From sequence record LC788710.1: DNA of 64,000 nucleotides, one strand, 5' to 3'. Positions 1-64,000 of this stretch are shown here, one piece after another; positions within the stretch are counted from its first letter, which is position 1; every line of letters begins with the position of its first letter. The position numbers were made by a program, and so were the translations under genes. The notes beneath the pieces are model-generated. The model had not been told where the DNA came from and did not search any database. It saw nothing but the letters and a program-made list of their open reading frames with translations. The stretch comes from Escherichia coli phage Wa28.

Positions 1-111
1 GCCAACTAACTATTTCATATTATATAATATACTTATAAATTAAAGAGAAATAATAACTATAAGAAACTATCGGCTAAGTGAGAACCACTATCATTTAACT
101 TATGCACAAAG

Positions 112-208
112 TTATCCACAGCACTTTTTGACTTGACACAATAAGCAACATTTTGGCGACTTATCCACAGACTTATATACAGGTTATCCTACTGTATAAA
201 TATACAGG
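112..208. repeat. Left arm of ~100-bp imperfect inverted repeat: DnaA-box matches TTATCCACA (112-120, 161-169), TTGACTTGACA (128-138), LexA-box-like palindrome CTGTATAAATATACAG (192-207)
   Basis: Read directly; reverse complement of 4202-4309 aligns block by block. Confidence 0.8.
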
Positions 209-456
209 GTAGAATGGTAGCAGTAACAACCGCAATCAAATTTAAGCGGTCTAAAACGCGCTACACGGCGTTTTCTCACTGCTGCCCTTATTATAATAAA
301 GCCTTGTGTACGCTTACAGAGAGCTAGAAATAGAAAACGCGCGGTTATCATAAAAACAGGCAGTAAGCAAGAAATAAAAAACCTTTTCTTTTTTCTTGCC
401 CCTAGCGAACAATTATATATATCATTCACTCACCGATTAACGAGGGAGACAAAGAA

Positions 457-1458
457 ATGTCTACTGTAAGAATTGCAGTACCAGCAAACGCCACTATTAT
501 TAATGGTAGTTTGCGCAACCTGCTAGATGGTAGTAGTGCGGCAAGCGTACAACATACCGCTACTATTGTAGAAAAGATTCACGATGAAATTTTAGACAAT
601 AATGATACTCATTATTCAGTTGATGATTTCACGCTATTACTAGACCAGACAAGGGCGCTAGTAATTTTCAACCGTGATTATCACATTTTCCGTAATAGTC
701 GGGGAACTGATATTGATTTTATCATTGTTGGTTATAGTGAGTCTCATAGTGGTTACATTGCGCGATTATATAACGTGCAAGAAAAAGAGCAGGTAACAGC
801 AACAAAAGTAAATAATATCAGACTGGATAGTGTCGGATCGTTATTAAATAGTATCTGGCGTGAATTATCATCCAGTTATAAAGGTGCTGATAGTGACGCA
901 ATCGAAACAACTGGCGTATTGTGTTTTGAACGCGCTACGGGTAACATGTTGATTCCTAATGATTATTTAGAGTATGGGAATGAATCAAACGTTGCAAACG
1001 CTGGATTTACACTTCTCCCGCTTGACAATGTAGCAAAACAGGCTGTACAATCTCAAACTTCAAGCGCAAATGCGCAAACTACTGAAAATAAAGGAAATAT
1101 TATGTCTAAAGTATCTTCTATCGTTGCCGCTAATAAATCCGCCGTTATTAACGCTGCTAAACTGGAAGCGGGTAAAATTGCACTGACTCAAATCACAAAA
1201 GTAGCGGCGAAAAAAGCGCCGTTTATGATTAAAGGGTATATTGATACGCCGATTGGTCGTGTAGTGATCGCTAACCTGCTGAGTGTAGCGGTTGACCAGT
1301 ACGCCCCGACTAACCAGAAAGCGAAAGCGGTAGCAGGCGCGGCAATGGAAGCGGCAATGTTGGAAATGGTACAGAGTTTCAATATTGCTGAAATGATCGA
1401 TGAAATGGTAAAAGGCATTGACATTTCTACCTTTACCCAAAACACCGAAACAGAATAA
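457..1458 (+). CDS. hypothetical protein (333 aa)
   Basis: ORF with GAGGGAG Shine-Dalgarno 8 nt upstream; terminator hairpin follows. Confidence 0.6.
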   Translation: MSTVRIAVPANATIINGSLRNLLDGSSAASVQHTATIVEKIHDEILDNNDTHYSVDDFTLLLDQTRALVIFNRDYHIFRNSRGTDIDFIIVGYSESHSGYIARLYNVQEKEQVTATKVNNIRLDSVGSLLNSIWRELSSSYKGADSDAIETTGVLCFERATGNMLIPNDYLEYGNESNVANAGFTLLPLDNVAKQAVQSQTSSANAQTTENKGNIMSKVSSIVAANKSAVINAAKLEAGKIALTQITKVAAKKAPFMIKGYIDTPIGRVVIANLLSVAVDQYAPTNQKAKAVAGAAMEAAMLEMVQSFNIAEMIDEMVKGIDISTFTQNTETE

Positions 1459-1467
1459 TAATTACTA

Positions 1468-1492
1468 GCGGGGATTATTCCCCGCTTTACTA
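1468..1492 (+). terminator. rho-independent terminator (GCGGGGATTATTCCCCGC + T run)
   Basis: GC hairpin followed by TTT immediately after stop of 457..1458. Confidence 0.6.
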
Positions 1493-1524
1493 TTTCCCTG
1501 TTAATTGTTAGGAGACTAATTATT

Positions 1525-1836
1525 ATGCAACTGAACCAAACCATGTTGGCGCAATTAGCCGAAAAAATGCCGAATAGCCCACACGTTAATTATTCAGATG
1601 ATAAAAGCAATATTCCTGTATGGGAAAAGCAAGGGCGTCCCTTTTTATGGGAACATGTAGAAAGCGCTAATAATTATCATGCTTTCTTTGATCGTGGTTA
1701 TGGCTGGCTATGTATTTTTGTAGGTGAAACTTTGCTGGATTATGGAATGGATGAAATAGTCCGTGATGACGTAATTTTCTTGAATAAAGGATTTTACGAT
1801 GTAGCAAATTCTCTTTATTTCCCTGTTAATTGTTAG
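1525..1836 (+). CDS. hypothetical protein (103 aa)
   Basis: ORF preceded by AGGAG; 3' end lies inside second copy of a 30-bp repeat. Confidence 0.55.
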   Translation: MQLNQTMLAQLAEKMPNSPHVNYSDDKSNIPVWEKQGRPFLWEHVESANNYHAFFDRGYGWLCIFVGETLLDYGMDEIVRDDVIFLNKGFYDVANSLYFPVNC

Positions 1837-1846
1837 GAGACTAATT

Positions 1847-2341
1847 ATGTCAGAAGAAAAATATGGCTTTTCGCTAGAAAGTGTGAATGAAGCTAAACAC
1901 GATATGATCGTTTTAGTTGATTGTCATACTGGCTATTGCGGGGAGGGCTGGACGGAGGAACATTTTGTTCCCGCTGGCTGTGATCTGGACGCTTTCGCAA
2001 ACGAACACGCATATGATAATGCTTCTCGTTTCGGTAGCGATGGGGAAGAAGATGAAGAAACAGGGGAATGGATTGAAAATGATAATGTTTATGCGAGTAT
2101 TTATCATTATCAATTGAGTAAATCCGGTATTTATGTAAATGGCGGCGATCCTATTAATACCGTTATGAAACTAATTATTAAACACGGTGGCGCGGAAATA
2201 ATTGGTAACAAGGCGTTATTATATGCAAATCGATTAAAACAGCTTGTTTATATTCCTGATAATTCCCGTTGGGATGAATATGCCGTTTTACAGAAAGAAC
2301 TAAAACGCTGTTTCGGTGTGGAAGCATTAGAAATAGTCTAA
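1847..2341 (+). CDS. hypothetical protein (164 aa), Cys/His-rich N-terminal half
   Basis: ORF preceded by AGGAG in repeated leader. Confidence 0.6.
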   Translation: MSEEKYGFSLESVNEAKHDMIVLVDCHTGYCGEGWTEEHFVPAGCDLDAFANEHAYDNASRFGSDGEEDEETGEWIENDNVYASIYHYQLSKSGIYVNGGDPINTVMKLIIKHGGAEIIGNKALLYANRLKQLVYIPDNSRWDEYAVLQKELKRCFGVEALEIV

Positions 2342-2357
2342 TGTAAAGTTTTGTAAA

Positions 2358-2384
2358 GGTCGCCTATTATGGCGACCTTTTTTG
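2358..2384 (+). terminator. rho-independent terminator (GGTCGCC..GGCGACC + TTTTTT)
   Basis: Perfect 7-bp stem followed by T6 right after stop at 2341. Confidence 0.7.
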
Positions 2385-2448
2385 TTATAATGCCTTTACA
2401 CCGAAACGGTGGGTTGAAAATTTTCCCTGATTTCTAGGAGGCGTTAAA

Positions 2449-2676
2449 ATGGTACATTCATCATCTTCTGCAATTTTTAACGGTATGGAATGGGTATCCG
2501 TTCCCGCTATTGTCAGCGTTATGGTTTCTGAGTTCGGCATAGGTAAAACTTATGTTACCATTCAGGGGCTTTACGACAATGACAAGATTGACCAGCAAAC
2601 CGCCGGATTTTTGCTGGATGAATTGAAAGCTAACCATTGCACTAAAAAGCAAGCGGCAAAAATTGTTTTAATGTAA
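2449..2676 (+). CDS. hypothetical protein (75 aa)
   Basis: ORF with TTCTAGGAGG leader. Confidence 0.5.
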   Translation: MVHSSSSAIFNGMEWVSVPAIVSVMVSEFGIGKTYVTIQGLYDNDKIDQQTAGFLLDELKANHCTKKQAAKIVLM

Positions 2677-2722
2677 TTATTAAAGGGGGTATATTATCCC
2701 CTAATTTCTAGGAGCTAATAAA

Positions 2723-2872
2723 ATGGTTATTTTTCGATCTATTCTGGCTAGTATCTTGGGCGCTATTTTATCGCTGTTTGTAATAGCTTTCGGCGTTCAC
2801 GTGGTTATTATTGGAGCAGGTATCGCGGGGTTTTCTTACTTGTTAGGCTGTATGACTGGTAAAGGGGAATAA
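2723..2872 (+). CDS. small hydrophobic membrane peptide (49 aa, MVIFRSILASILGAILSLFVIAFG...)
   Basis: Not in ORF track (<60 aa); hand-translated; same TTCTAGGAG leader as upstream gene. Confidence 0.35.
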   Translation: MVIFRSILASILGAILSLFVIAFGVHVVIIGAGIAGFSYLLGCMTGKGE

Positions 2873-2874
2873 AA

Positions 2875-3087
2875 ATGTTAAAGAATGTTTCCCTTGCCCG
2901 TTCCAAAGGTTTTAAGCTGGTGGATGTTAACACGTTCGAGCGTCCAGATTGTAAAATTGAATATGTAGCACGCAACAAAAATGCTTTCCGTGTTACAGAA
3001 AAGAAGTTTGACAAGCGCGGCAATTTGGTAGCCGAAACGATTAAACACTTTGCCACCTTTTACGCTGCATTTCGTGGGGTATTATAA
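2875..3087 (+). CDS. hypothetical protein (70 aa)
   Basis: ORF tightly packed after previous gene. Confidence 0.45.
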   Translation: MLKNVSLARSKGFKLVDVNTFERPDCKIEYVARNKNAFRVTEKKFDKRGNLVAETIKHFATFYAAFRGVL

Positions 3088-3193
3088 TGGAAAGGGCAAT
3101 TGTTAAAATGTTAACTTTTGTTTGTGGCGTGTCTAGTGCTGCAATGTTGATCACGCTAGTGATTATGATTATCCGTGACGCGAGGATCTTTTA

Positions 3194-3538
3194 ATGGTAA
3201 TTTATGAGGGCAATCGCTTTATTACTAATTGCCGTCCGGCATTATTAGCAAACTATTTAAATCAGCTTTCACCAGTTTATAAAGGCGTAGTTAATATCTA
3301 TGAGGGCAAAGCACATTATAAAATTTCTGCCGTTGTCGCCCGTGAACTAGCGTTTCAATTTTTAACTTTTGGGTCTTGTGACGTTCAGGTTATGGGGGAA
3401 GCGTTAATAGCGGAAAATGAAAATGAATTTATTGACATTTTCCGCAAAGTATGTACGGAGCGCCTGATTATGAAAGGCGCATATATTCAATCAACCGCTG
3501 AAAGTATTGAAACAGCGTTTCGAAAGGTGGCGCAATGA
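3194..3538 (+). CDS. hypothetical protein (114 aa)
   Basis: ORF; stop overlaps start of next ORF. Confidence 0.55.
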   Translation: MVIYEGNRFITNCRPALLANYLNQLSPVYKGVVNIYEGKAHYKISAVVARELAFQFLTFGSCDVQVMGEALIAENENEFIDIFRKVCTERLIMKGAYIQSTAESIETAFRKVAQ

Positions 3539-3735
3539 CTAAAGATGAAGCACTAGAAAAAATGAAACAAGGTTTCAAAGTTAGTAATCAATATTTTACT
3601 AGCGATGAATTTTTGTACATGAAAGAAAACGGCGTGATCATGTCAGAAGATGGTTACAATTTTAATGATTGGTTTTTCAATATTCGCAAGGGGGAGGAAT
3701 GGAAGCTAGACGGTTGGAGCGTTTACCGTGAATAG
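3535..3735 (+). CDS. hypothetical protein (66 aa)
   Basis: ORF with ATGA-type overlap to upstream gene. Confidence 0.5.
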   Translation: MTKDEALEKMKQGFKVSNQYFTSDEFLYMKENGVIMSEDGYNFNDWFFNIRKGEEWKLDGWSVYRE

Positions 3736-3861
3736 CTGGTGGCGAAAAACACAAAGCCATAAATCTAATAATACCGCTGGGAAACATTCCCAGCGTTTAC
3801 GATTTGGTAATGGCTTTACAATGATATTGATAATCATTCTCATTCTAGGAGCGATGGCGTT

Positions 3862-4056
3862 ATGAGTGATAAAATTGTTGTAACTAAAACTACTGTTACC
3901 GTTGATACTTTCTTTGTGCCTGATACGCTGGAAAATCGGCAAGCGGTGGAGCGTGGCGATTATGATAAAGTGATTTATGATAACGATGGTTACTACCAAC
4001 ATTTGGTAGACTCCTACGGCGAAAGCGAAAAGATCACACATCGACTACCAGACTAA
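3862..4056 (+). CDS. hypothetical protein (64 aa)
   Basis: ORF with CTAGGAGCG leader; terminator follows. Confidence 0.5.
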   Translation: MSDKIVVTKTTVTVDTFFVPDTLENRQAVERGDYDKVIYDNDGYYQHLVDSYGESEKITHRLPD

Positions 4057-4063
4057 TAATAAC

Positions 4064-4090
4064 GGGGCGCAACTATCTGCCCCCTTTTCT
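4064..4090 (+). terminator. rho-independent terminator (GGGGCGCAACTATCTGCCCC + TTTT)
   Basis: Hairpin plus T run just after stop at 4056. Confidence 0.6.
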
Positions 4091-4201
4091 GGCCTCCTCC
4101 AATTTTGCCCTTATTAAAATACCTCCTCCAAAAATAAACGCGTTAGAATGCGTTACAGAGCGTTTAAAGGCTATATTAGATTATTCTCCTACTGGAATAT
4201 A

Positions 4202-4309
4202 CTGTATATTTATACAGTAGAATAACCTGTTAATAAGTCTGTTGATAACGCCTCAAAATCGCTAGGATTTTGTCAAGTCAAATCATGCTGTTAATAAACC
4301 TGTGGATAA
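4202..4309. repeat. Right arm of inverted repeat: LexA-box-like CTGTATATTTATACAG (4202-4217), DnaA-box variants (4240-4248, 4301-4309), TGTCAAGTCAA (4271-4281)
   Basis: Reverse complement matches 112-208. Confidence 0.8.
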
Positions 4310-4319
4310 CTTAAATAGC

Positions 4320-4500
4320 AGTGTTTCTCACTTCCCTTTCTAAATGCGAATCATTATCATTATGCAACTCATTCGCATTCAATTCTGTAAATGATAACCA
4401 TTCTCATTCCACTTTCTAAACGCGAATCATTATCATTCGCATTCAACTTTTTAAATGAGAATCAATCTCATTATCATTCGCATTTCGGCAGGCAGGGCAT
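4320..4500. repeat. AT-rich block of short palindromic/direct repeats (AATGCGAATCATTATCATTCGCATT, AATGAGAATCAATCTCATT)
   Basis: Read directly. Confidence 0.7.
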
Positions 4501-4522
4501 TTTCATTTTGCCCTGCGCTTTT

Positions 4523-5125
4523 GTGCAAATCCGACATTGCTCCACGGGTGTTACGTGCGGGCGTGTATGTGCGAATCCGACAATTTTTGGTAGTGTGCAA
4601 ATCCGATGGGAAATATTTTTATAGTGTGCGAATCCGACAATGAATTTTCCTAAAAACTCCAGCAATCCGCAACTGCGATGCAATCCAGCTGGATTTACTA
4701 GAGTATGTGCAAATCCGACAAGTGTTAAGGTGTGCGAATCCGATAAGATTTTTGTGATTTCGATTGGAGGGTGTGTGATTGTGTGGGTTTGGGGAGAAGT
4801 TGAGAGAGTGAGAGAAAATAAGGGTAGAAACTGGAGTGGGCAGCATGGGTGGCGTGAAACGCCTGGTTTGCTGCGTTTTTGGGGATAATGCGGGATGTTT
4901 TGGCTAGAATTGAGATTAGGGGAGATAAAGCGAAATTTTATTAGCAAAATGGGGCAAAATCGCTTGACAAGTGAAAATTCCTGTGGCTCTAAAAAACTCA
5001 GGCAAATATGGGCCTTCGGCCCGAAATAATGCTGCTATTTTCAGTGTTCCTAAAAACTTTGGAGACTCCTATCAATGTGCAAATCCGACCATAAATTTCT
5101 AGAAACACAGTGTGCAAATCCGATA
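4523..5125 (+). repeat. Eight same-orientation copies of 15-bp motif TGTGC(A/G)AATCCGA(C/T) at 4523, 4568, 4594, 4626, 4706, 4731, 5076, 5111
   Basis: Read directly; irregular spacing; no coding potential beyond repeat-derived ORFs. Confidence 0.85.
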
Positions 5126-5265
5126 GCAATTTCCAGAAATGTGTTTTGGAAAAATGTCTCCTAGAAATAACCGCCCTCCCTATAACCGCCCTGTATTAAA
5201 CCGCCTATTGCTGGAGTTTCTAGGAACATGAAAACCGCCTGAGTTGGCGAGAGTTTTCCTAGAAA
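5094..5265. repeat. Cluster of palindromic TTCCTAGAAA/TTTCTAGGAA motifs and four AACCGCC repeats
   Basis: Read directly. Confidence 0.7.
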
Positions 5266-5490
5266 CTTAGGAGTCTACTAGAAAGTGTTGTGCTATCCTA
5301 GCAGATGAGCGGCAACAGGTGTATCATCTTGAACATTAATTTATCTATTCAACAGTATTAGTTTTTATATAAGTATAAGATCCCCAGGGGATTGTGAGAG
5401 ATGCTCCACCCCTGGGATACGAATTGCGTGAGATGGTACAAAACTTCTGAAGATTTCCCTAGCCCTCCGACAAGCTACGGGGAAATAGAA

Positions 5491-5530
5491 GTTTCCCATC
5501 CACCATCCGTATCCGGGTGGATCTCTTTAT
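5491..5530 (+). terminator. hairpin (ATCCACC..GGTGGAT) followed by T-rich tract
   Basis: Stem-loop then CTCTTTATTCT on plus strand. Confidence 0.4.
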
Positions 5531-5551
5531 TCTATGTTATTTCATAGAGTT

Positions 5552-5580
5552 ATTATAACATGCAGAAATCATAACGTCAA
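5552..5580 (-). promoter_or_regulatory. sigma70-like promoter (TTGACG-17-TATAAT) firing leftward into the repeat locus
   Basis: Reverse complement gives TTGACGTTATGATTTCTGCATGTTATAAT. Confidence 0.5.
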
Positions 5581-5587
5581 GTAGAGT

Positions 5588-6478
5588 TTATTCATCGAAC
5601 ATGAGATTTCCTTTCATCCCCATCTCCGCATACTCCATGAGTTCTCCTAGGGATCTCACAGGGTAATCTACTTTACTGAAGTTATCATAGATCTTACATG
5701 AACTCTCGTACAACTCGTTAGGTATCTGCAATTTGTTATCAGTTAGCTTCTCATAACGTGTAGAAGATTTTGTACCTTCAAACAGAACTGCAATAACTGC
5801 GGCGATTTGTTTGGTAAGATCATCTGCTCCTAGAATTATTCTATTAATAGCAATCGTTACTTCATGCTTAGGTTTCACAGGTGGAAGGATAGGCTTGAGA
5901 TCCTTAGGTAAAGGTTCTGTTCCTAGGAATCCTTCTTTTGTGCGGAACCAATAATTATCTAGATCAGATATTGTCTTAGACTTATTCCATATAGTGAAGC
6001 AAGGTTTATTTCCTTCACGATCTCTGTATTCACGAACTGGAAGATAATGATCAGGGAATGAGTTGAGTGCATCATGCATTGGTGAGCCTGTCTTTTTAAA
6101 TGACAAACCGTACAACTCATTATAATTCATAACTTCATCTTCATAAACATGGAAATCTTTATATGCTGGAAGATTAAACCATTCCTGAAGTGAATGAACT
6201 GCAAAACGTTGTGCCCAAGCATGCATCACAAGAACTCTGTACTCTTTTACTTCATCTTTTGGAGAAGTACCTCTAACTGTTCTAGCTGACCGAATACAGA
6301 ACATCTCAACAACACGTCTCTCGTTTAAAGAAAGCTCAGAGTAACAACGTTCATGGCAACCTTCTAGCATTTCTAGAAGTTCACGTAGTTTCTCTACATC
6401 GACCGGTGGAAAAGGTCTCTCTTCCACCGCGAATTTACCAACTACACCTTTCGGCTTTCTATTACTATAAAATCCCAT
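5588..6478 (-). CDS. hypothetical protein (296 aa)
   Basis: Long ORF, first gene of leftward train. Confidence 0.6.
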   Translation of the reverse strand: MGFYSNRKPKGVVGKFAVEERPFPPVDVEKLRELLEMLEGCHERCYSELSLNERRVVEMFCIRSARTVRGTSPKDEVKEYRVLVMHAWAQRFAVHSLQEWFNLPAYKDFHVYEDEVMNYNELYGLSFKKTGSPMHDALNSFPDHYLPVREYRDREGNKPCFTIWNKSKTISDLDNYWFRTKEGFLGTEPLPKDLKPILPPVKPKHEVTIAINRIILGADDLTKQIAAVIAVLFEGTKSSTRYEKLTDNKLQIPNELYESSCKIYDNFSKVDYPVRSLGELMEYAEMGMKGNLMFDE

Positions 6479-7089
6479 TAACGACCTCTAGCCTTATCTG
6501 CATCAATAGCTTCGAATACTTTCGTTAACATTTCTTCAAGCTCACCTTCTTTGCTAGGATTGCTCAAACGAATAGTATATGAGTTCCTAGAAACTCCTGA
6601 GTCTTCTTGTGCTCCGCGATCTTTTGCAAAGCCCATCATTGCAACGCCAGCTTTATTCCACTCGTCTACGCTAGATGCTTCCCCAAATTTATATGATTGC
6701 GTATTGCTTACCACGCCACCACAAGGAACATTGTGCATATCCGACATTAATCTTTTATCGGAATTATTCAGCATTGCGATTGGTCCCGACTGCCACGGAT
6801 CTCGAATAGTCACTGGAGTACTCGGGCGGTTCACTTCAGTCTTCACGAGTTTGTATCCAGCATCGATTAGTGCATTAATCAGATTATCAGCCGGGATACG
6901 AGCCGTGCCAAAGATAGCACGAGCATTCATAAGCTTAGCCTGAAATTCCTTGCAACCTTGAAGATCAGTGTGCAAAAACGACAGTTGCATAGATTTAAAC
7001 TGTACTGTAGCAGTCAGATCTTTAAAGCTGTAATCCCATGTGTCGAGTTCATGATCTGCAACTACTTTAATGGTTTGTTGTGTAAACAT
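6478..7089 (-). CDS. hypothetical protein (203 aa)
   Basis: ORF, start/stop overlap with neighbours. Confidence 0.6.
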   Translation of the reverse strand: MFTQQTIKVVADHELDTWDYSFKDLTATVQFKSMQLSFLHTDLQGCKEFQAKLMNARAIFGTARIPADNLINALIDAGYKLVKTEVNRPSTPVTIRDPWQSGPIAMLNNSDKRLMSDMHNVPCGGVVSNTQSYKFGEASSVDEWNKAGVAMMGFAKDRGAQEDSGVSRNSYTIRLSNPSKEGELEEMLTKVFEAIDADKARGR

Positions 7090-7274
7090 TATTTATTCTC
7101 CAGTTTATCTAACAGCTTACGAGCTGCGATATTGTGTTGTTTAATTTCTCTGTTAAGAATCTCGTTCTCACAGTTTAACTCTAGATTCTTAGTATTAAGA
7201 CGACTGCAAATCAGTATCAAGCCTAGAATAGTTAAGAGTGAACCGCCCAGTAATATAAGAAGTAATGTTTCCAT
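7089..7274 (-). CDS. small membrane protein (61 aa, TM + coiled coil)
   Basis: ORF, hydrophobic N-terminus. Confidence 0.45.
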   Translation of the reverse strand: METLLLILLGGSLLTILGLILICSRLNTKNLELNCENEILNREIKQHNIAARKLLDKLENK

Positions 7275-7507
7275 TATTTGATTCCCATGTAACGTTTAAG
7301 ATAAACAATGAAGTCTTCCGGTGCATGCTCTAGGCTACCTTGAGCCACGAATAACTTCAGAGCTTCACGTTGTAGTTTAAGAGTCGCCACCTCGCCACGT
7401 AACTTTGTTAGATCCTCTGCTAATTCTCTGGCTCTACGCATAATAACGAAAGATACAAGTATTACTATGAATAACATAACTACTAAGACGCTTGCTACAA
7501 TTTCCAT
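7274..7507 (-). CDS. small membrane protein (77 aa)
   Basis: ORF, hydrophobic N-terminus. Confidence 0.45.
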   Translation of the reverse strand: MEIVASVLVVMLFIVILVSFVIMRRARELAEDLTKLRGEVATLKLQREALKLFVAQGSLEHAPEDFIVYLKRYMGIK

Positions 7508-7794
7508 TAGTTACCCCAAATTAACATCCAACTCTTATCAAAGTTAGATACTCTATTAATTAATTCGCCCATAGAAATGTTATTGTTGTCTATGGCTTCT
7601 TGTACAAACTCTTTACCGAAATCATCTACTAGGTATTCTGTACCATTTATAATAATCTTGTAGAGAGCTGGGACTAAAGGATGTTGATGATTAAGAGGAC
7701 TCTCGTTAACAATTATCTCATTCTTTCCCCACGTCGTCTTGAACAGTTTGTGAGAGAGTAGAGCTAAGGGGTTTGACCAGACTACGTACTCCAT
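7507..7794 (-). CDS. hypothetical protein (95 aa)
   Basis: ORF. Confidence 0.45.
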   Translation of the reverse strand: MEYVVWSNPLALLSHKLFKTTWGKNEIIVNESPLNHQHPLVPALYKIIINGTEYLVDDFGKEFVQEAIDNNNISMGELINRVSNFDKSWMLIWGN

Positions 7795-8260
7795 CTTTCT
7801 TTAACTCCTGTTTTAACTTTTGATCTTTATTATACCAAATTATGTGCTCACCGTCAACTACAAATTTGTGGAAAGGTGCTGGTACGGTGTACACTCCATA
7901 TTCTGTTAAGCGTGTCACAACTTTATGTGCACATAATCGGCAACCATGTCCTTCTAAGTGAGACCGTGCAGTTTGCAAGAAGTAACCATCATGATCTGGA
8001 CAATAGATCTCAACTTGCTGTTGCATAGTTCTATACTTAACTCTCTCGTATCCAAAGAACTTACCATGTGCTTCTACAGCTCTCCTGATAAAGATTAGAT
8101 TAAGTGCATCTTGCTGGAAGTCTGGATGAAGTTGTTTGAGTTTAATTCTATTAATAGATCCATCTGATTTAGTGAATCTATTTATGGGAAACTGTAATGC
8201 TTCCTCATAAAGTAATTCGTTTATTTTATCTCTCATAGTATACACGAAAGGCCAGAACAA
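7718..8260 (-). CDS. hypothetical protein with Cys/His cluster (180 aa)
   Basis: ORF; CPDH...GHGCRLCAH motif. Confidence 0.5.
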   Translation of the reverse strand: MFWPFVYTMRDKINELLYEEALQFPINRFTKSDGSINRIKLKQLHPDFQQDALNLIFIRRAVEAHGKFFGYERVKYRTMQQQVEIYCPDHDGYFLQTARSHLEGHGCRLCAHKVVTRLTEYGVYTVPAPFHKFVVDGEHIIWYNKDQKLKQELKKDGVRSLVKPLSSTLSQTVQDDVGKE

Positions 8261-8281
8261 TTAAGTCCTGGCCTCTAGAAA

Positions 8282-8734
8282 TTAGGTAGCGTCAATGCTC
8301 ACTAAATCCGTTATAAATTCACCTGATTCCATAGGGATAGAGATCGCAGGGTCACATTCACAGGAGGTTATCCATTCGTCCCATTTACTATCAAGTAAAG
8401 AGATAAAGCTATCAGGACTTCCTCTTTCTTTATACCTAGCTAAATATTCTTCTTTTAGCTCTCGTTCTGGATAAAGCAAAATAAAATCTATTCCAGCAGC
8501 ATGAAGAGCATCTCGTACTTCTTTATGGCTAGAAACTAAGATCAGTTTACCTTCTTCTATAGCTTGTGAAATGTGCTCAATATAGTTTGCTGGAAAGTTA
8601 TCCTTCGGGAACTTAGAAGAATCCGAATCTAGTACACGTGGAAAACACTTAGTGAAGTAAGTCTTACCGCACCCTGGAAAAGCAGATATAACATTAAATT
8701 GCATAATTATTTCCTTAATGAAGTTGCTTGCCAT
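8282..8734 (-). CDS. P-loop NTPase (putative kinase), 150 aa
   Basis: Walker A FPGCGKT near N-terminus. Confidence 0.55.
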   Translation of the reverse strand: MASNFIKEIIMQFNVISAFPGCGKTYFTKCFPRVLDSDSSKFPKDNFPANYIEHISQAIEEGKLILVSSHKEVRDALHAAGIDFILLYPERELKEEYLARYKERGSPDSFISLLDSKWDEWITSCECDPAISIPMESGEFITDLVSIDAT

Positions 8735-9164
8735 TTAAGGCCATATCAGCGGTTTCCAGAAGAGATTCAGTAATCTCACGAGAAACTAGATATTCATCAA
8801 TTGAGTGGCGGCGTTTGCAGGCATAAGCATTAACAATCAGATCTAGAGCACCAAGAACATCATGAATAGTTACTTCTTCATCCTTGTCTAACTCTTCTTT
8901 GGTAATCTCAATTAACTGGCCAACTGCCATTAAAAGCCCAAGAATATCTGCTGTTTCGCCTGCCACCAGCGGATTAGCACATCCTACTGTAAGATCGAAA
9001 GCATGATTGACAATTGACTGCCCATCAACGCTTCCTTCCTCAATCTGCTTCTCCAACTGCTTCATCTGCTCTAGCACTGGATTTTTCTTTTGTGTCATGG
9101 TAAAGATTTCCTGTATCAGTTGGAAGGAATGCCGATTGTGCCTTCGGCGGATGTTGTTTAGCAA
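8715..9164 (-). CDS. hypothetical protein (start probably internal, about 9098)
   Basis: ORF; overlaps next ORF. Confidence 0.45.
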   Translation of the reverse strand: MLNNIRRRHNRHSFQLIQEIFTMTQKKNPVLEQMKQLEKQIEEGSVDGQSIVNHAFDLTVGCANPLVAGETADILGLLMAVGQLIEITKEELDKDEEVTIHDVLGALDLIVNAYACKRRHSIDEYLVSREITESLLETADMALNGKQLH

Positions 9165-9507
9165 TCCAGTTGAGGATCAGTACACGGCTAGGAACGATAT
9201 CGGTATTATACCAGAAATCATGAACCCAATGTCGTGCATTTTCAAACTTACCGAACTTATACGCTTTCTTGAACAGCTCAAAACCAAAACAGTCAGGTGC
9301 AAAATCTACATCACGATAAGGAATTACCTTAGATCCGGTGAGATCTTGAATCGCTGCGTTAATCTCTGTATGCGAGAACTTCGTTTCATGGAAAGTATTA
9401 AAGAAGCGGTAATTAAAACGTCCGTTCGTTTCGACAAACAACTGGATGAATAAATCATTAAATTGGCCATCAAACCAGTAATTCTGTAATCTTTGCAGTG
9501 CTGTCAT
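9040..9507 (-). CDS. hypothetical protein (155 aa)
   Basis: ORF. Confidence 0.5.
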   Translation of the reverse strand: MTALQRLQNYWFDGQFNDLFIQLFVETNGRFNYRFFNTFHETKFSHTEINAAIQDLTGSKVIPYRDVDFAPDCFGFELFKKAYKFGKFENARHWVHDFWYNTDIVPSRVLILNWIAKQHPPKAQSAFLPTDTGNLYHDTKEKSSARADEAVGEAD

Positions 9508-9704
9508 TTACGAACCCCATTTATTGCTGCGATAACGCCTTCATACATGAAAGGAAGAACTTGTGAAATGTGGAAATCTTGGACTGTCCAACCAGCTTCT
9601 TGATACATAATGTTAATGATTGCACAACTTAACATAAAAGCTGGTAGAATTATAAAGTAATCCCACGTTGCTTTCTGCAAGTTAGGGTTATAAAAATTAA
9701 TCAT
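9504..9704 (-). CDS. small membrane protein (66 aa)
   Basis: ORF, hydrophobic. Confidence 0.4.
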   Translation of the reverse strand: MINFYNPNLQKATWDYFIILPAFMLSCAIINIMYQEAGWTVQDFHISQVLPFMYEGVIAAINGVRK

Positions 9705-9804
9705 CTGTTTTTAAGTCTCCGTATTACTTTGGCCTGCTCAACGATTATGAAAGCGGCAACCACTAAACCGAAGATTAGGATTGCCGTAACAGTTGTTAAA
9801 TCAA

Positions 9805-10137
9805 TCAAGGCAGACGCCAAATATAATGGGCTGTCCAAAGTGTTTCTGGTTCATCGTCATGATGCATCACTAGGGACTCTGGAGAATAACTATTAGCCAG
9901 TTCTTTACGAACCATCTCACGTTCTTCGCCAGTTTCAATATTTTTAACAATCACTTTCATATTAAGAGGAGTTAGCTCAGAAAGTGGTCGCCATAAGTCT
10001 TCCAGATCTGTTTTAGTTTTATTCTGGATGGATTGCAAGACTTCTAGTGTCTGAGGATCTACATTAATAAACCCACGTTCAGTAACAAAACCTAGAAACT
10101 CGTCCAGCAGGGTTAATTCACTAAAATTAAGCTTCAT
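9805..10137 (-). CDS. hypothetical protein (110 aa)
   Basis: ORF. Confidence 0.5.
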   Translation of the reverse strand: MKLNFSELTLLDEFLGFVTERGFINVDPQTLEVLQSIQNKTKTDLEDLWRPLSELTPLNMKVIVKNIETGEEREMVRKELANSYSPESLVMHHDDEPETLWTAHYIWRLP

Positions 10138-10372
10138 CTTTCAGAATATCCTCGATCATGTCAGAAGATTGCTGTAGTTCGTCTACAATGCGTTTAACGT
10201 CAGTTTTTGTCACTTTACAGGCCAACATCGTGAACAGCATTGCAACGATGATGATAGGAACTGGCAGAACAAACAGTGCTACTTTAGCAACGTTCTTCGG
10301 GGTCCAGGTATGATACTTAGTAACCAGAACACCAACAATAACCAGATAAAAAGCTAAGATAATTAACATCAT
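10127..10372 (-). CDS. membrane protein (81 aa)
   Basis: ORF, two hydrophobic segments. Confidence 0.45.
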   Translation of the reverse strand: MMLIILAFYLVIVGVLVTKYHTWTPKNVAKVALFVLPVPIIIVAMLFTMLACKVTKTDVKRIVDELQQSSDMIEDILKDEA

Positions 10373-10650
10373 TTCTTAATCTCCGTGATTACCTGAGCGC
10401 GCAGGACTTTAATAGGAAGTTTAGTGTTACCAACAAGAGTTTCAATATTCGTTAGCTTTTCTTTAAGAAGATCTGAGCGTCTTTGTGCTAATTCGATATC
10501 TTCTTCCTGTTCAACGAGACGTTTAACTAGCCCATCATTGGTGAGGCGCATCCTATCCATATTTTTATTAGCATTAATAATGCCAATGATTCCACCAATT
10601 GCTGCTAAAGTCGTGAGAACCAGTAATCCAATTAAAATTTCTGTTATCAT
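10369..10650 (-). CDS. membrane-anchored coiled-coil protein (93 aa)
   Basis: ORF. Confidence 0.45.
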   Translation of the reverse strand: MITEILIGLLVLTTLAAIGGIIGIINANKNMDRMRLTNDGLVKRLVEQEEDIELAQRRSDLLKEKLTNIETLVGNTKLPIKVLRAQVITEIKK

Positions 10651-11054
10651 TTAAATACTCCATTAGCACACCACATGGATGGTGGGACTTCTTCTACATT
10701 TCCATAAAATTTGATCTTAAATAAGACACTACCTTTATTTTGGCAGAAAATCTTTCCTTCCTCTACCATAATTTTTGCTTGATTTGTGTCACCAGATCTT
10801 AAAACATCTATTACTGTAACCCCTGTAAATCTGGAGAATTGTTCATCAGCATATTCACCTTGTTGACGGTGTCTCTGCTCCATTTCCATGGCTGCTTTCT
10901 TTGCCTCTTCCCATTTATCCTTATGCTGGGTTGGGGCTTCCTTAACTTCTACTTTATCACGCTGGTTAAGCATGAAATCGGTAACACCGAGTGTGATAGC
11001 TAGAGAGACTAGGGCATTCAGCCCTAGTACAAGTAAGAATTTTCCATTAGTCAT
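10647..11054 (-). CDS. membrane-anchored protein (135 aa)
   Basis: ORF. Confidence 0.5.
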   Translation of the reverse strand: MTNGKFLLVLGLNALVSLAITLGVTDFMLNQRDKVEVKEAPTQHKDKWEEAKKAAMEMEQRHRQQGEYADEQFSRFTGVTVIDVLRSGDTNQAKIMVEEGKIFCQNKGSVLFKIKFYGNVEEVPPSMWCANGVFK

Positions 11055-11323
11055 TATTTCTTACCTTTCAGTTGCTTAACTTCACGCTCAAAAGATGCTG
11101 CACGACGTTCGGCAGTTGCCTGATGCTCTTTCGCAAAACGTGCTTCTTGTTTCGCAAGGTTGAATGCCATAGCATTCTTGTTCAGAGAATCATACATCTT
11201 TTTCATTGCCGGAATAGACATCTTCATGAGCTGACCTTCAAACCCTTGCATGTCCAACAGGATAGCCAATACGTTTGCCATTTCAGTTTTAGTCATGTTT
11301 TCCATTTGAACTTCCTCTCTCAT
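11054..11323 (-). CDS. hypothetical protein (89 aa)
   Basis: ORF directly downstream of consensus promoter. Confidence 0.5.
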   Translation of the reverse strand: MREEVQMENMTKTEMANVLAILLDMQGFEGQLMKMSIPAMKKMYDSLNKNAMAFNLAKQEARFAKEHQATAERRAASFEREVKQLKGKK

Positions 11324-11337
11324 TAATTTATAAATAT

Positions 11338-11366
11338 ATTATATAAGATTTCTGGACATTTAGCAA
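11338..11366 (-). promoter_or_regulatory. early promoter TTGCTA-17-TATAAT
   Basis: Reverse complement of plus strand. Confidence 0.65.
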
Positions 11367-11371
11367 GTAAA

Positions 11372-11902
11372 TTATTTATTTAATTCTTCTAATGCTGGAA
11401 GCAACCCGCGAAAGACTTCCTTAACTGCTAGCTCTCCGTGAAGCTCTTCCCTTAGTATATTAGCTGCTTCAACAGCTAAATTTAGATCTTGGTATCTAAA
11501 GTAGCCACCATGTACTGGAGTACTTTCAGAATTTCTGGCTTGGACTCTCCATTGCTGGAGATCTTTCTTCCAGCTAACCCCTAGATATCCAGAATTAGAT
11601 TGTGCGACTTTATTACGATTATTTTCCTGAGATGTGGCATCCTTTAGATTACACCATCTGTTATCTTTTCTTATATTATTTAAGTGATGAACTAAACCTG
11701 GGATATAACCCTCCATATACAGGAAAGCTAATCTATGGGCTGCATATCTTTTTCTGTTTATCCCGATAAATATATAACCATCTTTATCGGGACTGCCAGC
11801 GATAGCTCCAGCTTTAGCTCTACCCTTACTGACTTTCCTTATAAAGTCTCCTGTATCGGGATTATATTCAAATAGTTCTTTTAGTAGTTCTTGTGTTATC
11901 AT
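11372..11902 (-). CDS. HNH homing endonuclease with AP2-like DNA-binding domain
   Basis: HHLNNIRKDNRWCNL HNH motif; SGYLGVSW AP2-like. Confidence 0.7.
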   Translation of the reverse strand: MITQELLKELFEYNPDTGDFIRKVSKGRAKAGAIAGSPDKDGYIFIGINRKRYAAHRLAFLYMEGYIPGLVHHLNNIRKDNRWCNLKDATSQENNRNKVAQSNSGYLGVSWKKDLQQWRVQARNSESTPVHGGYFRYQDLNLAVEAANILREELHGELAVKEVFRGLLPALEELNK

Positions 11903-12334
11903 TTACCAATCGTTAACGAAACCTGAGAACTCAGAAGCAAAGACTAACTCAAATTTCTCAGCAATTTCAGGATGATCTTTACAGATCAGTTCAATGCACT
12001 TCTCAGGTTCCATACCATCTTCTTCAGGATCACCGTAATACTTGTCCCAAAGATCATCAGGAATAACTTGCTCAGCTAGATCTTGGAAGTTCACTAACTG
12101 ATAGCGTGGAGTATCCTCATTAATAAAGATCTCATGCAATTCCTCAGATACTTCTCCCTTATAATCGGAAATTAGCAGAGCATTGCAAGCAAAACATTCC
12201 CACATCATCAAACGCTCAGAAATCGGGTTCGATTTGTCTTGAACATAGGACTGAAAGACTGCCTTAAAAGTAGCTTTAACTTGCTCAAACTTATCTGCTG
12301 TTGCGATTAAAAGTGCTTTATCAATCTTTTGCAT
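11903..12334 (-). CDS. hypothetical protein (143 aa)
   Basis: ORF downstream of promoter. Confidence 0.55.
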   Translation of the reverse strand: MQKIDKALLIATADKFEQVKATFKAVFQSYVQDKSNPISERLMMWECFACNALLISDYKGEVSEELHEIFINEDTPRYQLVNFQDLAEQVIPDDLWDKYYGDPEEDGMEPEKCIELICKDHPEIAEKFELVFASEFSGFVNDW

Positions 12335-12364
12335 TTTGATTCCTTCTCATCAATTTATAAAGTA

Positions 12365-12393
12365 ATTATACAGAAAACTAAGCATTTTAGCAA
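12365..12393 (-). promoter_or_regulatory. early promoter TTGCTAA-17-TATAAT
   Basis: Motif read. Confidence 0.65.
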
Positions 12394-12399
12394 ATGAAG

Positions 12400-12428
12400 T
12401 TTTAAAATAAAAGGCCTAAGCCTAGGCC
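12400..12428 (-). terminator. rho-independent terminator (GGCCTAAGCCTAGGCC + U run on minus)
   Basis: Hairpin preceded on plus by A run. Confidence 0.6.
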
Positions 12429-12495
12429 CGTAAAGAAAGAGATAAGAACTACTATCCCTATTGCTATAAATATCTCACGAGCCATGCCATCAAAA

Positions 12496-13086
12496 TCAAA
12501 CATTGATATCTCCCCTCAATACCGCTGCCACATCTTCATCGATTTGGAGTATTTCACCAGTAGTGCAGTTAACCACTTTATCATAGCTTGTGAACTTGCC
12601 AGACACAATATCCTCTAGAGGAATAGGAGTCTTGCTCATCTCAAAAGAGACGTTGATATAACGTGGGTCACGCACAGAATTGGTGTGCACATGTCCGTGA
12701 ATGTTTAGCTTACCACGAAGTTCTGCTTCGTGCAATGGACAATGTGACAGCCAAAACTTCTTGCCACCACCTGTTTGCTTACCTAGAGCCTGAATATCAT
12801 CATAAACGTCTACAAGATCTTTAATACGCAGACCCTGACGTTCAGCATCGTGGTTGCCCATGATTAATTGGTTAGGCACATTGTAGATAACCGACTTCAA
12901 TTTAGCCAACCCTTCACGCCCCACGGCAATATCTCCTAGCAATACAAGTTTTGTACGCTTGCCAATGTGCTTGGACAAAGTATCTAGGATATATTCATCG
13001 TGCTCTTTCCTGTTCTTAAACCACGGACGGAAGCGAAGAGTTCCAGGATGGTCTAGGTGCAAATCCGACCAGAATTTAACTTTCAT
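12496..13086 (-). CDS. calcineurin-like metallophosphoesterase
   Basis: SDLHLD, GDIAVG, GNHD motifs. Confidence 0.7.
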   Translation of the reverse strand: MKVKFWSDLHLDHPGTLRFRPWFKNRKEHDEYILDTLSKHIGKRTKLVLLGDIAVGREGLAKLKSVIYNVPNQLIMGNHDAERQGLRIKDLVDVYDDIQALGKQTGGGKKFWLSHCPLHEAELRGKLNIHGHVHTNSVRDPRYINVSFEMSKTPIPLEDIVSGKFTSYDKVVNCTTGEILQIDEDVAAVLRGDINV

Positions 13087-13292
13087 TACTTATTCCTTAC
13101 ACAAGTTGAGGTAATAGTATAACTATCGTAGAATATACCTTTTGTGAGTCCAATTTGGATGCTGGAATTATCCAGCTTACCTCCAGCTACGTCACACAAG
13201 TGTCTAGTATCTTCTGCGGTGAATCTCATACTATTATCATAAGGATCACATCCAGCTAGTATTAGTACTGATACTAGTAGTAATCTCTTCAT
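13086..13292 (-). CDS. putative lipoprotein (68 aa)
   Basis: Signal peptide with LAGC lipobox. Confidence 0.5.
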   Translation of the reverse strand: MKRLLLVSVLILAGCDPYDNSMRFTAEDTRHLCDVAGGKLDNSSIQIGLTKGIFYDSYTITSTCVRNK

Positions 13293-13660
13293 TACAGAAC
13301 TTCCTCCGCATATTTATTCCAACCCTGACAATAACTACTAATACCACGAAGTTTGAATATTTCATCATAAACCTCATGGTGCTCTTTTGCTTCTTGATAT
13401 CCTTTGTCAAGTTCTTCTTGTCGTGCTTGCTCAAAATCAACACGATTCTCTAGCATTTTCCAGACTTTTTCATACTCTGGCCAGTCATGCTCTACCACAA
13501 CGGTTTTGAGATCCTCTTTTCCACGTTGTGCTCGACTATACCACAGTTTGGATAAGATATGTTCCAAAGTGGTAAAGTTGCTTTGAGTGATATGCCCTAA
13601 TTCTAGGGCTTTCTCAATATCAGACAACTTTATAACTACATAACGTTCTTCACGTTCCAT
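13292..13660 (-). CDS. hypothetical protein (122 aa)
   Basis: ORF. Confidence 0.55.
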   Translation of the reverse strand: MEREERYVVIKLSDIEKALELGHITQSNFTTLEHILSKLWYSRAQRGKEDLKTVVVEHDWPEYEKVWKMLENRVDFEQARQEELDKGYQEAKEHHEVYDEIFKLRGISSYCQGWNKYAEEVL

Positions 13661-14523
13661 TATAGAATCCTCTGTACACCACAGCTATCATTTTTATCTG
13701 TGGTAAATGTCAAGATCTTACCAGCTTCATCATTAACTTGCGCAACCGTCAACTGCCCGTTGAAAACACCGCCAGTATCGAGATAAACACGGTTCTTGTA
13801 CAGAATTGGGTAAGGAACACCAGTGTGGCCATGGAATACGAAATCTACACTTTCAACTTCTGGCACTTCCACAGTCAGTTCATCTTTAAATCCTGCATAA
13901 CGCTGGAAATAGGGGTGCTCTGCACCTTGCTTAGACAGATGAAAACCAATTTCCTGAATTACATCACGATCCCATAGATATGGCTCAATGTAATAACTAG
14001 GATGATCATTAGGATCATTTTCACTTGCAGCGATATGATCAATAATATCATCCCAATTAGGTGTATGTACATCGAATCCCGCATCTTTATACTGGAATGG
14101 TATTCCACCATGAACAACACCATATTTCTTGCCACGATGGAGTACAGTCATGAATACTGGCATTTTAACTGCCATATCTTCTGCGATACCTTTAATTGTA
14201 TCGGTATCTAGATCATTCATTGCCCACATTCCACCATTATACATCCAGTTGGCGTAGTCACCAGCAATCATAAACTGATCATGGTTGCCACGAACGCTGC
14301 GGAAGCGTGGGTTATATAAGAATTTGGCTAGAACCTGTAAGTTCTGCGGGCCACGGTCAATTAAGTCGCCAACACAGACAACATAGTCACGCTTCTCTTT
14401 ATATCCTGCTAGTTTAAGAGCATCTTCCAGCATATCATTACAGCCGTGAATATCTCCTACGAAGAACAGGTTAACATCGTCTGGTACTACTAACATTTCA
14501 TGCAGGTTAAATTCTTTTTTCAT
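13660..14523 (-). CDS. Ser/Thr protein phosphatase (PPP family)
   Basis: GDIHG, GDLIDRG, GNHD motifs. Confidence 0.8.
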   Translation of the reverse strand: MKKEFNLHEMLVVPDDVNLFFVGDIHGCNDMLEDALKLAGYKEKRDYVVCVGDLIDRGPQNLQVLAKFLYNPRFRSVRGNHDQFMIAGDYANWMYNGGMWAMNDLDTDTIKGIAEDMAVKMPVFMTVLHRGKKYGVVHGGIPFQYKDAGFDVHTPNWDDIIDHIAASENDPNDHPSYYIEPYLWDRDVIQEIGFHLSKQGAEHPYFQRYAGFKDELTVEVPEVESVDFVFHGHTGVPYPILYKNRVYLDTGGVFNGQLTVAQVNDEAGKILTFTTDKNDSCGVQRIL

Positions 14524-14554
14524 TATCTGGTTCCTTTCTCAAGTTTATAGGTAT

Positions 14555-14583
14555 ATTATATCAAAATTTTAAGCGTTTAGCAA
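14555..14583 (-). promoter_or_regulatory. early promoter TTGCTAA-17-TATAAT
   Basis: Motif read. Confidence 0.65.
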
Positions 14584-14586
14584 ATA

Positions 14587-14617
14587 AAGAAAAACCCAGA
14601 TCAGCTAAGATCTGGGT
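14587..14617 (-). terminator. rho-independent terminator (CCCAGATC..GATCTGGG)
   Basis: Hairpin with flanking A/T runs. Confidence 0.65.
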
Positions 14618-14625
14618 TGGATTTA

Positions 14626-14916
14626 TTAATCTTCTGGATTATCTTCCAGGAAGTTTTTGATTGCATCGTGCATAGTTTCCTTACGAAGCTGACGACCAAT
14701 CAGAATGTGGTTGGCTTCCACACGACCATTCGGTAGACGATCTGCTAGAACTACTACAGGAACTTGTCTAACACCGAACTTCTGCATAAGTTCTGTATTA
14801 TCAGTCTCTTTATGAACTTCTAGACTGTAGCCCTGTACTACTTTATCGAATACAGGCTCGAAAAGTTTACATGGGTTGCAAGTGGAACCTTTTAATAGAT
14901 ATATTAATTTACTCAT
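14626..14916 (-). CDS. thioredoxin/glutaredoxin-like protein
   Basis: CNPC redox motif, 96 aa. Confidence 0.6.
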   Translation of the reverse strand: MSKLIYLLKGSTCNPCKLFEPVFDKVVQGYSLEVHKETDNTELMQKFGVRQVPVVVLADRLPNGRVEANHILIGRQLRKETMHDAIKNFLEDNPED

Positions 14917-15319
14917 GTTTATTAATGGCCTCCAAAAAGCCTTTCATTACCTTGACAGTTGCAGTGCTAAGATCTAAGGTAGCACCTAAGCACTCGGATA
15001 CAGCAGCTTGATAAGGGGCTTTTAGCCTGCCTTCCGGTACTTGTACTTTCTTATAGGTTTTCTTCTTGACTTTATCCAGCATCGTTTCAAGAACATTGAG
15101 AGGCAACTTCTGACCTTCAATATTCACGCCAAGCTCTTCCATTAGCATGGTATTTAAGTCAATACGAGTAAGTTTCTTGCCCTTGCTAGACATACGAATT
15201 CCCGCCTTTTTCTCAAGTTTTGCACGCTCTGGTGAATCGAGGTCACGTAATGCGATGTTCAATTCATACGGAGCCATATTGTAATGGTTAGCCATCTGAG
15301 TATAGTAACGATCTGACAT
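14909..15319 (-). CDS. hypothetical protein (136 aa)
   Basis: ORF. Confidence 0.55.
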   Translation of the reverse strand: MSDRYYTQMANHYNMAPYELNIALRDLDSPERAKLEKKAGIRMSSKGKKLTRIDLNTMLMEELGVNIEGQKLPLNVLETMLDKVKKKTYKKVQVPEGRLKAPYQAAVSECLGATLDLSTATVKVMKGFLEAINKHE

Positions 15320-15352
15320 TTGTGAAACTCCTCTGATTCAATTTATATAAAT

Positions 15353-15381
15353 ATTATATAAAAATTTCAGCGGAAAGTCAA
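15353..15381 (-). promoter_or_regulatory. early promoter TTGACT-17-TATAAT
   Basis: Motif read. Confidence 0.6.
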
Positions 15382-15394
15382 CTACTTTTTTATA

Positions 15395-15811
15395 TTAGTG
15401 TGCTTGATGTGGGAATCTCTTCCTAACTAAGTACATAGTTATTGGATATATTGAATACATAAGTATAGGGGAGAAAAGGGTGAAATAAGCCGTGACTCCC
15501 CCAGCTAACATTAGTGGTATCAATGCTAGAGTAAGGGCCATAAGAATCATACCGAATGAGACAGCCAGGGCTACTGTGATGCAGTTCTCTAACTCCATCC
15601 AAAGCCAACAATATTTCGTATTCCTCTGGCAGTTGCATTTGCAAACGCCGAATGTGCCCATAATTATATACTCTAGCCCATGAACGACTTTCTTTAATGT
15701 ATCATTTTGGGTAACTAGTGCGACAACAGTGAGAATTATCATTAAGATGAAAATTACTAGGCTTATTTTCCATATTCCTAGTAATATCATGGTGAATAGT
15801 TCTGCAAACAT
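15395..15811 (-). CDS. multi-pass membrane protein (138 aa)
   Basis: ORF, 3-4 hydrophobic segments. Confidence 0.5.
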   Translation of the reverse strand: MFAELFTMILLGIWKISLVIFILMIILTVVALVTQNDTLKKVVHGLEYIIMGTFGVCKCNCQRNTKYCWLWMELENCITVALAVSFGMILMALTLALIPLMLAGGVTAYFTLFSPILMYSIYPITMYLVRKRFPHQAH

Positions 15812-15850
15812 GGCTTTCTCCTATCATTAAGTTTTTAAAGCCCCCTTTGC

Positions 15851-15876
15851 TTTAAAAGGCGGGAATTACCCCGCCT
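15851..15876 (-). terminator. rho-independent terminator (GGCGGG..CCCGCC)
   Basis: Hairpin with A run on plus. Confidence 0.55.
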
Positions 15877-15886
15877 TGATTTATTA

Positions 15887-16300
15887 TCAGACTAATTCTA
15901 CGTGACCACCGTCGTAAGTACCACGATCGATCTCATCATGATAATCACCAGAACTATTCCAGTCGGCACCAAAACGAAGTTTGACACCAAGTTCCTTACC
16001 GGCTTGTTCAAAAGCCTTCTTAACAGCCCAAAATGCTTCCAGATCTTTCCAATCAATCTTTCCATTAATATATGGTGCAAAATCGATAGCGTCTCCAGTT
16101 ACATGCTTACTCTTGCTAGGGTCTTTCAAAAATGAAGTACCATTAGCAATGTTTTGGGCACTTTGTGCTACTGTACGAATACCCTGTACGATTGTGAAAT
16201 CATATGGAGATAATTCTAAAGCCCTACGAGCTACCTTTTGTAGCTCGGGCTTAACAGTTGCTAATTGTTTTTCGCTATTTTTACCAAATTTAAAACTCAT
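15887..16300 (-). CDS. lys: endolysin, L-alanyl-D-glutamate peptidase (M15-like), 137 aa
   Basis: Near-identical to remembered T5 endolysin N-terminus MSFKFGKNSEKQLATVKPELQK. Confidence 0.85.
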   Translation of the reverse strand: MSFKFGKNSEKQLATVKPELQKVARRALELSPYDFTIVQGIRTVAQSAQNIANGTSFLKDPSKSKHVTGDAIDFAPYINGKIDWKDLEAFWAVKKAFEQAGKELGVKLRFGADWNSSGDYHDEIDRGTYDGGHVELV

Positions 16301-16953
16301 ATAGATCTACCTAATGATCTCCGTTGTGGGGAACAGAGCTTTGCTAAGTACTCATTAAATTGTTCCGAATCAGCTGTATCTACGGGTTTATCCTTCCATG
16401 CAATACCTATGTATCCAGCATAGATATTATTTAGGTTGAAATATGGACAAGTGTAGACGTAATTAAAAGTAATGTTCTTAAATGCTGGTATATTTGACCC
16501 TGTATATTTATTTACTTTTACACTTAAATCCGCAGCGTAGTTAAAGCCTTCCAGGTGACGTCTATAAAGTTCAGACGTCTTATTTACTGCTTTATCGGCC
16601 AAGTCAGCCCTATCCAATTGCGCATTGCTTTCCCATGCAATAATGTTTGAATAATCATTTATAGCATCTGGTTTATACTTTACTACAAAAACGGCATCCG
16701 CACCAGTCTGGGAGAAAAGAACCATACTCTTTTCTCGTGCTACATTAGGAAAGTTATCTATCCTTTGGGTTTGAACATCCTGTAAAACCGAAGACGTGGA
16801 GAAAGTCTTTAAAAATGACATCACCTCGCTAGTGTTACTTACAAACAAGAAAATAATGACAGCAACTAAGATAGTTAGCAGACGTTTTAGTAGTGAAGCT
16901 GGATCTTTCGCTTCTTGTAGCAGTATCGTTAATAGTTGTATAAACTTTTCCAC
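16297..16953 (-). CDS. putative holin (218 aa, single TM)
   Basis: Directly upstream of endolysin with overlapping stop/start; one TM segment. Confidence 0.5.
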   Translation of the reverse strand: MEKFIQLLTILLQEAKDPASLLKRLLTILVAVIIFLFVSNTSEVMSFLKTFSTSSVLQDVQTQRIDNFPNVAREKSMVLFSQTGADAVFVVKYKPDAINDYSNIIAWESNAQLDRADLADKAVNKTSELYRRHLEGFNYAADLSVKVNKYTGSNIPAFKNITFNYVYTCPYFNLNNIYAGYIGIAWKDKPVDTADSEQFNEYLAKLCSPQRRSLGRSI

Positions 16954-17068
16954 TTGTAACCTCCTCTAACCACTACCATTATACTAATTCTAGAGTAAAA
17001 TTACAATGTGTTTTTTAAGATCACTTCTGGAGCACAATTTTTTGTCGTTGTCAAGAAGAATTTTAGGC

Positions 17069-17100
17069 AAAAGAAAAGCCAGAGTCGTTAAACTCTGGCT
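17069..17100 (-). terminator. rho-independent terminator (GCCAGAGT..ACTCTGGC)
   Basis: Hairpin preceded by A run on plus. Confidence 0.65.
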
Positions 17101-17109
17101 TAAAACTAC

Positions 17110-17709
17110 TTACACTTCTCCATGTTCTTCTGGATGCGGGGCTTGAGCTTTACTACACTGCTCTTTACGATAATTCGCCAAAATTTCAATACGCTTATTG
17201 ATTTCTTTGCTGTTGAGATAGATATTCTTATTCTCTTTTACCATGTCCTCGATTTCGTCGACAGAGAAGAACGGAAAGTAAATATCTAGCATCATATCTT
17301 CTACAAACTGGTTGTAGGATTCATATGCTTTCTTGATTTCTTGACCTTTCTCGCAGAATCCGCCAGAGAACGTATGTCCCATAAGCGTAGCATGTGGATG
17401 TACAACCCAACCGTGGCAAGATAGGAAGATTGTGCAGTAAGCAGAAGCACTAGGACCGAGTAGGTGTCCAATAACAGTTCCACGACAGTTAGCGATTAGG
17501 TTAGATAGTTGTGCAGCAGTATCAACGTAACCACCCGGCCCATTAATCATCAGATTAATTTCATCATCTTCACCAGCCTGCATCAGTATCATGGATAGGT
17601 CACGATACTCATCCGGTGAGCCTAATTCTTCATCAAAGAAAAAGGTATATTCGTTAGATTGGCGAACAGTGTGAAACAGGTTAGTCTTTTCTTCTTTCTT
17701 GTTAGTCAT
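17110..17709 (-). CDS. ClpP-like serine peptidase
   Basis: NGPGG and GPSASA / MGHTFSGG motifs resembling ClpP. Confidence 0.6.
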   Translation of the reverse strand: MTNKKEEKTNLFHTVRQSNEYTFFFDEELGSPDEYRDLSMILMQAGEDDEINLMINGPGGYVDTAAQLSNLIANCRGTVIGHLLGPSASAYCTIFLSCHGWVVHPHATLMGHTFSGGFCEKGQEIKKAYESYNQFVEDMMLDIYFPFFSVDEIEDMVKENKNIYLNSKEINKRIEILANYRKEQCSKAQAPHPEEHGEV

Positions 17710-17721
17710 AGTGATCCTTAA

Positions 17722-18474
17722 TTATCCAACTAGTGGTTCTAGCTCTAAGTCACAGAAGTGGTACACATCGGTACGAAGTGCATCAAGTCCGTTGAAGGTA
17801 TTCTCAAATTTATGAGAAATATATTTTTCAGGAATACCGCTTTCAGACGGATGATCTGTCTCGATGCGATACTTATTAGTAATACCAGATTCAACCTTAA
17901 TAAGCATGGAATCCATATCTAGAGTATTGGTTTCCATGATTAGTTCTCCCTCATTGGGGAAACGCACATCGGTAACGATTGCGACGTCTGGGTCGTCTTT
18001 ATCGATGGATTGCTCCAGAATTATGAGCCAAATGCGTTCATGCACCAGCTGCCTTCCTAACTCAGTACCTACAAGCTGTAGCATTTTTCTTGGGGAGATA
18101 AATACGCTATACAGCGCATCATCAGCTTGCCCAATTAACTGCTGAGGATCAAGGTATTTTCCTTCAAATATCGGCCAAACGTACGAGAAGTCCTCAAACT
18201 TATCGATACCATACTTAAACCATACGTCTCTAGCTCGCTCCAATTGAGATTGTGTGACTGTAAACCATTGGTCAATCTCTTTTCCCCTGCGCTCTCCCAG
18301 AAACTCTGGAGTTACCCCGAGGATTACGGATGCAAGTTCGTAAACGGGTTTAGCAAAACTGTAACGACGGGATAAACACGTTGGGAACGTGTCATTACAC
18401 CAGTCAATCATTAATTCTGCAACGGTATCTTTTCCCGCACCAGCCTCACCATGTAAACCGACTAATACTGACAT
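17722..18474 (-). CDS. deoxynucleoside monophosphate kinase
   Basis: P-loop GEAGAGKDT close to N-terminus, as in T4 dNMP kinase. Confidence 0.65.
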   Translation of the reverse strand: MSVLVGLHGEAGAGKDTVAELMIDWCNDTFPTCLSRRYSFAKPVYELASVILGVTPEFLGERRGKEIDQWFTVTQSQLERARDVWFKYGIDKFEDFSYVWPIFEGKYLDPQQLIGQADDALYSVFISPRKMLQLVGTELGRQLVHERIWLIILEQSIDKDDPDVAIVTDVRFPNEGELIMETNTLDMDSMLIKVESGITNKYRIETDHPSESGIPEKYISHKFENTFNGLDALRTDVYHFCDLELEPLVG

Positions 18475-18827
18475 TAATCTTTCCTATTTGTAATGGGTGG
18501 ATAGTAAACTAAGCAACGTTTTTCTTGTAAATCTTGACGATAGAAGCAAACCATACCAGTCAGTCGTGAAATGTAAGAGTAAACTGCTTCCTCGCATTTT
18601 GCTTTTGCATTCCAATCTTTGTAAGGTACAACAACTACTACGCCATCTTCGCCATTCGTAGCTAATTTCTTTTCGAATTTGAAATCAAAGCTACACGGCT
18701 GAAGTCCTTTAGGCCAGTCAACATGGGCTTGCTTTAACTCATGTGAAGGCTCTGGTTTTATTTCTTCTGCACAGCCTGTGATTGTGATTGCGGCTGCGAG
18801 CAGTACTCCAAGTTTCCAGTTAAGCAT
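18474..18827 (-). CDS. lipoprotein, candidate outer-membrane spanin
   Basis: Signal peptide ITGC lipobox; start embedded in preceding gene. Confidence 0.45.
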   Translation of the reverse strand: MLNWKLGVLLAAAITITGCAEEIKPEPSHELKQAHVDWPKGLQPCSFDFKFEKKLATNGEDGVVVVVPYKDWNAKAKCEEAVYSYISRLTGMVCFYRQDLQEKRCLVYYPPITNRKD

Positions 18828-19207
18828 GCTAATCTTTCCTCGAACTCCTTACTCTGCTTTTTAGCAATTAATGTAACCAATCCAGGCTTTGCAGCTATAA
18901 TGTCTTGACGACTAAGTGCTTTATCAAGCTGACTAATTTTCTTGTCTAGATCTGCTTGGGAAACATTATTCATTGTGAAATACTGATTCATACGAGTTTC
19001 ACGAAGTTCACTTTCAGCTTTCACATTATTAAGGGAAGTCTCTAGGGACGTAATCTTTTTAGTAGCTACTGCAAGATCACCTGCTAGAGTCTCAACCTTA
19101 TTTACTAAGTGATAAGCACCGAATCCGATACCTATCGCAAGACCAGCTCCCAGGATATACCACTTACCTTGCCATATTCCTGAAAGAAGTTTTTGTATCA
19201 AATCCAT
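18758..19207 (-). CDS. N-terminal TM + coiled-coil protein, candidate inner-membrane spanin
   Basis: TM helix then long coiled coil; overlaps lipoprotein gene. Confidence 0.45.
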   Translation of the reverse strand: MDLIQKLLSGIWQGKWYILGAGLAIGIGFGAYHLVNKVETLAGDLAVATKKITSLETSLNNVKAESELRETRMNQYFTMNNVSQADLDKKISQLDKALSRQDIIAAKPGLVTLIAKKQSKEFEERLACLTGNLEYCSQPQSQSQAVQKK

Positions 19208-19862
19208 GTGCTGCTAACCTGTCTTTATCTGATACGGTAATCATATCAGGCTCACCAGTTCCTAGTACACCGAAGATATACTGTTCGAGAACTTGGTGTA
19301 AACGGTATAAGTTACTTTCAATTTCCTGCCACGGAATACCTGACTGGTGGAAACGAATGTTTGTCTGAATTACGAAGTTACGAACATCATCGTTATCGTT
19401 CTTCTTAATACCTTTCACATATGCAATTGGTACGCGCAGTTCAGATAAGATACGTTCTGCTTTAGGTTTTGCTTCAACCAACATATCTCGCATGGTTTCA
19501 CGAACATCACCACGATTCTTGTCTAGTAAGTAAGAACGGGCATGTAATCCCATTTCTTCCATTTTATCAAATACAGCATCGATGTTGAACGTTTTGAAAC
19601 TGAATGCCGGATGCCAGCAGGACAGCTCATGTAACCAGTAAACTTCACCTGCAATAAACAGCGGATTTACTGAGTATTCGAAATCACCACGGAAGGATAA
19701 GGAACCTTCACGAAACACCTGACGATTATGAACAATATTCTTTTCTACATCGTCGGTTACTTTTACTCGCAGCTCTTCAGTTTTACGCTCCCAGACACGA
19801 TCTGGATCAAATAAACTATTCTGCAAATCGTATACATCATTGAACTTTGAAATGATTCTCAT
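19164..19862 (-). CDS. hypothetical protein (232 aa)
   Basis: ORF. Confidence 0.55.
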   Translation of the reverse strand: MRIISKFNDVYDLQNSLFDPDRVWERKTEELRVKVTDDVEKNIVHNRQVFREGSLSFRGDFEYSVNPLFIAGEVYWLHELSCWHPAFSFKTFNIDAVFDKMEEMGLHARSYLLDKNRGDVRETMRDMLVEAKPKAERILSELRVPIAYVKGIKKNDNDDVRNFVIQTNIRFHQSGIPWQEIESNLYRLHQVLEQYIFGVLGTGEPDMITVSDKDRLAAHGFDTKTSFRNMAR

Positions 19863-19937
19863 AAATTATCCTTTTGCCTCAATCTATAAACATATTATAC
19901 AATACTTGTGGCATCTGAGCAACTGAAATTTTATTAC

Positions 19938-19972
19938 AAAAATAGCCCAGTCGCAAAATTGCAGGCTGGGCT
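19938..19972 (-). terminator. hairpin terminator (AGCCCAG..CTGGGCT)
   Basis: Hairpin with flanking A/T. Confidence 0.5.
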
Positions 19973-20007
19973 TTGTCATTATTATTCTTGCTAGGAGGTG
20001 ATTATCA

Positions 20008-20397
20008 TCACTCTTGTTTACTTAATTCTCTAGCACGACGTAGCGATCCAGCGGTTCTCCATAGTTTAATGTCGTCAACAACTTCTTTGTAGGGAGCAAT
20101 AGTAAGACCTAGCGGCCCCGCTACCAACAGTCCAAAGAAACCAATTACACGCATGTAAAGCAAGCATTCTTTGGGAGTCATTGACTGGACAGCCTGTCTT
20201 TCCTCAGCACTGTCGAACTCGTGTTCTCGATCGTCTAAACGTAGGTACTTAATAAACCATTCAGCAGAATATTCATCCAGATGACGAATAACTGCAATAG
20301 CATAGCCTAAACCAATAATAAACCATGCTGCTACAATGAATAAAATAAAGCTCATGATATCTCCAGTTAAAGTTGAGGTCAGCGACCAACTCACCAC
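20008..20397 (-). CDS. membrane protein (129 aa)
   Basis: ORF. Confidence 0.5.
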   Translation of the reverse strand: MVSWSLTSTLTGDIMSFILFIVAAWFIIGLGYAIAVIRHLDEYSAEWFIKYLRLDDREHEFDSAEERQAVQSMTPKECLLYMRVIGFFGLLVAGPLGLTIAPYKEVVDDIKLWRTAGSLRRARELSKQE

Positions 20398-20472
20398 TTA
20401 CCGCACTAAAGGGGCACGACTCCCTTATCCGTAACAGTTGCAGGTGACGCAACTCGGTCCTACGCGAGTTCT

Positions 20473-20757
20473 TTACTTGCTCTGCATTTCAGCGCGAAAC
20501 TTTTTCATCTTACGAGTTTTACGGAAGAAGAAGTAAGTAGCTACTGGCCCGAACAAGGTGTCCATGATAAGCATACCTGACATAATGAATTTGAACATCT
20601 TTTCATCGTCAAATTCTGCTAATTCTGGTGGACGATATTTGTTTATAACATAAAGAATAACATCTTTATTTTTAGAGATATACAGATCATCAATCAGGCT
20701 GTAAATCGCGACAACTGCACCAATAACAAACCACAAAGCAAATGGAGAGATAATCAT
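20473..20757 (-). CDS. membrane protein (94 aa)
   Basis: ORF. Confidence 0.45.
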   Translation of the reverse strand: MIISPFALWFVIGAVVAIYSLIDDLYISKNKDVILYVINKYRPPELAEFDDEKMFKFIMSGMLIMDTLFGPVATYFFFRKTRKMKKFRAEMQSK

Positions 20758-21047
20758 TTAAGATCCTTTTCATCAATTAGAATAGTAACAAACAATGGTA
20801 CACAACCTGGGCACAAATCTTTACCAAACTTTTCCATCACATCCCAAAGTGGTAAAGTAATCACACCATTCTTAACTCTAGAATCTGTATACTCAGCTAT
20901 TCGTTTATTTGCAAAATCAGTAGCTAAATCTGAGTTATGCTCGTAGCTATAATCAGTCCAGAATTTAACATGATCCTTTCTAAGATATTCTAGCACAGCA
21001 TCAGTTGCTGGAATCTGTACTAGACTGTTGAGATTTAGCTCTTTCAC
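20754..21047 (-). CDS. hypothetical protein (97 aa)
   Basis: ORF. Confidence 0.5.
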   Translation of the reverse strand: MKELNLNSLVQIPATDAVLEYLRKDHVKFWTDYSYEHNSDLATDFANKRIAEYTDSRVKNGVITLPLWDVMEKFGKDLCPGCVPLFVTILIDEKDLK

Positions 21048-21498
21048 GTTCTTCTCTCCGACGTTTGCGTTCTTTCATCATGTAAGCTGCTACAACTTCA
21101 TGGTAGTAGTCGTTAATGTTACCTTCAGGCAAGAAATGCTTAATCGTTTCTAGCTGGCAGACAACACGGTAAAGATGTTTATTTGGTAAACATAATTTCA
21201 TGCCCATAACAAATCCAGAGAAGCCTGGAACACTGAACATGGGTTGGGCTTCTACGTTGCCCTCTGGATTGATACTAAGTTCAATCGAGATGCCCATTTT
21301 CATGCTATAAAGCTGACAGCCTTCACCATTGCCAAATCTTGACCAAACAGTGAAGTCCTCATCTATCTGATCTTGGATTTCTTCGACTGCATGTTTAATT
21401 CTAGGGTCTAAATTACTCATCTTCACCTTCAAAGCCGCAGTCATAACGGCAAGTAAAAGAATCAGAACTATTAGTACGTTGAGTAGTGATTTCACCAC
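21001..21498 (-). CDS. hypothetical protein (true start may be 21420)
   Basis: ORF; internal Met with GAAGGTGAAG SD. Confidence 0.5.
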   Translation of the reverse strand: MVKSLLNVLIVLILLLAVMTAALKVKMSNLDPRIKHAVEEIQDQIDEDFTVWSRFGNGEGCQLYSMKMGISIELSINPEGNVEAQPMFSVPGFSGFVMGMKLCLPNKHLYRVVCQLETIKHFLPEGNINDYYHEVVAAYMMKERKRRREERERAKSQQSSTDSSN

Positions 21499-21712
21499 GT
21501 TTACTAACAGTAATAGCCGGAGTAGAGAAGTTTTTATTAGTATAGATTTCTACTTTGCCATTACGTTCTTTAACATCACGTACTTTACCATATTCGGTGG
21601 TAATGCCGTTCTGCTGAACTTTAACATTACCATTTTTCATAGAAACTTTGGTAGATGCCAGAGAACCGAAACTAACTGCTGAAATTACCAGAGCAATAAT
21701 AAACTTATTCAT
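21413..21712 (-). CDS. secreted protein (signal peptide MNKFIIALVISAVSFGSLAS)
   Basis: Start moved to internal Met with GAGGAAG SD. Confidence 0.45.
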   Translation of the reverse strand: MNKFIIALVISAVSFGSLASTKVSMKNGNVKVQQNGITTEYGKVRDVKERNGKVEIYTNKNFSTPAITVSKRGEITTQRTNSSDSFTCRYDCGFEGEDE

Positions 21713-21986
21713 CAGGATCTTCCTCATTACAGTCACGGCATACATCATAATCGTTGTAAGAATGTTCGTGCGCTTCACACCACCAGCCACATTCGTCACA
21801 CAGAAAGATTTCGGTCTTTTCAATGGCTTGGCCTAGTAATTCGTAGGCTTCATCATGTGTAATCTTCAGGCTACAAACATCAGCTACTTGTTGAACAATC
21901 AGACTCCCTACTTTGTGGTAGGACATGCAGGTTCCTTGTGCATCATGCTCAAGGACGTGGATAGCACAGTCTAAGCGATTTTTCAT
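21705..21986 (-). CDS. Cys-rich zinc-binding protein (93 aa)
   Basis: CDECGWWC...CRDC. Confidence 0.5.
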   Translation of the reverse strand: MKNRLDCAIHVLEHDAQGTCMSYHKVGSLIVQQVADVCSLKITHDEAYELLGQAIEKTEIFLCDECGWWCEAHEHSYNDYDVCRDCNEEDPDE

Positions 21987-22016
21987 TTCAAAGCCCTCTC
22001 ATCAATTTATATAAAT

Positions 22017-22045
22017 ATTATATCAAAAGGAGAGGGTTTTAGCAA
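22017..22045 (-). promoter_or_regulatory. early promoter TTGCTAA-17-TATAAT
   Basis: Motif read. Confidence 0.65.
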
Positions 22046-22062
22046 ATGAATTATTTACGAAA

Positions 22063-22458
22063 TTAGTCGTAAACCCACCATAACCCACGCTTACGCAGGT
22101 CATGATCACGGTTATAGTCATAATTTTCTGGATCTTTCAGTACACGGTGAAGTTCGCGACGGCTTCCCTGACGAACCATTTTGTTAGAATGCCACTTAAC
22201 ACTTCTGCTAATAGAATCCCACCAGTGTCCATCTTTCTTCTCGTTACGGATGATATTTTCCTGAATCTCCTTCTCAATTTCATCCCAAGTTTTAGCCCAT
22301 GCTTCATTGGAGCGAACTTGATAATATTTCCACTGCTTACCATCCCTATCCGTGTAGATATACGGAATACGGATATTAGTGCTATGAAAATTATAAGTAG
22401 AACGATGTGCAGCACGCCAGTGACGATCACCAGATTGTTTACGGTATGTACGGCTCAT
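22063..22458 (-). CDS. hypothetical protein (131 aa)
   Basis: ORF. Confidence 0.55.
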   Translation of the reverse strand: MSRTYRKQSGDRHWRAAHRSTYNFHSTNIRIPYIYTDRDGKQWKYYQVRSNEAWAKTWDEIEKEIQENIIRNEKKDGHWWDSISRSVKWHSNKMVRQGSRRELHRVLKDPENYDYNRDHDLRKRGLWWVYD

Positions 22459-22516
22459 ATTACCTCCATTAAGTCTTTTAAATTAACTTAATGTGGGCGA
22501 ACTTCAAAATATAACA

Positions 22517-22702
22517 TCAGTAATCTCCGTTGTCGTTGTATACTACCCCACTGCTGGGGAGTTCTTCTACTGTCACATTTTCGAATTCTATAGAACTTCT
22601 ATGGTTTCTAGCCAGTTCGATTGCTTCTTCCGCAGTTTCTGCAACGACAATAGCTGTACCACCTAACCACAGACCTCTATAGCTCACTTTAAAAATTTTC
22701 AT
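22517..22702 (-). CDS. hypothetical protein (61 aa)
   Basis: ORF. Confidence 0.4.
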   Translation of the reverse strand: MKIFKVSYRGLWLGGTAIVVAETAEEAIELARNHRSSIEFENVTVEELPSSGVVYNDNGDY

Positions 22703-22720
22703 TTCGAAAATCCTATATAC

Positions 22721-22756
22721 AAGAAAACCCCAGACTACTTATTCAATAGCTGGGGT
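22721..22756 (-). terminator. rho-independent terminator (CCCCAG..CTGGGG)
   Basis: Hairpin with A run on plus. Confidence 0.55.
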
Positions 22757-22766
22757 TTGTTATTAA

Positions 22767-23066
22767 TTAGATAATTTCTACAATATCCTGAGTTACAAAA
22801 CCGTCGAATTCATCAGAGATACCACCTGTAAAGGTGATGCCCATAATCATTGCATCCATCTTTTTAATCTCCGAGATTTTCATGCCTGCTTTACTATTCT
22901 TATAGTATTTGCGAGGATTCCCACACATCCAACAAGAACAGATGCAAGGAGTGGTAGTGATAATGCCTAACCGCTTAGGACTTTCTTCATGTGGGAAGAC
23001 TGTCCAATACTTTTTGCGATTGTTTTTCACACGTTGCCGGTGATGGCGTCTTAATGCTCGATCCAC
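22767..23066 (-). CDS. zinc-finger protein (CICSCWMC)
   Basis: ORF. Confidence 0.5.
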   Translation of the reverse strand: MDRALRRHHRQRVKNNRKKYWTVFPHEESPKRLGIITTTPCICSCWMCGNPRKYYKNSKAGMKISEIKKMDAMIMGITFTGGISDEFDGFVTQDIVEII

Positions 23067-23147
23067 ACATTTCTCCTAAAACTTGGGAGATAAATGGAGT
23101 TTGCTCGACTACCTTGCGTAGTTGGTAGAAATCGTACCCAAACCCCA

Positions 23148-23516
23148 TTACATCGCCTGAGTAAATGTACGACTAATAACGTCGTTCTGTTGTTCACGCG
23201 TCAATGCGTTAAATCGAACAGCATAGCCAGAGACACGGATGGTCAACTGAGGATATTTTTCAGGATGTTTCTGTGCATCCAAAAGCTGATCACGGCTTAA
23301 CACATTGACATTTAGGTGCTGACCACCCTCGACTTGAGGAACCACTTCCACATCTACAATGCGAAAGGCCTCAGGGTCAAAGTGAGGTGTGATACCTTCT
23401 AGATCTTCGACTAGAACTTTCTGTTTAAGTTCACCATCTTTAGAATATAGTTGAATGATCTGATTGTTATGAACAATGTTAATTACGCCAGACTTAAGAC
23501 TTTGATATGCTTTCAT
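23148..23516 (-). CDS. hypothetical protein (122 aa)
   Basis: ORF. Confidence 0.55.
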
Positions 23517-23881
23517 TAGATCTCCCTGATGTTAGAATTTGGCTCAGCTTTTTGTTAACCCAGAAGCAAGATAAAAACTGGAAGGCAGGCTTGCTTATTA
23601 AGTGAATACCCGATAATCGCTCGTAGTCCGGCTTGTGGATTGATAGTCCCATTCAGTTTAATAAGCACAGGAGCTTTGATTTTAACGTTGCGATCTTCCA
23701 GGTCTGTTGCAACTACGTGATTGCTCACGCTAAGACAATGGCTATCTAAAGTCTTAGCTTCTACATTTATACTCCTGGATAGCATGGAGTTGCAGTCTAC
23801 TTCCTGCTGTCACGCCCGGCCATTTATAGAATGTGGACTCTCTTCTCAGCAGGATCTGGTACAATGACCTGATCCTCTGTT

Positions 23882-23957
23882 TGGTAGTTAGTAGTGGATT
23901 TGAACCACTGTAGTCGCTCCGTATGAAGGAGGTGCATAACCACTCTGCCAACTAACT
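23882..23957 (-). tRNA. tRNA-Met-type (anticodon CAU)
   Basis: Hand-folded: T-arm AGTGG/ATTTGAA/CCACT, anticodon loop gives codon ATG, encoded CCA. Confidence 0.7.
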
Positions 23958-23963
23958 ATAATT

Positions 23964-24039
23964 TGGTACTCCGACTTGGGATCGAACCAAGATTTGACGA
24001 TTATCGGTCGCCTGTTCTAACCGTTTGAACTATCGGAGC
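23964..24039 (-). tRNA. tRNA-Ile (GAU), atypical C33
   Basis: Hand-folded cloverleaf; loop sense CCGAUAA. Confidence 0.55.
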
Positions 24040-24040
24040 A

Positions 24041-24334
24041 TTACATCATTTCGTCTAAGTAAGAAGTATACTGGTATTTAGCTTCTCCAGTTTTATCTAC
24101 TTCGACTTCTGTTCTAGGTACTTTTCGTACCAGACCGTGAATCATCTTGTACTGAATAGACTTAGATGGTTCGTGATCTTTTGGAAATACTTGTTTAACC
24201 GTTACTACTTTGAAGCCTTCACGAGGTGTTAGCACAACAACTTGATCACCTTCTTTTATTTTCCAAGACTCAGGAAATTCGTAAGTGTAGCGTTGACCAC
24301 CCGTTTGGAACACGACAGAAAGATAACGTTTCAT
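24041..24334 (-). CDS. hypothetical protein (97 aa)
   Basis: ORF downstream of promoter. Confidence 0.5.
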   Translation of the reverse strand: MKRYLSVVFQTGGQRYTYEFPESWKIKEGDQVVVLTPREGFKVVTVKQVFPKDHEPSKSIQYKMIHGLVRKVPRTEVEVDKTGEAKYQYTSYLDEMM

Positions 24335-24364
24335 TTGGTTTCCCTCTCATTAATTTATGTAAAT

Positions 24365-24393
24365 ATTATAACAAGAAATAAGAGAGAAGGCAA
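24365..24393 (-). promoter_or_regulatory. early promoter TTGCCT-17-TATAAT
   Basis: Motif read. Confidence 0.6.
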
Positions 24394-24408
24394 ATGAATT
24401 TTTAAATT

Positions 24409-24483
24409 TGGTGCTCCCACCAGGAATCGAACCCGGTTCAGATGCTTACAAGGCAACTGCATCGCCAGCAATGCTTTAGGAGC
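24409..24483 (-). tRNA. tRNA-Thr (UGU)
   Basis: Hand-folded cloverleaf. Confidence 0.65.
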
Positions 24484-24650
24484 AATAAACCCGTTATTTC
24501 AACGGAATTTCTTTTTCAAATACAGGAGACTTATCAGACATTACTGTCATAGCCAACTGCTGTAGAAATTCGAATGAGAGTTTTAAACGTTCTTCACCCA
24601 ACTCAACCTCAACACACTTCATTTGCTTATCAACCTTTAGCTTTAGATTA

Positions 24651-24872
24651 TCAGCCCTCTTCGGGTTCTCTTTGCTCAGCTATTGCTAGCCAGTCTGGTA
24701 AAAGAAACTTAGTACGAAATTCTTCATATGTTTCTTCTGGATGAAAGCTATAGCCTTGCTTTTCATCATTTAATAAAACCGAACCGTCTTCCTGTTCATA
24801 AGCTCGGTATGTTTCACCAATAATTAAAACTCGTCTATTGGGGTTTTTATTACGAAACTCAAAAACGTCCAT
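24651..24872 (-). CDS. hypothetical protein (73 aa)
   Basis: ORF. Confidence 0.45.
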   Translation of the reverse strand: MDVFEFRNKNPNRRVLIIGETYRAYEQEDGSVLLNDEKQGYSFHPEETYEEFRTKFLLPDWLAIAEQREPEEG

Positions 24873-24887
24873 AACGTTTCCTTAAGT

Positions 24888-24962
24888 TGGTGCGGGATAC
24901 GAGAGTCGAACTCGTGTCTACTGGTTGGAAGCCAGTTATTCTAGCCACTGAACTAATCACGC
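24888..24962 (-). tRNA. tRNA-Gly (UCC)
   Basis: Hand-folded; perfect T-arm and anticodon stem. Confidence 0.75.
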
Positions 24963-24968
24963 ATAAAT

Positions 24969-25044
24969 TGGCTGGAGAAGGAGGAATCGAACCTACCATT
25001 AACGGAGTCAAAGGCCGTTGTGCTAACCGTTACACTACTCTCCA
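24969..25044 (-). tRNA. tRNA-Gln (UUG)
   Basis: Hand-folded. Confidence 0.65.
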
Positions 25045-25050
25045 AGTATT

Positions 25051-25126
25051 TGGCTGGGATGCCACGGATCGAACGTGGAACCTTCGGAGTCAGAGGCCGA
25101 CGATCTGCCAATTGATCTACATCCCA
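25051..25126 (-). tRNA. tRNA-Gln (CUG)
   Basis: Hand-folded; exact acceptor pairing. Confidence 0.7.
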
Positions 25127-25133
25127 ATAATTT

Positions 25134-25334
25134 TTATTCTACAGGAACCGTGGCAATTGGATCTGGTTCTTCTAGACGTTTACCATTATGGTCAACACGA
25201 ATAATACCACAACCTTCACAGATTACAACAGCACCATAGCCTTCTTTAACTTCGGCTTCTGTAATCAGACCAGAAAGATCACCAGTATCTTTGCCCCACA
25301 TATCGATAGAGCATTCTTTGCAGAAATCAGCCAT
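25134..25334 (-). CDS. small zinc-ribbon protein (66 aa)
   Basis: CKEC...CEGC. Confidence 0.45.
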   Translation of the reverse strand: MADFCKECSIDMWGKDTGDLSGLITEAEVKEGYGAVVICEGCGIIRVDHNGKRLEEPDPIATVPVE

Positions 25335-25358
25335 ATTTTAGTTCCTGTATAAGTTAAT

Positions 25359-25433
25359 TGGTGCATCCTCAGGGAATCGAACCCCGATCGTAAAGTTCGT
25401 AGCTTTACATTCTTTCCGTTGAAATAAGGACGC
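25359..25433 (-). tRNA. tRNA-Arg (ACG)
   Basis: Hand-folded; perfect anticodon stem. Confidence 0.7.
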
Positions 25434-25438
25434 ATATT

Positions 25439-25515
25439 TGGGGTGGCTAGTGGAATTCGAATCCACATAGGCCTGATTCACAATCAGGATCATTAACCAA
25501 TTATGATATAGCCAC
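25439..25515 (-). tRNA. tRNA-His (GUG)
   Basis: Hand-folded; 77 nt consistent with extra 5' G. Confidence 0.8.
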
Positions 25516-25896
25516 AATTGAATACTATTAGGGGATGATCAGTCCTCCATTTGGCCGTCTAAGGTACCAAAGTTAGTCATTCTGCGCACAGGTTTTTCTC
25601 CTGATTCTTTATTGCGAATGCTCTCTAATAATACTCAATTGTGGCGGCTCTCCGAAACTCTTCTACTCTAGCCTTAGCAGCTTACTCCCGAACGCATGTC
25701 GGGAAAGTCTTACTAAGAACATCAAATAGCACCGTTACACTTTGAGCCATTAATGTATCAAGAAGCAGAAGGACTTGAACCTTCACGAGATAGACCATTT
25801 ATCTCAGCCTCGTTTTCGGGTATCTTATGAGGAGTGGATGTTCCCCTTACGCCCTTTAGGAAGCCCCGTCTACCGATTCCGGCATACTTCAAGATT

Positions 25897-25986
25897 TGGC
25901 AGAAGATAATGGAGTCGAACCATCACCGTATCACTACAGCGGGCCGGTTTTCAAGACCGGTTACGTACCACTACGTCCTATCTTCT
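25897..25986 (-). tRNA. tRNA-Ser (UGA), type II
   Basis: Hand-folded; long variable arm. Confidence 0.7.
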
Positions 25987-26213
25987 AGTATTTGTTCTAC
26001 TTCTTTTCGAAGATCTTCTGGATTATCATGATAGGTTGTTTGCCATACATAAATAACTCCAGTATCACATGCTTTATCAAATATTTCTCGCTCAGGAAGT
26101 TTCATGCCCATTGCGTACTTGATATGAAACTCTAAAGCTTGCTTACTAGGGAATGTATGACGCAAGAAAAACTTATCATTAACTAAATCCAACATCATAA
26201 TCTTGACTTTCAT
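25971..26213 (-). CDS. hypothetical protein (80 aa)
   Basis: ORF. Confidence 0.45.
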   Translation of the reverse strand: MKVKIMMLDLVNDKFFLRHTFPSKQALEFHIKYAMGMKLPEREIFDKACDTGVIYVWQTTYHDNPEDLRKEVEQILEDRT

Positions 26214-26234
26214 TTATATTCCCTATTAGTTGTT

Positions 26235-26327
26235 TGGCGGAAGAAGAGAGATTCGAACTCTCAAGCCTGCTTTAACAAGTCAGCCACTTTCCAAGCGGTT
26301 TTCGTCACCTAATCGATTTGCTCTTCC
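26235..26327 (-). tRNA. tRNA-Ser (GGA), type II
   Basis: Hand-folded; variable-arm hairpin; one weak anticodon-stem pair. Confidence 0.55.
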
Positions 26328-26501
26328 GTAGATCTCAGGATTAAATCATAAACTTCATTAGCAGATACTGGAAGTATGAGATTATACATCTTTTGGTCAT
26401 ACCTCTGACCATACTCTATAAACACATACTCTTTAGTTAATGTATTAACAGCTAACCAGATATCAGTTATAGGAGTTTTCATCATGAGTTAATCCAATGT
26501 T

Positions 26502-26582
26502 TGGTAGGGATGGAGGGACTCGAACCCACACCCGAAGACTAGAACCTAAATCTAGCGCGTCTGCCAATTTCGCCACATCCCC
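26502..26582 (-). tRNA. tRNA-Leu (UAG)
   Basis: Hand-folded; perfect anticodon stem; 9-nt variable region. Confidence 0.6.
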
Positions 26583-26589
26583 ATTTTAT

Positions 26590-26808
26590 TTAGTTAGAAA
26601 TAAATAGTAACCCTGCAACAATGGAACCTATGCCACTGAATACCATTATCAGCATAGCTTCTAAGCTGATAAAGCGGACGTTATATGGAGCGCCCCAAGA
26701 ATAATCAGTAAAGAAAGTTTTCTTTTCTTTAGCTAAATCTTTAATAGTTCTAAAATAGATAGCTAGTGCTAAAGCTACAAGAACTACAGAGGCTGCTAAG
26801 AATACCAT
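26590..26808 (-). CDS. small membrane protein (72 aa)
   Basis: ORF. Confidence 0.4.
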   Translation of the reverse strand: MVFLAASVVLVALALAIYFRTIKDLAKEKKTFFTDYSWGAPYNVRFISLEAMLIMVFSGIGSIVAGLLFISN

Positions 26809-26827
26809 ATTATTTCCTTAATTTGTT

Positions 26828-26903
26828 TGGTGGAGTCACTCAGAATTGAACTGAGTTCCACTGCTTGCAAGGCAGTAAGTTTAACCAAATAACCTATGAC
26901 CCC
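26828..26903 (-). tRNA. tRNA-Ala (UGC)
   Basis: Hand-folded; G3-U70 in acceptor stem. Confidence 0.75.
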
Positions 26904-26908
26904 GAATT

Positions 26909-26987
26909 TGGTGGAGAATAAGAGATTCGAACTCTTCTGATATCCTCGGTGCAAGCGAGGTGTCCACTCCAAGCAGACCCATTCCCC
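26909..26987 (-). tRNA. tRNA-Ala (UGC), second copy
   Basis: Hand-folded; G3-U70 present. Confidence 0.6.
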
Positions 26988-27249
26988 AAAATCTTTAAGT
27001 TTACTAAGGCTATTAGCTCGGTGTGCGTATTACCCTCAGACATTAGCCAGTAGAGGATAACCGCTCTTCACAAACCCGATACACTATTCAGTTGCCGCTG
27101 AATCTAGTGGACTAATCTAGAACTTATTGCAAAGTATCCCCCGCCATTAAGGGTCTACTTGCAATTGTGCTTTTTGGCAGCCAGTCCTAGGTCGAGCTAA
27201 TACCTTAGTGAACTTTGATGAGGATTTCTCCTCATCAATTTATATAAAT

Positions 27250-27278
27250 ATTATAACAAGAAATTAAGCATCAAGCAA
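27250..27278 (-). promoter_or_regulatory. early promoter TTGCTT-17-TATAAT
   Basis: Motif read. Confidence 0.7.
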
Positions 27279-27630
27279 GTACATTTTTAGCGATTTCTTG
27301 TATTTCCTTAACGTCACTAACGAAAAGGTAATCAGAGCTTCCAGAGTGCATACTCTGCATAACCACACCATCCTCTGGTGCATCTTCTTTCAAAGTAATA
27401 CCTAACCAGAACTCGGCAAAACTAGGTGTTACCTCACCTTGACTTGCCTTGAATACATCGGCTTCTGTGATCTCCTGACCAGTAGAGAGTCCCATGTACG
27501 GTACGTTCAGATCAATATCTTTGTAAAACTCAGCTAGATCTTGTTCGAAGTCCCAACCTTTAGAGATAGCGAACTCCATTGTTACATGACCGAAATAGCC
27601 TTGAACCTTGCTTGATAATTGCATTTGCAA
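27271..27630 (-). CDS. hypothetical protein (119 aa)
   Basis: ORF. Confidence 0.55.
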   Translation of the reverse strand: MQMQLSSKVQGYFGHVTMEFAISKGWDFEQDLAEFYKDIDLNVPYMGLSTGQEITEADVFKASQGEVTPSFAEFWLGITLKEDAPEDGVVMQSMHSGSSDYLFVSDVKEIQEIAKNVLA

Positions 27631-27649
27631 TTCCTTATTTTGAGTTAAT

Positions 27650-27723
27650 TGGTACTCGGTGATAGAATCGAACTATCGCAACCGCCGTGTAAAGACGGGG
27701 TTCTCCCATTAAACTAACCGAGC
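27650..27723 (-). tRNA. tRNA-Val (UAC)
   Basis: Hand-folded. Confidence 0.65.
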
Positions 27724-27727
27724 AATT

Positions 27728-27805
27728 TGGTGGATTGCCTGGGATTCGAACCCAGAACTGACGGATTAAAGGTCCGCTACTCTTATCCGGTTGAGCTAGC
27801 AATCC
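27728..27805 (-). tRNA. tRNA-Lys (UUU), atypical C33
   Basis: Hand-folded; exact acceptor pairing, GCUC D-stem; loop sense CCUUUAA. Confidence 0.6.
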
Positions 27806-28269
27806 AATTTTTCTACTAATAATTTAAAAGCATCTAGTACAGGTACTTCAAACCATTCCCCGGATACTCTGTAGTCTTTGAGAAGATTATGTAACTCTTT
27901 CTCCGTACGTCTTTTATCTGACGAAAATCTGAAATGGTGTAGCTTGTAGTCTCTATTAGGTGAATAGGTTTGATAACTTGCTAACCTCTCATTTACATCT
28001 ATAGTCATACCTATTTTATACATGCCTGGCCATGCGGGATTACCGATTACATATACAAAACCTTCCGTTATAGGTATTTTATGTTCTCTTTTGTATTTTA
28101 AGAGATTTAAAGCTGCCATTCGATAACAGAATTTAAATTCTGAAGTTTTTAACTTACCCTCTTTACCAGAAATTTCATTATATTTGCTCATATAAGCTCT
28201 TATAAGCTTATCATCTATAATAAAATTATCAGGAAGGTTTAAGGCAGCTAAAACTTTATTAATTAGCAT
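27796..28269 (-). CDS. T5orf172-domain (GIY-YIG-like) protein
   Basis: GFVYVIGNPAWPGMYKIGMT...YQTYSP motif. Confidence 0.65.
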   Translation of the reverse strand: MLINKVLAALNLPDNFIIDDKLIRAYMSKYNEISGKEGKLKTSEFKFCYRMAALNLLKYKREHKIPITEGFVYVIGNPAWPGMYKIGMTIDVNERLASYQTYSPNRDYKLHHFRFSSDKRRTEKELHNLLKDYRVSGEWFEVPVLDAFKLLVEKLDC

Positions 28270-28444
28270 AAACTTCCTTAATAGAGTAGACTTTCAAGTA
28301 AGGATGATTAATACCAAATTCCGCCATTACTTCATTTTCATCTTTACCATAATGGGCTAGTGGATACTTCTTACGATCTTTACTAGAACGTAAATCACTT
28401 ACTTTTAAACGAAATAATTTCATTTCGAAATCCTTCTATTAAAT

Positions 28445-28522
28445 TGGAAGCGGGTGCAGGAATCGAACCTACCTCTTTCTAGCTTATGAGACTAGCGATC
28501 TCTACCAGAGATCTAACCCGCA
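28445..28522 (-). tRNA. tRNA with CAU anticodon (Met, fMet or Ile2)
   Basis: Hand-folded. Confidence 0.6.
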
Positions 28523-28528
28523 ATTGTT

Positions 28529-28606
28529 TGGTCTCCGTGGGAGGATTTGAACCCCCGACCCTATCGCCCCAAACGAAACGCTCTAGCCAAACTGAGCTAC
28601 ACGGAG
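28529..28606 (-). tRNA. tRNA-Pro (UGG)
   Basis: Hand-folded; exact acceptor pairing. Confidence 0.65.
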
Positions 28607-28638
28607 AATATTCTTTGTTAACTCACTTTATAAAATAT

Positions 28639-28667
28639 ATTATACAGAGAATTAAGCTAAATAGCAA
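28639..28667 (-). promoter_or_regulatory. early promoter TTGCTA-17-TATAAT
   Basis: Motif read. Confidence 0.65.
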
Positions 28668-28921
28668 CTACATTTTTTAATAAATTTACTTATTGCGTAG
28701 GCCACCTGGAGGGTTCAAGCCCCACGGCTGACAAAGAAGTTTGCGAGACTTCTCTTAAACGCCAGAATAGACCCGCCGATCTATCGGAACCTACTCAATA
28801 AGTAAACTTTCGTTTACCTACACCTACCTGGTCGGGAGGATTTTCAGCGACTAGAACCGGCCGGAAACTCATCGCCTTGTTTATCTAGGAGTCCGTTCTC
28901 TAGGAAGCAGAAACCTAAATT

Positions 28922-28995
28922 TGGTGCGGTCGGAGGGAATCGAACCCTCAACTTCTGGTTGGCAACCAAAAATTATACCTTTTAACTACGAACGC
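28922..28995 (-). tRNA. tRNA-Gly (GCC)
   Basis: Hand-folded. Confidence 0.7.
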
Positions 28996-29001
28996 ATAAT
29001 A

Positions 29002-29130
29002 AGTCAATCTAGGCAGGACTTGAACCTGCTATCACTTGTGCGGATTTACGAGAACCATTCTTTCACTCGAATCGAACGAGCTTCTACCCTCGGCAAGCTG
29101 GTGTCCCCTCTCCACCACGCTAGAATGATA
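29002..29130 (-). other. two degenerate tRNA-like elements (T-arm-like GCAGG/ACTTGAA/CCTGC and CTCG/AATCGAA/CGAG) lacking full cloverleaf
   Basis: T-arms found; no pairing acceptor or canonical anticodon arm. Confidence 0.3.
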
Positions 29131-29208
29131 ATTAGTGCCTGCTCCTTTGAATCAAGAAGTCCACCCCGGACTTTGGGTCTTTGCAGTACATCACGCTGCT
29201 CTGATGTT

Positions 29209-29285
29209 TGGTACACCCACTAGGACTTGAACCTAGAACCTACCGCTTAAGAGGCGGTAGCTCTAACCAATTGAGCTATGGATGT
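29209..29285 (-). tRNA. tRNA-Lys (CUU)
   Basis: Hand-folded; perfect anticodon stem. Confidence 0.7.
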
Positions 29286-29291
29286 ATAATT

Positions 29292-29366
29292 TGGCGGTAC
29301 TAAGGGTAATCGAAACCCTACCTCTCCCGTGACAGGGGAGTATCCTAACCGTTAGACTATAGTACC
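29292..29366 (-). tRNA. tRNA-Asp (GUC)
   Basis: Hand-folded; exact acceptor pairing. Confidence 0.75.
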
Positions 29367-29938
29367 TTTAACTTTTTAAGTTCTTTAGGATTGCCTCCTA
29401 AAGAAGTGTATCTTTTACGCAACCCATTATCTGAATAACTTAACTTTCTCCCTGCACCTGACCAGCCTAGCTCTCTTACTGTAACCTCGATTATTTCTTT
29501 AGTTATAGAGATATCTTTTGGTTTATGTGAAGAGCACTCCTGACATTTTTCAGCTTTTAAAGAAATAGCTTTACCACAATCCTTACAACAATTATCATGG
29601 TTTAGTTTACTAAATCCTTTATCTTTTAAAGTCTTTTCTAGATGCTGCTCTTTTGTGAGCACTTGTAAGTTATTAAGACCCCAATAAGTAATGTCTGTGT
29701 TAATATGGTCAACTTCTAGTTCAGAGTCTAGACTTGGTAATTTCTTAAATGCACATGCTAAAATCCTATGTACACCGGTATTTCTCTGTTGACCATTTTT
29801 ATGGAGACGTATAGATAAGTATCCGTAATTACTGGTTATTTGGGTTAGTATTTTGTTTGATTTGATACTAAATACTAACCCATCCAAACTTACTAAGTAC
29901 TCCTCAAACCCTGGAATGGGTAAGGATATTCCGTGCAT
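29357..29938 (-). CDS. HNH homing endonuclease
   Basis: NGYLSIRL...HRILACAF...VDHIN motifs; Cys cluster. Confidence 0.65.
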   Translation of the reverse strand: MHGISLPIPGFEEYLVSLDGLVFSIKSNKILTQITSNYGYLSIRLHKNGQQRNTGVHRILACAFKKLPSLDSELEVDHINTDITYWGLNNLQVLTKEQHLEKTLKDKGFSKLNHDNCCKDCGKAISLKAEKCQECSSHKPKDISITKEIIEVTVRELGWSGAGRKLSYSDNGLRKRYTSLGGNPKELKKLKVL

Positions 29939-29941
29939 AAT

Positions 29942-30127
29942 TTACTCAGTTTTGAGTTTTTCGATAGCTTCCTCAACCTCTTTTAGAGCTTCACGACGCT
30001 CTACTTGACCTTGAAGTTCTTCAAGAAGTTCAGCTTTCAGAGCCTTAATAATATTACCACGAACCTTAATATTATTAATCAGATTATCACGATCAGCTTC
30101 TAGTCGAGCAATTGCACGAGTTGTCAT
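29942..30127 (-). CDS. small coiled-coil protein (61 aa)
   Basis: ORF. Confidence 0.4.
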   Translation of the reverse strand: MTTRAIARLEADRDNLINNIKVRGNIIKALKAELLEELQGQVERREALKEVEEAIEKLKTE

Positions 30128-30230
30128 ATCTATTTCCTCAGTTGTTAATGAAAAATGGTATCTGTGACTGAATTCGATATCAGCAATGATAGCTGGTTGG
30201 CTACCGGTTTACTTAACTCTACACAGAATA

Positions 30231-30313
30231 TGGCGGGCCGTGTAGGATTCGAACCTACGTTGTCTTTCGACATGGATTAACAGTCCACCGCCAAACCGCT
30301 TGGCTAACGACCC
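30231..30313 (-). tRNA. tRNA-Asn (GUU) with unusually long (13-nt) variable region
   Basis: Hand-folded. Confidence 0.55.
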
Positions 30314-30320
30314 TAAAATT

Positions 30321-30396
30321 TGGACGACCGCATGAGATTCGAACTCACATAAGGAGGTTTTGCAGGCCTCCGCCTAAGCCATTCAGCCAACGGTCG
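30321..30396 (-). tRNA. tRNA-Cys (GCA)
   Basis: Hand-folded. Confidence 0.6.
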
Positions 30397-30574
30397 ATTT
30401 ATCTTGCTTTTCGAGATTAGTAAACTCTAGATCTTTAGAATGTCCTATAGATCTAGCATAATAGCCATCTCCAGCATCGTAGCCTGATTTACCGCACTCA
30501 CACATCTTAAACTCTCTATAATGAGTGAAAATATGTTCAGAACCACAACACTTAAATTTAACTAACATTTTCAT
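30383..30574 (-). CDS. small zinc-ribbon protein (63 aa)
   Basis: CCGSEH...CECG. Confidence 0.4.
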   Translation of the reverse strand: MKMLVKFKCCGSEHIFTHYREFKMCECGKSGYDAGDGYYARSIGHSKDLEFTNLEKQDKSTVG

Positions 30575-30813
30575 TTAACACGCTCCGGTAAATCTTCGAG
30601 TTTATATTGAGTAGCCACATTAGCAGCATCTAGTAACAAACCCATATGTTTAAGAATCCTAGTGATAGCCTCGCCTTCTGCTTCTTCTACAAAAGTGCGT
30701 AGTTGAATGAAGTCAATACCCCCATCCATACCAGAGAAAATGTTTAGTAAGCGAAGCATTACCAGCTTACGTTCTTTCAATTCTTGTTCTGTCATGTTGC
30801 TTCTCCAGTTCAA
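30571..30813 (-). CDS. hypothetical protein (80 aa)
   Basis: ORF downstream of promoter. Confidence 0.45.
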   Translation of the reverse strand: MNWRSNMTEQELKERKLVMLRLLNIFSGMDGGIDFIQLRTFVEEAEGEAITRILKHMGLLLDAANVATQYKLEDLPERVK

Positions 30814-30824
30814 TTTATGTAATA

Positions 30825-30853
30825 ATTATACAGAACTTTAAGCGGTTAAGCAA
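30825..30853 (-). promoter_or_regulatory. early promoter TTGCTT-17-TATAAT
   Basis: Motif read. Confidence 0.65.
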
Positions 30854-31124
30854 CTACATTTTTTAAGAATTTGATGCCTTTCTTTTTCTTCTTATATTTC
30901 CACGTTAACGGGTTCTGTCGATTATGAACGCTTGAGATCTTTGTCTCGTCAAAGTTCTTCAAAACCATGTAATCACAGGCCAACTGTTCTAGTGGGATGT
31001 GATCTCCATCAAAAGCATAAACATAAGGCTGTTGACTAGCACGATAATGATAGACTTTGTTAATTCTGCGTTTCAGTGACTTATCCGCACAGTAAATAAA
31101 GAAGTTTTCAGGATGCATCAGCAT
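30846..31124 (-). CDS. hypothetical protein (92 aa)
   Basis: ORF. Confidence 0.45.
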   Translation of the reverse strand: MLMHPENFFIYCADKSLKRRINKVYHYRASQQPYVYAFDGDHIPLEQLACDYMVLKNFDETKISSVHNRQNPLTWKYKKKKKGIKFLKNVVA

Positions 31125-31135
31125 CTCCTTAAAAT

Positions 31136-31210
31136 TGGTGCACCCTGTTCGTATCGAACGAACCTCTCAAGCTCTTCAGGCAAGCGCTAATCCATCTCAG
31201 CTAAAGGTGC
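31136..31210 (-). tRNA. tRNA-Phe (GAA), weak anticodon stem
   Basis: Hand-folded; two U-U mismatches in anticodon stem. Confidence 0.5.
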
Positions 31211-31216
31211 AAATAT

Positions 31217-31293
31217 TGGCAAACCTACTAGGACTCGAACCTAGACCGTACGGTTTTGGAGACCGACATGCTGTCCAGTAACACTCTAGGAAT
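31217..31293 (-). tRNA. tRNA-Trp (CCA)
   Basis: Hand-folded; acceptor stem 5/7 paired. Confidence 0.55.
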
Positions 31294-31301
31294 GCAGAAA
31301 T

Positions 31302-31378
31302 TGGCGTCCTGTGCGGGGATCGAACCCGCAAACCCCACCTTGAAAGGGTGGTGACTTTACCAGTTTGTCTAACAGGAC
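31302..31378 (-). tRNA. tRNA-Glu (UUC)
   Basis: Hand-folded; all stems perfect. Confidence 0.8.
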
Positions 31379-31860
31379 TTAAATTGTTTATTGGATAGAT
31401 TGTTAAACTCGGAAAGTATGTCGTCTACACTTCTGTCTAACACTACCCATTCATTAAGCCGTTCAGGAAAGCTATTATGAAGCATTTTCTCCGCTTCTCT
31501 AGCATTAAACCAAAATGACCAATGTATTAACTTATAATCACGTAAGGGAGAATAAGTTTGGTAATTTCCTAATCTTGTTTTAGGATCAGAAGACATACCA
31601 ATTTTTACATAGTTATCCCACGCTGGGTTAGTTATTGCATAAATAAAACCACAGCTGGATTTTTCTCCAATACTTTTGTTATACTTGATAAAAGATAGGG
31701 CAGATAACTTCAAGCTATATCGACGATTACTATCGCGACCAAAGTTAGCTGTACCAAATGTGAGGCTTTCTAATATTAGATCTTTGTTTATATCGGCGGG
31801 TGAACCCAACTGTATAATACCTCTATTTGCAGCTTCTTGAATTATCCGATCAATATACAT
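31369..31860 (-). CDS. T5orf172-domain (GIY-YIG-like) protein
   Basis: GFIYAITNPAWDNYVKIGMS...YQTYSP motif. Confidence 0.65.
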   Translation of the reverse strand: MYIDRIIQEAANRGIIQLGSPADINKDLILESLTFGTANFGRDSNRRYSLKLSALSFIKYNKSIGEKSSCGFIYAITNPAWDNYVKIGMSSDPKTRLGNYQTYSPLRDYKLIHWSFWFNAREAEKMLHNSFPERLNEWVVLDRSVDDILSEFNNLSNKQFKSC

Positions 31861-31877
31861 ATCCTTTACCTTTAATT

Positions 31878-31965
31878 TGGTGGGCGTTAATGGAGTCGAA
31901 CCACTCGAGTCGCAATGACCAGGGATTTACAATCCCCTCCGCTACCACTTACGGAATAAACGCCC
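31878..31965 (-). tRNA. tRNA-Tyr (GUA), type II
   Basis: Hand-folded; long variable arm. Confidence 0.7.
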
Positions 31966-32094
31966 ATATTTAGAAGTATTCAAATACTTGTTTAAACACT
32001 TTTAAATATGTTTTCCAAATTAGATATCTATTATATCAAGTTTTGAAGGACTGAGCAAGTCAAATTTTAAAGAACTTGCTCAGTGCTACATCAG

Positions 32095-32370
32095 TTACTC
32101 GAAGCTAGGAGTGACGCTCAGTTTGAATGGAAGCTCGAACACTTCTTCATAATCATCATTGAGCGTAATTACACGACCTTCTAGCTTAGTCATGGTGATT
32201 TCGATATCAGCCCTTGCATCAGGAGCCATACCAGCTTCCACACATTTAGCTTTAACTTCCGGCAGAAGTTCTACGTCGTAGAAATAAAGCCATTCAATCT
32301 CACCTTCCCAGCCACCCCAGGATTTACAAACAGCACTTTCAACACCAGTTGCAGTAACACGTTTTGACAT
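32095..32370 (-). CDS. hypothetical protein (91 aa)
   Basis: ORF. Confidence 0.5.
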   Translation of the reverse strand: MSKRVTATGVESAVCKSWGGWEGEIEWLYFYDVELLPEVKAKCVEAGMAPDARADIEITMTKLEGRVITLNDDYEEVFELPFKLSVTPSFE

Positions 32371-32400
32371 TCGTTAACTCCTTCATCAATTTATATAACT

Positions 32401-32430
32401 ATTATAACAGAAATCTTAAGTAAAAAGCAA
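32401..32430 (-). promoter_or_regulatory. early promoter TTGCTT-18-TATAAT
   Basis: Motif read. Confidence 0.6.
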
Positions 32431-32460
32431 GTACATTTTTAAAATTTCTGCTTGGAGGAG

Positions 32461-32733
32461 TTAAACTCCTGATTCTTCAGCCAGATCAAGCCCAACCAAC
32501 GTGATTGCCATAATAGCCGCGCCATGTTCTTTCTCCCCTAGCTCTTTGGCTTGAGCGAGAATATTGAGGAATTGCTTTTGAAAATCTGCAACTTCTTCTG
32601 TCATGCCTGCTTCAGCAATAATTCCTTTAAGCATAAAGCGTTGTGCCGTAATTTCAGGATTAGCCATTTGTTTTCTCCAGTTATTTAGAATGTAAGCCAA
32701 ACTTAGGATCATAGCGATCGTAAGTCGTACCAT
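32461..32733 (-). CDS. hypothetical protein (90 aa)
   Basis: ORF. Confidence 0.5.
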   Translation of the reverse strand: MVRLTIAMILSLAYILNNWRKQMANPEITAQRFMLKGIIAEAGMTEEVADFQKQFLNILAQAKELGEKEHGAAIMAITLVGLDLAEESGV

Positions 32734-32818
32734 TAGTTGAAGCCTTAATGCTATGGAAACGACAGTACATAAATTTACGTAGTGCTTTCTTAATAGCTTT
32801 CATTTTATTTCCTTAATT

Positions 32819-32895
32819 TGGTAGGGGTGGTGGGATTCGAACCCACAAAACCTGAATTTTAAGTCCAGTACCTATGCCAATTCGATTACACCCCC
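32819..32895 (-). tRNA. tRNA-Leu (UAA), short variable loop
   Basis: Hand-folded; D-arm poorly paired. Confidence 0.55.
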
Positions 32896-32903
32896 ATGTA
32901 ATC

Positions 32904-33257
32904 TTAGCGAATCTCTAAACCCTGGAAATATCGAGGGAATGGAGAGCCAACTTCAAAATTGATGCCCCAATTAAGTTCAACGAGTTCAGATTTATTAAGA
33001 TCTAGGCCATTACCTTCAAAGATATAGCCGTAAACCGCAGGAAACATAGCTGCTAGATCTTCCATATCGGAATGAGCATTGTGTTCTTCACGGAACTGCT
33101 CAAACTCTTCAAAGAACTTTTCTAGGAAGAACTCAGGTACGATGAACGTTACCACATCAGTAGAATCATCGGTACGATACACCGTAGCTTGGAACAAGCC
33201 AACACCTAAAAGGTTTATTGCCGGAGTAGTAAAAATATCCATCTTAGCCTCGCTCAA
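32904..33257 (-). CDS. hypothetical acidic protein (117 aa)
   Basis: ORF. Confidence 0.5.
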   Translation of the reverse strand: MSEAKMDIFTTPAINLLGVGLFQATVYRTDDSTDVVTFIVPEFFLEKFFEEFEQFREEHNAHSDMEDLAAMFPAVYGYIFEGNGLDLNKSELVELNWGINFEVGSPFPRYFQGLEIR

Positions 33258-33429
33258 TGTCTAGACAAATTGCATATTCAGGGTTGATACCAGTACCTTT
33301 ACATGTAGGACATTCCCATTCTCTACAGAAAATACCCCCCGGTTCTGCATCATCCTGCCTACCACCACCATGACAGTCCTTACACCGACATTCTTCTAAT
33401 GCTTTCTTCATTTCATAGAATCTAGACAT
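33244..33429 (-). CDS. small zinc-ribbon protein (61 aa)
   Basis: CRCKDCHG...CREWECPTC. Confidence 0.45.
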   Translation of the reverse strand: MSRFYEMKKALEECRCKDCHGGGRQDDAEPGGIFCREWECPTCKGTGINPEYAICLDIERG

Positions 33430-33446
33430 ATAGTCTCCTGGTTAAT

Positions 33447-33524
33447 TGGTGGCTCCCGGAGGATTCGAACCTACCTACCTTTCGCTTATGAGGCGACGGC
33501 TCATACCAAATGAGCTTGAGAACC
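33447..33524 (-). tRNA. tRNA with CAU anticodon (Met, fMet or Ile2), third copy
   Basis: Hand-folded; anticodon loop identical to 28445-28522. Confidence 0.6.
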
Positions 33525-33529
33525 AAATT

Positions 33530-33623
33530 TGGAGGAAGATGCCAGACTCGAACTGGCACACCGTGTCTCCACAGCTACTGGCTGTTTAGCAAACAGCTCC
33601 CTTACCTTTAGGGTTAATCTTCC
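33530..33623 (-). tRNA. tRNA-Ser (GCU), type II
   Basis: Hand-folded; perfect anticodon stem, exact acceptor pairing. Confidence 0.7.
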
Positions 33624-33637
33624 GAATTTATGAATAT

Positions 33638-33666
33638 ATTATACAGAAAATTTCGGCATTAAGCAA
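33638..33666 (-). promoter_or_regulatory. early promoter TTGCTT-17-TATAAT
   Basis: Motif read. Confidence 0.65.
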
Positions 33667-33674
33667 GTGAAATT

Positions 33675-33971
33675 TTACTGAACACTGCACTGATACACTT
33701 GTTTGATACGTGTCACTGACTTCTTAGTTGGATTGATAGAAGAACCTTGCCACCAACGTGACTCTGAGCTAAGAACAGCGCCAGGAACAGCCTGCTCTTT
33801 TGGCAGAACAATATCAAAACACTGTTCACCCATATTATCTTTAATGTGTGACCAAATATCCAAAGTAAATCGTTCTAACTTATTACAAACCTGAACTTGA
33901 CAAAGTTCCTGTTGCGGAGCAGCAAATACAGAAGTAGATACTAGAGCCAATGCAAGTACAATGCGTTTCAT
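33675..33971 (-). CDS. secreted protein (signal peptide), 98 aa
   Basis: MKRIVLALALVSTSVFAAP. Confidence 0.5.
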   Translation of the reverse strand: MKRIVLALALVSTSVFAAPQQELCQVQVCNKLERFTLDIWSHIKDNMGEQCFDIVLPKEQAVPGAVLSSESRWWQGSSINPTKKSVTRIKQVYQCSVQ

Positions 33972-34001
33972 GTTTGATTCCTCTCTCGAATTTATAAATA
34001 T

Positions 34002-34030
34002 ATTATACAGAAATTTTCTATATTAAGCAA
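34002..34030 (-). promoter_or_regulatory. early promoter TTGCTT-17-TATAAT
   Basis: Motif read. Confidence 0.65.
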
Positions 34031-34077
34031 GTGAAAATTTCTGTATAATAGCCCTCGCTTAGAGGGCTATAACTACT

Positions 34078-34770
34078 TTATTTGTTAACGCGTACAAAGT
34101 ATCCTTTATAAGCTCCAAGAATAGAGTTGCCTAAGAATACTAGCCACATTGCTAGGATTGCGTAAGATGCACCTGTAGATTGAGCAGTTACAAGCCAAAT
34201 GTACACAGTACCAATGTTAATAGCAATCCAAATCAGCCATTGTTCAGCATATTGTTTGACCATAAGCCACATAGCAATCACACTACCAACCGCAGTAAAT
34301 GCATCCAACATTGGGAATGGATCAGCCGTAGTAGCAAGGAAACTACCATAACCTAACGTGGCTACTGCTAAAATCCCTAGAGTCAGCAAAGCTTGAGCTT
34401 TTGTCAGAACTTTAGTTGGAACATCCGGTAGATTACTTGGCTTATTTTTATGCCACAAGTACATTCCGTAGAACTGCATAGGAACGTAGTACAATAGGTT
34501 TAGTGCTGCGTTACCATAAAGATCAGCATTTAGAGCTGTAATACCGTAGGTCAGAACACCTACCAAACCCCAGACATAGTTGGAAACACGTCCTTTTGCA
34601 ACCAGAATAACACAAACCACATTGGTTATTGCAGTAGCCCAATCTAGAGCTGTACCATTATAGTTTGCTAAACTAATGAAGACAACCGCTATGAACAGCC
34701 ACAGATATTCCAGAGGTTTCCAGTTTTTAAAGTCATTTACGAGATAGTTAGTCATATTAAAACTCTCCAA
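34078..34770 (-). CDS. pnuC: PnuC-family nicotinamide riboside/NMN transporter
   Basis: Multi-TM; EQWLIWIAINIGTVYIW resembles E. coli PnuC ENWLLWVIINVISVVIF. Confidence 0.75.
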   Translation of the reverse strand: MESFNMTNYLVNDFKNWKPLEYLWLFIAVVFISLANYNGTALDWATAITNVVCVILVAKGRVSNYVWGLVGVLTYGITALNADLYGNAALNLLYYVPMQFYGMYLWHKNKPSNLPDVPTKVLTKAQALLTLGILAVATLGYGSFLATTADPFPMLDAFTAVGSVIAMWLMVKQYAEQWLIWIAINIGTVYIWLVTAQSTGASYAILAMWLVFLGNSILGAYKGYFVRVNK

Positions 34771-35830
34771 CGTTAAAGTGATGAATCAGCCAGTCTACTG
34801 CGTTTACTGCTTCGTCCATACGAACTTTGTAGTCCGGAGAGTCGATGTAAACAGTACGCCCTTCAGGGAACTGATTTGGAAATTCTTTCTTCATCTGCTC
34901 GAACAGTTCAGAAGTAATTGAACGATCGGAGTTAATACGTAAACCATCATCTACCCACTTGACAGTAGGCGCTAGAACAATTACTAAATCGTAATGTTCT
35001 TCTTTTGCAATTGCTGTAACCACAGGGTTCTTACTATGTTCATAAAGTCTGTGGTAGAACTCAGTAATAAAAGCATTTGTATCCACAAACATGATCTTAT
35101 TTGCAGTACGTTCTGCTTCAAACTCTAGCTCTTTGTGTCTGAACGCAATTTTACTATAGTCTTCGCTGGTAAGCAGATTTTCGTTACCAACTAGATCAAC
35201 TTCACAATACGTTCGGCCATATTCTTCTACCCACGAAGTGTTGTATAGCTTCGCAAGGTATTTTGTTAAAGTAGTCTTTCCTGAGCTTTCAGTCCCAATG
35301 ATTACAACCTTACGCACGTAATCTTTACGAGCTACGCTAGGAAGAAACTCCCAATACTTCATAAGATCATTACGAATCATTGTAGCTGAGATTGGAACAC
35401 GAGTCCGATCAGAATCTACAATATAATGACCAAACTTCGGCAGATATTTCTTATATTCTGCATCATAGTCTAGTTCGCTAGAGAAAATGGTGATCTCAGG
35501 CAAATGTCCGTAATTTTCATTAAGGATTCTAGCATATTCCGGCCAACCATTCGGATATTCAGGAATATCATCTTCAATAATGTACTCTACCGAAATGTGC
35601 TCAATATCCGCGTAAGTTTGTTCTAACCAACGAAGTCGATTCTTTAACTGTAATACTTCCTGATCACGAGTGTTCTGCTTATCCAGCCAACGATTATCAT
35701 GACTAACTACAACAATAACTCGTTCACACATAGTTGCTGCTGTGTTTATTAGGTTAATATGACCACGCGTTAATGGCGCGAACTTACCAATTACTAGACC
35801 AGTCTTAATCATATTTGATTCCTCTCTCAA
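34757..35830 (-). CDS. nadR: NadR-like bifunctional NMN adenylyltransferase / ribosylnicotinamide kinase
   Basis: N-terminal GKFAPLTRGH nucleotidyltransferase motif; central GTESSGKTT P-loop. Confidence 0.75.
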   Translation of the reverse strand: MREESNMIKTGLVIGKFAPLTRGHINLINTAATMCERVIVVVSHDNRWLDKQNTRDQEVLQLKNRLRWLEQTYADIEHISVEYIIEDDIPEYPNGWPEYARILNENYGHLPEITIFSSELDYDAEYKKYLPKFGHYIVDSDRTRVPISATMIRNDLMKYWEFLPSVARKDYVRKVVIIGTESSGKTTLTKYLAKLYNTSWVEEYGRTYCEVDLVGNENLLTSEDYSKIAFRHKELEFEAERTANKIMFVDTNAFITEFYHRLYEHSKNPVVTAIAKEEHYDLVIVLAPTVKWVDDGLRINSDRSITSELFEQMKKEFPNQFPEGRTVYIDSPDYKVRMDEAVNAVDWLIHHFNVGEF

Positions 35831-35842
35831 ATTTATAAATAT

Positions 35843-35871
35843 ATTATACAGAGAATTTAGCGTTCAAGCAA
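35843..35871 (-). promoter_or_regulatory. early promoter TTGCTT-17-TATAAT
   Basis: Motif read. Confidence 0.65.
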
Positions 35872-36024
35872 TCGAATTTTTAAACTTTTTAGTGGAAAAA
35901 TCTCAAGGCATTTAGTGGTAGCACGTTGTTGCTACAATAATAGTATATGATTCTAAAGAATTAAAGAATTAAATACTAAAGACCTTAGTTGAATAACTTA
36001 TGGGCTTTTCTTTTGCCTTAAATA

Positions 36025-36059
36025 CAGAAAAGCCCGCGCTCTCGGAGGAAACGCGGGCT
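36025..36059 (-). terminator. rho-independent terminator (GCCCGCG..CGCGGGC)
   Basis: 7-bp GC stem with A run on plus. Confidence 0.7.
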
Positions 36060-36083
36060 TGGTTCGAAGATTACGTGTAACTA

Positions 36084-37028
36084 TTACTTGTTACGCATAT
36101 CCATGATCATTTGACCATCGTAGCCAGTACCAACAACAGTCTGCGGTACACCACCTTGGTATTTTTCAGCACGAAGCATTTCAACTTCCAGCTGCTTCCA
36201 ACGAATCATTTCAGGAGTAATGGTACGTTGCAGCGCGGCGTTAGCTTCAGCTTCTTTCTTAGCTGCGTACAGTTTAGCATCTGCGTCACGTTCGTTAGCT
36301 ACTGCCATGTTTTCACGAGCAGAACGATCAGCTTCAGCTTGCTTAACTTTCTGCTGTGCTTCTTGTTCAACACGAGCCAATTCAGCTTTAGCGGCGTTAA
36401 CTTGTTCTTCACGAACTTTTGTGTTTTGTACCTGTTCCATGATTACAGGTGGCAGAGTAATATCCTGAAGGAATACTTGCTTAACCGTGTAACCATAAGG
36501 ACGCGCGTACTCTTCTACTTCTTGCTGAATAGCAGTTTGCAGTTGAGCCTGAATCTTAGCGTCGAACAGATCTTGTGCTTTTGGTACAGACTTACCAAAC
36601 TCACGAATCGTAGATAGCATCTTCTCTTCAACGTACTTGTTCAGAGCTTGATCCTGAGTACCTGCGTTAACACGGTTCATAGGAGCTTTAGCACCATCAA
36701 ACTGCAACATAACGGTAATGTCAACAGTGGACTTAAACTTATCCTGGCTAGGAACCTGGAGTTTATCCAGTTTCATAGAAATATCTTTCGTACTAAAAGT
36801 ATCAAAAGAGGCGAATGGGTTGACAATATGGAACCCCGGCAATACAGGATTAGGACTAACTTTACCCAGGAAAGTCTGAGTTTTAACCGTACCGTCCTGA
36901 ACAACTGTATAGGAATTGAGAGCCAGAATAAGAGCGCCAAGACCAACTACAGCACCAACACCCCAACGTTTAATAGTACGAATTACTTTTTGATCGGAAG
37001 TCAGTTCTTTAGTGTTTTTAGTAAACAT
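36084..37028 (-). CDS. SPFH/band-7 (prohibitin/HflC-like) membrane protein
   Basis: N-terminal TM, SPFH core, Ala/Glu/Lys-rich coiled-coil tail. Confidence 0.75.
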   Translation of the reverse strand: MFTKNTKELTSDQKVIRTIKRWGVGAVVGLGALILALNSYTVVQDGTVKTQTFLGKVSPNPVLPGFHIVNPFASFDTFSTKDISMKLDKLQVPSQDKFKSTVDITVMLQFDGAKAPMNRVNAGTQDQALNKYVEEKMLSTIREFGKSVPKAQDLFDAKIQAQLQTAIQQEVEEYARPYGYTVKQVFLQDITLPPVIMEQVQNTKVREEQVNAAKAELARVEQEAQQKVKQAEADRSARENMAVANERDADAKLYAAKKEAEANAALQRTITPEMIRWKQLEVEMLRAEKYQGGVPQTVVGTGYDGQMIMDMRNK

Positions 37029-37039
37029 ATATTTCCTTA

Positions 37040-37240
37040 TTATTTAGAAGAGTTAGCTACTACAGTTACTTTAGTTGCAGAAATAAACAGGCTAGCATCC
37101 ACAGCAAATTCAGGAGCTTTGATATCTCCGTTATGAAATATGACTATACCGGAGACTACTTCAAATGCTAGCGCTGTAACATCGGTGGTATTTACTTGTG
37201 AATGTTCACCTACTACTTTTACTATATATCGTGTTTTCAC
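37040..37240 (-). CDS. small protein, possible NfeD-like partner of SPFH
   Basis: 66-aa ORF immediately upstream of SPFH gene; beta-rich composition. Confidence 0.35.
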   Translation of the reverse strand: MKTRYIVKVVGEHSQVNTTDVTALAFEVVSGIVIFHNGDIKAPEFAVDASLFISATKVTVVANSSK

Positions 37241-37266
37241 TTTATTTTCCTAGCAGTTAATAAAAT

Positions 37267-37341
37267 TGGCCGAGGTGACAGGATTCGAACCTGCATAAAG
37301 GAATTTAGAAGACTCCTGCCTATCCCTTAGACTACACCCCG
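37267..37341 (-). tRNA. tRNA-Arg (UCU)
   Basis: Hand-folded. Confidence 0.65.
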
Positions 37342-38195
37342 TTTAGGTATTTTTAAGAACTCTTATAAAAGCTCTTAAAGATACCAGACGGTAGGTAGGG
37401 TCAGCCCCCTCAGATTAAGCTCTGCAGCCCTTCCGTCAGACAATATCTTCCAGTTTAAGTCAGGGTGACTTTGTGGTTATGTTCTCCGTATGTGAAGAAC
37501 TCGGTTAGGCTTAGGTCATGACTCCCAGCCTACTGCTGCCGCTCAACAGGAATTATCGCGAATTACCTGTACTATTGGGCACCATTAGTGACATCTCTCA
37601 TGTCAGCGTTTCCCACTCTCATATTCACGCGGTCTGTTAGAATCGCACCTCCGATTTTCGATGCGAAGCTGGATGCCTAGTCTCAGGTTAAACGGGGCAC
37701 ACACTAGGCAGTGATCCCGAGTTCCGAGTTTGGTTGAGGCCGTCAGGTTTCCTCGTGGTTTAGCTGTTTCGATTCTAACCTAATACTGATCAGGTGGCGT
37801 ACCTCCTGAACCGTCATAGTATGTACTCCAGCAGCGAATGCTTATCCGGTATAAGCCCGAGTTATCTGATTCTTTCCGACCGCAGGATTCGAACCTGCAT
37901 CTTCCACCAGTTACGGTTTGATATTACCGTTTATACTAGGACGGCAGTGTTATCACATAAGTCAGTTCGACACCCCACTAACATAAACTAGAGAAGAGTT
38001 TACGAGATTTCGGGACAGCTCCCGAGTTTTCCGCAGATTTTCAGTTCCCTATCAATAGCAATAAGCGTTAGCTCGTAGCCTCTCTCAGAGTACTTACTAG
38101 TCTCCAACTCACCGACTCTATTCAGTGGAATAGCTATCCTAGTAGGAATCACTAAACTCACTCAGCGTAATCGGCTCGCTGTTCTCTAATTTATG
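37342..38195 (-). ncRNA. about 850-nt ORF-free, hairpin-rich region transcribed from promoter at 38201-38229; candidate large structured RNA / leader
   Basis: No ORF >60 aa on minus; contains tRNA-like T-arm at 37882-37898. Confidence 0.35.
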
Positions 38196-38200
38196 AATCT

Positions 38201-38229
38201 ATTATACAGAATTTTGAGGCGTTTAGCAA
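38201..38229 (-). promoter_or_regulatory. early promoter TTGCTA-17-TATAAT
   Basis: Motif read. Confidence 0.65.
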
Positions 38230-38237
38230 ATCAATTT

Positions 38238-38681
38238 TTAATTAAATTCGCCAGCAACCTGAGCAGCAATGCCACCGTCGTAACGACCAGGAAACTCTTC
38301 CTTAATCGCTTTCATCAGCATACCTTTTGTAATCCCAGGGTTCAACTTAACTAATTCTGCAAAGTATTTGCGAATCTCAGAATCAGATAACTGAGGCGGC
38401 AGATACTGTTGTAGCCATTTGTTCAGTATATACTCATACTGAGCAGACTGCAAGCTATAATTATCAAGGTCTTGACCGTGAAGTTTAGCTTTCGTCTGAT
38501 TAATGCTTTTCAGTTGAGCTTTTAGATAAGATACAAACTGTTCAGAAGTAATGAAGTCTTTATCAACACGCTGAAGATCTCCGATTATGGTCTGGTAGCT
38601 TTTAGCTACTTCTTTATCAGAACCATCAACCTTAGATTCCTGCAAAGCCCTACGCAAAACATCTAGAATATTCTCTTCCAT
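38238..38681 (-). CDS. GatB/YqeY-like domain protein (147 aa)
   Basis: Helical protein; weak resemblance to YqeY family. Confidence 0.45.
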   Translation of the reverse strand: MEENILDVLRRALQESKVDGSDKEVAKSYQTIIGDLQRVDKDFITSEQFVSYLKAQLKSINQTKAKLHGQDLDNYSLQSAQYEYILNKWLQQYLPPQLSDSEIRKYFAELVKLNPGITKGMLMKAIKEEFPGRYDGGIAAQVAGEFN

Positions 38682-38881
38682 TATTTAATTCCCAGTGCTT
38701 GGTTAAAAGATTGTTCTGTCATAACTGCCGAGACTTTAGCGAAATCAAACTTCTTAGGGTTTGTAGTAATTTCAGCAACGTTAGTAGTTTTAACTGTTTT
38801 CGTAGTACGGATACCACGAGTATTAACACCAATAATTACAACTGATTTCATATTTCGCTTCCTCTCATTAATTTATGAAAG

Positions 38882-38910
38882 TATTATACAGAAATTTAAG
38901 GCTTTAAGCA
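38882..38910 (-). promoter_or_regulatory. early promoter TTGCTT-17-TATAAT
   Basis: Motif read. Confidence 0.65.
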
Positions 38911-38919
38911 ATCGAATTT

Positions 38920-39387
38920 TTAAGTTTTCTTAACCACAGGCTTGTAGAACGTATGGCCTTGAATCTTCGTTGTTTTCTTAAACTTCTTTGTCCAGTACGG
39001 TTTATCTTTACCACTATGGAAGTATAACGCTCCATGTGTTGGATCTTGTGGTAAATCAACGTAGTATATCACTCTAGCTAAATTCTTAGCAACTTGCCAA
39101 GCCTCATCGGTTTTATCAACTTTTGGTCTCTTGGCCACCCAAGAGAACTGGTTAGACTGATATACTACTTTACAGTAAGAATCAGGAAAAGTACCAGAGT
39201 TAACACGGTTTTTAGTAACCTGTGCAACTGCGATCATTCCTTTAGTGCCCTCACCTCGTGCTTCGAAGTAGATATTTTTTGCAATGCAATCAATCTGCTT
39301 TGAGTCGTAGGTCGCATGACTATTGAAGCTATAGGTTAGGGCAGCTATTAAAAGCAAAGCTGCCTTCATTTTATTTACTCCGGCCAA
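38920..39387 (-). CDS. secreted SleB-like cell-wall hydrolase
   Basis: Signal peptide; NIYFEARGEG...VAQVTKNRV motif. Confidence 0.5.
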   Translation of the reverse strand: MAGVNKMKAALLLIAALTYSFNSHATYDSKQIDCIAKNIYFEARGEGTKGMIAVAQVTKNRVNSGTFPDSYCKVVYQSNQFSWVAKRPKVDKTDEAWQVAKNLARVIYYVDLPQDPTHGALYFHSGKDKPYWTKKFKKTTKIQGHTFYKPVVKKT

Positions 39388-39692
39388 TCGTACTCAATAC
39401 GATTAGGGCTTTCTTGATACCCTTCGTCTAAGAGATCATTACGCATGGTCTCTTTAGCTACTGGGTTCGAGGTTACTAGTACCACTTTCTTGGGTCTCTG
39501 ACCAAATTCTAGGAGTAAACGAAGAATTTGATAACCTTCCATACCATCTACAGCCAGATCGTTATCCATATAAACGAAATGACCTGTGGTATCGGTTTTA
39601 TTCAGAAACTCAACAGCGGCTTCGGGGGTTCGAATGATAATGTCCATTCCATGAAGGTTACGCACATCATCAATCAGAATATGAAAAATCAT
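39375..39692 (-). CDS. CheY-like receiver-domain protein (putative)
   Basis: ILIDDV...MDNDL..GMEGYQ pattern. Confidence 0.35.
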   Translation of the reverse strand: MIFHILIDDVRNLHGMDIIIRTPEAAVEFLNKTDTTGHFVYMDNDLAVDGMEGYQILRLLLEFGQRPKKVVLVTSNPVAKETMRNDLLDEGYQESPNRIEYDWPE

Positions 39693-39722
39693 AATAGCCT
39701 CGTCTCATCAATTTAAAAATAT

Positions 39723-39751
39723 ATTATACAGAAAACTAAACTAATTAGCAA
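39723..39751 (-). promoter_or_regulatory. early promoter TTGCTA-17-TATAAT
   Basis: Motif read. Confidence 0.65.
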
Positions 39752-40131
39752 ATACATTTTTAAATTGAGAGACTAGTAAACCGATAAACAGCCTAGAGGC
39801 GCCACAGGCCATATCTTATGAGCCATGTACCTTTGATCTAGGGTTTGAATCATCAACGAATACTTTGCATCTTTTAGCTTTAGAAGGTTAGAAGTTTGAG
39901 TGCTTTTAACTTTTCAGCTTTCATACTTGAGCGTTGATCTTTGAAGTTGTGTTGGTACTACCAACGACCGTTTTTACAGTTCAGCTTAAGAGGCTGGTGT
40001 AATAAACATAATCTCCAATAGATTATACTTTATAGTATGGTCAGCGGTCTTATTTAACCTCGTATTTCAACCGCTGCTGCGAGGTAAGATGCTTGGGCTT
40101 TCGTCTACCGATTTACTAGTCTTTTAAATTA

Positions 40132-40770
40132 TTACTCTACTTCGATAAAAGTAGAGGCGTTGGACTCAGATAGAACAAAGTCAACGTTAGTTGCAAAGTC
40201 CTGGTACTCTTCGTCGTGTTGCTTGATCAGCTTTTCCAGCCCCAGCGGATCGATCAGGAACGGAGTGTTCTTGAGTTCCAGCAGGTTAAGCTGCATCTTA
40301 ACTTCATCCTCGGAAGTCTTCTTGTCGCGGGTAGCCATGGTATCCTGCAAACGCTCATACTTAGCATCAAACTGAGCTTTCTGAGTGTTAAACTTAACAG
40401 TAGCAGCATGGAACTGCTTACGCATGTTAGCCAGCAACTGAGCTTTGAGTTCCATAGAACGCTTAGCTTCGATTGCTTCCGCAACAGTCATAGAGCGCGA
40501 ACCGATCTCTACAACAGTTTCAGCATTGCTCTTGATCAGCGCAGCTTTCAGACGATCACGCTGGGACATCATATCCAGCAGAGACTGGAAATCAGTCTTA
40601 ATACGGGTAGACAGAGCATCTACTTCGATTGCAGCGCCAACGACAACTTGGTTCTTGTCCTTACCTTCACCAACAGCGATCAAAAGCTGTTGTTCAGTAG
40701 CTTTACGGATTTTAGCTTCCAGAGACTTGATAGTTGCCAGAGCACGAGTTTTAGAGATACGAGTAGTCAT
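40132..40770 (-). CDS. hypothetical protein (212 aa, helical)
   Basis: ORF. Confidence 0.55.
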   Translation of the reverse strand: MTTRISKTRALATIKSLEAKIRKATEQQLLIAVGEGKDKNQVVVGAAIEVDALSTRIKTDFQSLLDMMSQRDRLKAALIKSNAETVVEIGSRSMTVAEAIEAKRSMELKAQLLANMRKQFHAATVKFNTQKAQFDAKYERLQDTMATRDKKTSEDEVKMQLNLLELKNTPFLIDPLGLEKLIKQHDEEYQDFATNVDFVLSESNASTFIEVE

Positions 40771-40823
40771 TATTTGCTTCCTTATATGAAGTTTGAGATT
40801 TGAATTTGTTTAAAAACGGCCTA

Positions 40824-41006
40824 TTACAGACCGATTGCCAGCATAGTGTGCAGAACAGTATCAGAACTGTTATCAATATTCGGATTGGCGCGATTCAGTA
40901 CATTAAAGATTTTCTGGATGCCGGACTGACGTTCAGCCATACGACGCAGACCCAGGTTACGTTTTGCTACTTTACCATTTTTACGGACGTTTTTAGATAC
41001 TGGCAT
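40824..41006 (-). CDS. small basic protein (60 aa)
   Basis: ORF. Confidence 0.4.
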   Translation of the reverse strand: MPVSKNVRKNGKVAKRNLGLRRMAERQSGIQKIFNVLNRANPNIDNSSDTVLHTMLAIGL

Positions 41007-41046
41007 AATTGTTTTCCTTTTGTTGTTCTCTCAAATTTATGAATAT

Positions 41047-41075
41047 ATTATACAGAATTTTGGAGCTGAAAGCAA
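41047..41075 (-). promoter_or_regulatory. early promoter TTGCTT-17-TATAAT
   Basis: Motif read. Confidence 0.65.
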
Positions 41076-41076
41076 A

Positions 41077-41778
41077 TCAAATTTTGATTTTTTCGATCAT
41101 GACGGCTACACAATAACTTTCAACTAAAGCATCGAATGCTGGATCATGCTTCACAGGATAGATTCCATAACGAATGGTGTCCATCTTTTCCATTTTAGCT
41201 TTTGCCCAGCTAGCACCTTCGGCTTCTAGATCTTTATAGCTATAACCAGCTTGCATCCACTGATTACGGAAAGATCGAACGTTACCTAAGTTCCAGAATT
41301 TCCACGGAACTATTTCTTCATGGGTTCCGGCATGGAACGTATTTGCAGAGTAGATTGTCATATCAAACTCTGGGCCATTGCCGTAGTACAGAGCATTATC
41401 TCCTAGAGACAATTCCATAATGTTCTGAGCCATAGAGAAGGCAGCATAATTAGAGCCTACGTCATTAGTGCAGTGATGCTTACCATCACGGAAGGCAATC
41501 AGTTTAGGATTACGACCATTTAGAGCCTCCATAATATGGAGCGCAGATGGACTGTTTTTAGCTTGATCCATCCAGAATGCAATAGTAGAGGCAGTTACCT
41601 TAGCACCCGCATTAAGCTGATCTTGAACGTCTAGAGTAACGAATACCAGATCAGGATCTTTATCAATTCCGTGCATCGCTACAAAAGCGAAAGAAGGCAT
41701 TGCAATATGAGTAGTACCGCAATTTCCTGGAGTACCTAGAGATTCAATGTCCAGCATACCAAAGGGCTTGAATTTCAT
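41077..41778 (-). CDS. hypothetical protein, possible DnaQ-like 3'-5' exonuclease
   Basis: N-terminal GMLDIESLG resembles Exo I motif D-x-E. Confidence 0.4.
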   Translation of the reverse strand: MKFKPFGMLDIESLGTPGNCGTTHIAMPSFAFVAMHGIDKDPDLVFVTLDVQDQLNAGAKVTASTIAFWMDQAKNSPSALHIMEALNGRNPKLIAFRDGKHHCTNDVGSNYAAFSMAQNIMELSLGDNALYYGNGPEFDMTIYSANTFHAGTHEEIVPWKFWNLGNVRSFRNQWMQAGYSYKDLEAEGASWAKAKMEKMDTIRYGIYPVKHDPAFDALVESYCVAVMIEKIKI

Positions 41779-41808
41779 AATTATGTCCTTTATTGTTGTA
41801 GAAAACTA

Positions 41809-42021
41809 TTAAAGAGCTGTCTCTTTAATAGACTCCCACTGTTTGGGGTCTTTCAGAGGAAGTTCCTCTTCTTCAAACAGGTCTGTTCCATTTTCACTAA
41901 CATCCCAGTTTTCTTCCATGATTTCTTCTAGAAGCTCATGTTTAGAAAGACGAGTGTAGTCTCTAGCAGACTTGTGAGTGCTAGCACGGTTAAAATCATT
42001 CTTTGCAACGAAGTTACGCAT
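41809..42021 (-). CDS. hypothetical protein (70 aa)
   Basis: ORF. Confidence 0.45.
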   Translation of the reverse strand: MRNFVAKNDFNRASTHKSARDYTRLSKHELLEEIMEENWDVSENGTDLFEEEELPLKDPKQWESIKETAL

Positions 42022-42029
42022 AGTTTCTC

Positions 42030-42054
42030 CAAATAAGAGGGGCTTTCGCCCCCT
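42030..42054 (-). terminator. rho-independent terminator (GAGGGGCTTTCGCCCC)
   Basis: Hairpin. Confidence 0.6.
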
Positions 42055-42062
42055 GATTTAAA

Positions 42063-42278
42063 TTACTTGCCCAGCAGTTTAAGGATATTTTCCTTAATAG
42101 TTTGAGCAGATTTTTCACTCTTATTGGTTTCAGCCAGTTTCAGAGCGAGTTCTTCCTGCTGTTTCTGAATATCAGCAGCAGTTTTCTGGTCAGCTTCAAT
42201 ACGAGCTTGAAGTTCATCAGTAATAGTGGTAAAGGAAGCAACGATTTCAGTAACGGAACGTGGTTTCTTAGAGAACAT
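42063..42278 (-). CDS. hypothetical protein (71 aa)
   Basis: ORF. Confidence 0.45.
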   Translation of the reverse strand: MFSKKPRSVTEIVASFTTITDELQARIEADQKTAADIQKQQEELALKLAETNKSEKSAQTIKENILKLLGK

Positions 42279-42299
42279 AAAAATATCCTTAATTAGTCA

Positions 42300-42324
42300 G
42301 AGAAAGAGTTAGTATATGGGGCTT
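42300..42324 (-). terminator. rho-independent terminator (ATGGGGCTTTCGCCCCAT)
   Basis: Hairpin. Confidence 0.6.
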
Positions 42325-42339
42325 TCGCCCCATCAATCA

Positions 42340-42864
42340 TTACTTCGCTTTACGCTTACGAGCAGGTTTAGTGGATTTAGTGGATTTACGATCAGAAGCA
42401 CCAGTAAACTTAATACCGATACCATAGCACAGAGCGCGAACGTTGTCACGGCTATACTCTACCCCGAAGATATTCGGTTTAACGGAGCCAAACTGTCCAC
42501 GGGATTCACGCATTACGTCAGCCATTGGCTTACGCTTCTGATTGACTGCTTTTTCGTAATCTTTCAGAGCCATACCGTTGCGGGCGAACATCTCAGCACC
42601 TCCGTTAAAGCTCAGAGTTACCGGTACAGACTTATGACCTTCACCCTTGATGAACACAACCTGCTTAGCAGTTGCGCGAGTGGAGTTCTTAGCCTTCGGC
42701 TTCTGACGAATCGGAGCCGGAGACTTCAGAGCAGTCTGAGCCTGAGCATCGCTAGGATGCTTACGCAGATGACGTTCCAGACGAGCCTTACGATTGGCTT
42801 CGGTCTGAGCGAAAGTTTTAACTGCCGGAGCTGCCTGAGTTTTTGCGTTTTTCTGCTTAGCCAT
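42340..42864 (-). CDS. highly basic protein (174 aa), possible nucleic-acid binding
   Basis: Lys/Arg-rich termini. Confidence 0.55.
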   Translation of the reverse strand: MAKQKNAKTQAAPAVKTFAQTEANRKARLERHLRKHPSDAQAQTALKSPAPIRQKPKAKNSTRATAKQVVFIKGEGHKSVPVTLSFNGGAEMFARNGMALKDYEKAVNQKRKPMADVMRESRGQFGSVKPNIFGVEYSRDNVRALCYGIGIKFTGASDRKSTKSTKPARKRKAK

Positions 42865-42902
42865 TATTTGTTTTCCTTTTTGTTGATCAATTTATGAGAT
42901 AT

Positions 42903-42931
42903 ATTATACTAAATTTTGAAGCGTTTAGCAA
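42903..42931 (-). promoter_or_regulatory. early promoter TTGCTA-17-TATAAT
   Basis: Motif read. Confidence 0.65.
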
Positions 42932-42947
42932 ATGAATTTTTTAAAAA

Positions 42948-43226
42948 TTATCTGCCGATCATCTTAGCTTGTTCCTCACTGGAAACGTATTGATAACCAC
43001 CCTTGTTATACGCAGGAGCAGTACACAGTTTCTTACGCTCAATTTCTTCTTGAGCTTTGCGTTCCCTTTCGGCTAACTCTTCATCTAGGTAAACTAGACG
43101 TTGCTCCGGAGGTGGTGGAAGCCTAGTTTCTGGCTCACCAATATTTGCCTTTCTGATCTGACGCGGAGATTGTGCGCGTTTTCTCAAAGGTTTAAATCCT
43201 AATGAATTTGAGTTGTAAATTCGCAT
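42948..43226 (-). CDS. hypothetical protein (92 aa)
   Basis: ORF. Confidence 0.45.
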   Translation of the reverse strand: MRIYNSNSLGFKPLRKRAQSPRQIRKANIGEPETRLPPPPEQRLVYLDEELAERERKAQEEIERKKLCTAPAYNKGGYQYVSSEEQAKMIGR

Positions 43227-43253
43227 AAAGCCCTCCTCACTTTCAATACGAAT

Positions 43254-43282
43254 ATTATACTAAATTCGAGGGCTTTAAGCAA
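43254..43282 (-). promoter_or_regulatory. early promoter TTGCTT-17-TATAAT
   Basis: Motif read. Confidence 0.65.
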
Positions 43283-43302
43283 GTGAATTTTTAATTTATT
43301 TA

Positions 43303-43791
43303 TTACATCTCAGCAAGTTCTTGCTCAGTAATTACAGTATTGCATAGAGCATCAACTTCTTCATTACCACGAATACCTGAGTGACCTTTAACCTTAACAA
43401 AGGTTGGATTGGTATCATGGAAGTTAATGTACTGTTGGGTTAGTTTAAATGCTTCTTGCCAGAGTTCTAGATTAAGAGGGGTTTCACCATCTCCCTTCTT
43501 CCAGCCTTTCTTCTGCCAAGACCACATCCAGCTTTCCATACCATTTTTGCAGTAAGCAGAATCAGTGTAGATAATTACTGGACGATTATCTTTCTTAGTA
43601 GACCAACGAAGAACTTCTACAATTGCAGTAAGTTCCATTTCGTTATTAGTAGTTTTAGGGCTGAAGCCAGATTTAGAGCCAATACGATCATCATTATCAT
43701 TATAGACAACGAATCCCCACGCACCTAAACCAGGATTGCCTTTACATGCACCATCTGTATATATGTGGAAAACCGACATTATTTGCTCCAA
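43303..43791 (-). CDS. rnhA: ribonuclease H
   Basis: HIYTDGACKGNPG, ELTA, YTDS, GHSG..GNEEVD motifs. Confidence 0.8.
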   Translation of the reverse strand: MEQIMSVFHIYTDGACKGNPGLGAWGFVVYNDNDDRIGSKSGFSPKTTNNEMELTAIVEVLRWSTKKDNRPVIIYTDSAYCKNGMESWMWSWQKKGWKKGDGETPLNLELWQEAFKLTQQYINFHDTNPTFVKVKGHSGIRGNEEVDALCNTVITEQELAEM

Positions 43792-44048
43792 TCAATTTCA
43801 AGCCAAAAACCTTCACGCTGTTCATACTTAGCTTCTACAACATAACCTAGTTTGCTAAGTTTTTGCATGACGCTATTTCTAGCGTTTTCTGAGTATTCAG
43901 TTAATCCCTGGATGTGACAATTAAATTCTTTATCTTTAATAGCTTTGTCAATCTCTACGGCAATAAGTGATTCTAGGTCAATTACTTCCTTTTTAATGCT
44001 AGCAATAGTATTTTGTTTTGCTTCTAAAGCAGATAAAAGAATAGACAT
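43779..44048 (-). CDS. hypothetical protein (89 aa)
   Basis: ORF. Confidence 0.45.
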   Translation of the reverse strand: MSILLSALEAKQNTIASIKKEVIDLESLIAVEIDKAIKDKEFNCHIQGLTEYSENARNSVMQKLSKLGYVVEAKYEQREGFWLEIDWSK

Positions 44049-44050
44049 AT

Positions 44051-44629
44051 TTATTCTCCAATTACTAAAATATCATGTTGAGAAGATACACCACACATAT
44101 AATCTGCACAATGCGTAAAAGCCAGATCAATGATTTCAAATATATCATCTACATCTAAATCTGTGGCTCGACAATCCGCAATAGCTAAACCTGTACGAAT
44201 ACTGGAAAGTACATCTTCTCCTCCACAGCCTACACCGGCATATTCAACTTCTAGAATAGAAGCATTAGATTGGAAAATAAAGATTCTTCCTTTGTAGAGC
44301 ATAATAAATTGTCCCAGATTAGGTTCAGCATATTTTTCATTTTTCTTTTCGCCAAAATCTTTCTGGTTAAACATATCACGTAATTTAGGTACTATTTCCG
44401 TATATAAATATTTATCATCAGAAATATCTGCTAAACGTGGTGGTACAGTAAAGCTATGCTCTAGTAATTGTCCCATGTAGAAGGAACTAGTGTATCCGAA
44501 GCACAAATCATCAGAGATTTTGAATACTTTCGGATTTTTAACCAGCAGTTTCGTATAGCCATTAGAACCCATACGATCACCGGCTAAGTATACTTTATCT
44601 TTATATTTAAATGCTACTATGGCTGTCAT
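44051..44629 (-). CDS. Ntn-hydrolase (HslV/proteasome-beta-like) peptidase, putative
   Basis: Thr directly after initiator Met (MTAIVAFKYKDKVYLAGD). Confidence 0.45.
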   Translation of the reverse strand: MTAIVAFKYKDKVYLAGDRMGSNGYTKLLVKNPKVFKISDDLCFGYTSSFYMGQLLEHSFTVPPRLADISDDKYLYTEIVPKLRDMFNQKDFGEKKNEKYAEPNLGQFIMLYKGRIFIFQSNASILEVEYAGVGCGGEDVLSSIRTGLAIADCRATDLDVDDIFEIIDLAFTHCADYMCGVSSQHDILVIGE

Positions 44630-44659
44630 TATTAAATCCTTCTGTCAAATTAGAAGTAT

Positions 44660-44688
44660 ATTATATTTGAATTTCACTCAGTAAGCAA
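44660..44688 (-). promoter_or_regulatory. early promoter TTGCTT-17-TATAAT
   Basis: Motif read. Confidence 0.65.
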
Positions 44689-44727
44689 ATGAAATTTAAA
44701 TATAATAGCCCCGAAGGGCTATTTGAA

Positions 44728-45081
44728 TTAGATTATAATCAAGATTATTAGGGCGTATGTCAGATAATGCAGTAACTGATCAAATCCTAAAGCTATCCAA
44801 AACTTAGCATCGCTTATAGCGTATTTACAGCGTTGTGCTTTCCAATAATCTATAATAAAGTGTAGAATTAATTCCATAATAGCTAAAGCTATAGACATTC
44901 CTGGTGATGTGAATAGGATTAGAATTGCAAATGTTAATCCAGCATGTACTAGCGAATGGGTTAATAATGGAAGTTTCCACCCTATTTTATGCGTCTTTCT
45001 TAGCATATATGGTGTTTGGAGTGGATAATCGGCCATAAAATGTTTTAGAAAGAATATGACAAATAATAGTATAATTAACAT
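44728..45081 (-). CDS. membrane protein (117 aa)
   Basis: ORF, 3 hydrophobic segments. Confidence 0.5.
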   Translation of the reverse strand: MLIILLFVIFFLKHFMADYPLQTPYMLRKTHKIGWKLPLLTHSLVHAGLTFAILILFTSPGMSIALAIMELILHFIIDYWKAQRCKYAISDAKFWIALGFDQLLHYLTYALIILIII

Positions 45082-45084
45082 ATG

Positions 45085-45939
45085 TTACACCGTAAATGGA
45101 TATGCAATAGCAGGATGGTGTTCATAGCCACGAACAGTAAAATCATCCTTACTTACCCACGTTAATACATCATCCAAAGTTCTAATATTTGGATTGATTT
45201 CTAAAGTAGGAGGTGCAAAAGGTTCACGATCGAATTGCTTGTGCTCCATCAGAACATTATACTGATCTTCATAGATATGAAGATTAATAATCTTTTGACG
45301 AGCAATACCTGGCTTAAGACCTGTAATCTGTGCCATAATAGCTAGAAGTGCATAGCATTGCACCATATTAAATACTTGGCCCAGCAAGAAATCATTAGAC
45401 CTCTGGAAAGAGTTTAGGTATAGTGTATCACCTAAAATAGAGAATTGATGGGTATGCATACACGGACGTAGGCATCCTTTACGAAATTCCCCAGGGTTCC
45501 AAAAAGTTAAAATTTCTCCACGATCGTCAATCCCTCTTTTCAAATTATGATAGACTTTGGCTAACTGATCAAATACCATACCATCAGAATTAGTCCAATG
45601 ACGTCCTTGAACACCATAGACTCGTCCCATATCATCCTCGCCTTTACGGAATGGATTACCTAGCCAGGCAATATTTTCATTTGCATTAGCATTCCATGTA
45701 TTAACACCAATAGCGCGGAATTGTGCTGCTGAGTCGTACCCACGGAGATATCCGATCATTTCCATTATTGCTTGTTTAGCAAATGCTTTACGAGTAGTTA
45801 CTAGCGGCAGTTCTCCTGCTCCTACGTTAAAGGTAAAGTCTGCATCAATAATGGTTAGGCAACGAACCCCTGTTCTAGGATTCGTTACCCATACACCCTC
45901 TTCAAGAATACGTTTTCCAGTTTCAATATATTGCTTCAT
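45085..45939 (-). CDS. thyA: thymidylate synthase
   Basis: 284 aa; ThyA-like core; adjacent to DHFR and nrd genes. Confidence 0.8.
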
Positions 45940-46466
45940 TTAAATATCACCAATTCTTGTAAGAATGAAAGCGTTTTATCTGCATTCTGTCCTGCTACAT
46001 AATCCATTCTAGTTGCCATTGAATTAGTTAAAGTAATGTGATGATGCAGATGTACATCAGCAGATAATGGTGTAGCTGAAGTAATAGTAGAGATATACGC
46101 CATATCTAGATGATTTTTGACATACATTTCAAGAAGCAGAGTTGCTCCCCCTAATACTACAGTTACTTCTTCCTTGAGGAAATCAGGTAGACTGTATCCA
46201 ATGTTACTTATGCGTGTGGCTGATCCTACAGAGTTAGGTAGTGGTCTATTTGCATAAATAAATAGGTCAGAATCTCCTAGTATTCTTTTTTGCAGAGTCT
46301 CAGGGAAGGCTAACCAAGTTCCTGCACCTACAATAATATTATCAGGTGCTAGAGAATCCAAAGTAGTATAGAAGATATCTAGTTCTTCTTTGAAAGAACC
46401 CCAGGGGAGCTTACCATTGAGGCCGAACTCCCCATTCGGCCCAGTTGCATAGATTGCTGCTATCAT
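45936..46466 (-). CDS. dihydrofolate reductase
   Basis: [23 protein letters not shown]-terminus. Confidence 0.75.
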
Positions 46467-47611
46467 TAGAACATGCCCTCAAATTCGTTACCCAGATCTT
46501 TCAGGGTATCAGCAGAAGTTTCAGTTACCTGACCCACACGATATGCTGCACCAATCTGGATTTCTTGTGGGGCAGGCTGTAAGGAAGTAGTATCCAGCCA
46601 GTTCATAATCCACGGAATAGGGTTCTTAGTAATTACAGGTAAGTGGCTTGGCCATTCTACACCAATGTGCATAAATGCGTTACGTCCTACAAAGTAAAGG
46701 TATTCTTCAAGCAGTTCTGCATTCAAACCAATCAGACTACGGCCTTTAAAGATAAAGTGACCCCATTCAATCTCAGTTTTCAGAGTTTTCAGGAGTTGTG
46801 CTGGTGCTTTAGCTAATGCTTCATCTACCAGATCTTTATCAAACTGCTGGAACATAATCTGGATGATAGCTTTAGACATTTGAGTATGCAGAGCTTCATC
46901 TTTAGCGATTAATTGCAGGTTCTTAGCAATACCTTGCAGAATATCGTTCTCTGCTAGAGCAAAGGTACATGCAAAAGATGCGTAGAACTGCATTGCTTCC
47001 AGACCGTAGATTGCAAAGTAAGCATCTAACAGCTTAGCCTGAGTTTCACGTTTAACTTCAGGGAACTCAGTTTCTGGATAAGTATTATCACCACGATGAT
47101 CACGTACTGCAAGGAAATACTGACCTAACAGATACAATTCATCAAACAGTTCAACAGAATCTGCGATACGTGCAAATGCTTCTTGGTTTTTAGTTACAGA
47201 ATCAATAAATTCTGCTGGGTCAGTCAGAACGTTACGAATAATGTTACTATACGCACGGCTATGTAGATCTTCGAAGTAGCTCCACTGCTTGAGCATACCT
47301 TCCAATTCAGGACGGCTTACAAGTGGCATAATAGCTGCCTCAGGAGCACGACTAATGAAAGAATCTGTTTGAACCTGCCAAGCTAAGTTCAGCAGAGTGA
47401 TTTCTTGTATTTCTCTTGGAAGATTAGGCCATTGCTTTTTGTCACTTTCTAGACTGATTTCAGTTTCAGTCCAAAACTGGCTCCTCTGTAATAGTGCGAG
47501 TCGTTCTAGCTCTGGATGAGCAACACGAACATAGTCTGCTACTCCCAGGGCATCTCCGAGAAATAGCTCTTCAGAATCAGGATTCCAGTTCAGATTTAGT
47601 AAGGTTGTCAT
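46466..47611 (-). CDS. nrdB: ribonucleotide reductase class Ia beta subunit
   Basis: 381 aa; di-iron NrdB-like motifs. Confidence 0.85.
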   Translation of the reverse strand: MTTLLNLNWNPDSEELFLGDALGVADYVRVAHPELERLALLQRSQFWTETEISLESDKKQWPNLPREIQEITLLNLAWQVQTDSFISRAPEAAIMPLVSRPELEGMLKQWSYFEDLHSRAYSNIIRNVLTDPAEFIDSVTKNQEAFARIADSVELFDELYLLGQYFLAVRDHRGDNTYPETEFPEVKRETQAKLLDAYFAIYGLEAMQFYASFACTFALAENDILQGIAKNLQLIAKDEALHTQMSKAIIQIMFQQFDKDLVDEALAKAPAQLLKTLKTEIEWGHFIFKGRSLIGLNAELLEEYLYFVGRNAFMHIGVEWPSHLPVITKNPIPWIMNWLDTTSLQPAPQEIQIGAAYRVGQVTETSADTLKDLGNEFEGMF

Positions 47612-47614
47612 TAA

Positions 47615-48133
47615 TTATTCTCCATTATTAGCGTATTCGCCATGAAATTCTTTAAGTTTAATATCTCTATGTTCTAGAGCTTTTTCTAGAGGCATTGCGG
47701 AAGATCTGTAAACAGTACCGTTGTGTGTTATCCTAACCCTCCAGTTTCCTGAACTAAGAGGCTCTAGGTTTTTATGTCCATGGGTATTGTTTTTACCGGC
47801 TCCCCTATTTTGGGCATTACCAGCATCGGTTGATTCTCGTAGATTTAAAGGATGGTTATTAAGTTTATTTGTATCTTTATGGTCTACTGTCTTAGTTGGG
47901 TAATATCCATAATAGAGACAGAAGATTACTACATGATTTCTTAATTCCCATCTATAACCTTCCACGTTAAGTCGGAAGCATAGGTAGCCATTTCCATTGA
48001 CGGCTCCTACAGGTTTTCCAGCAAATCTAGTATTAAATCCACCTTTATTAGTCTCTCTTGGCTTCCAATAGAGAGTATCTTCTCTGAGTTCTAGATATTT
48101 CTCTAGAAATTCTTTTGTTAGTTGAGGTTTCAC
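47615..48133 (-). CDS. HNH homing endonuclease between nrdB and nrdA
   Basis: VDHKDTNKLNNHPLNL HNH motif. Confidence 0.7.
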   Translation of the reverse strand: MKPQLTKEFLEKYLELREDTLYWKPRETNKGGFNTRFAGKPVGAVNGNGYLCFRLNVEGYRWELRNHVVIFCLYYGYYPTKTVDHKDTNKLNNHPLNLRESTDAGNAQNRGAGKNNTHGHKNLEPLSSGNWRVRITHNGTVYRSSAMPLEKALEHRDIKLKEFHGEYANNGE

Positions 48134-48196
48134 AGTATATCTCCTTAATATAGAGATATTATAGCAAATCTGGTAGCGATTAGCAAGTAAAATTTC

Positions 48197-48224
48197 AAAG
48201 AAAAAGGAGACCCGAAGATCTCCT
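48197..48224 (-). terminator. rho-independent terminator (GGAGATC..GATCTCC)
   Basis: Hairpin with T/A runs both sides. Confidence 0.55.
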
Positions 48225-48232
48225 TGTTTTTA

Positions 48233-50623
48233 TTATAGGTTACAACCACCGGATGCACAACCTGCTGCTTCTTCACCAGCTCCACCACCATTTTCAGTGT
48301 TGAAGTTAGCGTAGTACCAAGTTTTCCAACCATACTTAACAGCAGTCATGAAGTCACGAACTACTACTGGGCCAGGAATAATTTCATTCTCAAACTTGGT
48401 GTAGTCATAGTACATATTCGTACTTATAGACTGACTGAAGAATTTCTGCATGGTTGCTACCCATTTGATCCACTCGATACGATCTACATCATAAGCCAGT
48501 TTATAGCTCATTAATGTATCCCAATCAGTTGCACCTGGAGCAATTGCAATTACTTTATTCACTGCACTACCCTTGATAGATACAATCTTACGAGGCGGTT
48601 CAATAGAGTTAGTAACACCTAGCAGTACAGAGGAACTTTCACCCGGCATCTGAGCAGTCAGAACGGAGTTACGCATACCATATTTCAGGATATCTGCACG
48701 CAGAGATTCCCAATCCATTTCTAGATCAACAGTTACCAGTTCATCAACAGTTTTCTTGTACGTGTCGATTACCAGAGTCCCTTTGGATGGCTTAGTACGA
48801 TTAAACCAGTCACATGCACCTTGTTCTTTAGCCAGACGTACAGAGGCTTTGTGCAGGAAGTAGGACAGCTTCTCAGCTTCACGGTGAATCCAGTTACGGG
48901 CTTCAACACCTTCATAAGCCAAACCTTCTGCTGCCATTGCACCTGCTGCATTCATCAGACCAATACCAACGTTACGACGTTTCTTAGCCGTGTATTCCAT
49001 GGTTGGGAATGGATAATCCTGAATCTCGATGATTGTATCAACGAATTTCAGAAGGATGTAGCAAGTTTTCTCCCATTCAGCCAGAGATTCCATGCGACCT
49101 AGTACAACACCACCTAAGTTACACAGAGATACTTCACCAATGTCCTCTGGACGCATATCGTCTAACTGATCTTGGGTCTTATACAGTTCCGTAATGTGAT
49201 GGAATGGACGGGTTGGCTGAGTAATTTCAACACAAAGGTTGGTCATACGAATCGGGTCAAGGAAGTTACCATGACGGTTAGATTCACCAATGTGATGAGC
49301 ATACATACGCCCTGTTTCCATACGGATACGTAACCAAGTATCTAGGATTTCTTTTGCAGAGATTCTAGGAGCTGCTGGAATTGTTTTTCCTTCGTGGTCG
49401 ATCTTTGTAAGAGATGCCACACGTTTCTCCGCTGCCACGTAGATTTCTTCAAACTTAGCCTCATCTTCATCATAAAACGCTTCATGAACTTCTGGTGCGT
49501 AGAAGTAGGACATTAGCGTAATATCTTCGTTTTTCAGGTAACGTTTTAACAGAAGGTTGTTAAAGCTCAGAGAGTAATCCATTTTATCGATTTTATTCTC
49601 GTCTGTAGCACGTTGTTGTTTAACCTGCATCAATTGAATGATTTCAGGATCGAAGTATGGATAAGACACAGTAGCAGAACCGCCACGGGTTTGCTGAGTG
49701 TTAGCTTTTACTGAACGGTCAATGTGTCGATAATATGGCAGTTTTCCGGAATGCGGGAATGCCCCATTTCGCACCGGATCAGCAATTGATCGGCTTTCAA
49801 GATGATACCCGATTCCCGCTCGGGCTGCGACCATTTTGAAGACGATATGCTCGGCTGTGTCGATTGAATCGAGGGTATCAGTACTATCAACAAGACAACA
49901 AGAAGCAAAACCGCGGTCGCTGCTCCTAAGACCCACGAGAGGTGGAGTCGGCACGTTGATTTTATGGAGTGACATTGCGTTGTAGAGGTCGATTGCATCG
50001 AGAATTGTCCAGTTAGGTTGAGATAACATCGCCATTGCCATACCCATATAGGCAAACTGCGGGGTTTCATAAATTTCACCAGTTGCAATATTACGACGAG
50101 AATACTTGTCGAAGAACTGTTTCAGTCCACCACTGGTGAATAAACGATCACGATCATGATCAATAACTTGGTTCAGAGCGTCAAACTGATCATCGCTAAT
50201 CCATGCACTCATGTCTTCCCAAGCGCCTGCACGAACCATATGATCGTGGAAGAAACGCAGAGAAGGAGGTTCAAAGGAATCATATAGGCGTTTACGCATC
50301 TGCGCAAGACGTAATTCCTTTGCTACAGTATCATATGCTGGGTTGTCTTTGATAAGACCTTCAGCGGCTTTAATTAACACATCTTGGAGTGTATCGGAGT
50401 CTACAACACCTTTGGGTAGATTTTTCAGGGCAGCCATAACTACGGCAGACCAACTTACGTCAGTATCTTTACATGCCCATGCAGCCCAATCATTGAGTTT
50501 TTCAGGAGCAAAGTCCTGAACAGTACCGTCACGTTTAATTACTTTTTCGATGCGATGGCTCATTTGGCTTTCCTTTTTGTAGTTATCAGGATTTAGGAAA
50601 TATTCTACTTTGTTTTGGGTCAT
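48233..50623 (-). CDS. nrdA: ribonucleotide reductase class Ia alpha subunit
   Basis: 796 aa; ATP-cone N-terminus, C-terminal Cys pair. Confidence 0.9.
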   Translation of the reverse strand: MTQNKVEYFLNPDNYKKESQMSHRIEKVIKRDGTVQDFAPEKLNDWAAWACKDTDVSWSAVVMAALKNLPKGVVDSDTLQDVLIKAAEGLIKDNPAYDTVAKELRLAQMRKRLYDSFEPPSLRFFHDHMVRAGAWEDMSAWISDDQFDALNQVIDHDRDRLFTSGGLKQFFDKYSRRNIATGEIYETPQFAYMGMAMAMLSQPNWTILDAIDLYNAMSLHKINVPTPPLVGLRSSDRGFASCCLVDSTDTLDSIDTAEHIVFKMVAARAGIGYHLESRSIADPVRNGAFPHSGKLPYYRHIDRSVKANTQQTRGGSATVSYPYFDPEIIQLMQVKQQRATDENKIDKMDYSLSFNNLLLKRYLKNEDITLMSYFYAPEVHEAFYDEDEAKFEEIYVAAEKRVASLTKIDHEGKTIPAAPRISAKEILDTWLRIRMETGRMYAHHIGESNRHGNFLDPIRMTNLCVEITQPTRPFHHITELYKTQDQLDDMRPEDIGEVSLCNLGGVVLGRMESLAEWEKTCYILLKFVDTIIEIQDYPFPTMEYTAKKRRNVGIGLMNAAGAMAAEGLAYEGVEARNWIHREAEKLSYFLHKASVRLAKEQGACDWFNRTKPSKGTLVIDTYKKTVDELVTVDLEMDWESLRADILKYGMRNSVLTAQMPGESSSVLLGVTNSIEPPRKIVSIKGSAVNKVIAIAPGATDWDTLMSYKLAYDVDRIEWIKWVATMQKFFSQSISTNMYYDYTKFENEIIPGPVVVRDFMTAVKYGWKTWYYANFNTENGGGAGEEAAGCASGGCNL

Positions 50624-50686
50624 TTTGCAAGTACAATTTTACAGATAAAAAGAGCCCGGATATTTTCATACCCAGGCTCGTCTGTC

Positions 50687-50929
50687 TTACCATTTAAGTT
50701 TATCGGTCATATCAGTTAGTTTCTGTCGTATTTCCTTAGCCATAAGAATGTCTATAGAAGTACTCAGTTCATTATAGTTGAAAGGCCGATTTGGATTAGA
50801 GGCTACAATTTTCCACGCTAGGGTAGTCTTAGGACTTTCTTCTCCTTCCTTACGTGTAATCATATTAGCAGCACTCAATGAAGTACGGTGGATCTTAGTT
50901 TTGCGGTGCAGATGTACGACGTTTTCCAT
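50687..50929 (-). CDS. hypothetical protein (80 aa)
   Basis: ORF. Confidence 0.45.
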   Translation of the reverse strand: MENVVHLHRKTKIHRTSLSAANMITRKEGEESPKTTLAWKIVASNPNRPFNYNELSTSIDILMAKEIRQKLTDMTDKLKW

Positions 50930-50930
50930 A

Positions 50931-51692
50931 TTACACCTTCCCCATATCCTTAAAGATATCGTAGAATGCTTTAGACTCTGGTGAGCGAACGTTGTCGATC
51001 AGTTCGATCATAGAGAAAGGAGAGTTTTCGTACTTCTCATAGACTTCCATAAGAAGTGCTAGACCTGAATCACCCTTGATGTCTTTCTGAGCTATATCTC
51101 CACAGATAATTAGACGACAATCTTGTCCGACACGAGTCAAGAGACAGATCATTGCTTCAACGGAGATATTCTGAGCTTCATCGACAATTACATAGGAGTT
51201 GTTGAAAGTTCGGCCACGGGCATGTTCGATAGCCAGGAATTTAATTTTCTGACGTTCGACATATCCTTTGTAGGCGTGATCACCGATTGCCCATTTCATG
51301 CCATCGGCTATTGGTTCCAACCAAGGCTCTAGCTTTTCTGCCAGATCACCTGGGAGCATACCAAGAGATTTACCTAGAGGTTCGTTTGGACGCACGAGGA
51401 TCACTTGCTCAATATCTGAGTGAATGTCTACGAGTTCCTGAGCTGCAAGAACGGATGGAATAAAGGTTTTACCAGTACCTGGCTCACCAATACCCACAGT
51501 CACTGTGTTGTTCTTGATCATATTGATATATGATTTTTGCTCACGGTTTTTACCAACTAGGGATTTAGCAACTGGATTGGCGTAATCACCAGAGAAATCT
51601 GCTTGAATTACGTTACTCTCGTACTTGTTGCCACGCTTTCTTGAACCATTGCGGTTCTCTCTTTTTTGACGTGCTTTTCCCATAAATAACAC
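50931..51692 (-). CDS. phoH: PhoH-like ATPase
   Basis: Walker A GEPGTGKT, Walker B VIVDEAQN. Confidence 0.85.
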   Translation of the reverse strand: MLFMGKARQKRENRNGSRKRGNKYESNVIQADFSGDYANPVAKSLVGKNREQKSYINMIKNNTVTVGIGEPGTGKTFIPSVLAAQELVDIHSDIEQVILVRPNEPLGKSLGMLPGDLAEKLEPWLEPIADGMKWAIGDHAYKGYVERQKIKFLAIEHARGRTFNNSYVIVDEAQNISVEAMICLLTRVGQDCRLIICGDIAQKDIKGDSGLALLMEVYEKYENSPFSMIELIDNVRSPESKAFYDIFKDMGKV

Positions 51693-51756
51693 TCCTATAG
51701 TGTACTTCGCTAACAGAGGATCAACAAAAAGATCTTGTTTATCAACTTACAAATAT

Positions 51757-51785
51757 ATTATACCAATATATGCGGGAGAAAGCAA
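51757..51785 (-). promoter_or_regulatory. early promoter TTGCTT-17-TATAAT for phoH train
   Basis: Motif read. Confidence 0.65.
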
Positions 51786-51987
51786 CTACAATTTTAAATA
51801 AGCCTATGATATTGCATTTAAATAAAAAATTTGCTTGCTTTTATTGGGAGATGTATGGTACTAGATAATCATTTTATATCGCGTACACGGGTGCGTGATT
51901 ATACTATTTTTAGTAGAGGTTGGCAAATAAAATTTTTTGACTCAGATCAATTTACAGAATGTTATAGTAAAATATTGTTGACATCCG

Positions 51988-52016
51988 CCTTCGAATGAGT
52001 TATAATAGTAGTCTTA
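51988..52016 (+). promoter_or_regulatory. consensus sigma70 promoter TTGACA-17-TATAAT for nrdD
   Basis: Motif read. Confidence 0.75.
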
Positions 52017-52035
52017 GTTAGAGAAGGAGGGTATA

Positions 52036-53910
52036 ATGAATCGCAATGAAGAACTAAAGTATAAAGGAATGCAGTCCTTGATTCGAAACTGCAAAGAAAT
52101 TATCGAAGGTTCAGCAGATGAAGAGCTGCTGTTTAATAATGCCAATAAGCCCTCAGAACGTTTCCCTACACAAAGGGATATGCTTGCAGGGGAATTGAGT
52201 AAATATCTGATTCTGGAAGAAATGCCGATCCAGATTCGAAATGCTCACATGATTGGTGATATTCACTTCCATGATGCTGATTACGCTGCGTTAGGTATGA
52301 CTAACTGTTGCCTGGTTGCTTTGGAAGATATGTTGAAGAATGGTATGAAGGTTGGTAATGCTGAAATCAGTACGCCAAACTCTATCACTACTGCGGCTGC
52401 TATTACAGCTCAGATTATCACTCAGGTTAGCTCACACCAATATGGTGGTACTTCTGTAGACCGATTAGATGAAGTATTGGCTCCTTATGTTCGTAAGTCT
52501 TATGATAAGAATCATGCGTTTGCAAAACGTTGGACTAAGGATGAAGCCAAAGCATCTGTAATGGCTACGGAAATGACTGAGAAAGAAGTTTACGATGCCT
52601 GCCAGGGTCTAGAGTACGAAATCAATACGATGTTCAACTCTAATGGTCAGAGTCCATTTATTACCTTTGGTTTCGGTTTAGGAACTTCTTGGGAAGCACG
52701 TCTTGTACAGAAAGCAATCTTAGAAGTGCGTATGGATGGTTTGGGTATCAATAAACGTACTGCTATCTTCCCTAAACTGGTATTTGTTCTACGTGACGGC
52801 GTAAACATGAAACCTGGCGATGTTAACTATGATATCAAGAAGTTAGCTATGAAGTGTACTGCTGAACGTATGTATCCGGACTATATCAGCTATGATAAGG
52901 TTGTAGAAGTTACGGGGGACTACAAAGTCTCTATGGGCTGTCGTTCATTCCTGGCTGCTGCGGAAGATGGTGAAACTTCTGGTCGTAACAACTTAGGCGT
53001 TGTTTCCGTAAACCTTCCTCGAATCGCTATCGAAGCGGAAGGAAATATTGATCTATTCTTCGATCTGCTTGAGCTGCGTGTGGATACCGCGTTAAAAGCA
53101 TTGGAGTGGAGGGTTGATCGCTTAAAATACATTCAAGCTAAAGCTGCGCCCATCCTCTATATGTCAGGAGCCTTTGGATTACGTCTGGGGCCAGATGAAT
53201 ATGTATTTGATCATTTCTACAAGCGTGCTTCTGTATCCCTAGGATATATTGGCTGCCACGAAATGTTGCAGCTCATGTTTGGTAAAGATGTAGATACAAT
53301 GTCTGAGTCTTGTATCAAGTTCGTTCAACGTGTGCTACAATACATGCGTGATCGTGCTGATCAGAAGAAGGAAGAGACTCAATTAGGGTATAGTCTGTAT
53401 GCTACACCATCTGAATCTCTATGTGATCGCTTCTGTCGCCTAGACCGTGAGTATTTCCCAGAGCATGAAGATATTCTGGCTAAAGGATATTACACTAATT
53501 CCCATCACCTTGATGTAGAACGTAAGGTTGCTCCAAATGTGAAGTTTGATTATGAGTCTAACTTTACTCCTATTGCTTCTGGTGGGTGCATTTCCTATGT
53601 GGAATTACCTGATATGAAACGATTCCCTGATGCATTGGAATGGGTTATTAACTATGCTGCAAGTAAAGTTCATTACTTCGGTATTAATACTCCAGTAGAC
53701 TCTTGTGGGGAATGCGGGTTCTTGGGTGAAACTATAGCTTCTGAGGATGGTTTCAAATGTCCAATTTGTGGCAATCATGATCCTGAGACTCTTGAGGTAA
53801 CTCGTCGAGTTTGTGGATATCTTGGAAATCCAGGTGCTCGTCCGTTTAACCCAGGTAAACAACATGAGGTTATGGGTCGAGTGAAACATCAAGACATTCG
53901 CGCTAAATAA
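52036..53910 (+). CDS. nrdD: anaerobic ribonucleoside-triphosphate reductase (class III)
   Basis: 624 aa; C-terminal CGECGF...CPICG zinc site and RVCGYLG glycyl-radical motif. Confidence 0.9.
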   Translation: MNRNEELKYKGMQSLIRNCKEIIEGSADEELLFNNANKPSERFPTQRDMLAGELSKYLILEEMPIQIRNAHMIGDIHFHDADYAALGMTNCCLVALEDMLKNGMKVGNAEISTPNSITTAAAITAQIITQVSSHQYGGTSVDRLDEVLAPYVRKSYDKNHAFAKRWTKDEAKASVMATEMTEKEVYDACQGLEYEINTMFNSNGQSPFITFGFGLGTSWEARLVQKAILEVRMDGLGINKRTAIFPKLVFVLRDGVNMKPGDVNYDIKKLAMKCTAERMYPDYISYDKVVEVTGDYKVSMGCRSFLAAAEDGETSGRNNLGVVSVNLPRIAIEAEGNIDLFFDLLELRVDTALKALEWRVDRLKYIQAKAAPILYMSGAFGLRLGPDEYVFDHFYKRASVSLGYIGCHEMLQLMFGKDVDTMSESCIKFVQRVLQYMRDRADQKKEETQLGYSLYATPSESLCDRFCRLDREYFPEHEDILAKGYYTNSHHLDVERKVAPNVKFDYESNFTPIASGGCISYVELPDMKRFPDALEWVINYAASKVHYFGINTPVDSCGECGFLGETIASEDGFKCPICGNHDPETLEVTRRVCGYLGNPGARPFNPGKQHEVMGRVKHQDIRAK

Positions 53911-53917
53911 TGAATCA

Positions 53918-53950
53918 GCCAGGTTGCTAGTCGACCTGGCTTTTATTTTA
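53918..53950 (+). terminator. rho-independent terminator (GCCAGGT..ACCTGGC + T run)
   Basis: Hairpin plus TTTTATTTTATTT. Confidence 0.7.
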
Positions 53951-53951
53951 T

Positions 53952-53980
53952 TTGCTTTCGAGCTAAAACTTATGTATAAT
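53952..53980 (+). promoter_or_regulatory. early promoter TTGCTT-17-TATAAT
   Basis: Motif read. Confidence 0.7.
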
Positions 53981-54008
53981 TGATTTATAAATTTGAGAGG
54001 AGAAAGCT

Positions 54009-54290
54009 ATGAGCGAATTGCTTCCGAAAGTAGATGTTTCCCATCTTGTAGAGCCTAGTGAAGAACGTAAGGCTCTAGATTGGTTGGGCGGATTTGATTA
54101 TCGTCGTGTTGTTGCAACATGGAATGATAAGAAAGTTAAGAAGTTTCGGGTACATTATGTAGGTAAAGACAAGTGGCTCTGGATTGATTATGAAGAATCG
54201 AAGGGGTCTACTAAGGCTGTGAAAATTTATCGTATGTATGGGTATTATTATGCTCACTGTGATAAGAATGAATTTACAGTACAGAACTAA
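54009..54290 (+). CDS. hypothetical protein (93 aa)
   Basis: ORF with GAGAGGAG SD. Confidence 0.5.
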   Translation: MSELLPKVDVSHLVEPSEERKALDWLGGFDYRRVVATWNDKKVKKFRVHYVGKDKWLWIDYEESKGSTKAVKIYRMYGYYYAHCDKNEFTVQN

Positions 54291-54299
54291 GGAACAAGA

Positions 54300-54503
54300 A
54301 TGAAAAACGTAAAACATCTTAAATATCGCTTAATTTACAACGGACGTATGGAAACAGAAGATCTAGCTCAGCTAGCGATCAATTCAGATGAAGTTACAGT
54401 TCGTGCTTTGTCCATCGAGAAGCTGCGTGCTTCTTACGAAAATCGTATTATGGAATTGGAGGAAAAACTTTATGGACTTCTTGAATCAGAATCTAAAAAG
54501 TAA
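54300..54503 (+). CDS. hypothetical protein (67 aa)
   Basis: ORF. Confidence 0.45.
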   Translation: MKNVKHLKYRLIYNGRMETEDLAQLAINSDEVTVRALSIEKLRASYENRIMELEEKLYGLLESESKK

Positions 54504-54666
54504 TTTAGAAAATATGCTTATGGAGCAGTGGAATGCTGGGTATAATGCTGGAGTAGCTACCTGTATTGCTGGTTTGGATATGCTTATTAAGCAAGAGAAG
54601 GTTCGCCCAGAAGAAGCAATTCTGCTCCAAAATATCATCGAAGGATTCAAGCAAGGAATCGTATAA
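54471..54666 (+). CDS. hypothetical protein (65 aa; start MDFLNQ)
   Basis: Internal Met of track ORF 54388..54666 with GGAGG SD. Confidence 0.4.
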
Positions 54667-55517
54667 TGCGTAGACTAATCGTTGTTAGTGGTGCAGGTTT
54701 GAGTGTAGATAGTGGTGTTCGTGCTTTCCGTACTGATACTGCTAGTGGGAAATCCTTATGGGATGAGTACGATCTAGAGGAAGTATGTAGCTTGCCTAAC
54801 TTTGAAGCTGGCTTCCGTCGCTTCTGTGGTGAAGATGATCCTAACTACTTCAGTGCTCGTTTCCCTGGCATTGATGAAGATGGTAACGATCTGTATCTCA
54901 AGACTCATGAGTTCTACAACATGCGTCGTCAGGAATTACAGACTGTTGAGCCTAACATTGCCCATCTGCGAATTGCAGAATGGTTCCAGCGTTATGGTGC
55001 GGATAGCGTGAAGAACTTCACTACTAACGTTGATGACCTTCTGGAACGTGCTGGTATCCCTCGTGATGAAATCATTCACGCTCACGGGTACTTGAAAGAG
55101 GTGATCTATCGTCAGGGTCGCAACCAAATCATTGAAGATGTTGGGTATACTGCGATTGCCCCTGAGGATTACGAATGGGTAAAACCAAACGTAACATTCT
55201 TTGGTGAGACGGCTCCGTGGTATATGGGTCAGATTAACCTGTTTGATACACTTACTAGCAATGATATGGTTATTGTAGTAGGTTGTAGCAACCAAGTAAT
55301 CGACTTCAACTGGGAGCTATTTCCTGCTGTATGTCGTGGAACTAAGATGATGGTTGTTAACCCACAAGTTCGTTATGACGAACAGCTTGAGTATGAGAAA
55401 CGTGGTGTTACTGTATGGCGTGCTGGAGCTGCCGAAGTTTTTGGTAATAAACACTTTATTGATCAAGTTGAAGCTTTTATGGAGGGAAATATTTATGTCC
55501 CAGAAAAGCATGTGTGA
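54666..55517 (+). CDS. Sir2-family (sirtuin-like) NAD-dependent enzyme, no zinc-ribbon
   Basis: GAGLSVDSGVRAFR, TTNVDDLLERAG, HAHG, FFGE, VVGCS motifs. Confidence 0.7.
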   Translation: MRRLIVVSGAGLSVDSGVRAFRTDTASGKSLWDEYDLEEVCSLPNFEAGFRRFCGEDDPNYFSARFPGIDEDGNDLYLKTHEFYNMRRQELQTVEPNIAHLRIAEWFQRYGADSVKNFTTNVDDLLERAGIPRDEIIHAHGYLKEVIYRQGRNQIIEDVGYTAIAPEDYEWVKPNVTFFGETAPWYMGQINLFDTLTSNDMVIVVGCSNQVIDFNWELFPAVCRGTKMMVVNPQVRYDEQLEYEKRGVTVWRAGAAEVFGNKHFIDQVEAFMEGNIYVPEKHV

Positions 55518-55677
55518 TCTTTTAGTATGGCCAGACGGTAGTTGGTGCTACCGTTTCGAATTTGCTACTGATGACTTCTCATGGAAGAGTGATGATTTCT
55601 GCGTTATCTATGAGGATACAGCAGAATGGAAAGAGTTCCTTATTAAGGAGGGAGAATATGGTGAAGAAGATTTTTAA
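55494..55677 (+). CDS. hypothetical protein (60 aa)
   Basis: Internal Met of track ORF with GGAGGG SD. Confidence 0.4.
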
Positions 55678-55843
55678 GGGTATCTGGAAAGGTCTAGTAT
55701 GGTTTGTTAACCTAATCGGTATGATTACCATTTATTCTCTGTTCCTATCTGTTATGTGGGGTAAAGGTGAGCTGAAGGTTCCAATTCCTTTTACTGATGA
55801 AGTTAAAGTCTGGACGTGGGATGCTACTGGTGGAAATAAGTAA
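55655..55843 (+). CDS. small membrane protein (62 aa)
   Basis: Internal Met with AGGAGGG SD. Confidence 0.4.
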   Translation, partial: NMVKKIFKGIWKGLVWFVNLIGMITIYSLFLSVMWGKGELKVPIPFTDEVKVWTWDATGGNK

Positions 55844-56336
55844 TACTCCTATAATTTTTCTGGATATTGATGGAGTGCTCAATTCGAGCATCTCTCACCA
55901 TCATGCTCCAGATAGTGAAAAGCTATTCTTTGGTAGTGATTGGGTTTATAAGCCCTTACTCCAGGCTTTTCAGAACTTCCTTAAACCTTCTCCAATAATG
56001 ATTGTTGGGGTATCTTCGTGGTTTTCTGTACGAAACGAGATGGAGAACGTCCAGATTATGACCGGACTCGGTTTGATCGATCGTTTTCTTGGTACTACAG
56101 ATTTTACTGGAGGTGGTTTATATCGAGGTAATTCTGTCTTACGTTTCGTAGAAAAACATAAGCTCAAGCATTGGTGCGTCCTAGATGATGCTGGTGCTAT
56201 GATGTACCAATTTCCTACTGTTATTGTAAATGGCAGGAATGGAATAAACCTTCAAGATTTAAATGCTATAAGCTATATGCTGGAATTTAGTCCAGATCTT
56301 GAAATGTGTAAGGCTCTTCAGAAACTTAAGGTATAA
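55797..56336 (+). CDS. HAD-superfamily hydrolase (start uncertain)
   Basis: IIFLDIDGVLN motif I. Confidence 0.55.
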   Translation: MKLKSGRGMLLVEISNTPIIFLDIDGVLNSSISHHHAPDSEKLFFGSDWVYKPLLQAFQNFLKPSPIMIVGVSSWFSVRNEMENVQIMTGLGLIDRFLGTTDFTGGGLYRGNSVLRFVEKHKLKHWCVLDDAGAMMYQFPTVIVNGRNGINLQDLNAISYMLEFSPDLEMCKALQKLKV

Positions 56337-56338
56337 GC

Positions 56339-56767
56339 ATGTTCAATAATATTTTCATGAAAGAGGTAAATCCTATGCTCCTCAACTTCTGGCGTTCTCT
56401 CCCTAATGGTATGTACAATGAAACCATCAATCTGCTTAAGATTTGGTGTGAGAATAACGATATCTTCCTGTCTTTTAAAGGCCCACTAGAGGAAGCTCCG
56501 TGTATTGGAGTTAGCGTGGATTTAGGGGAGGGAGTAGAAGAAATTGTAGACTGGAAAGAACTCGATGAAATGGGTCTGGTTTTTGCCTTGAACCATAAGC
56601 TGTTTATGCCTGCAAATCACCGTCTTATTGTAAACTATCGCACTGGTGAAGCTCCTGCTTTCCAGGTAAATGAACGTGAGGGCTGGTCATATTCGCCCGA
56701 AGAAGTAAATGAGGGGATTCAGAAACTTCGTCGTTTCGGGTATATGATCCCAGGTTTAACTGCTTAA
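56339..56767 (+). CDS. hypothetical protein, paralog A (142 aa)
   Basis: Shares WxELxxMGLxxALN...GExP...PGL pattern with next ORF. Confidence 0.55.
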   Translation: MFNNIFMKEVNPMLLNFWRSLPNGMYNETINLLKIWCENNDIFLSFKGPLEEAPCIGVSVDLGEGVEEIVDWKELDEMGLVFALNHKLFMPANHRLIVNYRTGEAPAFQVNEREGWSYSPEEVNEGIQKLRRFGYMIPGLTA

Positions 56768-56776
56768 GGAGGCAGA

Positions 56777-57172
56777 ATGGAACAAGTATTTTGGCGTCAG
56801 ATAGATCCTAGTTTGGTAGAGCGTGCTGAAGGGCTCCTTGCACGTTGGTGGGGGGTTGACAAGGTTAGTGTAACATTTCCGTTTACTTCTGTAACAGACC
56901 CTAGTGTAGGTGTCTTTGTGGACGAAGATGAAGATGATGGTTGGGAAGCTGACTGGAATGAATTGTCCAGTATGGGCTTGATTGTTGCCCTCAACTTCTC
57001 TATATTCCACCCACGTGGTTTAGCTATTACACGTGATCCCGAAACCGGTGAATCCCCTTATCTTTTGCAAGTAGAAGATGATATTTGGGAGTACACCGAA
57101 GATATTCTCGAAGAAGCTAAAGGTCAATTAAATCGCATTGGGATCTATGTTCCAGGCCTAAATGATGATTGA
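56777..57172 (+). CDS. hypothetical protein, paralog B (131 aa)
   Basis: Tandem paralog of 56339..56767. Confidence 0.55.
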   Translation: MEQVFWRQIDPSLVERAEGLLARWWGVDKVSVTFPFTSVTDPSVGVFVDEDEDDGWEADWNELSSMGLIVALNFSIFHPRGLAITRDPETGESPYLLQVEDDIWEYTEDILEEAKGQLNRIGIYVPGLNDD

Positions 57173-57196
57173 TTTTCATTAGTCCAATCCTGATTA

Positions 57197-57220
57197 CCGA
57201 GTCATTTTGGCTCGGTTTTC
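57197..57220 (+). terminator. rho-independent terminator (CCGAG..CTCGG + TTTT)
   Basis: Hairpin plus T run. Confidence 0.6.
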
Positions 57221-57263
57221 TCTGTGCTCAAAGACACTGATAGCACCTTCGGAAAAATTTTAC

Positions 57264-57292
57264 TTGCAGGATGGTCAAAATCTTGATATAAT
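57264..57292 (+). promoter_or_regulatory. promoter TTGCAG-17-TATAAT
   Basis: Motif read. Confidence 0.55.
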
Positions 57293-57788
57293 ATTTATAT
57301 TGAATTGAGAGACATTAGTAAAAATTGATTTTGCTAATTTTTCTTGTTTACAATCCGCAATACGGAACAGTTAGGCTGCCCCATTAAGGGTTGTTTTAAC
57401 TATTACTAGTGTTTATACTGCATTAGTTAATTATCAATTAAGTGATCTGCGTACCCTGAATTCGGAAAGGTAAATCCAAACCGTGCATATTTAGCTCGTT
57501 ATATAGGCAGAGCTTTATATGGGGGTGCGAACGAAAAGAGCAGCGAATGGTGACACGTCCAGTAGCCACCTACCAATAGGATAGTGAGGGCAATCAGAAT
57601 CGGCTTAGCGGCCAATGACCTAGGTTCTGATCTGGATAAGAGTTAAGAGAGCGCAGCACTGAGGTATGATAACTTATTCATACTGCTTGATGATGATTAA
57701 TGTTTGTGTAAATGGTAGTAATAGTTGTTCTATTCTTTTGAATAGTCCTAAAGAAAGATATTCGAATAACCAACATAGGAGTATTGTT

Positions 57789-60578
57789 GTGTTCTCAATC
57801 CTACAAGGTCACGCAGGATTTTCCAGAGATAAAGCTACTGGCATCTGGAAAGAGATCAAAGTGGAAGATTACACCTTTGCAAAGCGATTCTCTAAAGAGC
57901 ATCCAGAAGGTAAACCAGCTTCCATGCCCTTCAAATTTGATGTACTTGAAGAACTTGACCCGCAAAACCTTGCTGAAATGTTACCTATCATGCGTCGTCT
58001 TACCAAAGACCCGCATATTGTAGCTATTCGTGGTAAATGTTTAGCTCCAAAAGATAATGTGCGTCGTACCAGAGGAAACTTTAACGTATCCAATCCTAGT
58101 CATATTATTGCTATGGACGTGGACGGTATTGTAGATACTGGTGGCTATGACAAGTTTAATCTTGTTGGCATGGCACGTCATATTATTAAGATGTTGAATA
58201 GTATTAGTGAGGATATGTTTCCTCTTGATGCAGGGTTTATTGCTCATGCATCGTCTTCGGCTGGCCTAAAACCAGGTATCCGAATGCACTTAATGCTAGA
58301 ATCTAATGTCAAGGTAACGCAGGGACAATTAAAATTCTTATTTACATCCATCAATGACAGTAGTAAGCAAAAGTATGGCTTTGATATTGCTGACTTAGCT
58401 TATTATTCTTCTGTTCAGCTTCACTATTTCGCAGATCCCTTATTTGATGATGGTATAGTCGATCCGTTTAAAGCGGAGAATAAACCACGTCTTGTGTATG
58501 TTAAGGGTTCGAAAGTGAATCTACCCAATAACCTAGTTGACTTTGAAACAACTAGAGGTGAGTTTAAAGAAGAATTCTACTCCTTACTTGACCAAATTAA
58601 AGGCAAGAAGGCTGCATCTGATAAAGTGGAAGAAACCATCAGCGAACTAGAAGAAGCTGAGGATGGGGTGTACCTGCGTATTATTCCAAAACTTTACCAC
58701 AGAGCGTTAGAAGATGGTGTTGACTTTACATGGTTAGAACGTGAGATTAAACCAGCTTTATCTGAATATATTGCAACTAAAGATAATAGTCGTAATATTC
58801 AAGATTACTTTAATAACGGTCGTAAGCAGGCTCTCAAAGCCTTTGTAAATAACTCCAAACGTGAGATTCCACCCAACTTAAAAGGTGTACCATTAAAACG
58901 TCTGGACACAGATTCTCCACCAGAAGTTCCATACCTGAAAATTAATATTGTACCACCAAAAGGACATTTAACATTTGTTAAGGCAAGTCTTGGTACGGGT
59001 AAAACTACAGCAGTAACTAAGTGGCTAGATGCAGGTGTTCTTCCAGGAAACTTTATTGCAATCACAAATACTAGGGCACTTGTATCTTCTAACGCGAAGA
59101 AATTCGGTGCTGGTCAGTATGATAAGTCAGTTGATATGCTGAACTTCAAACGTGGTGCCATTGATCGTATGTCTTCAACTATTCACTCTATCCATAAGTT
59201 CAAGAGCTTTGTGGGTCAGATTGATACGATCTTTATTGATGAATGTGACGCAGTAATGAATGATCTGTTATTCGCTCCGGTTGTTAAAAATCGTCGTGAA
59301 TGTATTCAGGTTCTTCGTGATATCCTTATTACTGCTAAAACTGTTATCTTATCCGATGGTGATATTAGTGCAGAAACGATTGAAGCCTATGGTTCTTTGA
59401 TTGATTTTGATAAACCAGTCGCATTTTATAATCACCACCGTAAAATGCTGGCGAAAGCTCATGCTTATGAATTCCCTGATGAATCCAGTATTTGGGTTGC
59501 ACTTCAAACATCTTTAGAGATGGGGGGGAAATCAATCCTAGTATCTGACTGTGGCCCGGATGAACTGAATGAGAAGGGAATGGCATTACGTCGTAATACT
59601 GGTGCGTTAGTTAAAGAAATTCACTCAAACTCTACGTCTGATGTAGATATCCGACGTATTCTGGATTATACAACTAATGAGCTAATTGATCAACAGATTG
59701 ATTGTTTATTATGTAGTCCATCTGTAACGAGTGGTGTTGACTTTAACTATTTTGATAACGTATTCGTAATCACTAGAACCTCAAACCAAGCGCCAAACAT
59801 GCGTTTTCAAGCAATCAGGCGCGACCGTGGTGCTCAGAACATTTATTATTTTATTGATAAATCTACGAGTGGATTTTCTGCGGGTTCCGAGCAATATAAT
59901 ATTGACGAAGGTTGGATTGAGTTAGCCCAACAACTGTACGCACGTCGTCGTGAGCTGGAATCTAGAAACTATACCAGTACTTTGCGGTATTATCTTCTCG
60001 ATCAAGGTGCAACTATTGATATTTTCAGTGAAAGCTGGGGAACTATCGAAGGTGCAGGCAAAGAGTATACAGAAGAGCGAATCAAAGCTATTTTGCACTC
60101 AACTCCTGAATATTGCGCACCACGTCATGCAGACGCATATGAAGCTAAATTGCTTCTGGTTCGCTATTATCATCTGGATTCTATCAAAGATGTAACAATG
60201 GAACATGTTGAACAGTATATCAAGGATAAACCGAATGATCGAGCTGCATTTTTCCACAAGATGCACGACATGTTCTGGGAAGATATTAAAAAGTGTTCAA
60301 ACGTAACAATCAAACCGTTTATCGAAGCTCTTAAGAATAAGAAGAAGGATTTCTTCCTTAAGACAGGTCAGAGCGCTAACCCAAAATATGCTCGTATGTA
60401 TCTTGGCATGATGGGTATCGGTAAAGATCTGGATACGGAAAAGATTGTGGACTGGTACAGAACTTACTGTAAGATCGAATGTATGCCGATTCCAGTTAAG
60501 TTTATGACAGACGAAGAACGTCAGATGCACGAGGAAGCTCTTGCTGAATTGGGAGCTAGAAATGACAGTGAAGAATAA
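57789..60578 (+). CDS. large Walker A/B NTPase, putative replication origin-binding / SF2 helicase-like protein
   Basis: GTGKTT Walker A, IFIDECD Walker B; GTG start with TAGGAG SD preferred over track ATG at 57666 (low-complexity N-term). Confidence 0.55.
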   Translation: MFSILQGHAGFSRDKATGIWKEIKVEDYTFAKRFSKEHPEGKPASMPFKFDVLEELDPQNLAEMLPIMRRLTKDPHIVAIRGKCLAPKDNVRRTRGNFNVSNPSHIIAMDVDGIVDTGGYDKFNLVGMARHIIKMLNSISEDMFPLDAGFIAHASSSAGLKPGIRMHLMLESNVKVTQGQLKFLFTSINDSSKQKYGFDIADLAYYSSVQLHYFADPLFDDGIVDPFKAENKPRLVYVKGSKVNLPNNLVDFETTRGEFKEEFYSLLDQIKGKKAASDKVEETISELEEAEDGVYLRIIPKLYHRALEDGVDFTWLEREIKPALSEYIATKDNSRNIQDYFNNGRKQALKAFVNNSKREIPPNLKGVPLKRLDTDSPPEVPYLKINIVPPKGHLTFVKASLGTGKTTAVTKWLDAGVLPGNFIAITNTRALVSSNAKKFGAGQYDKSVDMLNFKRGAIDRMSSTIHSIHKFKSFVGQIDTIFIDECDAVMNDLLFAPVVKNRRECIQVLRDILITAKTVILSDGDISAETIEAYGSLIDFDKPVAFYNHHRKMLAKAHAYEFPDESSIWVALQTSLEMGGKSILVSDCGPDELNEKGMALRRNTGALVKEIHSNSTSDVDIRRILDYTTNELIDQQIDCLLCSPSVTSGVDFNYFDNVFVITRTSNQAPNMRFQAIRRDRGAQNIYYFIDKSTSGFSAGSEQYNIDEGWIELAQQLYARRRELESRNYTSTLRYYLLDQGATIDIFSESWGTIEGAGKEYTEERIKAILHSTPEYCAPRHADAYEAKLLLVRYYHLDSIKDVTMEHVEQYIKDKPNDRAAFFHKMHDMFWEDIKKCSNVTIKPFIEALKNKKKDFFLKTGQSANPKYARMYLGMMGIGKDLDTEKIVDWYRTYCKIECMPIPVKFMTDEERQMHEEALAELGARNDSEE

Positions 60579-60795
60579 AAAGTGGGAAACAAGGAAGTTT
60601 CCAGTAAAAGAACGTAAAACTTCTGTTTACGATACTGCGGAGAAACTATGTAGGGTTGTACCACCTCGTCTCGCTGGCATCCCTAATGTCTCCATATGGT
60701 TACTTAAACAACGGAAGACTCGTGTGTCTCTTCGCATTGGCTTTGAGTTAGATAAAGTCTATGCTGAACTTGCTTCTTTGCTCAAAGAATCATAA
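60562..60795 (+). CDS. hypothetical protein (77 aa)
   Basis: Internal Met overlapping upstream stop. Confidence 0.45.
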   Translation: MTVKNKKWETRKFPVKERKTSVYDTAEKLCRVVPPRLAGIPNVSIWLLKQRKTRVSLRIGFELDKVYAELASLLKES

Positions 60796-60804
60796 AAATT
60801 TTAT

Positions 60805-60833
60805 TTGCTTTCAGGAAAAATTTTCTGTATAAT
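60805..60833 (+). promoter_or_regulatory. promoter TTGCTT-17-TATAAT, near-exact match to classical T5 PN25
   Basis: Sequence CATAAAAATTTTATTTGCTTTCAGGAAAAATTTTCTGTATAATAGATTCATAAATTTGAGAGAGGAG recalled from PN25. Confidence 0.85.
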
Positions 60834-60864
60834 AGATTCATAAATTTGAGAGAGGAGTTTAAAT

Positions 60865-61569
60865 ATGGCTGGTTCTCGTAGAAAGAAACTTATCCATGAA
60901 ATCCCTGATGAAACCTTTAAAAAGGTTATTGAACATCTGGAGAATGGTGGTACTAAGAAAGCAGCATGTGAGATGCTCGGTGTTTCTTCTAACCCAACTA
61001 TGGAACGAATGATCGAGGAATGGAGAGATCGTCAGGTTCAAGTTGCGGAAATGAAAAAGAAGAAGCGCGGAACACTAATTGAAGGTGTTGAGCTTGCAAA
61101 CGTAATTGAACAGTATCTTTCTGGTGATTCTTTTGAAGAAATCGCAGATCGTAACTATCGTTCTGTAGCGATGATTAAATCTGTTCTGGAACGTTATGGT
61201 GCTCTGCTTCGTTTAAACGATATTGTTGATCCATTGAATCCTCCATTGATTCCTGATGATGCAATGGCAGAAGAATTTGAAGTTGGAGAACTTGTTTGGG
61301 TTCCCGGCTACCAGTGTATTGGTGAAATCAAGAAAGCAATGACTAACCCAGTTGGCTGCTACCGTGTTTGGTTGTTATCAGAAGGTAAACAACAGAACGT
61401 TCATTATATGCACTACGAATTAGCTTCTGTTAAACATCTGGAAAAGCTGGGAGTTAATGTTAAAGCTCTGGGCTTTAAATGGAGCCGTGAAGAAGTTATC
61501 ACGTTGGTTAATGAAGCTGTTAAAGCCGCCCTGAAACTCGATAAAGAGAAAGGAAAACGTCGTGAGTAA
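60865..61569 (+). CDS. HTH DNA-binding protein (234 aa)
   Basis: N-terminal GGTKKAACEMLGVSSNPTMERMIEEW helix-turn-helix-like. Confidence 0.55.
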   Translation: MAGSRRKKLIHEIPDETFKKVIEHLENGGTKKAACEMLGVSSNPTMERMIEEWRDRQVQVAEMKKKKRGTLIEGVELANVIEQYLSGDSFEEIADRNYRSVAMIKSVLERYGALLRLNDIVDPLNPPLIPDDAMAEEFEVGELVWVPGYQCIGEIKKAMTNPVGCYRVWLLSEGKQQNVHYMHYELASVKHLEKLGVNVKALGFKWSREEVITLVNEAVKAALKLDKEKGKRRE

Positions 61570-61795
61570 ACTAACTGATCTGTTAAAAGCTGGAGACGTG
61601 AAATATCTCCAGCGAGATAGCTGGAAGAACACCCGAGACTTTACATTCTTGTTAAAATTTGATGTAGATAGTGACACTGTTAAGCTATATGAGTGGCCTA
61701 GTATACACTGCGTACGCCCGATAGTAACAGTAGTTAATCTTAGTCTAGAAGAAGCTCTGGCCGACGATTGGGAGATCGTTGAACTAGATGTGTAG
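61562..61795 (+). CDS. hypothetical protein (77 aa)
   Basis: ORF overlapping upstream stop. Confidence 0.45.
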   Translation: MSKLTDLLKAGDVKYLQRDSWKNTRDFTFLLKFDVDSDTVKLYEWPSIHCVRPIVTVVNLSLEEALADDWEIVELDV

Positions 61796-61814
61796 CAGTT
61801 ACTGAAAAATTTCA

Positions 61815-61843
61815 GTTGCTTAATCCTGTAATTCTTGATATAA
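61815..61843 (+). promoter_or_regulatory. early promoter TTGCTT-17-TATAAT
   Basis: Motif read. Confidence 0.7.
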
Positions 61844-61902
61844 TATTCTCATAGTTTGAAAGAACTATTCTGTTTAATTCTTAATTAAGGAAATCGAAAA
61901 AT

Positions 61903-62313
61903 ATGACTACTCCAACTCAGTGGACTGATGAACTGTTCGAAAAAATGTCTTCCGACTACGTTGCTCGTATGGAGCAATTCCCAGAAGACGAGCGTCCGGG
62001 CGTTAGCATGGAAATTGTTAGCGAAATTGCTCAGGAAAATGGTGTAACTCCGAACGGTTTCCGTATGAAGCTGACCAAAGCAGGTCTGTATATCAAGAAA
62101 GCTGCTGGCTCTACTTCTAAATCAAGCGCATCTACTGGAGAAAAAGCTTCTGGTGGTTCTCGTACTTCCAAAGCTCAGGCTCACTCCGATCTTCGCTCTG
62201 CATTCTCTGATGCTGGCTTAGCACCGGACTTCCTGGACGACGCAATCATCGACAAGCTGACCGGTAAAGCAGCTGCTCATCTGGCAGAAGCTATCCGAGC
62301 TATCACTAAGTAA
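61903..62313 (+). CDS. hypothetical protein (136 aa)
   Basis: ORF. Confidence 0.55.
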   Translation: MTTPTQWTDELFEKMSSDYVARMEQFPEDERPGVSMEIVSEIAQENGVTPNGFRMKLTKAGLYIKKAAGSTSKSSASTGEKASGGSRTSKAQAHSDLRSAFSDAGLAPDFLDDAIIDKLTGKAAAHLAEAIRAITK

Positions 62314-62349
62314 TTCTTAGATAAATCCACCAACACAAGGAATACAGTT

Positions 62350-62646
62350 ATGAATAAAGCTGAAATTATTGCTCAATGCGAAAAATTTGGTGAGTTTTAT
62401 CTTCATTACGAAAAACTTCGTCAGAAAGGAACCACGTACCTTCAGGGTACGATGGAGTTTGATCCAGCTCAGGATAAATACCTGGCTGAGCGTATTAAAC
62501 GTGAGCGCATCCGTAAGCCGAAAGAAGATGAAATCCTCGTTTTCTCTCGTACTAACGATAGCTTCCGTTTCATTCCTGTTGCGAAAGTTCGCCGTGTGAC
62601 GAGCCTCCAGTCAGAGTTAGATCGTGCTTCTCCAGTAGGCCGATAA
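62350..62646 (+). CDS. hypothetical protein (98 aa)
   Basis: ORF with AAGGAA SD. Confidence 0.5.
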   Translation: MNKAEIIAQCEKFGEFYLHYEKLRQKGTTYLQGTMEFDPAQDKYLAERIKRERIRKPKEDEILVFSRTNDSFRFIPVAKVRRVTSLQSELDRASPVGR

Positions 62647-62656
62647 GAAACCAATT

Positions 62657-62680
62657 AGCCCCTATATGGGGCTTTTTGTG
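62657..62680 (+). terminator. rho-independent terminator (AGCCCCTATATGGGGCT + TTTT)
   Basis: Hairpin plus T run. Confidence 0.7.
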
Positions 62681-62696
62681 TATTTGGGATATGTAA

Positions 62697-63005
62697 ATGA
62701 GCGATCAGGTAAATCAAAACTATGAAGGACACATTGACGACCAGTCCATCATGCTTTGGGAGAAGGACGGGGAACAAGTAAGACTAACCGTATCTGAATT
62801 TCGTGGGAATCTATACATGGGAATTCGTTACTGGCTCCAAGATATTACTGGAGAGTGGTTTCCAACGAAATCCGGCTTCTCTTTTCCTTATACCCTAGAA
62901 ACTACATCACAGCTATTTTACGCTTTTACGCAAATCCTCAGTGAATCCGAGGTCTTGCATGAAATACAGAAACGAGCTGAAGAACTCAAAGCCAAGAATG
63001 CCTAG
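62697..63005 (+). CDS. hypothetical protein (102 aa)
   Basis: ORF. Confidence 0.5.
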   Translation: MSDQVNQNYEGHIDDQSIMLWEKDGEQVRLTVSEFRGNLYMGIRYWLQDITGEWFPTKSGFSFPYTLETTSQLFYAFTQILSESEVLHEIQKRAEELKAKNA

Positions 63006-63032
63006 TTCTTGGCTTTTTCTTTATAAATGTAC

Positions 63033-63061
63033 TTGCTTTCGACTCAGTTTTGTTATATAAT
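63033..63061 (+). promoter_or_regulatory. early promoter TTGCTT-17-TATAAT
   Basis: Motif read. Confidence 0.7.
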
Positions 63062-63093
63062 ATTTATATAAATTGATGAGAGATATAAATAAA

Positions 63094-64000
63094 TGACTAA
63101 TGTAAAAGAATTTATTAAACGCTGTCAAGAAGCATATTATCAAGGTATGTCTTTAATCTCTGACGAAGAATATGATCGTCTGATTAAAAGATTCCCACTA
63201 GAGGAAGAAATCGGACCGAAAGGTGATATTCCTCATTTGTATCGTATGTATTCTTTGCAGAAAGTCTATTACGGTCGCGGTGATAAAGCTCCATTCAATC
63301 CATTAGGTCAGGTTGAAACTGATAAGTTAGATGGTTGTGCGATTTCTCTATTATATATTAATGGTGAATTTGTTCAAGCGTTAACTCGTGGTAACGGTAT
63401 TCTAGGGAATGATGTAACGCATAATGTTAAAATGCTGAACATCCCCAAAACTATTTCCCAAAAAGTACCAACTCAAATCACTGGTGAAGTTCTCATTACT
63501 AAAGAAGTAGAGAACAAACGTAACTACGCTTCGGGTGCTATTAACCTGAAAGACAGCGATGATTTCATCCAACGTATTGGTGAAGGTGGTTTAATCTTCG
63601 TTGCATACGGTATCCAGTGTTCAGCGGAAACAGTCGGTATTACAGAAGCCTATTTAAAAGATATGCTTTGGCTAGAGAATGAGAACTTCTTGACAGTTGT
63701 TAATGTTCGTTCCTTCTTTAAATGGATTCCGACAGATGGTAAAGTTGTTCGCATTAACGACAACAATAAATTCTTCCGTGAAGGTTGGACTAATAAATTT
63801 CCTCGTGGTGCATTTGCTATTAAAGAGGATGAAGAAGGCGAAATTACCACACTTGTTAAAGTTGAATGGCAAGTAGGGGCTTCTGGTAAAGTAACTCCAG
63901 TTGGTTATTTCGAACCGGTGATTATTGATGATGCCACAATCGTTAAAGCAACTCTTAATAACGTTGATTATATTAACGCTCTCGATTTAGAGATCGGTTG
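63094..64000 (+). CDS. ligA: NAD-dependent DNA ligase, N-terminal part (runs off window)
   Basis: Adenylation-site motif KLDGCAISLLY (KxDG) as in LigA-type ligases. Confidence 0.7.

What the first reader, a model, noticed from the sequence alone, without database searches (positions are those of the whole stretch)
13057..13070. Isolated ninth copy of the GTGCAAATCCGAC motif inside the start of the metallophosphoesterase gene
An exact 13-mer match to the repeat-locus motif lies 8 kb away, overlapping the first codons of CDS 12496..13086. A chance match of this length is very unlikely in 64 kb, so the same DNA-binding factor may also act at this gene.
Basis: seen in the sequence. Interest (0 to 1): 0.45.

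Follow-up and report, generated by a model that had tools for sequence, protein, structure and literature searches.

The report
Stray T5 repeat copy inside phosphoesterase codons
An exact extra copy of the 13-base repeat that marks the DNA-injection-stop region of T5-like phages really does sit in the first codons of a phosphoesterase gene, but it coincides with the codons for that enzyme's invariant metal-binding signature and drifts away at the neutral rate in related phages, so in this phage it looks like an inherited relic, not a maintained control site.

Summary
GTGCAAATCCGAC lies at 13057-13069 (+). It is the only exact copy outside the 8-copy array at 4523-5124. Chance expects about 0.001-0.02 such copies.

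The window is a T5-like phage (Epseptimavirus, closest to Shin27). The array is the known "DRD" direct-repeat set of the T5 injection-stop / terminal-repeat-end region, and its function is unknown.

The stray copy is the reverse complement of (TG)G TCG GAT TTG CAC, which encodes W-S-D-L-H, motif I (DxH) of the metallophosphoesterase. This peptide is invariant in homologues, including about 30 metagenomic ones without DRD arrays.

- **Distribution:** 9 of 26 distinct alleles of this gene branch carry the exact 13-mer. T5-type alleles encode the same peptide with other codons.
- **No constraint in this genus:** on a tree of 24 Epseptimavirus alleles the exact state appears ancestral. Its synonymous sites change as fast as control sites (2.5 vs 2.39 changes per site).
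- **Context:** the copy sits mid-operon with no promoter nearby, and it has G at position -1 where array copies have T (98 of 105) and never G.
- **Unexplained twist:** Pectobacterium phage My1 (44% protein identity, synonymous sites saturated) has the same exact 13-mer at the same codons (P about 0.001).

A dispensable functional satellite is therefore not excluded. Most likely it is a neutral relic.

The parts
13057..13069 (+). Isolated exact copy of the DRD core GTGCAAATCCGAC. It is the reverse complement of G-TCG-GAT-TTG-CAC, i.e. the third base of Trp6 plus Ser7-Asp8-Leu9-His10 of the phosphoesterase.
   Evidence: The flanks are tagGTGC...GACcagaattt. Position -1 is G, whereas array copies have T in 98 of 105 and G in 0 of 105.
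12496..13086 (-). Metallophosphoesterase gene (196 aa, homologue of T5.034). Motifs are SDLHLDH, LLGD, GNHDAE and HGHVH. It is the last gene of a four-gene early operon.
   Evidence: Pfam Metallophos 21.8 bits (cut-off 21.5) and Metallophos_2 E=2.6e-5. PHROG 547 phosphoesterase, E=1.4e-55. PDB 1xm7 aligns FWSDLHLDH with FISDTHFYH.
12412..14583 (-). Transcription unit that contains the site. A promoter-like TTGCTA-17-TATAAT lies at 14583-14555. The genes are 14523-13660, 13660-13292, 13292-13086 and 13086-12496, with overlapping stops and starts. A terminator-like hairpin lies at 12429-12412.
   Evidence: No promoter-like site above chance lies next to 13057.
4523..4744 (+). DRD array, copies 1-6 (4523, 4569, 4595, 4626, 4707, 4732). 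By homology to T5 they lie inside the left terminal repeat.
   Evidence: T5 carries 9 copies at 9753-10490 inside and next to its annotated injection stop signal. The T5 repeat end at 10219 maps to window position 4989.
5077..5124 (+). DRD array, copies 7-8 (5077, 5112), just right of the inferred terminal-repeat end. Copy 7 shares 15 nt (GTGCAAATCCGACCA) with the phosphoesterase copy.
6733..6745 (+). Second off-array DRD-like copy, GTGCATATCCGAC, inside CDS 6478-7089(-) (T5.019 homologue, PHROG 5271, unknown function). It reads S-D-M-H in the same frame and orientation.
   Evidence: It is present at this position in all but one of 29 homologues, and is exact in T5. Codons TCG GAT xTG CAC AAT GTT are invariant.
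4511..4555 (+). Homologue of the T5 7.9% single-strand nick site (CCCTGCGC | ... GTTACG). The nick maps to 4518/4519 on the minus strand, 4 nt left of DRD copy 1.
   Evidence: T5 annotation, mapping, and the consensus seen at all T5 nicks.

Best explanation
The 13-mer is a real extra copy of the DRD repeat core of T5-like phages, but it exists as coding sequence. On the gene's strand it reads (TG)G TCG GAT TTG CAC, which encodes Trp-Ser-Asp-Leu-His. This is the invariant N-terminal signature (metal-binding motif I, DxH) of this phage metallophosphoesterase family.

The peptide fixes 8 of the 13 bases. The other 5 are synonymous positions. The exact DRD spelling was already present in the ancestor of the 'WSDLHLDHP' branch of the gene. 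In the window's genus it has since been lost repeatedly, at the ordinary synonymous substitution rate.

In this phage it is therefore most likely an inherited relic or look-alike. It is not under selection as a DNA site and has no maintained regulatory role at the gene.

- **Shown:** the identity of the site, the coding overlap, non-conservation, the neutral rate, and the operon context.
- **Inferred:** the real DRD array works as a set of cooperative binding sites for a conserved, still unidentified protein at the injection-stop / terminal-repeat end. The pre-early DNA-binding protein A2 is a guess. A solitary copy with the wrong -1 base would at most be bound weakly and opportunistically.
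For: 1. Coding identity. The site covers codons 6-10, WSDLH. Pfam, PHROG and PDB matches place D8 and H10 in motif I.
2. The peptide is a family signature independent of DRD. WSDLHL[GD]H occurs in about 30 metagenomic homologues whose loci hold no DRD copy, with all kinds of codons (0 exact, two with 1 mismatch). All 15 IMG/VR T5-type alleles and T5 itself use TGG AGY GAY CTM CAY, at least 5 mismatches.
3. There is no DNA-level constraint in this genus. Among 18 full-length alleles there are 6 spellings, 7 of the 13 positions vary, and nucleotide diversity is 0.188 against 0.134 for the whole gene.
4. With 26 distinct alleles, 9 are exact.
5. Fitch parsimony on a neighbour-joining tree of 24 Epseptimavirus alleles gives 3, 4, 1 and 2 third-position changes at the S, D, L and H codons (mean 2.5). 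The mean for 129 control codons is 2.39. The exact state is scattered across the deep branches and has been lost at least 4 times. Some losses are Asp-to-Glu changes, and one is a 6-mismatch micro-patch resembling the T5-type allele.
6. The true repeat is a 14-mer, T-GTGCRAATCCGAY. Here position -1 is G, which never occurs in 105 distinct array copies. The Leu11 codon (CTA/TTA) forces G or A there.
7. The copy is isolated, whereas array copies sit 25-46 bp apart. It lies mid-operon with no adjacent promoter.
8. Matches to array copies extend only 2 nt beyond the core, so there is no sign of a recent long conversion tract.
Against: - Pure chance is very unlikely: 0.0006-0.0014 expected. The spelling uses the phage's rarest Ser codon (TCG, 4.6%) and a rare Leu codon (TTG, 11%).
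- Pectobacterium phage My1 belongs to another subfamily and its MPE protein is 44% identical. It carries the same exact 13-mer at the same codons. Outside the motif, its codon identity to Epseptimavirus alleles equals the codon-usage expectation (32 observed vs 27.9 +/- 4), so synonymous sites are saturated. P(exact in My1) is 0.0012. Its sister phage DU_PP_V is one mismatch away.
- T5-like genomes hold other exact off-array copies in coding DNA, in the T5.019 homologue and in D13. All are in the array's orientation, against 0.003-0.007 expected per genome.
- The T5.019 copy shows synonymous invariance.
- On the wide position matrix the site scores within the range of array members.

Together these points suggest that something more than drift (past selection or homogenisation) created or kept the spelling at some time.
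Confidence: 0.55

Rival explanations
1. Genuine but dispensable satellite DRD site. The protein that recognises the array also binds this solitary copy. The site is ancient (shared with My1-like phages) and served some role, for example a secondary pause, anchor or loop point for DNA transfer or end processing, or a roadblock in the early operon. In T5/Epseptimavirus phages it became redundant, perhaps because the conserved copy in the T5.019 homologue took over, and it now decays.
For: - The exact 13-mer occurs at homologous codons in My1 despite saturated synonymous divergence, P about 0.001.
- My1's copy matches its own array member over 18 nt, including the -1 A that is typical of My1 arrays.
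- The orientation is the same as the array in every genome.
- DRD arrays with the same core are conserved in non-coding DNA across at least 5 lineages: T5, Epseptimavirus, My1, DU_PP_V, Klebsiella IME260/Sugarland-like and Eos. This implies a conserved binding partner.
- The T5.019 copy has invariant rare-codon spelling in 29 homologues.
- My1 has no T5.019 homologue in its first 25 kb.
Against: - Substitution at the free positions runs at the neutral rate within Epseptimavirus, and the site was lost at least 4 times.
- It is absent from all T5-type alleles.
- Position -1 is G in the window, which is never seen in 105 array copies.
- The site is isolated and lies inside an operon.
- No binding protein is known and no function has been proposed for DRD in the papers read.
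- Only two My1-type genomes are available.
Confidence: 0.25
2. Homogenisation. The 9-18 array copies per replicating genome act as templates for short-patch conversion or templated mutation of the near-identical WSDLH coding stretch. This repeatedly resets the stretch to the exact DRD spelling in lineages whose codons are already close (TCR GAY TTR CAC). No selection for function is involved.
For: - It explains the recurrence in My1 and in Epseptimavirus together with neutral decay.
- It explains why alleles with distant codons (AGY..CTC) never show the motif.
- Micro-mosaic exchange at exactly this spot is documented. The L002/fuchur/EscoHU1 alleles differ from the window by 6 of 13 bases here but by only 28 bases in the remaining 578, and they resemble the T5-type allele.
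- The D13 copy shares a 15-nt stretch, including 5 flank bases, with array copy 7 of Shin27 and the window.
Against: - The shared identity with array copies is only 13-18 nt, very short for recombination.
- There is no extended conversion tract.
- The Epseptimavirus tree needs no re-gain events.
- The mechanism is not documented for T5.
Confidence: 0.1
3. RNA-level pairing. Read-through transcripts of the array (+ strand, downstream of the pre-early genes) carry 8-9 copies of GUGCAAAUCCGAC. This is complementary to codons 6-10 of the phosphoesterase mRNA and to the T5.019-homologue mRNA, giving antisense control of these early messages.
For: - Both window copies outside the array (13057 and 6733) lie in minus-strand genes, so their mRNAs are complementary to a + strand array transcript.
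- The phosphoesterase copy lies close to the start codon.
Against: - There is no evidence that the array is transcribed. T5 annotates a terminator upstream of it.
- The D13 copies are in the sense orientation.
- The site shows neutral decay.
- This reading is purely speculative.
Confidence: 0.03

Closest known systems
DRD direct repeats of phage T5 Repeat Region 3 (injection-stop-signal region at the end of the left terminal repeat). Davison, bioRxiv 10.1101/866236, lists 'nine copies of direct repeat DRD'. The NC_005859 annotation marks the 'injection stop signal (iss)' at 9140-10149.
   Same: The 13-base core is identical, the strand is the same as the array, and there is a T-rich stretch at +18 to +20. 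T5 has 9 copies with this core at 9753-10490.
   Different: - It is solitary and lies 8 kb from the array.
- It is inside a coding sequence.
- Position -1 is G instead of the near-invariant T.
- It is not conserved among relatives, whereas array copies are conserved from T5 to My1.
- The function of DRD itself is unknown.
Motif I (D-x-H) of calcineurin-like metallophosphoesterases (Pfam PF00149 / PF12850); T5 gene T5.034 'phosphoesterase'
   Same: The 13 bases encode S-D-L-H, with D8 and H10 at the motif I positions. The peptide WSDLHL[GD]H is invariant in T5-type, Epseptimavirus-type, My1-type and metagenomic homologues.
   Different: The family definition says nothing about codon choice. The unusual point is only that the rare-codon spelling TCG GAT TTG CAC equals the DRD core.
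Iteron arrays with solitary outlying iteron-like sites (plasmid and phage replication or partition control). This comparison comes from general knowledge and was not tested here.
   Same: There is an array of 8-9 same-orientation 13-14-bp repeats next to DnaA boxes (4227-4310), plus isolated copies elsewhere. Outlying single sites in such systems can be bound by the same protein.
   Different: - No Rep-like binding protein has been identified.
- According to the Davison preprint, T5 origins map near the genome centre.
- This outlying copy lies in a coding region, not at a promoter, and evolves neutrally.

Membership tests
T5 DRD repeat family | Core sequence GTGCRAATCCGAY | tested here: met
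   Exact GTGCAAATCCGAC at 13057-13069.
T5 DRD repeat family | T immediately 5' of the core (the repeat is really a 14-mer) | tested here: not met
   T occurs at -1 in 98 of 105 distinct array copies from 28 genomes, and G in 0 of 105. The window copy has G, forced by the Leu11 codon.
T5 DRD repeat family | Same strand as the array | tested here: met
   All copies in the window, T5, Shin27 and My1 are on the array strand.
T5 DRD repeat family | Clustered (25-46 bp apart, with one long gap across the repeat end) in the non-coding region that spans the terminal-repeat end | tested here: not met
   The copy is solitary, 7.9 kb from copy 8, and lies inside CDS 12496-13086.
T5 DRD repeat family | Conserved among relatives at the DNA level | tested here: not met
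   9 of 26 distinct alleles are exact. Free positions change at 2.5 vs 2.39 changes per site. The site is absent from T5-type alleles. One exception is unexplained: the copy is exact in My1.
T5 DRD repeat family | Bound by the DRD-recognising factor | not testable with these tools
   No factor is known. This needs EMSA, ChIP or a footprint.
Calcineurin-like metallophosphoesterase (host gene) | Motifs DxH, GD, GNH[DE], H, GHxH and a Pfam match | tested here: met
   SDLH, LLGD, GNHDAE and HGHVH are in the translation. PF00149 scores 21.8 bits against a 21.5 cut-off, and PF12850 scores 24.7 against 27. PHROG 547, E=1.4e-55. 1xm7 alignment.
Operator / transcription-factor site at a promoter | Position overlapping or next to a promoter of the regulated gene | tested here: not met
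   The operon promoter-like site is at 14583-14555. Only chance-level promoter matches occur in the scanned region around 13057 (11 found vs 7.6 +/- 2.7 expected).

The most novel reading that the evidence does not exclude
DRD is a family-wide cis element of Demerecviridae. Besides the array at the injection-stop / terminal-repeat end, it keeps single 'satellite' copies written into the codons of early genes: the phosphoesterase in My1-like and some Epseptimavirus phages, and the T5.019 homologue in T5/Epseptimavirus. The same protein would touch the incoming or replicating genome at these points, for example as secondary checkpoints of two-step DNA transfer. On this reading the window's copy is a genuine, though now redundant, member.
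Probability: 0.2. Interest if true: 0.6.

Novelty: new member of a known kind. Interest (0 to 1): 0.3.

Why it matters
For this window it mostly removes a false lead. The match should not be annotated as a regulatory site of the phosphoesterase gene.

The wider interest is modest but real. The DRD repeats belong to the injection-stop region of T5, whose mechanism has been open since the 1980s.

- This work shows that the 14-bp core is conserved across subfamilies (T5, Epseptimavirus, My1, DU_PP_V, Klebsiella and Eos phages).
- It also shows that exact copies recur inside coding sequences far more often than chance allows.
- That gives a precise oligonucleotide, plus natural 'mutant' sites, with which to fish for the binding protein and to test whether solitary copies matter.

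Tried and rejected
- **Nick-site component: rejected.** T5's four annotated nicks share CCYGCGC plus RTTACR about 31 nt further on. The window has exactly three such sites (4512, 18286, 36033), and only the first contains a DRD.
- **Covariation test: impossible.** I looked for relatives with a different array motif whose gene copy follows it. The core is the same even in My1, the Klebsiella phages and Eos.
- **Long conversion tract from an array copy: not found.** Matches extend only 0-5 nt beyond the core.
- **Residual shared ancestry as the reason for the My1 match: rejected.** Outside the motif, codon identity equals the codon-usage expectation.
- **D13 copies as evidence of selection: uninformative.** The gene is 97% conserved, 45% of its third positions are invariant, and invariant runs of 29 nt occur elsewhere in it.
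- **Compensation between the T5.019 copy and the phosphoesterase copy across genomes: no pattern**.
- **Wasted fetch.** The first 30 kb of Vibrio phage pVp-1 were fetched to look for its array, but the record is permuted and the stretch was not analysed further.
- **Low-yield searches.** The degenerate-pattern scan of IMG/VR found only contigs already in hand. BLAST with the My1 array was too insensitive to list all DRD-bearing phages.
- **Literature.** The papers read give no function or binding protein for DRD. Wang et al. 2005 and Heusterspreute et al. 1987 are not in the searchable library.

Full report
**What the window is**

The region around the finding is 100% identical over 1.1 kb to E. 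coli phage Shin27. It is 80-99% identical to hundreds of Salmonella and Escherichia T5-like phages (Demerecviridae; Epseptimavirus and Tequintavirus).

The repeat locus at about 4050-5590 matches the same phages. [quoted passage not shown]

Davison's preprint (10.1101/866236) calls this 'Repeat Region 3'. [quoted passage not shown]

T5 has nine copies of GTGCRAATCCGAY at 9753-10490. The window has eight, at 4523-5124.

By alignment to T5:
- The 7.9% single-strand nick maps to 4518/4519, 4 nt left of copy 1.
- The terminal-repeat end maps to about 4989.
- Copies 1-6 therefore lie inside the repeat and copies 7-8 just outside it.

**The observation**

The exact 13-mer is at 13057-13069 on the + strand. 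It is the only exact off-array copy in the 64 kb.

The expected number is essentially zero:
- 0.00 in shuffles.
- 0.0005-0.004 under Markov models.
- 0.0014 given the encoded proteins and codon usage.

About five single chance events occur (2.8 expected). A chance hit on one of the roughly eight 'core' 13-mers therefore has probability of about 0.02 at most.

**What the bases are**

The CDS 12496-13086(-) encodes a 196-aa calcineurin-like metallophosphoesterase. Evidence is the Pfam matches, PHROG 547 and the closest solved relative, 1xm7.

Read on the gene's strand, the 13-mer is G TCG GAT TTG CAC. That is the last base of Trp6 followed by Ser7-Asp8-Leu9-His10, the D-x-H metal-binding motif I.

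The gene is the last of four translationally coupled genes. They lie between a strong promoter-like site (14583-14555) and a terminator-like hairpin (12429-12412). Nothing promoter-like beyond chance lies near the site.

**The peptide is older and wider than the repeat**

WSDLHL[GD]H is found in all three branches of the gene:
- T5's own gene T5.034, MKVCFWSDLHLGH.
- The Epseptimavirus-type gene.
- The My1-type gene.

It also occurs in about 30 diverse metagenomic homologues whose loci contain no DRD copy. Those homologues spell SDLH in many ways. None is exact and two are one mismatch away. Multiplying their codon frequencies gives 0.004.

All 15 IMG/VR T5-type alleles, and T5 itself, use AGY GAY CTM CAY, at least 5 mismatches. 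The protein therefore fixes 8 of the 13 bases, and the match depends on five synonymous positions.

**Conservation test in the window's genus**

Eighteen full-length alleles show six spellings:
- Exact in the window, Shin27, 100268_sal2, S126 and S130/S131 (the L005 contig).
- TCA GAT, one mismatch.
- TCG GAG, which changes Asp to Glu.
- TCA GAC TTG CAC/T, 2-3 mismatches.
- AGT GAA CTC CAC, 6 mismatches.

Seven of the 13 positions vary. Nucleotide diversity is 0.188 against 0.134 for the gene as a whole.

Adding GSW6, RN29, STWB21 and UTK0009 (all exact) and Ob_P (GAG) gives 26 distinct alleles, of which 9 are exact.

I built a neighbour-joining tree of the 24 Epseptimavirus alleles from the gene without the motif. 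On this tree the exact state is scattered across the deep branches and is best read as ancestral. It was lost at least four times. Third-position changes at the four codons are 3, 4, 1 and 2 (mean 2.5), against 2.39 for 129 control codons. There is thus no detectable purifying selection on the DNA spelling in this genus.

The L002/fuchur/EscoHU1 alleles differ from the window at 6 of these 13 bases but at only 28 of the other 578. They resemble the T5-type spelling. This looks like a micro-mosaic patch.

**How good a DRD is it?**

I built a position matrix from 222 array copies (105 distinct) in 28 genomes. It shows a 14-base core with T at -1 in 98 of 105 copies and G in none.

The window copy has G there, and the Leu11 codon allows only G or A. 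On the 14-mer the copy scores 20.2, below the window's array copies (23.6-27.1). On a wider matrix that includes the T-rich +18 to +20 positions it scores 28.5, within their range.

**What argues against 'just a look-alike'**

1. Pectobacterium phage My1 (subfamily Mccorquodalevirinae) has the same array, nine copies spanning its terminal-repeat end at 12854. It also has one off-array copy in its first 25 kb. That copy is exact and lies at codons 7-11 of its phosphoesterase: MTKVLVWSDLH, TGG TCG GAT TTG CAC.
2. The two proteins are 44% identical. Outside the motif, codon identity at identical residues equals what My1's codon usage predicts (32 vs 27.9 +/- 4), and rare codons are shared 0-1 times. 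Synonymous sites are therefore saturated.
3. Given My1's codon usage, the probability of this spelling is 0.0012. Its relative DU_PP_V is one mismatch away.
4. Whole-genome scans of T5 and Shin27 find further off-array copies, all on the array strand. One is in the T5.019 homologue (exact in T5; 6733 in the window with one mismatch). A tandem pair lies in D13 (VQILQ-VQIRQ). Against 0.003-0.007 expected per genome this is an excess.
5. The T5.019 copy keeps TCG GAT xTG CAC AAT GTT unchanged in 29 homologues of a protein that is otherwise 56-85% identical. By permutation, a run of five invariant codons somewhere in the gene has P=0.09, and invariance of the three pre-specified motif codons has P about 0.02.
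6. Its common A-to-T variant is a legitimate array variant in DU_PP_V and the Klebsiella phages.
7. The D13 pair is uninformative because that gene is 97% conserved.

**Weighing**

The My1 recurrence and the other coding-embedded copies mean that pure drift is not a complete account of how the spelling arose.

I therefore commit to the following reading: an inherited copy, written into a peptide-constrained scaffold, that is now a neutral relic in this phage (0.55).

| Rival reading | Confidence | Note |
|---|---|---|
| Dispensable functional satellite, ancient and made redundant by the T5.019 copy in Markadamsvirinae | 0.25 | |
| Short-patch homogenisation from the many array copies | 0.10 | |
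| Antisense RNA pairing with an array transcript | 0.03 | |

**Mechanism of the repeat family itself (inference only)**

The array consists of same-orientation 14-bp repeats, conserved across subfamilies in non-coding DNA. It starts at the FST shear point and straddles the terminal-repeat end. This looks like a set of cooperative binding sites for a conserved protein involved in the injection stop or in end formation. A lone copy with an atypical -1 base would be at best a weak site.

**Novelty and score**

The DRD family is known. This copy is a new, previously unremarked member of it and has no demonstrated function. Interest is 0.3.

Noticed in passing
window 6733-6745 (+), inside CDS 6478-7089 (-): A second off-array DRD-like copy, GTGCATATCCGAC, lies in the T5.019 homologue (PHROG 5271, unknown function). 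It reads S-D-M-H in the same frame and orientation as the phosphoesterase copy. It is present at this position in all but one of 29 homologues and is exact in T5. Codons TCG GAT xTG CAC AAT GTT are invariant although the protein is only 56-85% conserved. This is a better candidate for a functional satellite than 13057.
   Followed up: partly
T5 NC_005859 78936-78963; Shin27 109247-109274 (outside the window): A tandem pair of DRD cores, GTGCAAATCCTACAG-GTGCAAATCCGAC, lies in the sense strand of D13 (SbcC-like) and encodes VQILQ-VQIRQ. The second copy is exact in 27 of 28 T5/Epseptimavirus genomes. The pair is absent from the My1 and DU_PP_V D13 genes. It lies about 370 bp from the 64.8% nick.
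   Followed up: partly
window 4512-4555, 18286-18328, 36033-36075 (+): There are exactly three matches to a bipartite pattern, CCYGCGC-N(25-36)-RTTACR, which is shared by all four annotated major nick sites of T5. They correspond to the 7.9%, 18.5% and 32.6% nicks. The second half-site, about 31 nt from the nick, is not part of the annotated consensus (NPu pGCGCN).
   Followed up: partly
window 4227-4249 and 4288-4310: Two pairs of DnaA-box-like 9-mers are each separated by 3 bp: TGTTAATAA gtc TGTTGATAA and TGTTAATAA acc TGTGGATAA. This matches Davison's description of the T5 iss region. Their inverted-repeat partner lies at about 109-195 in the window.
   Followed up: no
L002, L091 (fuchur), L092 (EscoHU1), L093 (Ace), L094 (SP76), L202 (Ob_P): codon 8 of the phosphoesterase: Several phages have Glu (GAA/GAG) in place of the motif I metal-binding Asp (SELH instead of SDLH). 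This suggests either tolerance at this position or loss of catalytic activity.
   Followed up: no
L002 / L091 / L092, codons 7-17 of the phosphoesterase: A micro-mosaic patch is present. These alleles differ from the window at 6 of 13 bases in the motif but are about 95% identical elsewhere. In the patch they resemble the T5-type allele (AGT GAN CTC CAC ... ATT). This is evidence for very short recombination tracts between homeologous alleles.
   Followed up: partly
L095 (My1) 12357-13285; L144/L150/L153 (Klebsiella IME260/Sugarland-like); L149 (DU_PP_V); L159 (phage Eos) 18704-20166: The DRD core is conserved in the arrays of distant Demerecviridae that infect Pectobacterium and Klebsiella. 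In My1 the array again straddles the terminal-repeat end. In Eos, two DRD-like copies lie inside the 3' end of gene Eos44.
   Followed up: partly
window 4050-5590 vs 12300-13400: The window is 100% identical to Shin27 around the phosphoesterase but only 93.6% identical in the injection-stop region. The genome is therefore mosaic relative to its closest sequenced relative.
   Followed up: no

What the first reader, a model, noticed from the sequence alone, without database searches (positions are those of the whole stretch)
17110..17709. Two phage-encoded compartmentalised-protease-like subunits (ClpP-like; HslV-like at 44051-44629)
A ClpP-like serine peptidase and an Ntn-hydrolase with Thr at position 2, like HslV, are both present. 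Phage-encoded proteolytic subunits could redirect host AAA+ unfoldases or process phage and host proteins.
Basis: partly seen in the sequence, partly recalled or inferred. Interest (0 to 1): 0.45.

Follow-up and report, generated by a model that had tools for sequence, protein, structure and literature searches.

The report
Two orphan phage protease subunits
This T5-like phage really does carry a ClpP-type serine protease gene and a proteasome/HslV-type threonine protease gene, but both are already annotated in hundreds of related phages, are only distant relatives of the host enzymes, lack the features those enzymes use to dock onto host unfoldases, and have no known function.

Summary
Both ORFs exist exactly as stated, in an Epseptimavirus (T5-like) genome that is 99.5-100% identical to deposited phages.

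**ORF 17110-17709(-)**
- It is the orthologue of T5.042 (88% identity).
- It has a ClpP fold and scores above the Pfam CLP_protease threshold. Ser89 and His112 are invariant.
- The triad Asp is Asn162 in this clade, but Asp or Glu in 28 of 36 family members.
- The ClpP N-terminal axial loop is missing, and three docking-pocket residues are polar.
- It scores far below the ClpP equivalog cut-offs.
- It closes an early operon (spanins-dnk-ORF-terminator). It is "Not Fit" (dispensable) in T5 CRISPRi-ART. Three peptides of it were found in BF23 virions.

**ORF 44051-44629(-)**
- It is a proteasome-beta/HslV-fold Ntn hydrolase.
- Thr2, Asp18 and Lys34 are conserved in 149 of 149 diverse relatives.
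- It belongs to a large phage and prophage family, probably AAH of Fuchs et al. 2021.
- It has a 10-residue pore-loop insertion relative to HslV and lacks HslV Lys28.
- It lies in a three-gene insertion that T5 lacks.

The two genes are inherited independently, and no unfoldase gene is in the window. The idea that they redirect host AAA+ unfoldases is not supported by the docking features. The genes are already known as annotations, and their function remains open.

The parts
17110..17709 (-). ClpP-superfamily serine peptidase, 199 aa; orthologue of T5.042 (88% identity)
17443..17445 (-). Codon of Ser89, which aligns with the ClpP nucleophile Ser97; invariant in 36/36 family members
17374..17376 (-). 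Codon of His112, which aligns with ClpP His122; invariant in 36/36
17224..17226 (-). Codon of Asn162 (AAT) at the position of ClpP Asp171; Asn in the 8 closest sequences, Asp in 27 and Glu in 1 of the rest
17076..17101 (-). Terminator-like hairpin (11-bp stem plus T-run) directly after the ClpP-like stop codon; ends the T5.047-spanin-dnk-ClpP-like transcription unit
   Evidence: T5 record annotates the same feature
16978..17006 (-). Promoter-like site TTGTAA-17-TATAAT in front of the holin gene; separates holin and endolysin from the ClpP-like gene
17722..18474 (-). dNMP kinase (dnk), the upstream operon neighbour of the ClpP-like gene
18474..19207 (-). Overlapping Rz-like spanin pair (18474-18827 lipoprotein; 18758-19207 membrane protein), same operon
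15887..16953 (-). T-type holin (16297-16953) and M15 endolysin (15887-16300), downstream unit with its own promoter
44051..44629 (-). Proteasome-beta/HslV-fold Ntn threonine hydrolase, 192 aa, no propeptide
44624..44626 (-). Codon of Thr2 (Thr1 after Met removal), the predicted nucleophile; 149/149 in diverse relatives
44576..44578 (-). Codon of Asp18 (= proteasome/HslV Asp17); 149/149
44528..44530 (-). Codon of Lys34 (= Lys33); 149/149
44225..44227 (-). Codon of Cys135 in the G-C-G-G motif, at the position of the Ser in the HslV GSGG motif (Cys 87, Ser 51 of 149)
44306..44362 (-). Residues 90-108, the loop after helix H2 ('pore loop'), about 10 residues longer than in E. coli HslV
43779..44048 (-). 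89-aa ORF of unknown function (PHROG 13270), 2 nt downstream of the HslV-like stop; not conserved next to distant HslV-like genes
44728..45081 (-). DUF3307 membrane protein, upstream neighbour; part of the three-gene insertion between thy and rnh that T5 lacks

Best explanation
The window carries two unrelated accessory peptidase genes that are inherited independently. Both come from old phage lineages, not from recent capture of host clpP or hslV. (1) 17110-17709(-) is the T5.042 orthologue. It is a ClpP-fold serine peptidase with the Ser89-His112 pair intact and the third triad residue changed from the ancestral Asp to Asn162 in the E. coli/Salmonella/Klebsiella T5-like clade. It is the last gene of an early operon (T5.047, spanins, dnk, ClpP-like, terminator). 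Knock-down has no fitness effect in the laboratory. By sequence it is nearer to phage ClpP-related proteases than to cellular ClpP. It lacks the ClpP axial N-terminal loops, and its unfoldase-docking pocket is remodelled. I therefore infer that it works without host ClpX/ClpA, as a small self-assembling peptidase acting on unfolded or specific phage or host substrates. (2) 44051-44629(-) is a member of a very large phage and prophage family of proteasome-beta/HslV-like Ntn hydrolases, most probably the 'AAH' cluster of Fuchs et al. 2021. It has no propeptide, so host methionine aminopeptidase would expose Thr1. Thr1, Asp17 and Lys33 are conserved in every relative examined, so it is almost certainly catalytically active. 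Its longer pore loop, the missing Lys28 and its better structural match to BPH suggest a ring peptidase that does not depend on HslU. Shown here: the folds, catalytic residues, distribution, operon structure and absence of docking features. Inferred: oligomeric state, independence from unfoldases and substrates.
For: Identity and context: (Epseptimavirus, 99.5-100% identity; RefSeq names 'ATP-dependent protease' and 'peptidase HslV family'). ClpP-like: Pfam and PHROG hits; profile against PDB ClpPs at E 7e-14 (27); Foldseek top 50 all ClpP at 2.5 A; Ser89 and His112 in 36/36, position 162 as N x8, D x27, E x1 (93); N-terminal 19 residues disordered and unconserved; pocket residues Y60->N, F82->N/T/D/S, I90->H; NCBIfam scores of 41 bits to 'head maturation protease, ClpP-related' against 15-20 bits to ClpP equivalogs whose cut-offs are 228-347 (84); terminator after the gene and promoter before the holin; T5.042 'Not Fit'; 1316 phage records carry relatives, always among early or nucleotide-metabolism genes and never in head modules. 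HslV-like: Pfam; AF2 pLDDT 91 (35); Foldseek hits to HslV at E 2e-10 with TM 0.62-0.64 and to BPH with TM 0.71-0.75 (37); 27 viral structure clusters; 818 clusters at E<=1e-30 and 4387 at E<=1e-10 in the 50%-identity library; Thr2, Asp18, Lys34, Gly45 and Gly134 in 149/149 and an MT start in 140/148 (83); 10-residue loop insertion and L29 at the HslV Lys28 position (33, 83); relatives of 177-197 aa in alpha-proteobacteria, Actinobacteria, Firmicutes and others, next to terminase, HNH or DUF5131 genes in two of three cases checked, which fits the AAH description in PMC8665760; absent from T5, where rnh abuts thy. No ClpX- or HslU-like ORF in the window.
Against: No oligomer model and no biochemistry: ring assembly, activity and independence from unfoldases are all inferred. 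The pocket and Lys28 arguments rest on sequence alignment at 15-20% identity, and on my recollection of which ClpP and HslV residues contact the unfoldases. An Asn in the triad may mean low or conditional activity, as in Listeria ClpP1, and not an ordinary active peptidase. The three BF23 virion peptides hint at a role other than a cytoplasmic one. The AAH assignment rests on distribution and architecture; it was not checked against the published AAH representative. CRISPRi knock-down 'Not Fit' is not a clean knockout and was measured in one laboratory host.
Confidence: 0.6

Rival explanations
1. First reader's model. The phage subunits dock onto host AAA+ unfoldases (ClpX/ClpA for the ClpP-like protein, HslU for the HslV-like protein) and redirect ATP-dependent degradation during infection.
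For: Both proteins have the right folds and catalytic residues. The phage window encodes no unfoldase of its own, so any ATP-dependent activity would need a host partner. Public annotations call the first one 'ATP-dependent protease', but only by homology.
Against: The ClpP N-terminal loops and helix A are missing. Docking-pocket residues Y60, F82 and I90 are replaced by N, N and H. The HslV Lys28 equivalent is hydrophobic and the pore loop is 10 residues longer, which resembles unfoldase-free BPH (PMC8665760). Scores are far below the ClpP and HslV equivalog thresholds.
Confidence: 0.15
2. The ClpP-like protein is a catalytically attenuated subunit (Asn162 in place of Asp) that works only in a mixed complex. 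For example, a phage heptamer could stack on a host ClpP heptamer, as Listeria ClpP1 (Asn172) does with ClpP2. This would modulate or poison host ClpP.
For: The Asp-to-Asn change is fixed in the whole enterobacterial T5-like clade while Ser and His stay invariant. The handle helix needed for ring-ring contact is predicted (H123-144). The Listeria ClpP1/2 heterocomplex is among the structural matches (4ryf). That ClpP1 carries Asn172 is from my own knowledge.
Against: Only 15-20% identity to host ClpP. The residues next to the triad Asp, which form the inter-ring sensor in ClpP, are not conserved: invariant Asn160 and variable position 161. Relatives with Asp occur in phages of many hosts, so the ancestral protein presumably worked on its own.
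Confidence: 0.1
3. The ClpP-like protein is a morphogenesis- or virion-associated protease, a relative of ClpP-type prohead proteases. It would trim a structural or injected protein, or be packaged and delivered to the next host.
For: Its best curated sequence matches are phage head-maturation protease families: PHROG 1684 at E 1e-20 and NCBIfam Clp_rel_HeadMat at 41 bits. The BF23 orthologue (ORF45) was detected in purified virions with 3 peptides (PMC10644984). A long C-terminal helix (167-189) follows the protease core.
Against: The gene lies in the early region between dnk and the holin, not in the head module, in T5-likes and in distant phages. T5-like phages have a separate, essential prohead protease. 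T5.042 is 'Not Fit'. The virion signal is low, and DHFR, a likely contaminant, was detected too. The NCBIfam score is far below the 120-bit cut-off.
Confidence: 0.12
4. The HslV-like protein is not a protease. It would be a ligase or transpeptidase (as connectase is), or an amidohydrolase acting on a non-protein substrate.
For: The proteasome-like superfamily includes connectase, a ligase (PMC8665760). The family has its own strictly conserved motif, G-Y-T-S-S-F-x-M-G-Q, next to the active site, which is not found in HslV.
Against: It lacks the S3/S4 two-helix insertion that defines connectase, and it keeps the H1-H4 architecture (PMC8665760). The Thr1/Asp17/Lys33 triad and the closest structures are those of peptidases.
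Confidence: 0.06

Closest known systems
Bacterial ClpP (MEROPS S14; e.g. E. coli ClpP, PDB 1tyf/1yg6)
   Same: Same alpha/beta fold with the handle helix (2.5 A rmsd over about 160 columns). The nucleophile Ser and the general-base His sit at aligned positions. The GPGG oxyanion-loop motif is present. The Pfam CLP_protease score is above threshold.
   Different: Only 15-20% identity. The N-terminal axial loop and helix A are missing. Asn replaces the triad Asp. Docking-pocket residues are polar. There is a C-terminal helix extension. Scores are 15-20 bits against equivalog cut-offs of 228-347.
Listeria monocytogenes ClpP1 (Asn172 variant; ClpP1/2 heterocomplex, PDB 4ryf)
   Same: A natural ClpP-fold protein with Asn at the triad Asp position, and a structural match. 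The Asn172 fact is from my own knowledge.
   Different: ClpP1 is a close paralogue of a co-encoded ClpP2. The phage protein has no co-encoded partner and is very distant from host ClpP.
ClpP-related phage head-maturation proteases (NCBIfam NF045542; PHROG 1684/94)
   Same: Best curated sequence matches (41 bits; E 1e-20). The lineage is phage-borne. They too lack the unfoldase-docking N-terminus.
   Different: The gene is not in the head module, is not essential, and scores far below the family cut-off. T5-like phages use a different prohead protease.
HslV (ClpQ), e.g. E. coli 1ned/1e94
   Same: Ntn fold. Thr1 is exposed by simple Met removal. Asp17 and Lys33 sit at identical positions, and the alignment is ungapped over residues 1-40. 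A GxGG motif is present.
   Different: 15-18% identity and TM only 0.62-0.64. The pore loop has a 10-residue insertion. Lys28 is replaced by Leu. Cys replaces Ser in the GSGG motif. There is no adjacent hslU gene and no NCBIfam HslV hit.
BPH (beta-proteobacterial proteasome homologue, PDB 5ovs/5ovt/5ovu)
   Same: The best structural superposition (TM 0.71-0.75). A compact subunit, a longer pore loop and no known unfoldase partner (PMC8665760).
   Different: The BPH loop is highly acidic, whereas this one has about neutral net charge. Sequence identity is 14-18%. The heptameric rings of BPH were not tested here.
AAH / PPH / RPC phage-associated proteasome-like clusters (Fuchs, Alva, Lupas, Hartmann 2021, PMC8665760)
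   Same: Group-I proteasome-like proteins carried by Caudovirales and prophages. The AAH description (alpha-proteobacteria, Actinobacteria, Firmicutes through phages, many phage genomes, H1-H4 retained) fits the distribution and architecture found here.
   Different: It is not PPH, which is about 140 aa and lacks H2. The assignment to AAH was not verified against the published representative sequence. None of these clusters has been characterised experimentally.

Membership tests
ClpP (bona fide ATP-dependent Clp protease proteolytic subunit, S14) | ClpP alpha/beta fold with handle helix | tested here: met
   AF2 model against PDB: top 50 hits all ClpP, rmsd 2.5-3 A over about 160 columns, E about 2e-9
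ClpP (bona fide ATP-dependent Clp protease proteolytic subunit, S14) | Nucleophile Ser97 and His122 | tested here: met
   Ser89 and His112 align and are invariant in 36/36
ClpP (bona fide ATP-dependent Clp protease proteolytic subunit, S14) | Triad Asp171 | tested here: not met
   Asn162 in this protein and its 7 closest relatives; Asp in 27 and Glu in 1 of the remaining 28 family members
ClpP (bona fide ATP-dependent Clp protease proteolytic subunit, S14) | Score above curated ClpP equivalog/subfamily cut-offs | tested here: not met
   TIGR00493 15.2 bits against 308.6; PRK00277 20 against 249. Only the broad Pfam CLP_protease domain passes, at 31.1 against 20.2
ClpP (bona fide ATP-dependent Clp protease proteolytic subunit, S14) | Conserved N-terminal axial loop and helix A that gate the pore and contact the unfoldase | tested here: not met
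   Residues 1-19 have pLDDT below 60, are variable in length and unconserved in the family, and E. coli ClpP residues 1-46 find no counterpart
ClpP (bona fide ATP-dependent Clp protease proteolytic subunit, S14) | Hydrophobic pocket for ClpX IGF / ClpA IGL loops (Y60, Y62, F82, I90, M92, F112, L114; list from my own knowledge) | tested here: not met
   The aligned residues are N52, M54, N74, H82 (invariant), L84, V102 and H104
ClpP (bona fide ATP-dependent Clp protease proteolytic subunit, S14) | Double-heptamer barrel | not testable with these tools
   No multimer prediction was available
ClpP-related phage head-maturation protease (NF045542) | Score above the family cut-off | tested here: not met
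   41.2 bits against a 120 cut-off
ClpP-related phage head-maturation protease (NF045542) | Gene located in the head module, and required for growth | tested here: not met
   The gene lies between dnk and the holin in the early region. A separate prohead protease exists in BF23. T5.042 is 'Not Fit'
HslV (ClpQ) | Proteasome-beta Ntn fold | tested here: met
   Foldseek against HslV, E 2e-10 to 4e-9
HslV (ClpQ) | Thr1 / Asp17 / Lys33 | tested here: met
   Thr2, Asp18 and Lys34 are each 149/149
HslV (ClpQ) | Score on the curated HslV model | tested here: not met
   No HslV family among the NCBIfam hits at E<=0.1; only weak proteasome-beta hits of 13-16 bits
HslV (ClpQ) | Short pore loop (HslU-gated) | tested here: not met
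   10-residue insertion relative to E. coli HslV; the loop is 11-26 residues across the family, most often 15
HslV (ClpQ) | Lys28, which receives the HslU C-terminal carboxylate (role from my own knowledge) | tested here: not met
   Leu29 in the window protein; the column is I/V/T/L in most of the 149 relatives
HslV (ClpQ) | Cognate hslU next to the gene | tested here: not met
   The neighbours are a DUF3307 protein, an 89-aa ORF, rnh and thy. There is no HslU-like ORF in the window
HslV (ClpQ) | Double-hexamer assembly | not testable with these tools
   No multimer prediction was available
Phage/prophage proteasome-like homologues, group I (AAH of Fuchs et al. 2021) | Compact subunit with H1-H4, no propeptide and no S12/H5 | tested here: met
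   DSSP of the model gives helices 50-59, 71-89, 137-153 and 160-177, and the protein ends after the last strand. An MT start is seen in 140/148 relatives
Phage/prophage proteasome-like homologues, group I (AAH of Fuchs et al. 2021) | Found in phages plus alpha-proteobacteria, Actinobacteria and Firmicutes, often in a prophage context | tested here: met
   197 phage records. Also Devosia, Leisingera, Actinoallomurus, Amycolatopsis, Paenibacillus, Oceanobacillus and others. Terminase or HNH/DUF5131 genes are neighbours in Devosia and Spongiibacter
Phage/prophage proteasome-like homologues, group I (AAH of Fuchs et al. 2021) | Sequence clusters with the published AAH representative (WP_035979212) | not tested
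   The representative sequence could not be retrieved with the tools

The most novel reading that the evidence does not exclude
The Asn162 form of the ClpP-like protein, fixed in enterobacterial T5-like phages, is a conditional subunit. It would become active, or alter host proteolysis, only by stacking on a host ClpP heptamer, in the way Listeria ClpP1 stacks on ClpP2. This would give the phage a hybrid protease that re-specifies or throttles host ClpP-dependent degradation, for example of antitoxins or defence regulators. Alongside it, the HslV-like protein would be an unfoldase-free viral mini-proteasome used in host takeover.
Probability: 0.07. Interest if true: 0.75.

Novelty: already known. 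Interest (0 to 1): 0.3.

Why it matters
Standalone ClpP-type and proteasome-type peptidases are common in virulent phages. The ClpP-like family is in 1316 phage records. The HslV-like family has more than 4000 clusters at 50% identity with E<=1e-10. None has an assigned role. Several bacterial defence systems and toxin-antitoxin systems depend on host ClpP, Lon or HslUV, so a phage-borne protease core could be a takeover or counter-defence tool. This window adds no new gene to that list. It does supply three concrete, testable points: the clade-specific Asp-to-Asn triad change, the missing unfoldase-docking features, and the presence or absence of the HslV-like module among otherwise near-identical T5-like phages.

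Tried and rejected
- **MAFFT alignment.** Adding E. coli ClpP to the family alignment with MAFFT --add --keeplength gave an obviously shifted alignment (Ser97 opposite Cys92). I discarded it and used hmmalign, hhalign and HMMER alignments instead.
- **Conserved partner of the HslV-like gene.** The 89-aa ORF, the DUF3307 protein and the 92-aa ORF have no homologues beside the HslV-like genes of Erwinia, Aeromonas, Vibrio, Asteriusvirus or Psychrobacter phages. The only match was the 92-aa ORF in Erwinia phage KEY, a closely related T5-like phage.
- **Link between the two proteases.** In the jumbo phage Ecwhy_1 a Clp-type ORF sits two genes upstream of the HslV-like gene. The T5.042 family profile does not detect that ORF. 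This was the only case found, so it was not taken further.
- **NfeD/stomatin idea.** The ClpP-like protein has a weak NfeD1b_N hit, and the phage encodes an SPFH protein at 36084-37028. However, the two families do not co-occur across phages.
- **Phage-encoded unfoldase.** tblastn of E. coli ClpX and HslU against the window found only the P-loop of a NadR-like protein.
- **Structure library.** The afdb50 fold library was unavailable.
- **Literature.** Searches for functional work on T5.042, phage ClpP-like or phage HslV-like proteins returned three things: the BF23 virion proteomics, the CRISPRi-ART table and the Fuchs et al. survey. One search gave only a 1-kb contig with no context.
Full report
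**What the window is**

Megablast of both regions against the phage collection gives 99.5-100% identity to E. coli phage Shin27, Salmonella phage 3-29 and many other Epseptimavirus genomes (Demerecviridae, T5-like). RefSeq already names the two genes 'ATP-dependent protease' and 'peptidase HslV family'.

**Observation check**

- The 199-aa product of 17110-17709 passes the Pfam CLP_protease threshold (31.1 bits against 20.2, E 2.6e-7). It matches PHROG 1827 at E 2e-88.
- The 192-aa product of 44051-44629 matches Pfam Proteasome over its full length (38 bits against 22.4, E 1.8e-9). It also matches PHROG 1040, 'peptidase HslV family'.

These are not chance similarities. AlphaFold2 models built on family alignments are confident, with pLDDT 81.5 and 91.0. 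For the second it returns HslV, BPH and proteasome beta subunits at E about 1e-10.

**The ClpP-like protein**

*Orthology.* It is 88% identical to T5.042 over the same 199 residues.

*Catalytic residues.* I examined a family of 36 sequences collected with two database searches.
- Ser89, which aligns with ClpP Ser97, is invariant.
- His112, which aligns with ClpP His122, is invariant.
- The position of the triad Asp171 was located through the HMMER alignment to Coxiella ClpP. It is Asn162 in the window protein and its seven closest relatives, including T5. It is Asp in 27 more distant members and Glu in one. Asp is therefore ancestral, and Asn is a fixed, clade-specific change (AAT codon at 17224-17226).

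*Differences from cellular ClpP.*
- The first 19 residues are predicted to be disordered, vary in length and are not conserved. E. coli ClpP residues up to the end of helix A have no counterpart.
- Several residues that, to my knowledge, line the ClpX/ClpA docking pocket are replaced. Y60 becomes N52, F82 becomes N74, and I90 becomes an invariant H82. Y62, M92, F112 and L114 become M54, L84, V102 and H104.
- NCBIfam gives 15-20 bits on ClpP models whose cut-offs are 228-347 bits. The best curated hit is 'head maturation protease, ClpP-related' at 41 bits against a cut-off of 120.

The protein is therefore a member of the ClpP superfamily from a phage lineage. It is not a ClpP orthologue, and it is not a recognised prohead protease.

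*Context of the ClpP-like gene.* An 11-bp-stem terminator follows its stop codon directly (17101-17076). A TTGTAA-17-TATAAT promoter precedes the holin gene. The T5 record annotates the same terminator and promoter, plus a promoter upstream of T5.047. The gene therefore closes an early unit that runs T5.047, (hegF in T5), the two spanins, dnk, then the ClpP-like gene. The T-type holin and the endolysin form the next unit.

*Distribution.* Relatives occur in 1316 phage records, including T5-likes and phages of Vibrio, Rheinheimera, Pseudomonas (PAK_P1-like) and Acinetobacter. In the three distant phages inspected, the gene sits among early or nucleotide-metabolism genes and not in a head module. 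The neighbours there were dnk and endolysin; PhoH and a methylase; and dCMP deaminase and ligase.

*Published data.*
- The CRISPRi-ART supplement lists T5.042 as 'Not Fit', meaning knock-down had no fitness effect (PMC11879866).
- BF23 virion proteomics detected the orthologue ORF45 with three peptides and states that its function is unknown (PMC10644984).

**The HslV-like protein**

*Catalytic residues.* Thr2, Asp18 and Lys34 align without gaps to Thr1, Asp17 and Lys33 of E. coli HslV. They are invariant in the 19 closest homologues. They are also invariant in all 149 sequences compared: the window protein plus 148 representatives, no two of which share more than 50% identity. In that set 140 of 148 start with Met-Thr. 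The nucleophile would therefore be exposed by host methionine aminopeptidase, as in E. coli HslV. That Thr is an acceptable second residue for this enzyme is established knowledge.

*Family size.* The family has 818 clusters at E<=1e-30 and 4387 at E<=1e-10. BFVD contains 27 viral structure clusters with this fold.

*Differences from HslV.*
- Identity is 15-18% and TM is 0.62-0.64. BPH superposes better, at TM 0.71-0.75.
- The loop after helix H2 carries a 10-residue insertion.
- The residue aligned with HslV Lys28 is Leu29. Lys28 is, to my knowledge, the residue that receives the HslU C-terminus. The column is hydrophobic across the family.
- Cys replaces Ser in the G-S-G-G motif.
- No NCBIfam HslV hit is returned.

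Fuchs et al. (PMC8665760) point out that the pore loop is short in HslU-gated HslV and long in BPH, which has no unfoldase.

*Likely cluster.* Fuchs et al. describe phage-borne proteasome-like clusters PPH (about 140 aa, lacking H2), AAH and CPH. The protein here has all four helices. Homologues of 177-197 aa occur in alpha-proteobacteria, Actinobacteria, Firmicutes and other phyla. Terminase, or HNH and DUF5131 genes, lie next to them in Devosia and Spongiibacter. That fits AAH. I could not compare with the published AAH representative, so the assignment is an inference.

*Context of the HslV-like gene.* In T5, rnh (T5.091) directly abuts thy (T5.092). In the window three genes lie between them:
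- a DUF3307 membrane protein (44728-45081);
- the HslV-like gene, preceded by a hairpin and a promoter-like site;
- an 89-aa ORF that starts 2 nt after the HslV-like stop.

About 125 T5-like records carry the HslV-like gene at 90% identity or more. About 440 carry the ClpP-like gene at 80% identity or more. The HslV-like module is therefore accessory. None of its neighbours is conserved next to the distant homologues in Aeromonas, Vibrio, Asteriusvirus or Psychrobacter phages.

**Are the two genes connected?**

They are 27 kb apart, in different transcription units, and have different distributions. No ClpX- or HslU-like ORF is in the window; the only tblastn hit is the P-loop of a NadR-like enzyme. 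In one jumbo phage a Clp-type ORF lies two genes upstream of the HslV-like gene. It is not detectably related to the T5.042 family. I treat the pairing in the finding as incidental.

**Mechanism**

*Best-supported reading (confidence about 0.6).* These are two independent, probably active, self-assembling peptidases that do not use the canonical host unfoldase interfaces.
- Shown here: the folds, the conservation of catalytic residues, the loss of docking features, the operon structure, dispensability in the laboratory, and the distribution.
- Inferred: ring assembly, independence from unfoldases, and substrates.

*Rivals.*
- A conditional Asn162 subunit that pairs with host ClpP, as Listeria ClpP1 does with ClpP2 (0.10).
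- A virion- or morphogenesis-associated protease, suggested by the prohead-protease affinities and the BF23 peptides (0.12).
- A non-protease activity for the HslV-like protein, as in connectase (0.06).

**Novelty and score**

The exact proteins are in public records with the same homology-based names. T5.042 has been flagged as of unknown function, and phage proteasome-like families have been catalogued. As an observation the finding is therefore already known. What remains open is function, which no paper in the searchable library addresses experimentally. I score interest at 0.3: the annotation-level finding is correct and an unanswered biological question sits behind it, but nothing in it would surprise a specialist.

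Noticed in passing
window 36084-37028 (-): A 314-aa SPFH/Band-7 (stomatin/prohibitin-like) protein with an N-terminal membrane anchor (Pfam E 2.9e-19). Homologues are present in T5-like and in T4-like phages (736 records). In cells, NfeD-type ClpP-class proteases pair with stomatins, but the phage SPFH and ClpP-like families do not co-occur consistently.
   Followed up: partly
window 34078-35830 (-): A PnuC-type NMN transporter (34078-34770) and a NadR-like NMN adenylyltransferase/ribosylnicotinamide kinase (34757-35830), that is, a phage NAD+ salvage pair.
   Followed up: partly
window 43779-45081 (-) compared with T5 L005:2413-3862: Three genes (DUF3307 membrane protein, HslV-like, 89-aa ORF) are inserted between thy and rnh relative to T5, where the two genes are separated only by a promoter.
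   Followed up: yes
L007:3570-4454 (Aeromonas phage 2L372D gp211) and L011:3001-3963 (Vibrio phage VPMCC14): The Aeromonas phage has a second Ntn/proteasome-type paralogue (294 aa, Thr at position 2) directly after its HslV-like gene. Its acidic C-terminal extension resembles, by eye, the extension fused to the 320-aa HslV-like protein of the Vibrio phage. This may correspond to the 'RPC' type with a C-terminal extension.
   Followed up: partly
L009:2046-2651 (Escherichia phage Ecwhy_1, Asteriusvirus): A 201-aa ORF with a hydrophobic N-terminus that looks like a signal sequence (judged by eye) and a Pfam CLP_protease hit (20.6 bits) lies two genes upstream of that jumbo phage's HslV-like gene. 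A Sir2-like gene and a PhoH-like gene lie downstream.
   Followed up: partly
L012:3399-4361 (Vibrio phage 234P1, Demerecviridae): The ClpP-like gene is 320 aa here, with a C-terminal extension, and its end overlaps the start of the L-Ala-D-Glu endolysin gene. dnk lies two genes upstream. The dnk / ClpP-like / endolysin neighbourhood is thus conserved across Demerecviridae even without the T-type holin.
   Followed up: partly
BF23 virion proteomics (PMC10644984): Dihydrofolate reductase, as well as the Clp-type protease, was detected in purified BF23 virions. Either both are low-level contaminants or T5-like virions carry unexpected enzymes.
   Followed up: no
window 17347-17349 (-), Lys121: A near-invariant Lys-Gly (34/36 and 35/36) sits in the glycine-rich strand before the handle helix of the ClpP-like family. 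Cellular ClpP has no Lys there. Its role is unknown: it could be a family-specific substrate-binding residue or an alternative catalytic residue.
   Followed up: no

What the first reader, a model, noticed from the sequence alone, without database searches (positions are those of the whole stretch)
23882..37341. Thirty-gene tRNA array decoding all 20 amino acids, with three CAU tRNAs and duplicated Ala, Gln, Gly, Lys, Leu, Arg, Ser isoacceptors
Hand-folding found 30 cloverleaves on the minus strand, most with encoded CCA, in promoter-fed sub-clusters interleaved with small ORFs and homing endonucleases. The set is near self-sufficient for decoding; three CAU anticodons fit initiator, elongator Met and Ile2 roles.
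Basis: partly seen in the sequence, partly recalled or inferred. Interest (0 to 1): 0.55.

Follow-up and report, generated by a model that had tools for sequence, protein, structure and literature searches.

The report
T5-type phage tRNA gene array
This is the well-known tRNA gene region of a T5-like (Epseptimavirus) phage: 30 tRNA genes covering all 20 amino acids, mixed with homing endonucleases and small RNAs, and ordinary for this phage group.

Summary
ARAGORN finds 29 tRNAs on the minus strand at 23882-37341, and Rfam covariance models match all 29. All 29 carry an encoded CCA. A 30th gene, tRNA-Ser(GGA) at 26235-26327, is missed by ARAGORN. It is the homolog of T5 tRNAS2 and of a tRNA-Ser annotated in phage BSP22A, with six compensatory base-pair changes.

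The window is 95-98% identical to published Epseptimavirus genomes (Shin27, BSP22A, EPS7). BSP22A annotates the same 30 tRNAs in the same order.

- 23882 is 100% identical to T5 tRNA-Met.
- 28445 is 100% identical to T5 tRNA-fMet.
- 33447 is the homolog of T5 tRNA-Ile2.

Three homing-endonuclease ORFs are confirmed. All 11 promoters annotated in this part of the T5 record have homologs in the same relative order, although a generic sigma-70 scan shows no enrichment.

The set reads every amino acid, but under strict wobble it does not read every codon. The likely function, shown experimentally for T5 and inferred here, is a phage-owned decoding set. It favours phage-preferred codons and replaces host tRNAs that are lost or cleaved by defences such as PARIS and Retron-Eco7.

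Verdict: real, correctly interpreted, already known.

The parts
23882..23957 (-). tRNA-Met(CAU), elongator type
   Evidence: ARAGORN. Rfam 51.5 bits. 100% identical to T5 tRNAM(CAU).
23964..24039 (-). tRNA-Ile(GAU), with C33 in place of U33
   Evidence: Rfam 58.9 bits. The anticodon loop CCGAUAA is shared with BSP22A and NBSal002.
24339..24413 (-). Homolog of T5 promoter P11
   Evidence: 92% identity over 75 nt. The consensus scan finds TTGCCT-17-TATAAT at 24393-24365.
24409..24483 (-). tRNA-Thr(UGU)
   Evidence: 96% identical to the T5 gene.
24888..25126 (-). Cluster of tRNA-Gln(CUG) 25051-25126, tRNA-Gln(UUG) 24969-25044 and tRNA-Gly(UCC) 24888-24962
   Evidence: 56.4, 50.0 and 65.5 bits.
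25359..25515 (-). tRNA-His(GUG) 25439-25515 and tRNA-Arg(ACG) 25359-25433
   Evidence: His is 100% identical to T5.
25642..25893 (-). Homologs of the T5 stable RNAs RNA1 (tRNA-like, about 25893-25749) and RNAI (about 25748-25642)
   Evidence: Alignment to T5. T-loop motif at 25772-25780. The T5 record calls them stable RNAs of unknown function.
25897..25986 (-). tRNA-Ser(UGA), class II
   Evidence: Rfam 32.1 bits with the tRNA model and 42.3 bits with the Sec model. 90% identical to T5 S1.
26235..26327 (-). tRNA-Ser(GGA), the 30th gene. Its 3-bp D stem follows a 4-nt connector, which is non-canonical.
   Evidence: Not called by ARAGORN. Annotated as tRNA-Ser in BSP22A. Six compensatory pairs against T5 tRNAS2.
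26502..26582 (-). tRNA-Leu(UAG), 81 nt, short variable arm
   Evidence: 53.5 bits.
26828..26987 (-). Two tRNA-Ala(UGC) genes, 26909-26987 (ortholog of the T5 tRNA-Ala gene) and 26828-26903. Both have G3.U70.
   Evidence: 38.1 and 59.6 bits. Alignment. Acceptor stems.
27008..27278 (-). Homolog of T5 stable RNA RNA2H (about 27180-27008) and of promoter P13b (27278-27224)
   Evidence: P13b 98% over 55 nt.
27650..27805 (-). tRNA-Lys(UUU) 27728-27805, with C33, and tRNA-Val(UAC) 27650-27723
   Evidence: The C33 allele is shared with EPS7, phiR2-01 and Kenya-K15.
27796..28269 (-). ORF with a T5orf172/MUG113 (GIY-YIG-like) domain, a putative homing endonuclease. Its stop codon lies inside tRNA-Lys.
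   Evidence: Pfam PF13455 at 1e-18 and PF10544 at 5e-15. PHROG 5032.
28445..28677 (-). Homolog of promoter P13a (28677-28623), tRNA-Pro(UGG) 28529-28606 and initiator-type tRNA-fMet(CAU) 28445-28522
   Evidence: fMet is 100% identical to T5 tRNAfM. U1.U72 and A11:U24.
28922..28995 (-). tRNA-Gly(GCC)
   Evidence: 61.1 bits.
29003..29127 (-). Homolog of the T5 tRNA-like stable RNA RNA2
   Evidence: Alignment. Two T-loop motifs.
29209..29366 (-). tRNA-Asp(GUC) 29292-29366 and tRNA-Lys(CUU) 29209-29285
   Evidence: 63.1 and 69.6 bits.
29357..29938 (-). NUMOD4/HNH homing endonuclease, a paralog of T5 F-TflII and F-TflI. Its end overlaps tRNA-Asp.
   Evidence: Pfam. PHROG HNH families. 43% and 38% identity to T5 hegD and hegC.
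30156..30396 (-). tRNA-Cys(GCA) 30321-30396, tRNA-Asn(GUU) 30231-30313 (83 nt, with an extra variable hairpin) and a homolog of T5 RNA3 at 30228-30156
   Evidence: RNA3 is 97% identical to T5.
30799..30873 (-). Homolog of T5 promoter P14b
   Evidence: 89% over 75 nt.
31136..31378 (-). tRNA-Glu(UUC) 31302-31378, tRNA-Trp(CCA) 31217-31293 and tRNA-Phe(GAA) 31136-31210
31369..31860 (-). Second T5orf172/GIY-YIG-like putative homing endonuclease. Present in BSP22A, absent from Shin27.
   Evidence: 44% identical to ORF 27796-28269. 40% identical to T5.069.
31878..32076 (-). Homolog of promoter P14a (32076-32012) and tRNA-Tyr(GUA) 31878-31965
   Evidence: The Tyr allele goes with presence of the endonuclease ORF.
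32375..32449 (-). Homolog of T5 promoter P15c
   Evidence: 91% over 75 nt.
32819..32895 (-). tRNA-Leu(UAA), 77 nt, class-I size
   Evidence: 57.4 bits.
33447..33623 (-). tRNA-Ser(GCU) 33530-33623 and the CAU tRNA at 33447-33524, homolog of T5 tRNA-Ile2
34078..37240 (-). Protein genes inside the array: PnuC 34078-34770, NadR 34757-35830, SPFH/Band 7 protein 36084-37028, and a small ORF 37040-37240. The homolog of promoter P15a lies at 35891-35817.
   Evidence: Pfam. Annotated relatives..
37267..37341 (-). tRNA-Arg(UCU)
   Evidence: 49.3 bits. 98.7% identical to T5.
37342..38240 (-). Leader homologous to T5 RNAX, with a degenerate tRNA-like element at 37874-37945 and the homolog of promoter P16-17 at 38240-38183
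   Evidence: Rfam 29.3 bits. Alignment to T5 RNAX..

Best explanation
This is the early-transcribed tRNA gene region of a T5-like siphovirus (Demerecviridae, genus Epseptimavirus).

What the sequence shows:
- There are 30 tRNA genes in short runs, often only 4-9 nt apart, all on one strand.
- The runs sit downstream of strong host-type promoters.
- Between them lie small ORFs, tRNA-like stable RNAs and free-standing homing endonucleases.

What is inferred from T5 and from general tRNA biology:
- Host RNA polymerase transcribes the runs, and host RNase P and other processing enzymes cut them up.
- Host enzymes charge and modify the tRNAs. For the Ile2-type CAU tRNA this means TilS, and for the fMet type it means the formyltransferase.

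The result is a phage-owned set of decoders for all 20 amino acids plus initiation. It probably does two things. First, it tops up decoding of codons the phage uses more than the host does (CUA, AGA, AAG, GUA, AUA, GGA). Second, and probably more important, it keeps translation going when host tRNAs are no longer made or are cleaved by tRNA-targeting defences. The sequence-diverged phage isoacceptors escape those nucleases.

The homing endonucleases are selfish passengers. They move tRNA alleles between related phages.
For: Identity of the region:
- 95-98% DNA identity to Shin27, BSP22A, EPS7 and others.
- Same gene order as the annotated relatives and as the curated T5 record.

The tRNAs are real.

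Promoters: all 11 promoters annotated in this part of the T5 record have homologs in the same relative order. Three are also picked up by the consensus scan at 10 of 12 matches.

Codon match:
- Codons with a Watson-Crick cognate phage tRNA are enriched in window ORFs relative to E. coli. The mean log2 ratio is +0.29 against -0.32 for the other codons (Mann-Whitney p=0.043).
- The top enriched codons with a cognate tRNA are CUA 4.2x, AGA 3.7x, AAG 2.5x, GUA 2.3x, AUA 2.0x and GGA 1.8x.

Defence evasion, shown experimentally in T5:
- T5 tRNA-Lys(UUU), Thr(UGU) and Asn(GUU) neutralise PARIS/AriB (PMC11464382, PMC12409363).
- T5 tRNA-Tyr rescues from Retron-Eco7 (cited in PMC10644984).

In the window:
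- At the AriB site U36AAUC|A41, Thr reads UAAGCA and Lys reads UAAUCC. Both differ from the E. coli sequence.
- The tRNAs form a mosaic against T5. Some are 96-100% identical (Met, fMet, His, Arg, Phe, Thr, Val, Glu). Others have no detectable similarity (Lys, Asn, Pro, Trp, Leu, Gln, Ile1).

Mobility of the endonucleases: presence/absence differences among near-identical phages, and a linked swap of the tRNA-Tyr allele.
Against: - No expression, charging or modification data exist for this phage. Function is carried over from T5.
- The codon-compensation signal is modest (p=0.043). It uses an E. coli codon table recalled from memory and crude ORF calls.
- Window tRNA-Asn keeps the same UAAUCC site as the E. 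coli gene, and window tRNA-Lys keeps U39. Resistance to PARIS is therefore not predictable from sequence alone.
- The T5 record notes that the amber-suppressor derivatives of several of its tRNAs, including S2(GGA), are inactive. Some of these genes may be weak or non-decoding.
- The fMet-type gene lacks the three G-C pairs normally needed for binding in the ribosomal P site.
Confidence: 0.93

Rival explanations
1. Pure codon compensation. The array exists only to supply tRNAs for codons that are common in the AT-richer phage (about 40% GC) and rare in the host. Defence plays no part.
For: Phage-enriched codons that are rare in E. coli (CUA, AGA, AUA, GGA) all have cognate phage tRNAs. Most anticodons start with U34, which suits A-ending codons.
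Against: - The enrichment is weak (p=0.043).
- The set also includes tRNAs for codons that the host decodes well and the phage uses less, such as CAG, GGC and AGC.
- A full set for 20 amino acids goes beyond what compensation would need.
- T5 experiments show a specific anti-PARIS and anti-retron role for individual tRNAs.
Confidence: 0.25
2. Replacement of a collapsing host tRNA pool. T5-like phages destroy host DNA early, which stops host tRNA synthesis. The phage therefore carries its own set simply to maintain supply late in infection.
For: - The set is nearly complete, covering all 20 amino acids and an initiator.
- It lies in the early region, behind homologs of strong T5 early promoters.
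- The idea is cited for T5-like phages in PMC10644984.
Against: - Mature tRNAs are stable over a 30-60 minute infection (general knowledge).
- It does not explain why many isoacceptors have diverged strongly in the anticodon stem-loop.
- T5 deletion mutants that lack 16 tRNAs are viable on ordinary hosts (PMC11464382).
Confidence: 0.3
3. Many of the 30 are decayed or non-decoding tRNA-like genes, for example processing signals, decoys or endonuclease targets, rather than working tRNAs.
For: - The region does hold tRNA-like RNAs that are not tRNAs: the homologs of T5 RNA1, RNA2, RNA3 and RNAX.
- Ser(GGA) has an odd D arm.
- Trp has only 5 of 7 acceptor pairs.
- Two tRNAs have C33.
- The T5 record reports inactive suppressor derivatives for about half of its tRNAs.
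Against: - 29 of 30 match covariance models, most at 40-70 bits.
- All have encoded CCA and intact stems.
- Compensatory changes preserve the cloverleaf even in the weakest gene.
- Identity elements are kept: G3.U70 in both Ala genes, U73 in Cys, C29-G41 in Ile2.
Confidence: 0.07

Closest known systems
tRNA gene region of Epseptimavirus phages (EPS7, BSP22A, Shin27, Stitch)
   Same: - 95-98% nucleotide identity.
- BSP22A (KY787212) annotates the same 30 tRNAs in the same order, including the third Ser.
- The same PnuC/NadR/SPFH block separates tRNA-Arg(UCU) from the rest of the array.
   Different: Only presence/absence of individual homing endonucleases and small ORFs. For example, 31369-31860 is absent from Shin27, and 27796-28269 and 29357-29938 are absent from BSP22A. 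Some tRNA alleles also differ (Lys and Tyr).
Bacteriophage T5 tRNA gene region (AY543070, about 28.0-41.6 kb)
   Same: - Same order of orthologous tRNAs.
- The same three CAU genes (Met, fMet, Ile2) and the same Ser(GGA).
- The same stable RNAs (RNA1, RNAI, RNA2, RNA2H, RNA3, RNAX).
- The same promoters, P11 to P16-17.
- HNH endonucleases of the F-Tfl family.
   Different: - T5 has 23-24 tRNAs. The window adds Arg(ACG), Gly(GCC), Lys(CUU), Leu(UAA) and a second Ala(UGC). Its Gln(CUG) looks intact, whereas the T5 record marks that gene as a pseudogene.
- About half of the shared isoacceptors are replaced by strongly diverged alleles.
- The PnuC/NadR genes are not annotated in the fetched T5 region.
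- The endonucleases sit at different sites.
Phage T4 tRNA cluster (8 tRNAs, species 1 and 2 RNAs, SegB)
   Same: A cluster of phage tRNA genes with tRNA-like stable RNAs and a GIY-YIG homing endonuclease. It includes a CAU tRNA that reads Ile (from my own knowledge of T4; SegB and tRNA-Tyr are covered in PMC13096335, of which only the abstract was seen).
   Different: T4 has only 8 tRNAs, no initiator and no complete amino-acid set. The sequences are unrelated.

Membership tests
Canonical bacterial-type tRNA genes (Rfam RF00005) | Cloverleaf that scores above the covariance-model gathering threshold | tested here: met
   26 of the 29 score at or above 29 bits in the default pass. Ala-UGC2 reaches 38.1 bits in the sensitive pass, and Tyr is matched by the class-II Sec model. 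Ser(GGA) is sub-threshold, but its cloverleaf is supported by 6 compensatory pairs.
Canonical bacterial-type tRNA genes (Rfam RF00005) | 7-nt anticodon loop with U33 and a purine at position 37 | tested here: met
   28 of 30 are canonical. Ile(GAU) and Lys(UUU) have C33, which is conserved in relatives.
T5-like (Markadamsvirinae) tRNA gene region | Nucleotide homology and shared gene order with the tRNA regions of T5 and EPS7 | tested here: met
T5-like (Markadamsvirinae) tRNA gene region | T5-type early promoters upstream of the tRNA runs | tested here: met
   All 11 promoters annotated in the T5 record have homologs at 88-98% identity in the same relative order. Promoter activity was not tested.
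T5-like (Markadamsvirinae) tRNA gene region | Interspersed stable tRNA-like RNAs and F-Tfl-type homing endonucleases | tested here: met
Bacterial initiator tRNA (fMet) | Mismatch at positions 1:72 | tested here: met
   U1.U72 in 28445-28522.
Bacterial initiator tRNA (fMet) | A11:U24 in the D stem | tested here: met
   D stem GAUC/GAUC.
Bacterial initiator tRNA (fMet) | Three consecutive G-C pairs (29-31 with 39-41) in the anticodon stem | tested here: not met
   The stem is CUAGU/GCUAG, with only G30-C40. The T5 gene, annotated as initiator fMet, has the same sequence. So this gene is initiator-like rather than a canonical initiator.
tRNA-Ile2 (CAU anticodon, lysidine-modified) | Homology to a CAU tRNA annotated as Ile2, with the IleRS/TilS-type elements A73, A37, A38, U12-A23 and C29-G41 | tested here: met
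   86% identical to T5 tRNAI2. C29-G41 is kept although the rest of the stem has changed. The list of identity elements comes from memory of the E. coli literature.
tRNA-Ile2 (CAU anticodon, lysidine-modified) | Lysidine at C34 and charging with isoleucine | not testable with these tools
   Needs mass spectrometry or charging assays.
Homing endonucleases (HNH, and GIY-YIG-like T5orf172) | Nuclease domain, and presence/absence differences between otherwise near-identical genomes | tested here: met
   Domains. Differences against Shin27 and BSP22A. Cleavage activity was not tested.

The most novel reading that the evidence does not exclude
Two tRNAs, Lys(UUU) and Ile(GAU), carry C33 in place of the near-universal U33. 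This is conserved across many Epseptimavirus genomes. Several other isoacceptors (Tyr, Asn, Lys) have been replaced wholesale by different alleles, and the Tyr swap goes with presence of a homing endonuclease. These may be specific adaptations that make the tRNAs resistant to anticodon nucleases that cut next to position 33/34, such as PrrC or RloC, or to other tRNases. The endonucleases would then spread the resistant alleles between phages. I found no paper that describes the C33 variants.
Probability: 0.3. Interest if true: 0.4.

Novelty: already known. Interest (0 to 1): 0.12.

Why it matters
It adds nothing new in kind.

tRNA arrays of T5-like phages are of current interest because individual T5 tRNAs (Lys, Thr, Asn, Tyr) have been shown to neutralise tRNA-cleaving defences (PARIS, Retron-Eco7). 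The allele differences seen here are useful raw material for that line of work, but they are refinements: C33 in Lys and Ile, altered AriB-site bases in Thr and Lys, and a Tyr allele that goes with an endonuclease.

Tried and rejected
- **Generic sigma-70 promoter scan.** It was not enriched over shuffles (34 against 38.3). By itself it therefore gives no support for 'promoter-fed' clusters. Homology to the promoters annotated in T5 was used instead.
- **My own regex for T5-type promoters.** It was off by one in the spacer and found nothing useful. Ignored.
- **The marginal Rfam hit at 37874-37945 as a 31st tRNA.** Rejected. It has no CCA, has mismatches at acceptor pairs 1:72 and 5:68, and has U at position 37. 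It aligns to an internal element of T5 RNAX.
- **T-loop motifs at 25772, 29017 and 29069 as extra tRNAs.** Rejected. They belong to the homologs of the T5 tRNA-like stable RNAs RNA1 and RNA2.
- **'tRNA-OTHER' labels in NBSal002.** They turned out to be ordinary tRNAs that the annotation had labelled poorly.
- **Loading the T5 locus into Python.** This failed because the files were not synced. I worked around it by reading the sequences from saved alignments.
- **Literature search for C33 in phage tRNAs.** It found nothing relevant.

Full report
**Observation**

ARAGORN on the whole window finds 29 tRNA genes. All are on the minus strand between 23882 and 37341, and there are none elsewhere. 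Rfam's tRNA model reaches its gathering score for 26 of them in the default pass. A sensitive pass adds the second Ala gene (38.1 bits) and matches Tyr with the class-II tRNA-Sec model.

Every one of the 29 ends in an encoded CCA. All have 5-7 of 7 acceptor pairs and 3-5 of 5 anticodon-stem pairs. The T-loop motif GTTCRANTC occurs 30 times in the window against 4.3 expected.

All 20 amino acids are covered, there are three CAU genes, two Ala(UGC) genes, and more than one anticodon for Gln, Gly, Lys, Leu, Arg and Ser.

**The 30th gene**

At 26235-26327 there is a class-II cloverleaf with anticodon GGA, discriminator G and CCA. ARAGORN misses it, and Rfam gives it only a sub-threshold score.

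It is near-identical to a gene annotated as tRNA-Ser in Salmonella phage BSP22A. It is also the positional and structural homolog of T5 tRNAS2(GGA). On a three-sequence alignment, 95% of cells pair and six pairs changed on both sides, against two in shuffles and at most one in shifted registers.

Its D arm is unusual: a 3-bp stem follows a 4-nt connector. The T5 record notes that its suppressor derivative is inactive. So it is a conserved tRNA gene whose decoding activity is unproven.

**What the region is**

The 14.5 kb around the array is 95-98% identical to many published T5-like phages of the genus Epseptimavirus, including Shin27, BSP22A, EPS7 and Stitch. In all, 700 phage records match.
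- Shin27 annotates the same 29 tRNAs.
- BSP22A annotates the same 30, in the same order.

The curated T5 record AY543070 covers the homologous region in detail. It lists tRNAM(CAU) next to Ile1(GAU), tRNAfM(CAU) next to Pro, tRNAI2(CAU) next to Ser3(GCU), and Ser2(GGA). It also lists stable RNAs of unknown function (RNAI, RNAIII, RNAIV, RNA2H, RNAX, and the tRNA-like RNA1, RNA2 and RNA3), the HNH endonucleases F-TflI, II, IV and V, and promoters P10a to P16-17.

**The three CAU tRNAs**

- Window 23882-23957 is 100% identical to T5 tRNAM.
- Window 28445-28522 is 100% identical to T5 tRNAfM.
- Window 33447-33524 is 86% identical to T5 tRNAI2, with a compensated rewrite of the anticodon stem.

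Compared with E. coli metZ, metT and ileX:
- The fMet-type gene shares acceptor pairs 2-6, a 1:72 mismatch (U.U) and A11:U24 with the initiator. It lacks the three G-C pairs of the anticodon stem.
- The Ile2-type gene keeps C29-G41, U12-A23, A37, A38 and A73.
- The Met-type gene has U29-A41, like metT.

The list of identity elements is from my memory of the E. coli literature. The sequence comparison itself is a tool result. One caveat is that the initiator is non-canonical.

**Homing endonucleases and small ORFs**

- ORF 29357-29938 has NUMOD4 and HNH motifs. It is 43% identical to T5 F-TflII and 38% identical to F-TflI.
- ORFs 27796-28269 and 31369-31860 carry the T5orf172/MUG113 (GIY-YIG-like) domain. 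They are 44% identical to each other and 40% identical to T5.069.

Each of the three ends about 10 nt inside the 5' end of the next tRNA gene (Lys, Asp, Glu). They are present or absent in different, otherwise near-identical phages.

Where ORF 31369-31860 is present (the window and BSP22A), the neighbouring tRNA-Tyr is one allele. In Shin27, which lacks this ORF, Tyr is a very different allele. That is what co-conversion by a homing endonuclease would produce.

**Promoters**

A generic sigma-70 scan is not enriched over shuffles (34 against 38.3). However, all 11 promoters annotated in the T5 record have homologs in the window at 88-98% identity and in the same relative order. Three of them are the strongest minus-strand hits of the scan: 24393-24365, 28667-28639 and 38229-38201. 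So 'promoter-fed sub-clusters' is supported by homology, not by statistics.

**Decoding capacity and codon usage**

Under strict wobble the 30 anticodons leave 11 sense codons unread: NNU and NNC in the Ala, Val, Thr, Pro and Leu four-codon boxes, and CGG. With cmo5U-type or unmodified U34 wobble most of these would be read. 'Near self-sufficient' is therefore fair for amino acids and conditional for codons.

I compared 76 window ORFs with an E. coli codon table recalled from memory. Codons with a Watson-Crick cognate phage tRNA are modestly enriched (p=0.043). The clearest cases are CUA 4.2x, AGA 3.7x, AAG 2.5x, GUA 2.3x, AUA 2.0x and GGA 1.8x.

**Mechanism**

Shown here:
- real tRNA genes
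- homologs of the T5 early promoters
- a bias toward phage-preferred codons
- strongly diverged alleles for many isoacceptors

Shown in T5 by others:
- T5 tRNA-Lys(UUU), Thr(UGU) and Asn(GUU) escape the PARIS nuclease AriB and restore infection (PMC11464382, PMC12409363).
- T5 tRNA-Tyr counters Retron-Eco7 (cited in PMC10644984).

Inferred for this window: the same dual role of codon supply and defence-proof replacement tRNAs.

At the AriB site U36AAUC|A41, the window's tRNAs read as follows:
- Thr reads UAAGCA, with position 39 changed.
- Lys reads UAAUCC, with position 41 changed.
- Asn reads UAAUCC, unchanged from the E. coli tRNA-Asn.

Resistance is therefore plausible for two of the three, but it cannot be predicted from sequence alone.

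**Side observations**

- Lys(UUU) and Ile(GAU) have C33 in place of U33. The Lys allele is shared by EPS7, phiR2-01, Kenya-K15 and about 85 records. The Ile feature is shared by BSP22A and NBSal002 but not by T5.
- Both Leu genes are short (77 and 81 nt), and Asn has an extra variable hairpin.
- tRNA-His has U rather than G at position -1.
- Homologs of T5 RNA1, RNAI, RNA2, RNA2H, RNA3 and RNAX are all present.

**Verdict**

It describes a long-known, well-annotated feature of T5-like phages. Novelty is 'already known' and interest is low. The only mildly new angle is the set of conserved anticodon-loop oddities and the tRNA allele that goes with an endonuclease.

Noticed in passing
window 27728-27805 (Lys-UUU) and 23964-24039 (Ile-GAU): Both tRNAs have C at position 33 instead of the near-universal U33 (loops CCUUUAA and CCGAUAA). 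The Lys allele is conserved in EPS7, phiR2-01, Kenya-K15 and Shin27. T5 and BSP22A carry U33 alleles. A literature search found no paper that describes this.
   Followed up: partly
window 25642-25893, 27008-27180, 29003-29127, 30156-30228, 37342-38180: Homologs of the T5 'stable RNAs with unknown functions' are present: RNA1, RNAI, RNA2H, RNA2, RNA3 and RNAX. Several are tRNA-like with T-arm hairpins. Their role is still unknown, even in T5.
   Followed up: partly
window 31369-31965 vs L001 9380-9490: The T5orf172-type endonuclease ORF between Glu and Tyr is present in the window and in BSP22A, together with one tRNA-Tyr allele. Shin27 is otherwise 97.8% identical. It lacks this ORF and has a very different Tyr allele. 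This suggests the endonuclease drives exchange of the tRNA allele.
   Followed up: partly
window 32819-32895, 26502-26582, 30231-30313: tRNA-Leu(UAA) is 77 nt and tRNA-Leu(UAG) is 81 nt, so both lack the long class-II variable arm of bacterial tRNA-Leu. tRNA-Asn(GUU) is 83 nt and has an extra GUC-GAAA-GAC hairpin in its variable region.
   Followed up: no
window 25439-25516: tRNA-His has T at position -1, not the encoded G-1 that pairs with C73 in E. coli. The T5 record includes this U-1 in the gene.
   Followed up: no
window 34078-37028: An NAD-salvage pair (PnuC transporter and NadR adenylyltransferase/kinase) and an SPFH/Band 7 protein lie inside the tRNA array. They separate tRNA-Arg(UCU) from the other 29 genes.
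   Followed up: partly
window 37342-38000 vs L001 14922-15439: Immediately past tRNA-Arg(UCU) (towards higher window coordinates, which is upstream of the gene) the best relative, Shin27, stops matching. It has a 510-nt CDS there. The window instead keeps the T5 RNAX-like leader, as BSP22A does.
   Followed up: partly
window 28445-28522: The initiator-type tRNA (identical in T5) has U1.U72 and A11:U24 but lacks the three G-C anticodon-stem pairs. Its stem-loop differs from the E. coli initiator at the site where VapC-type toxins cut (positions 38/39).
   Followed up: no
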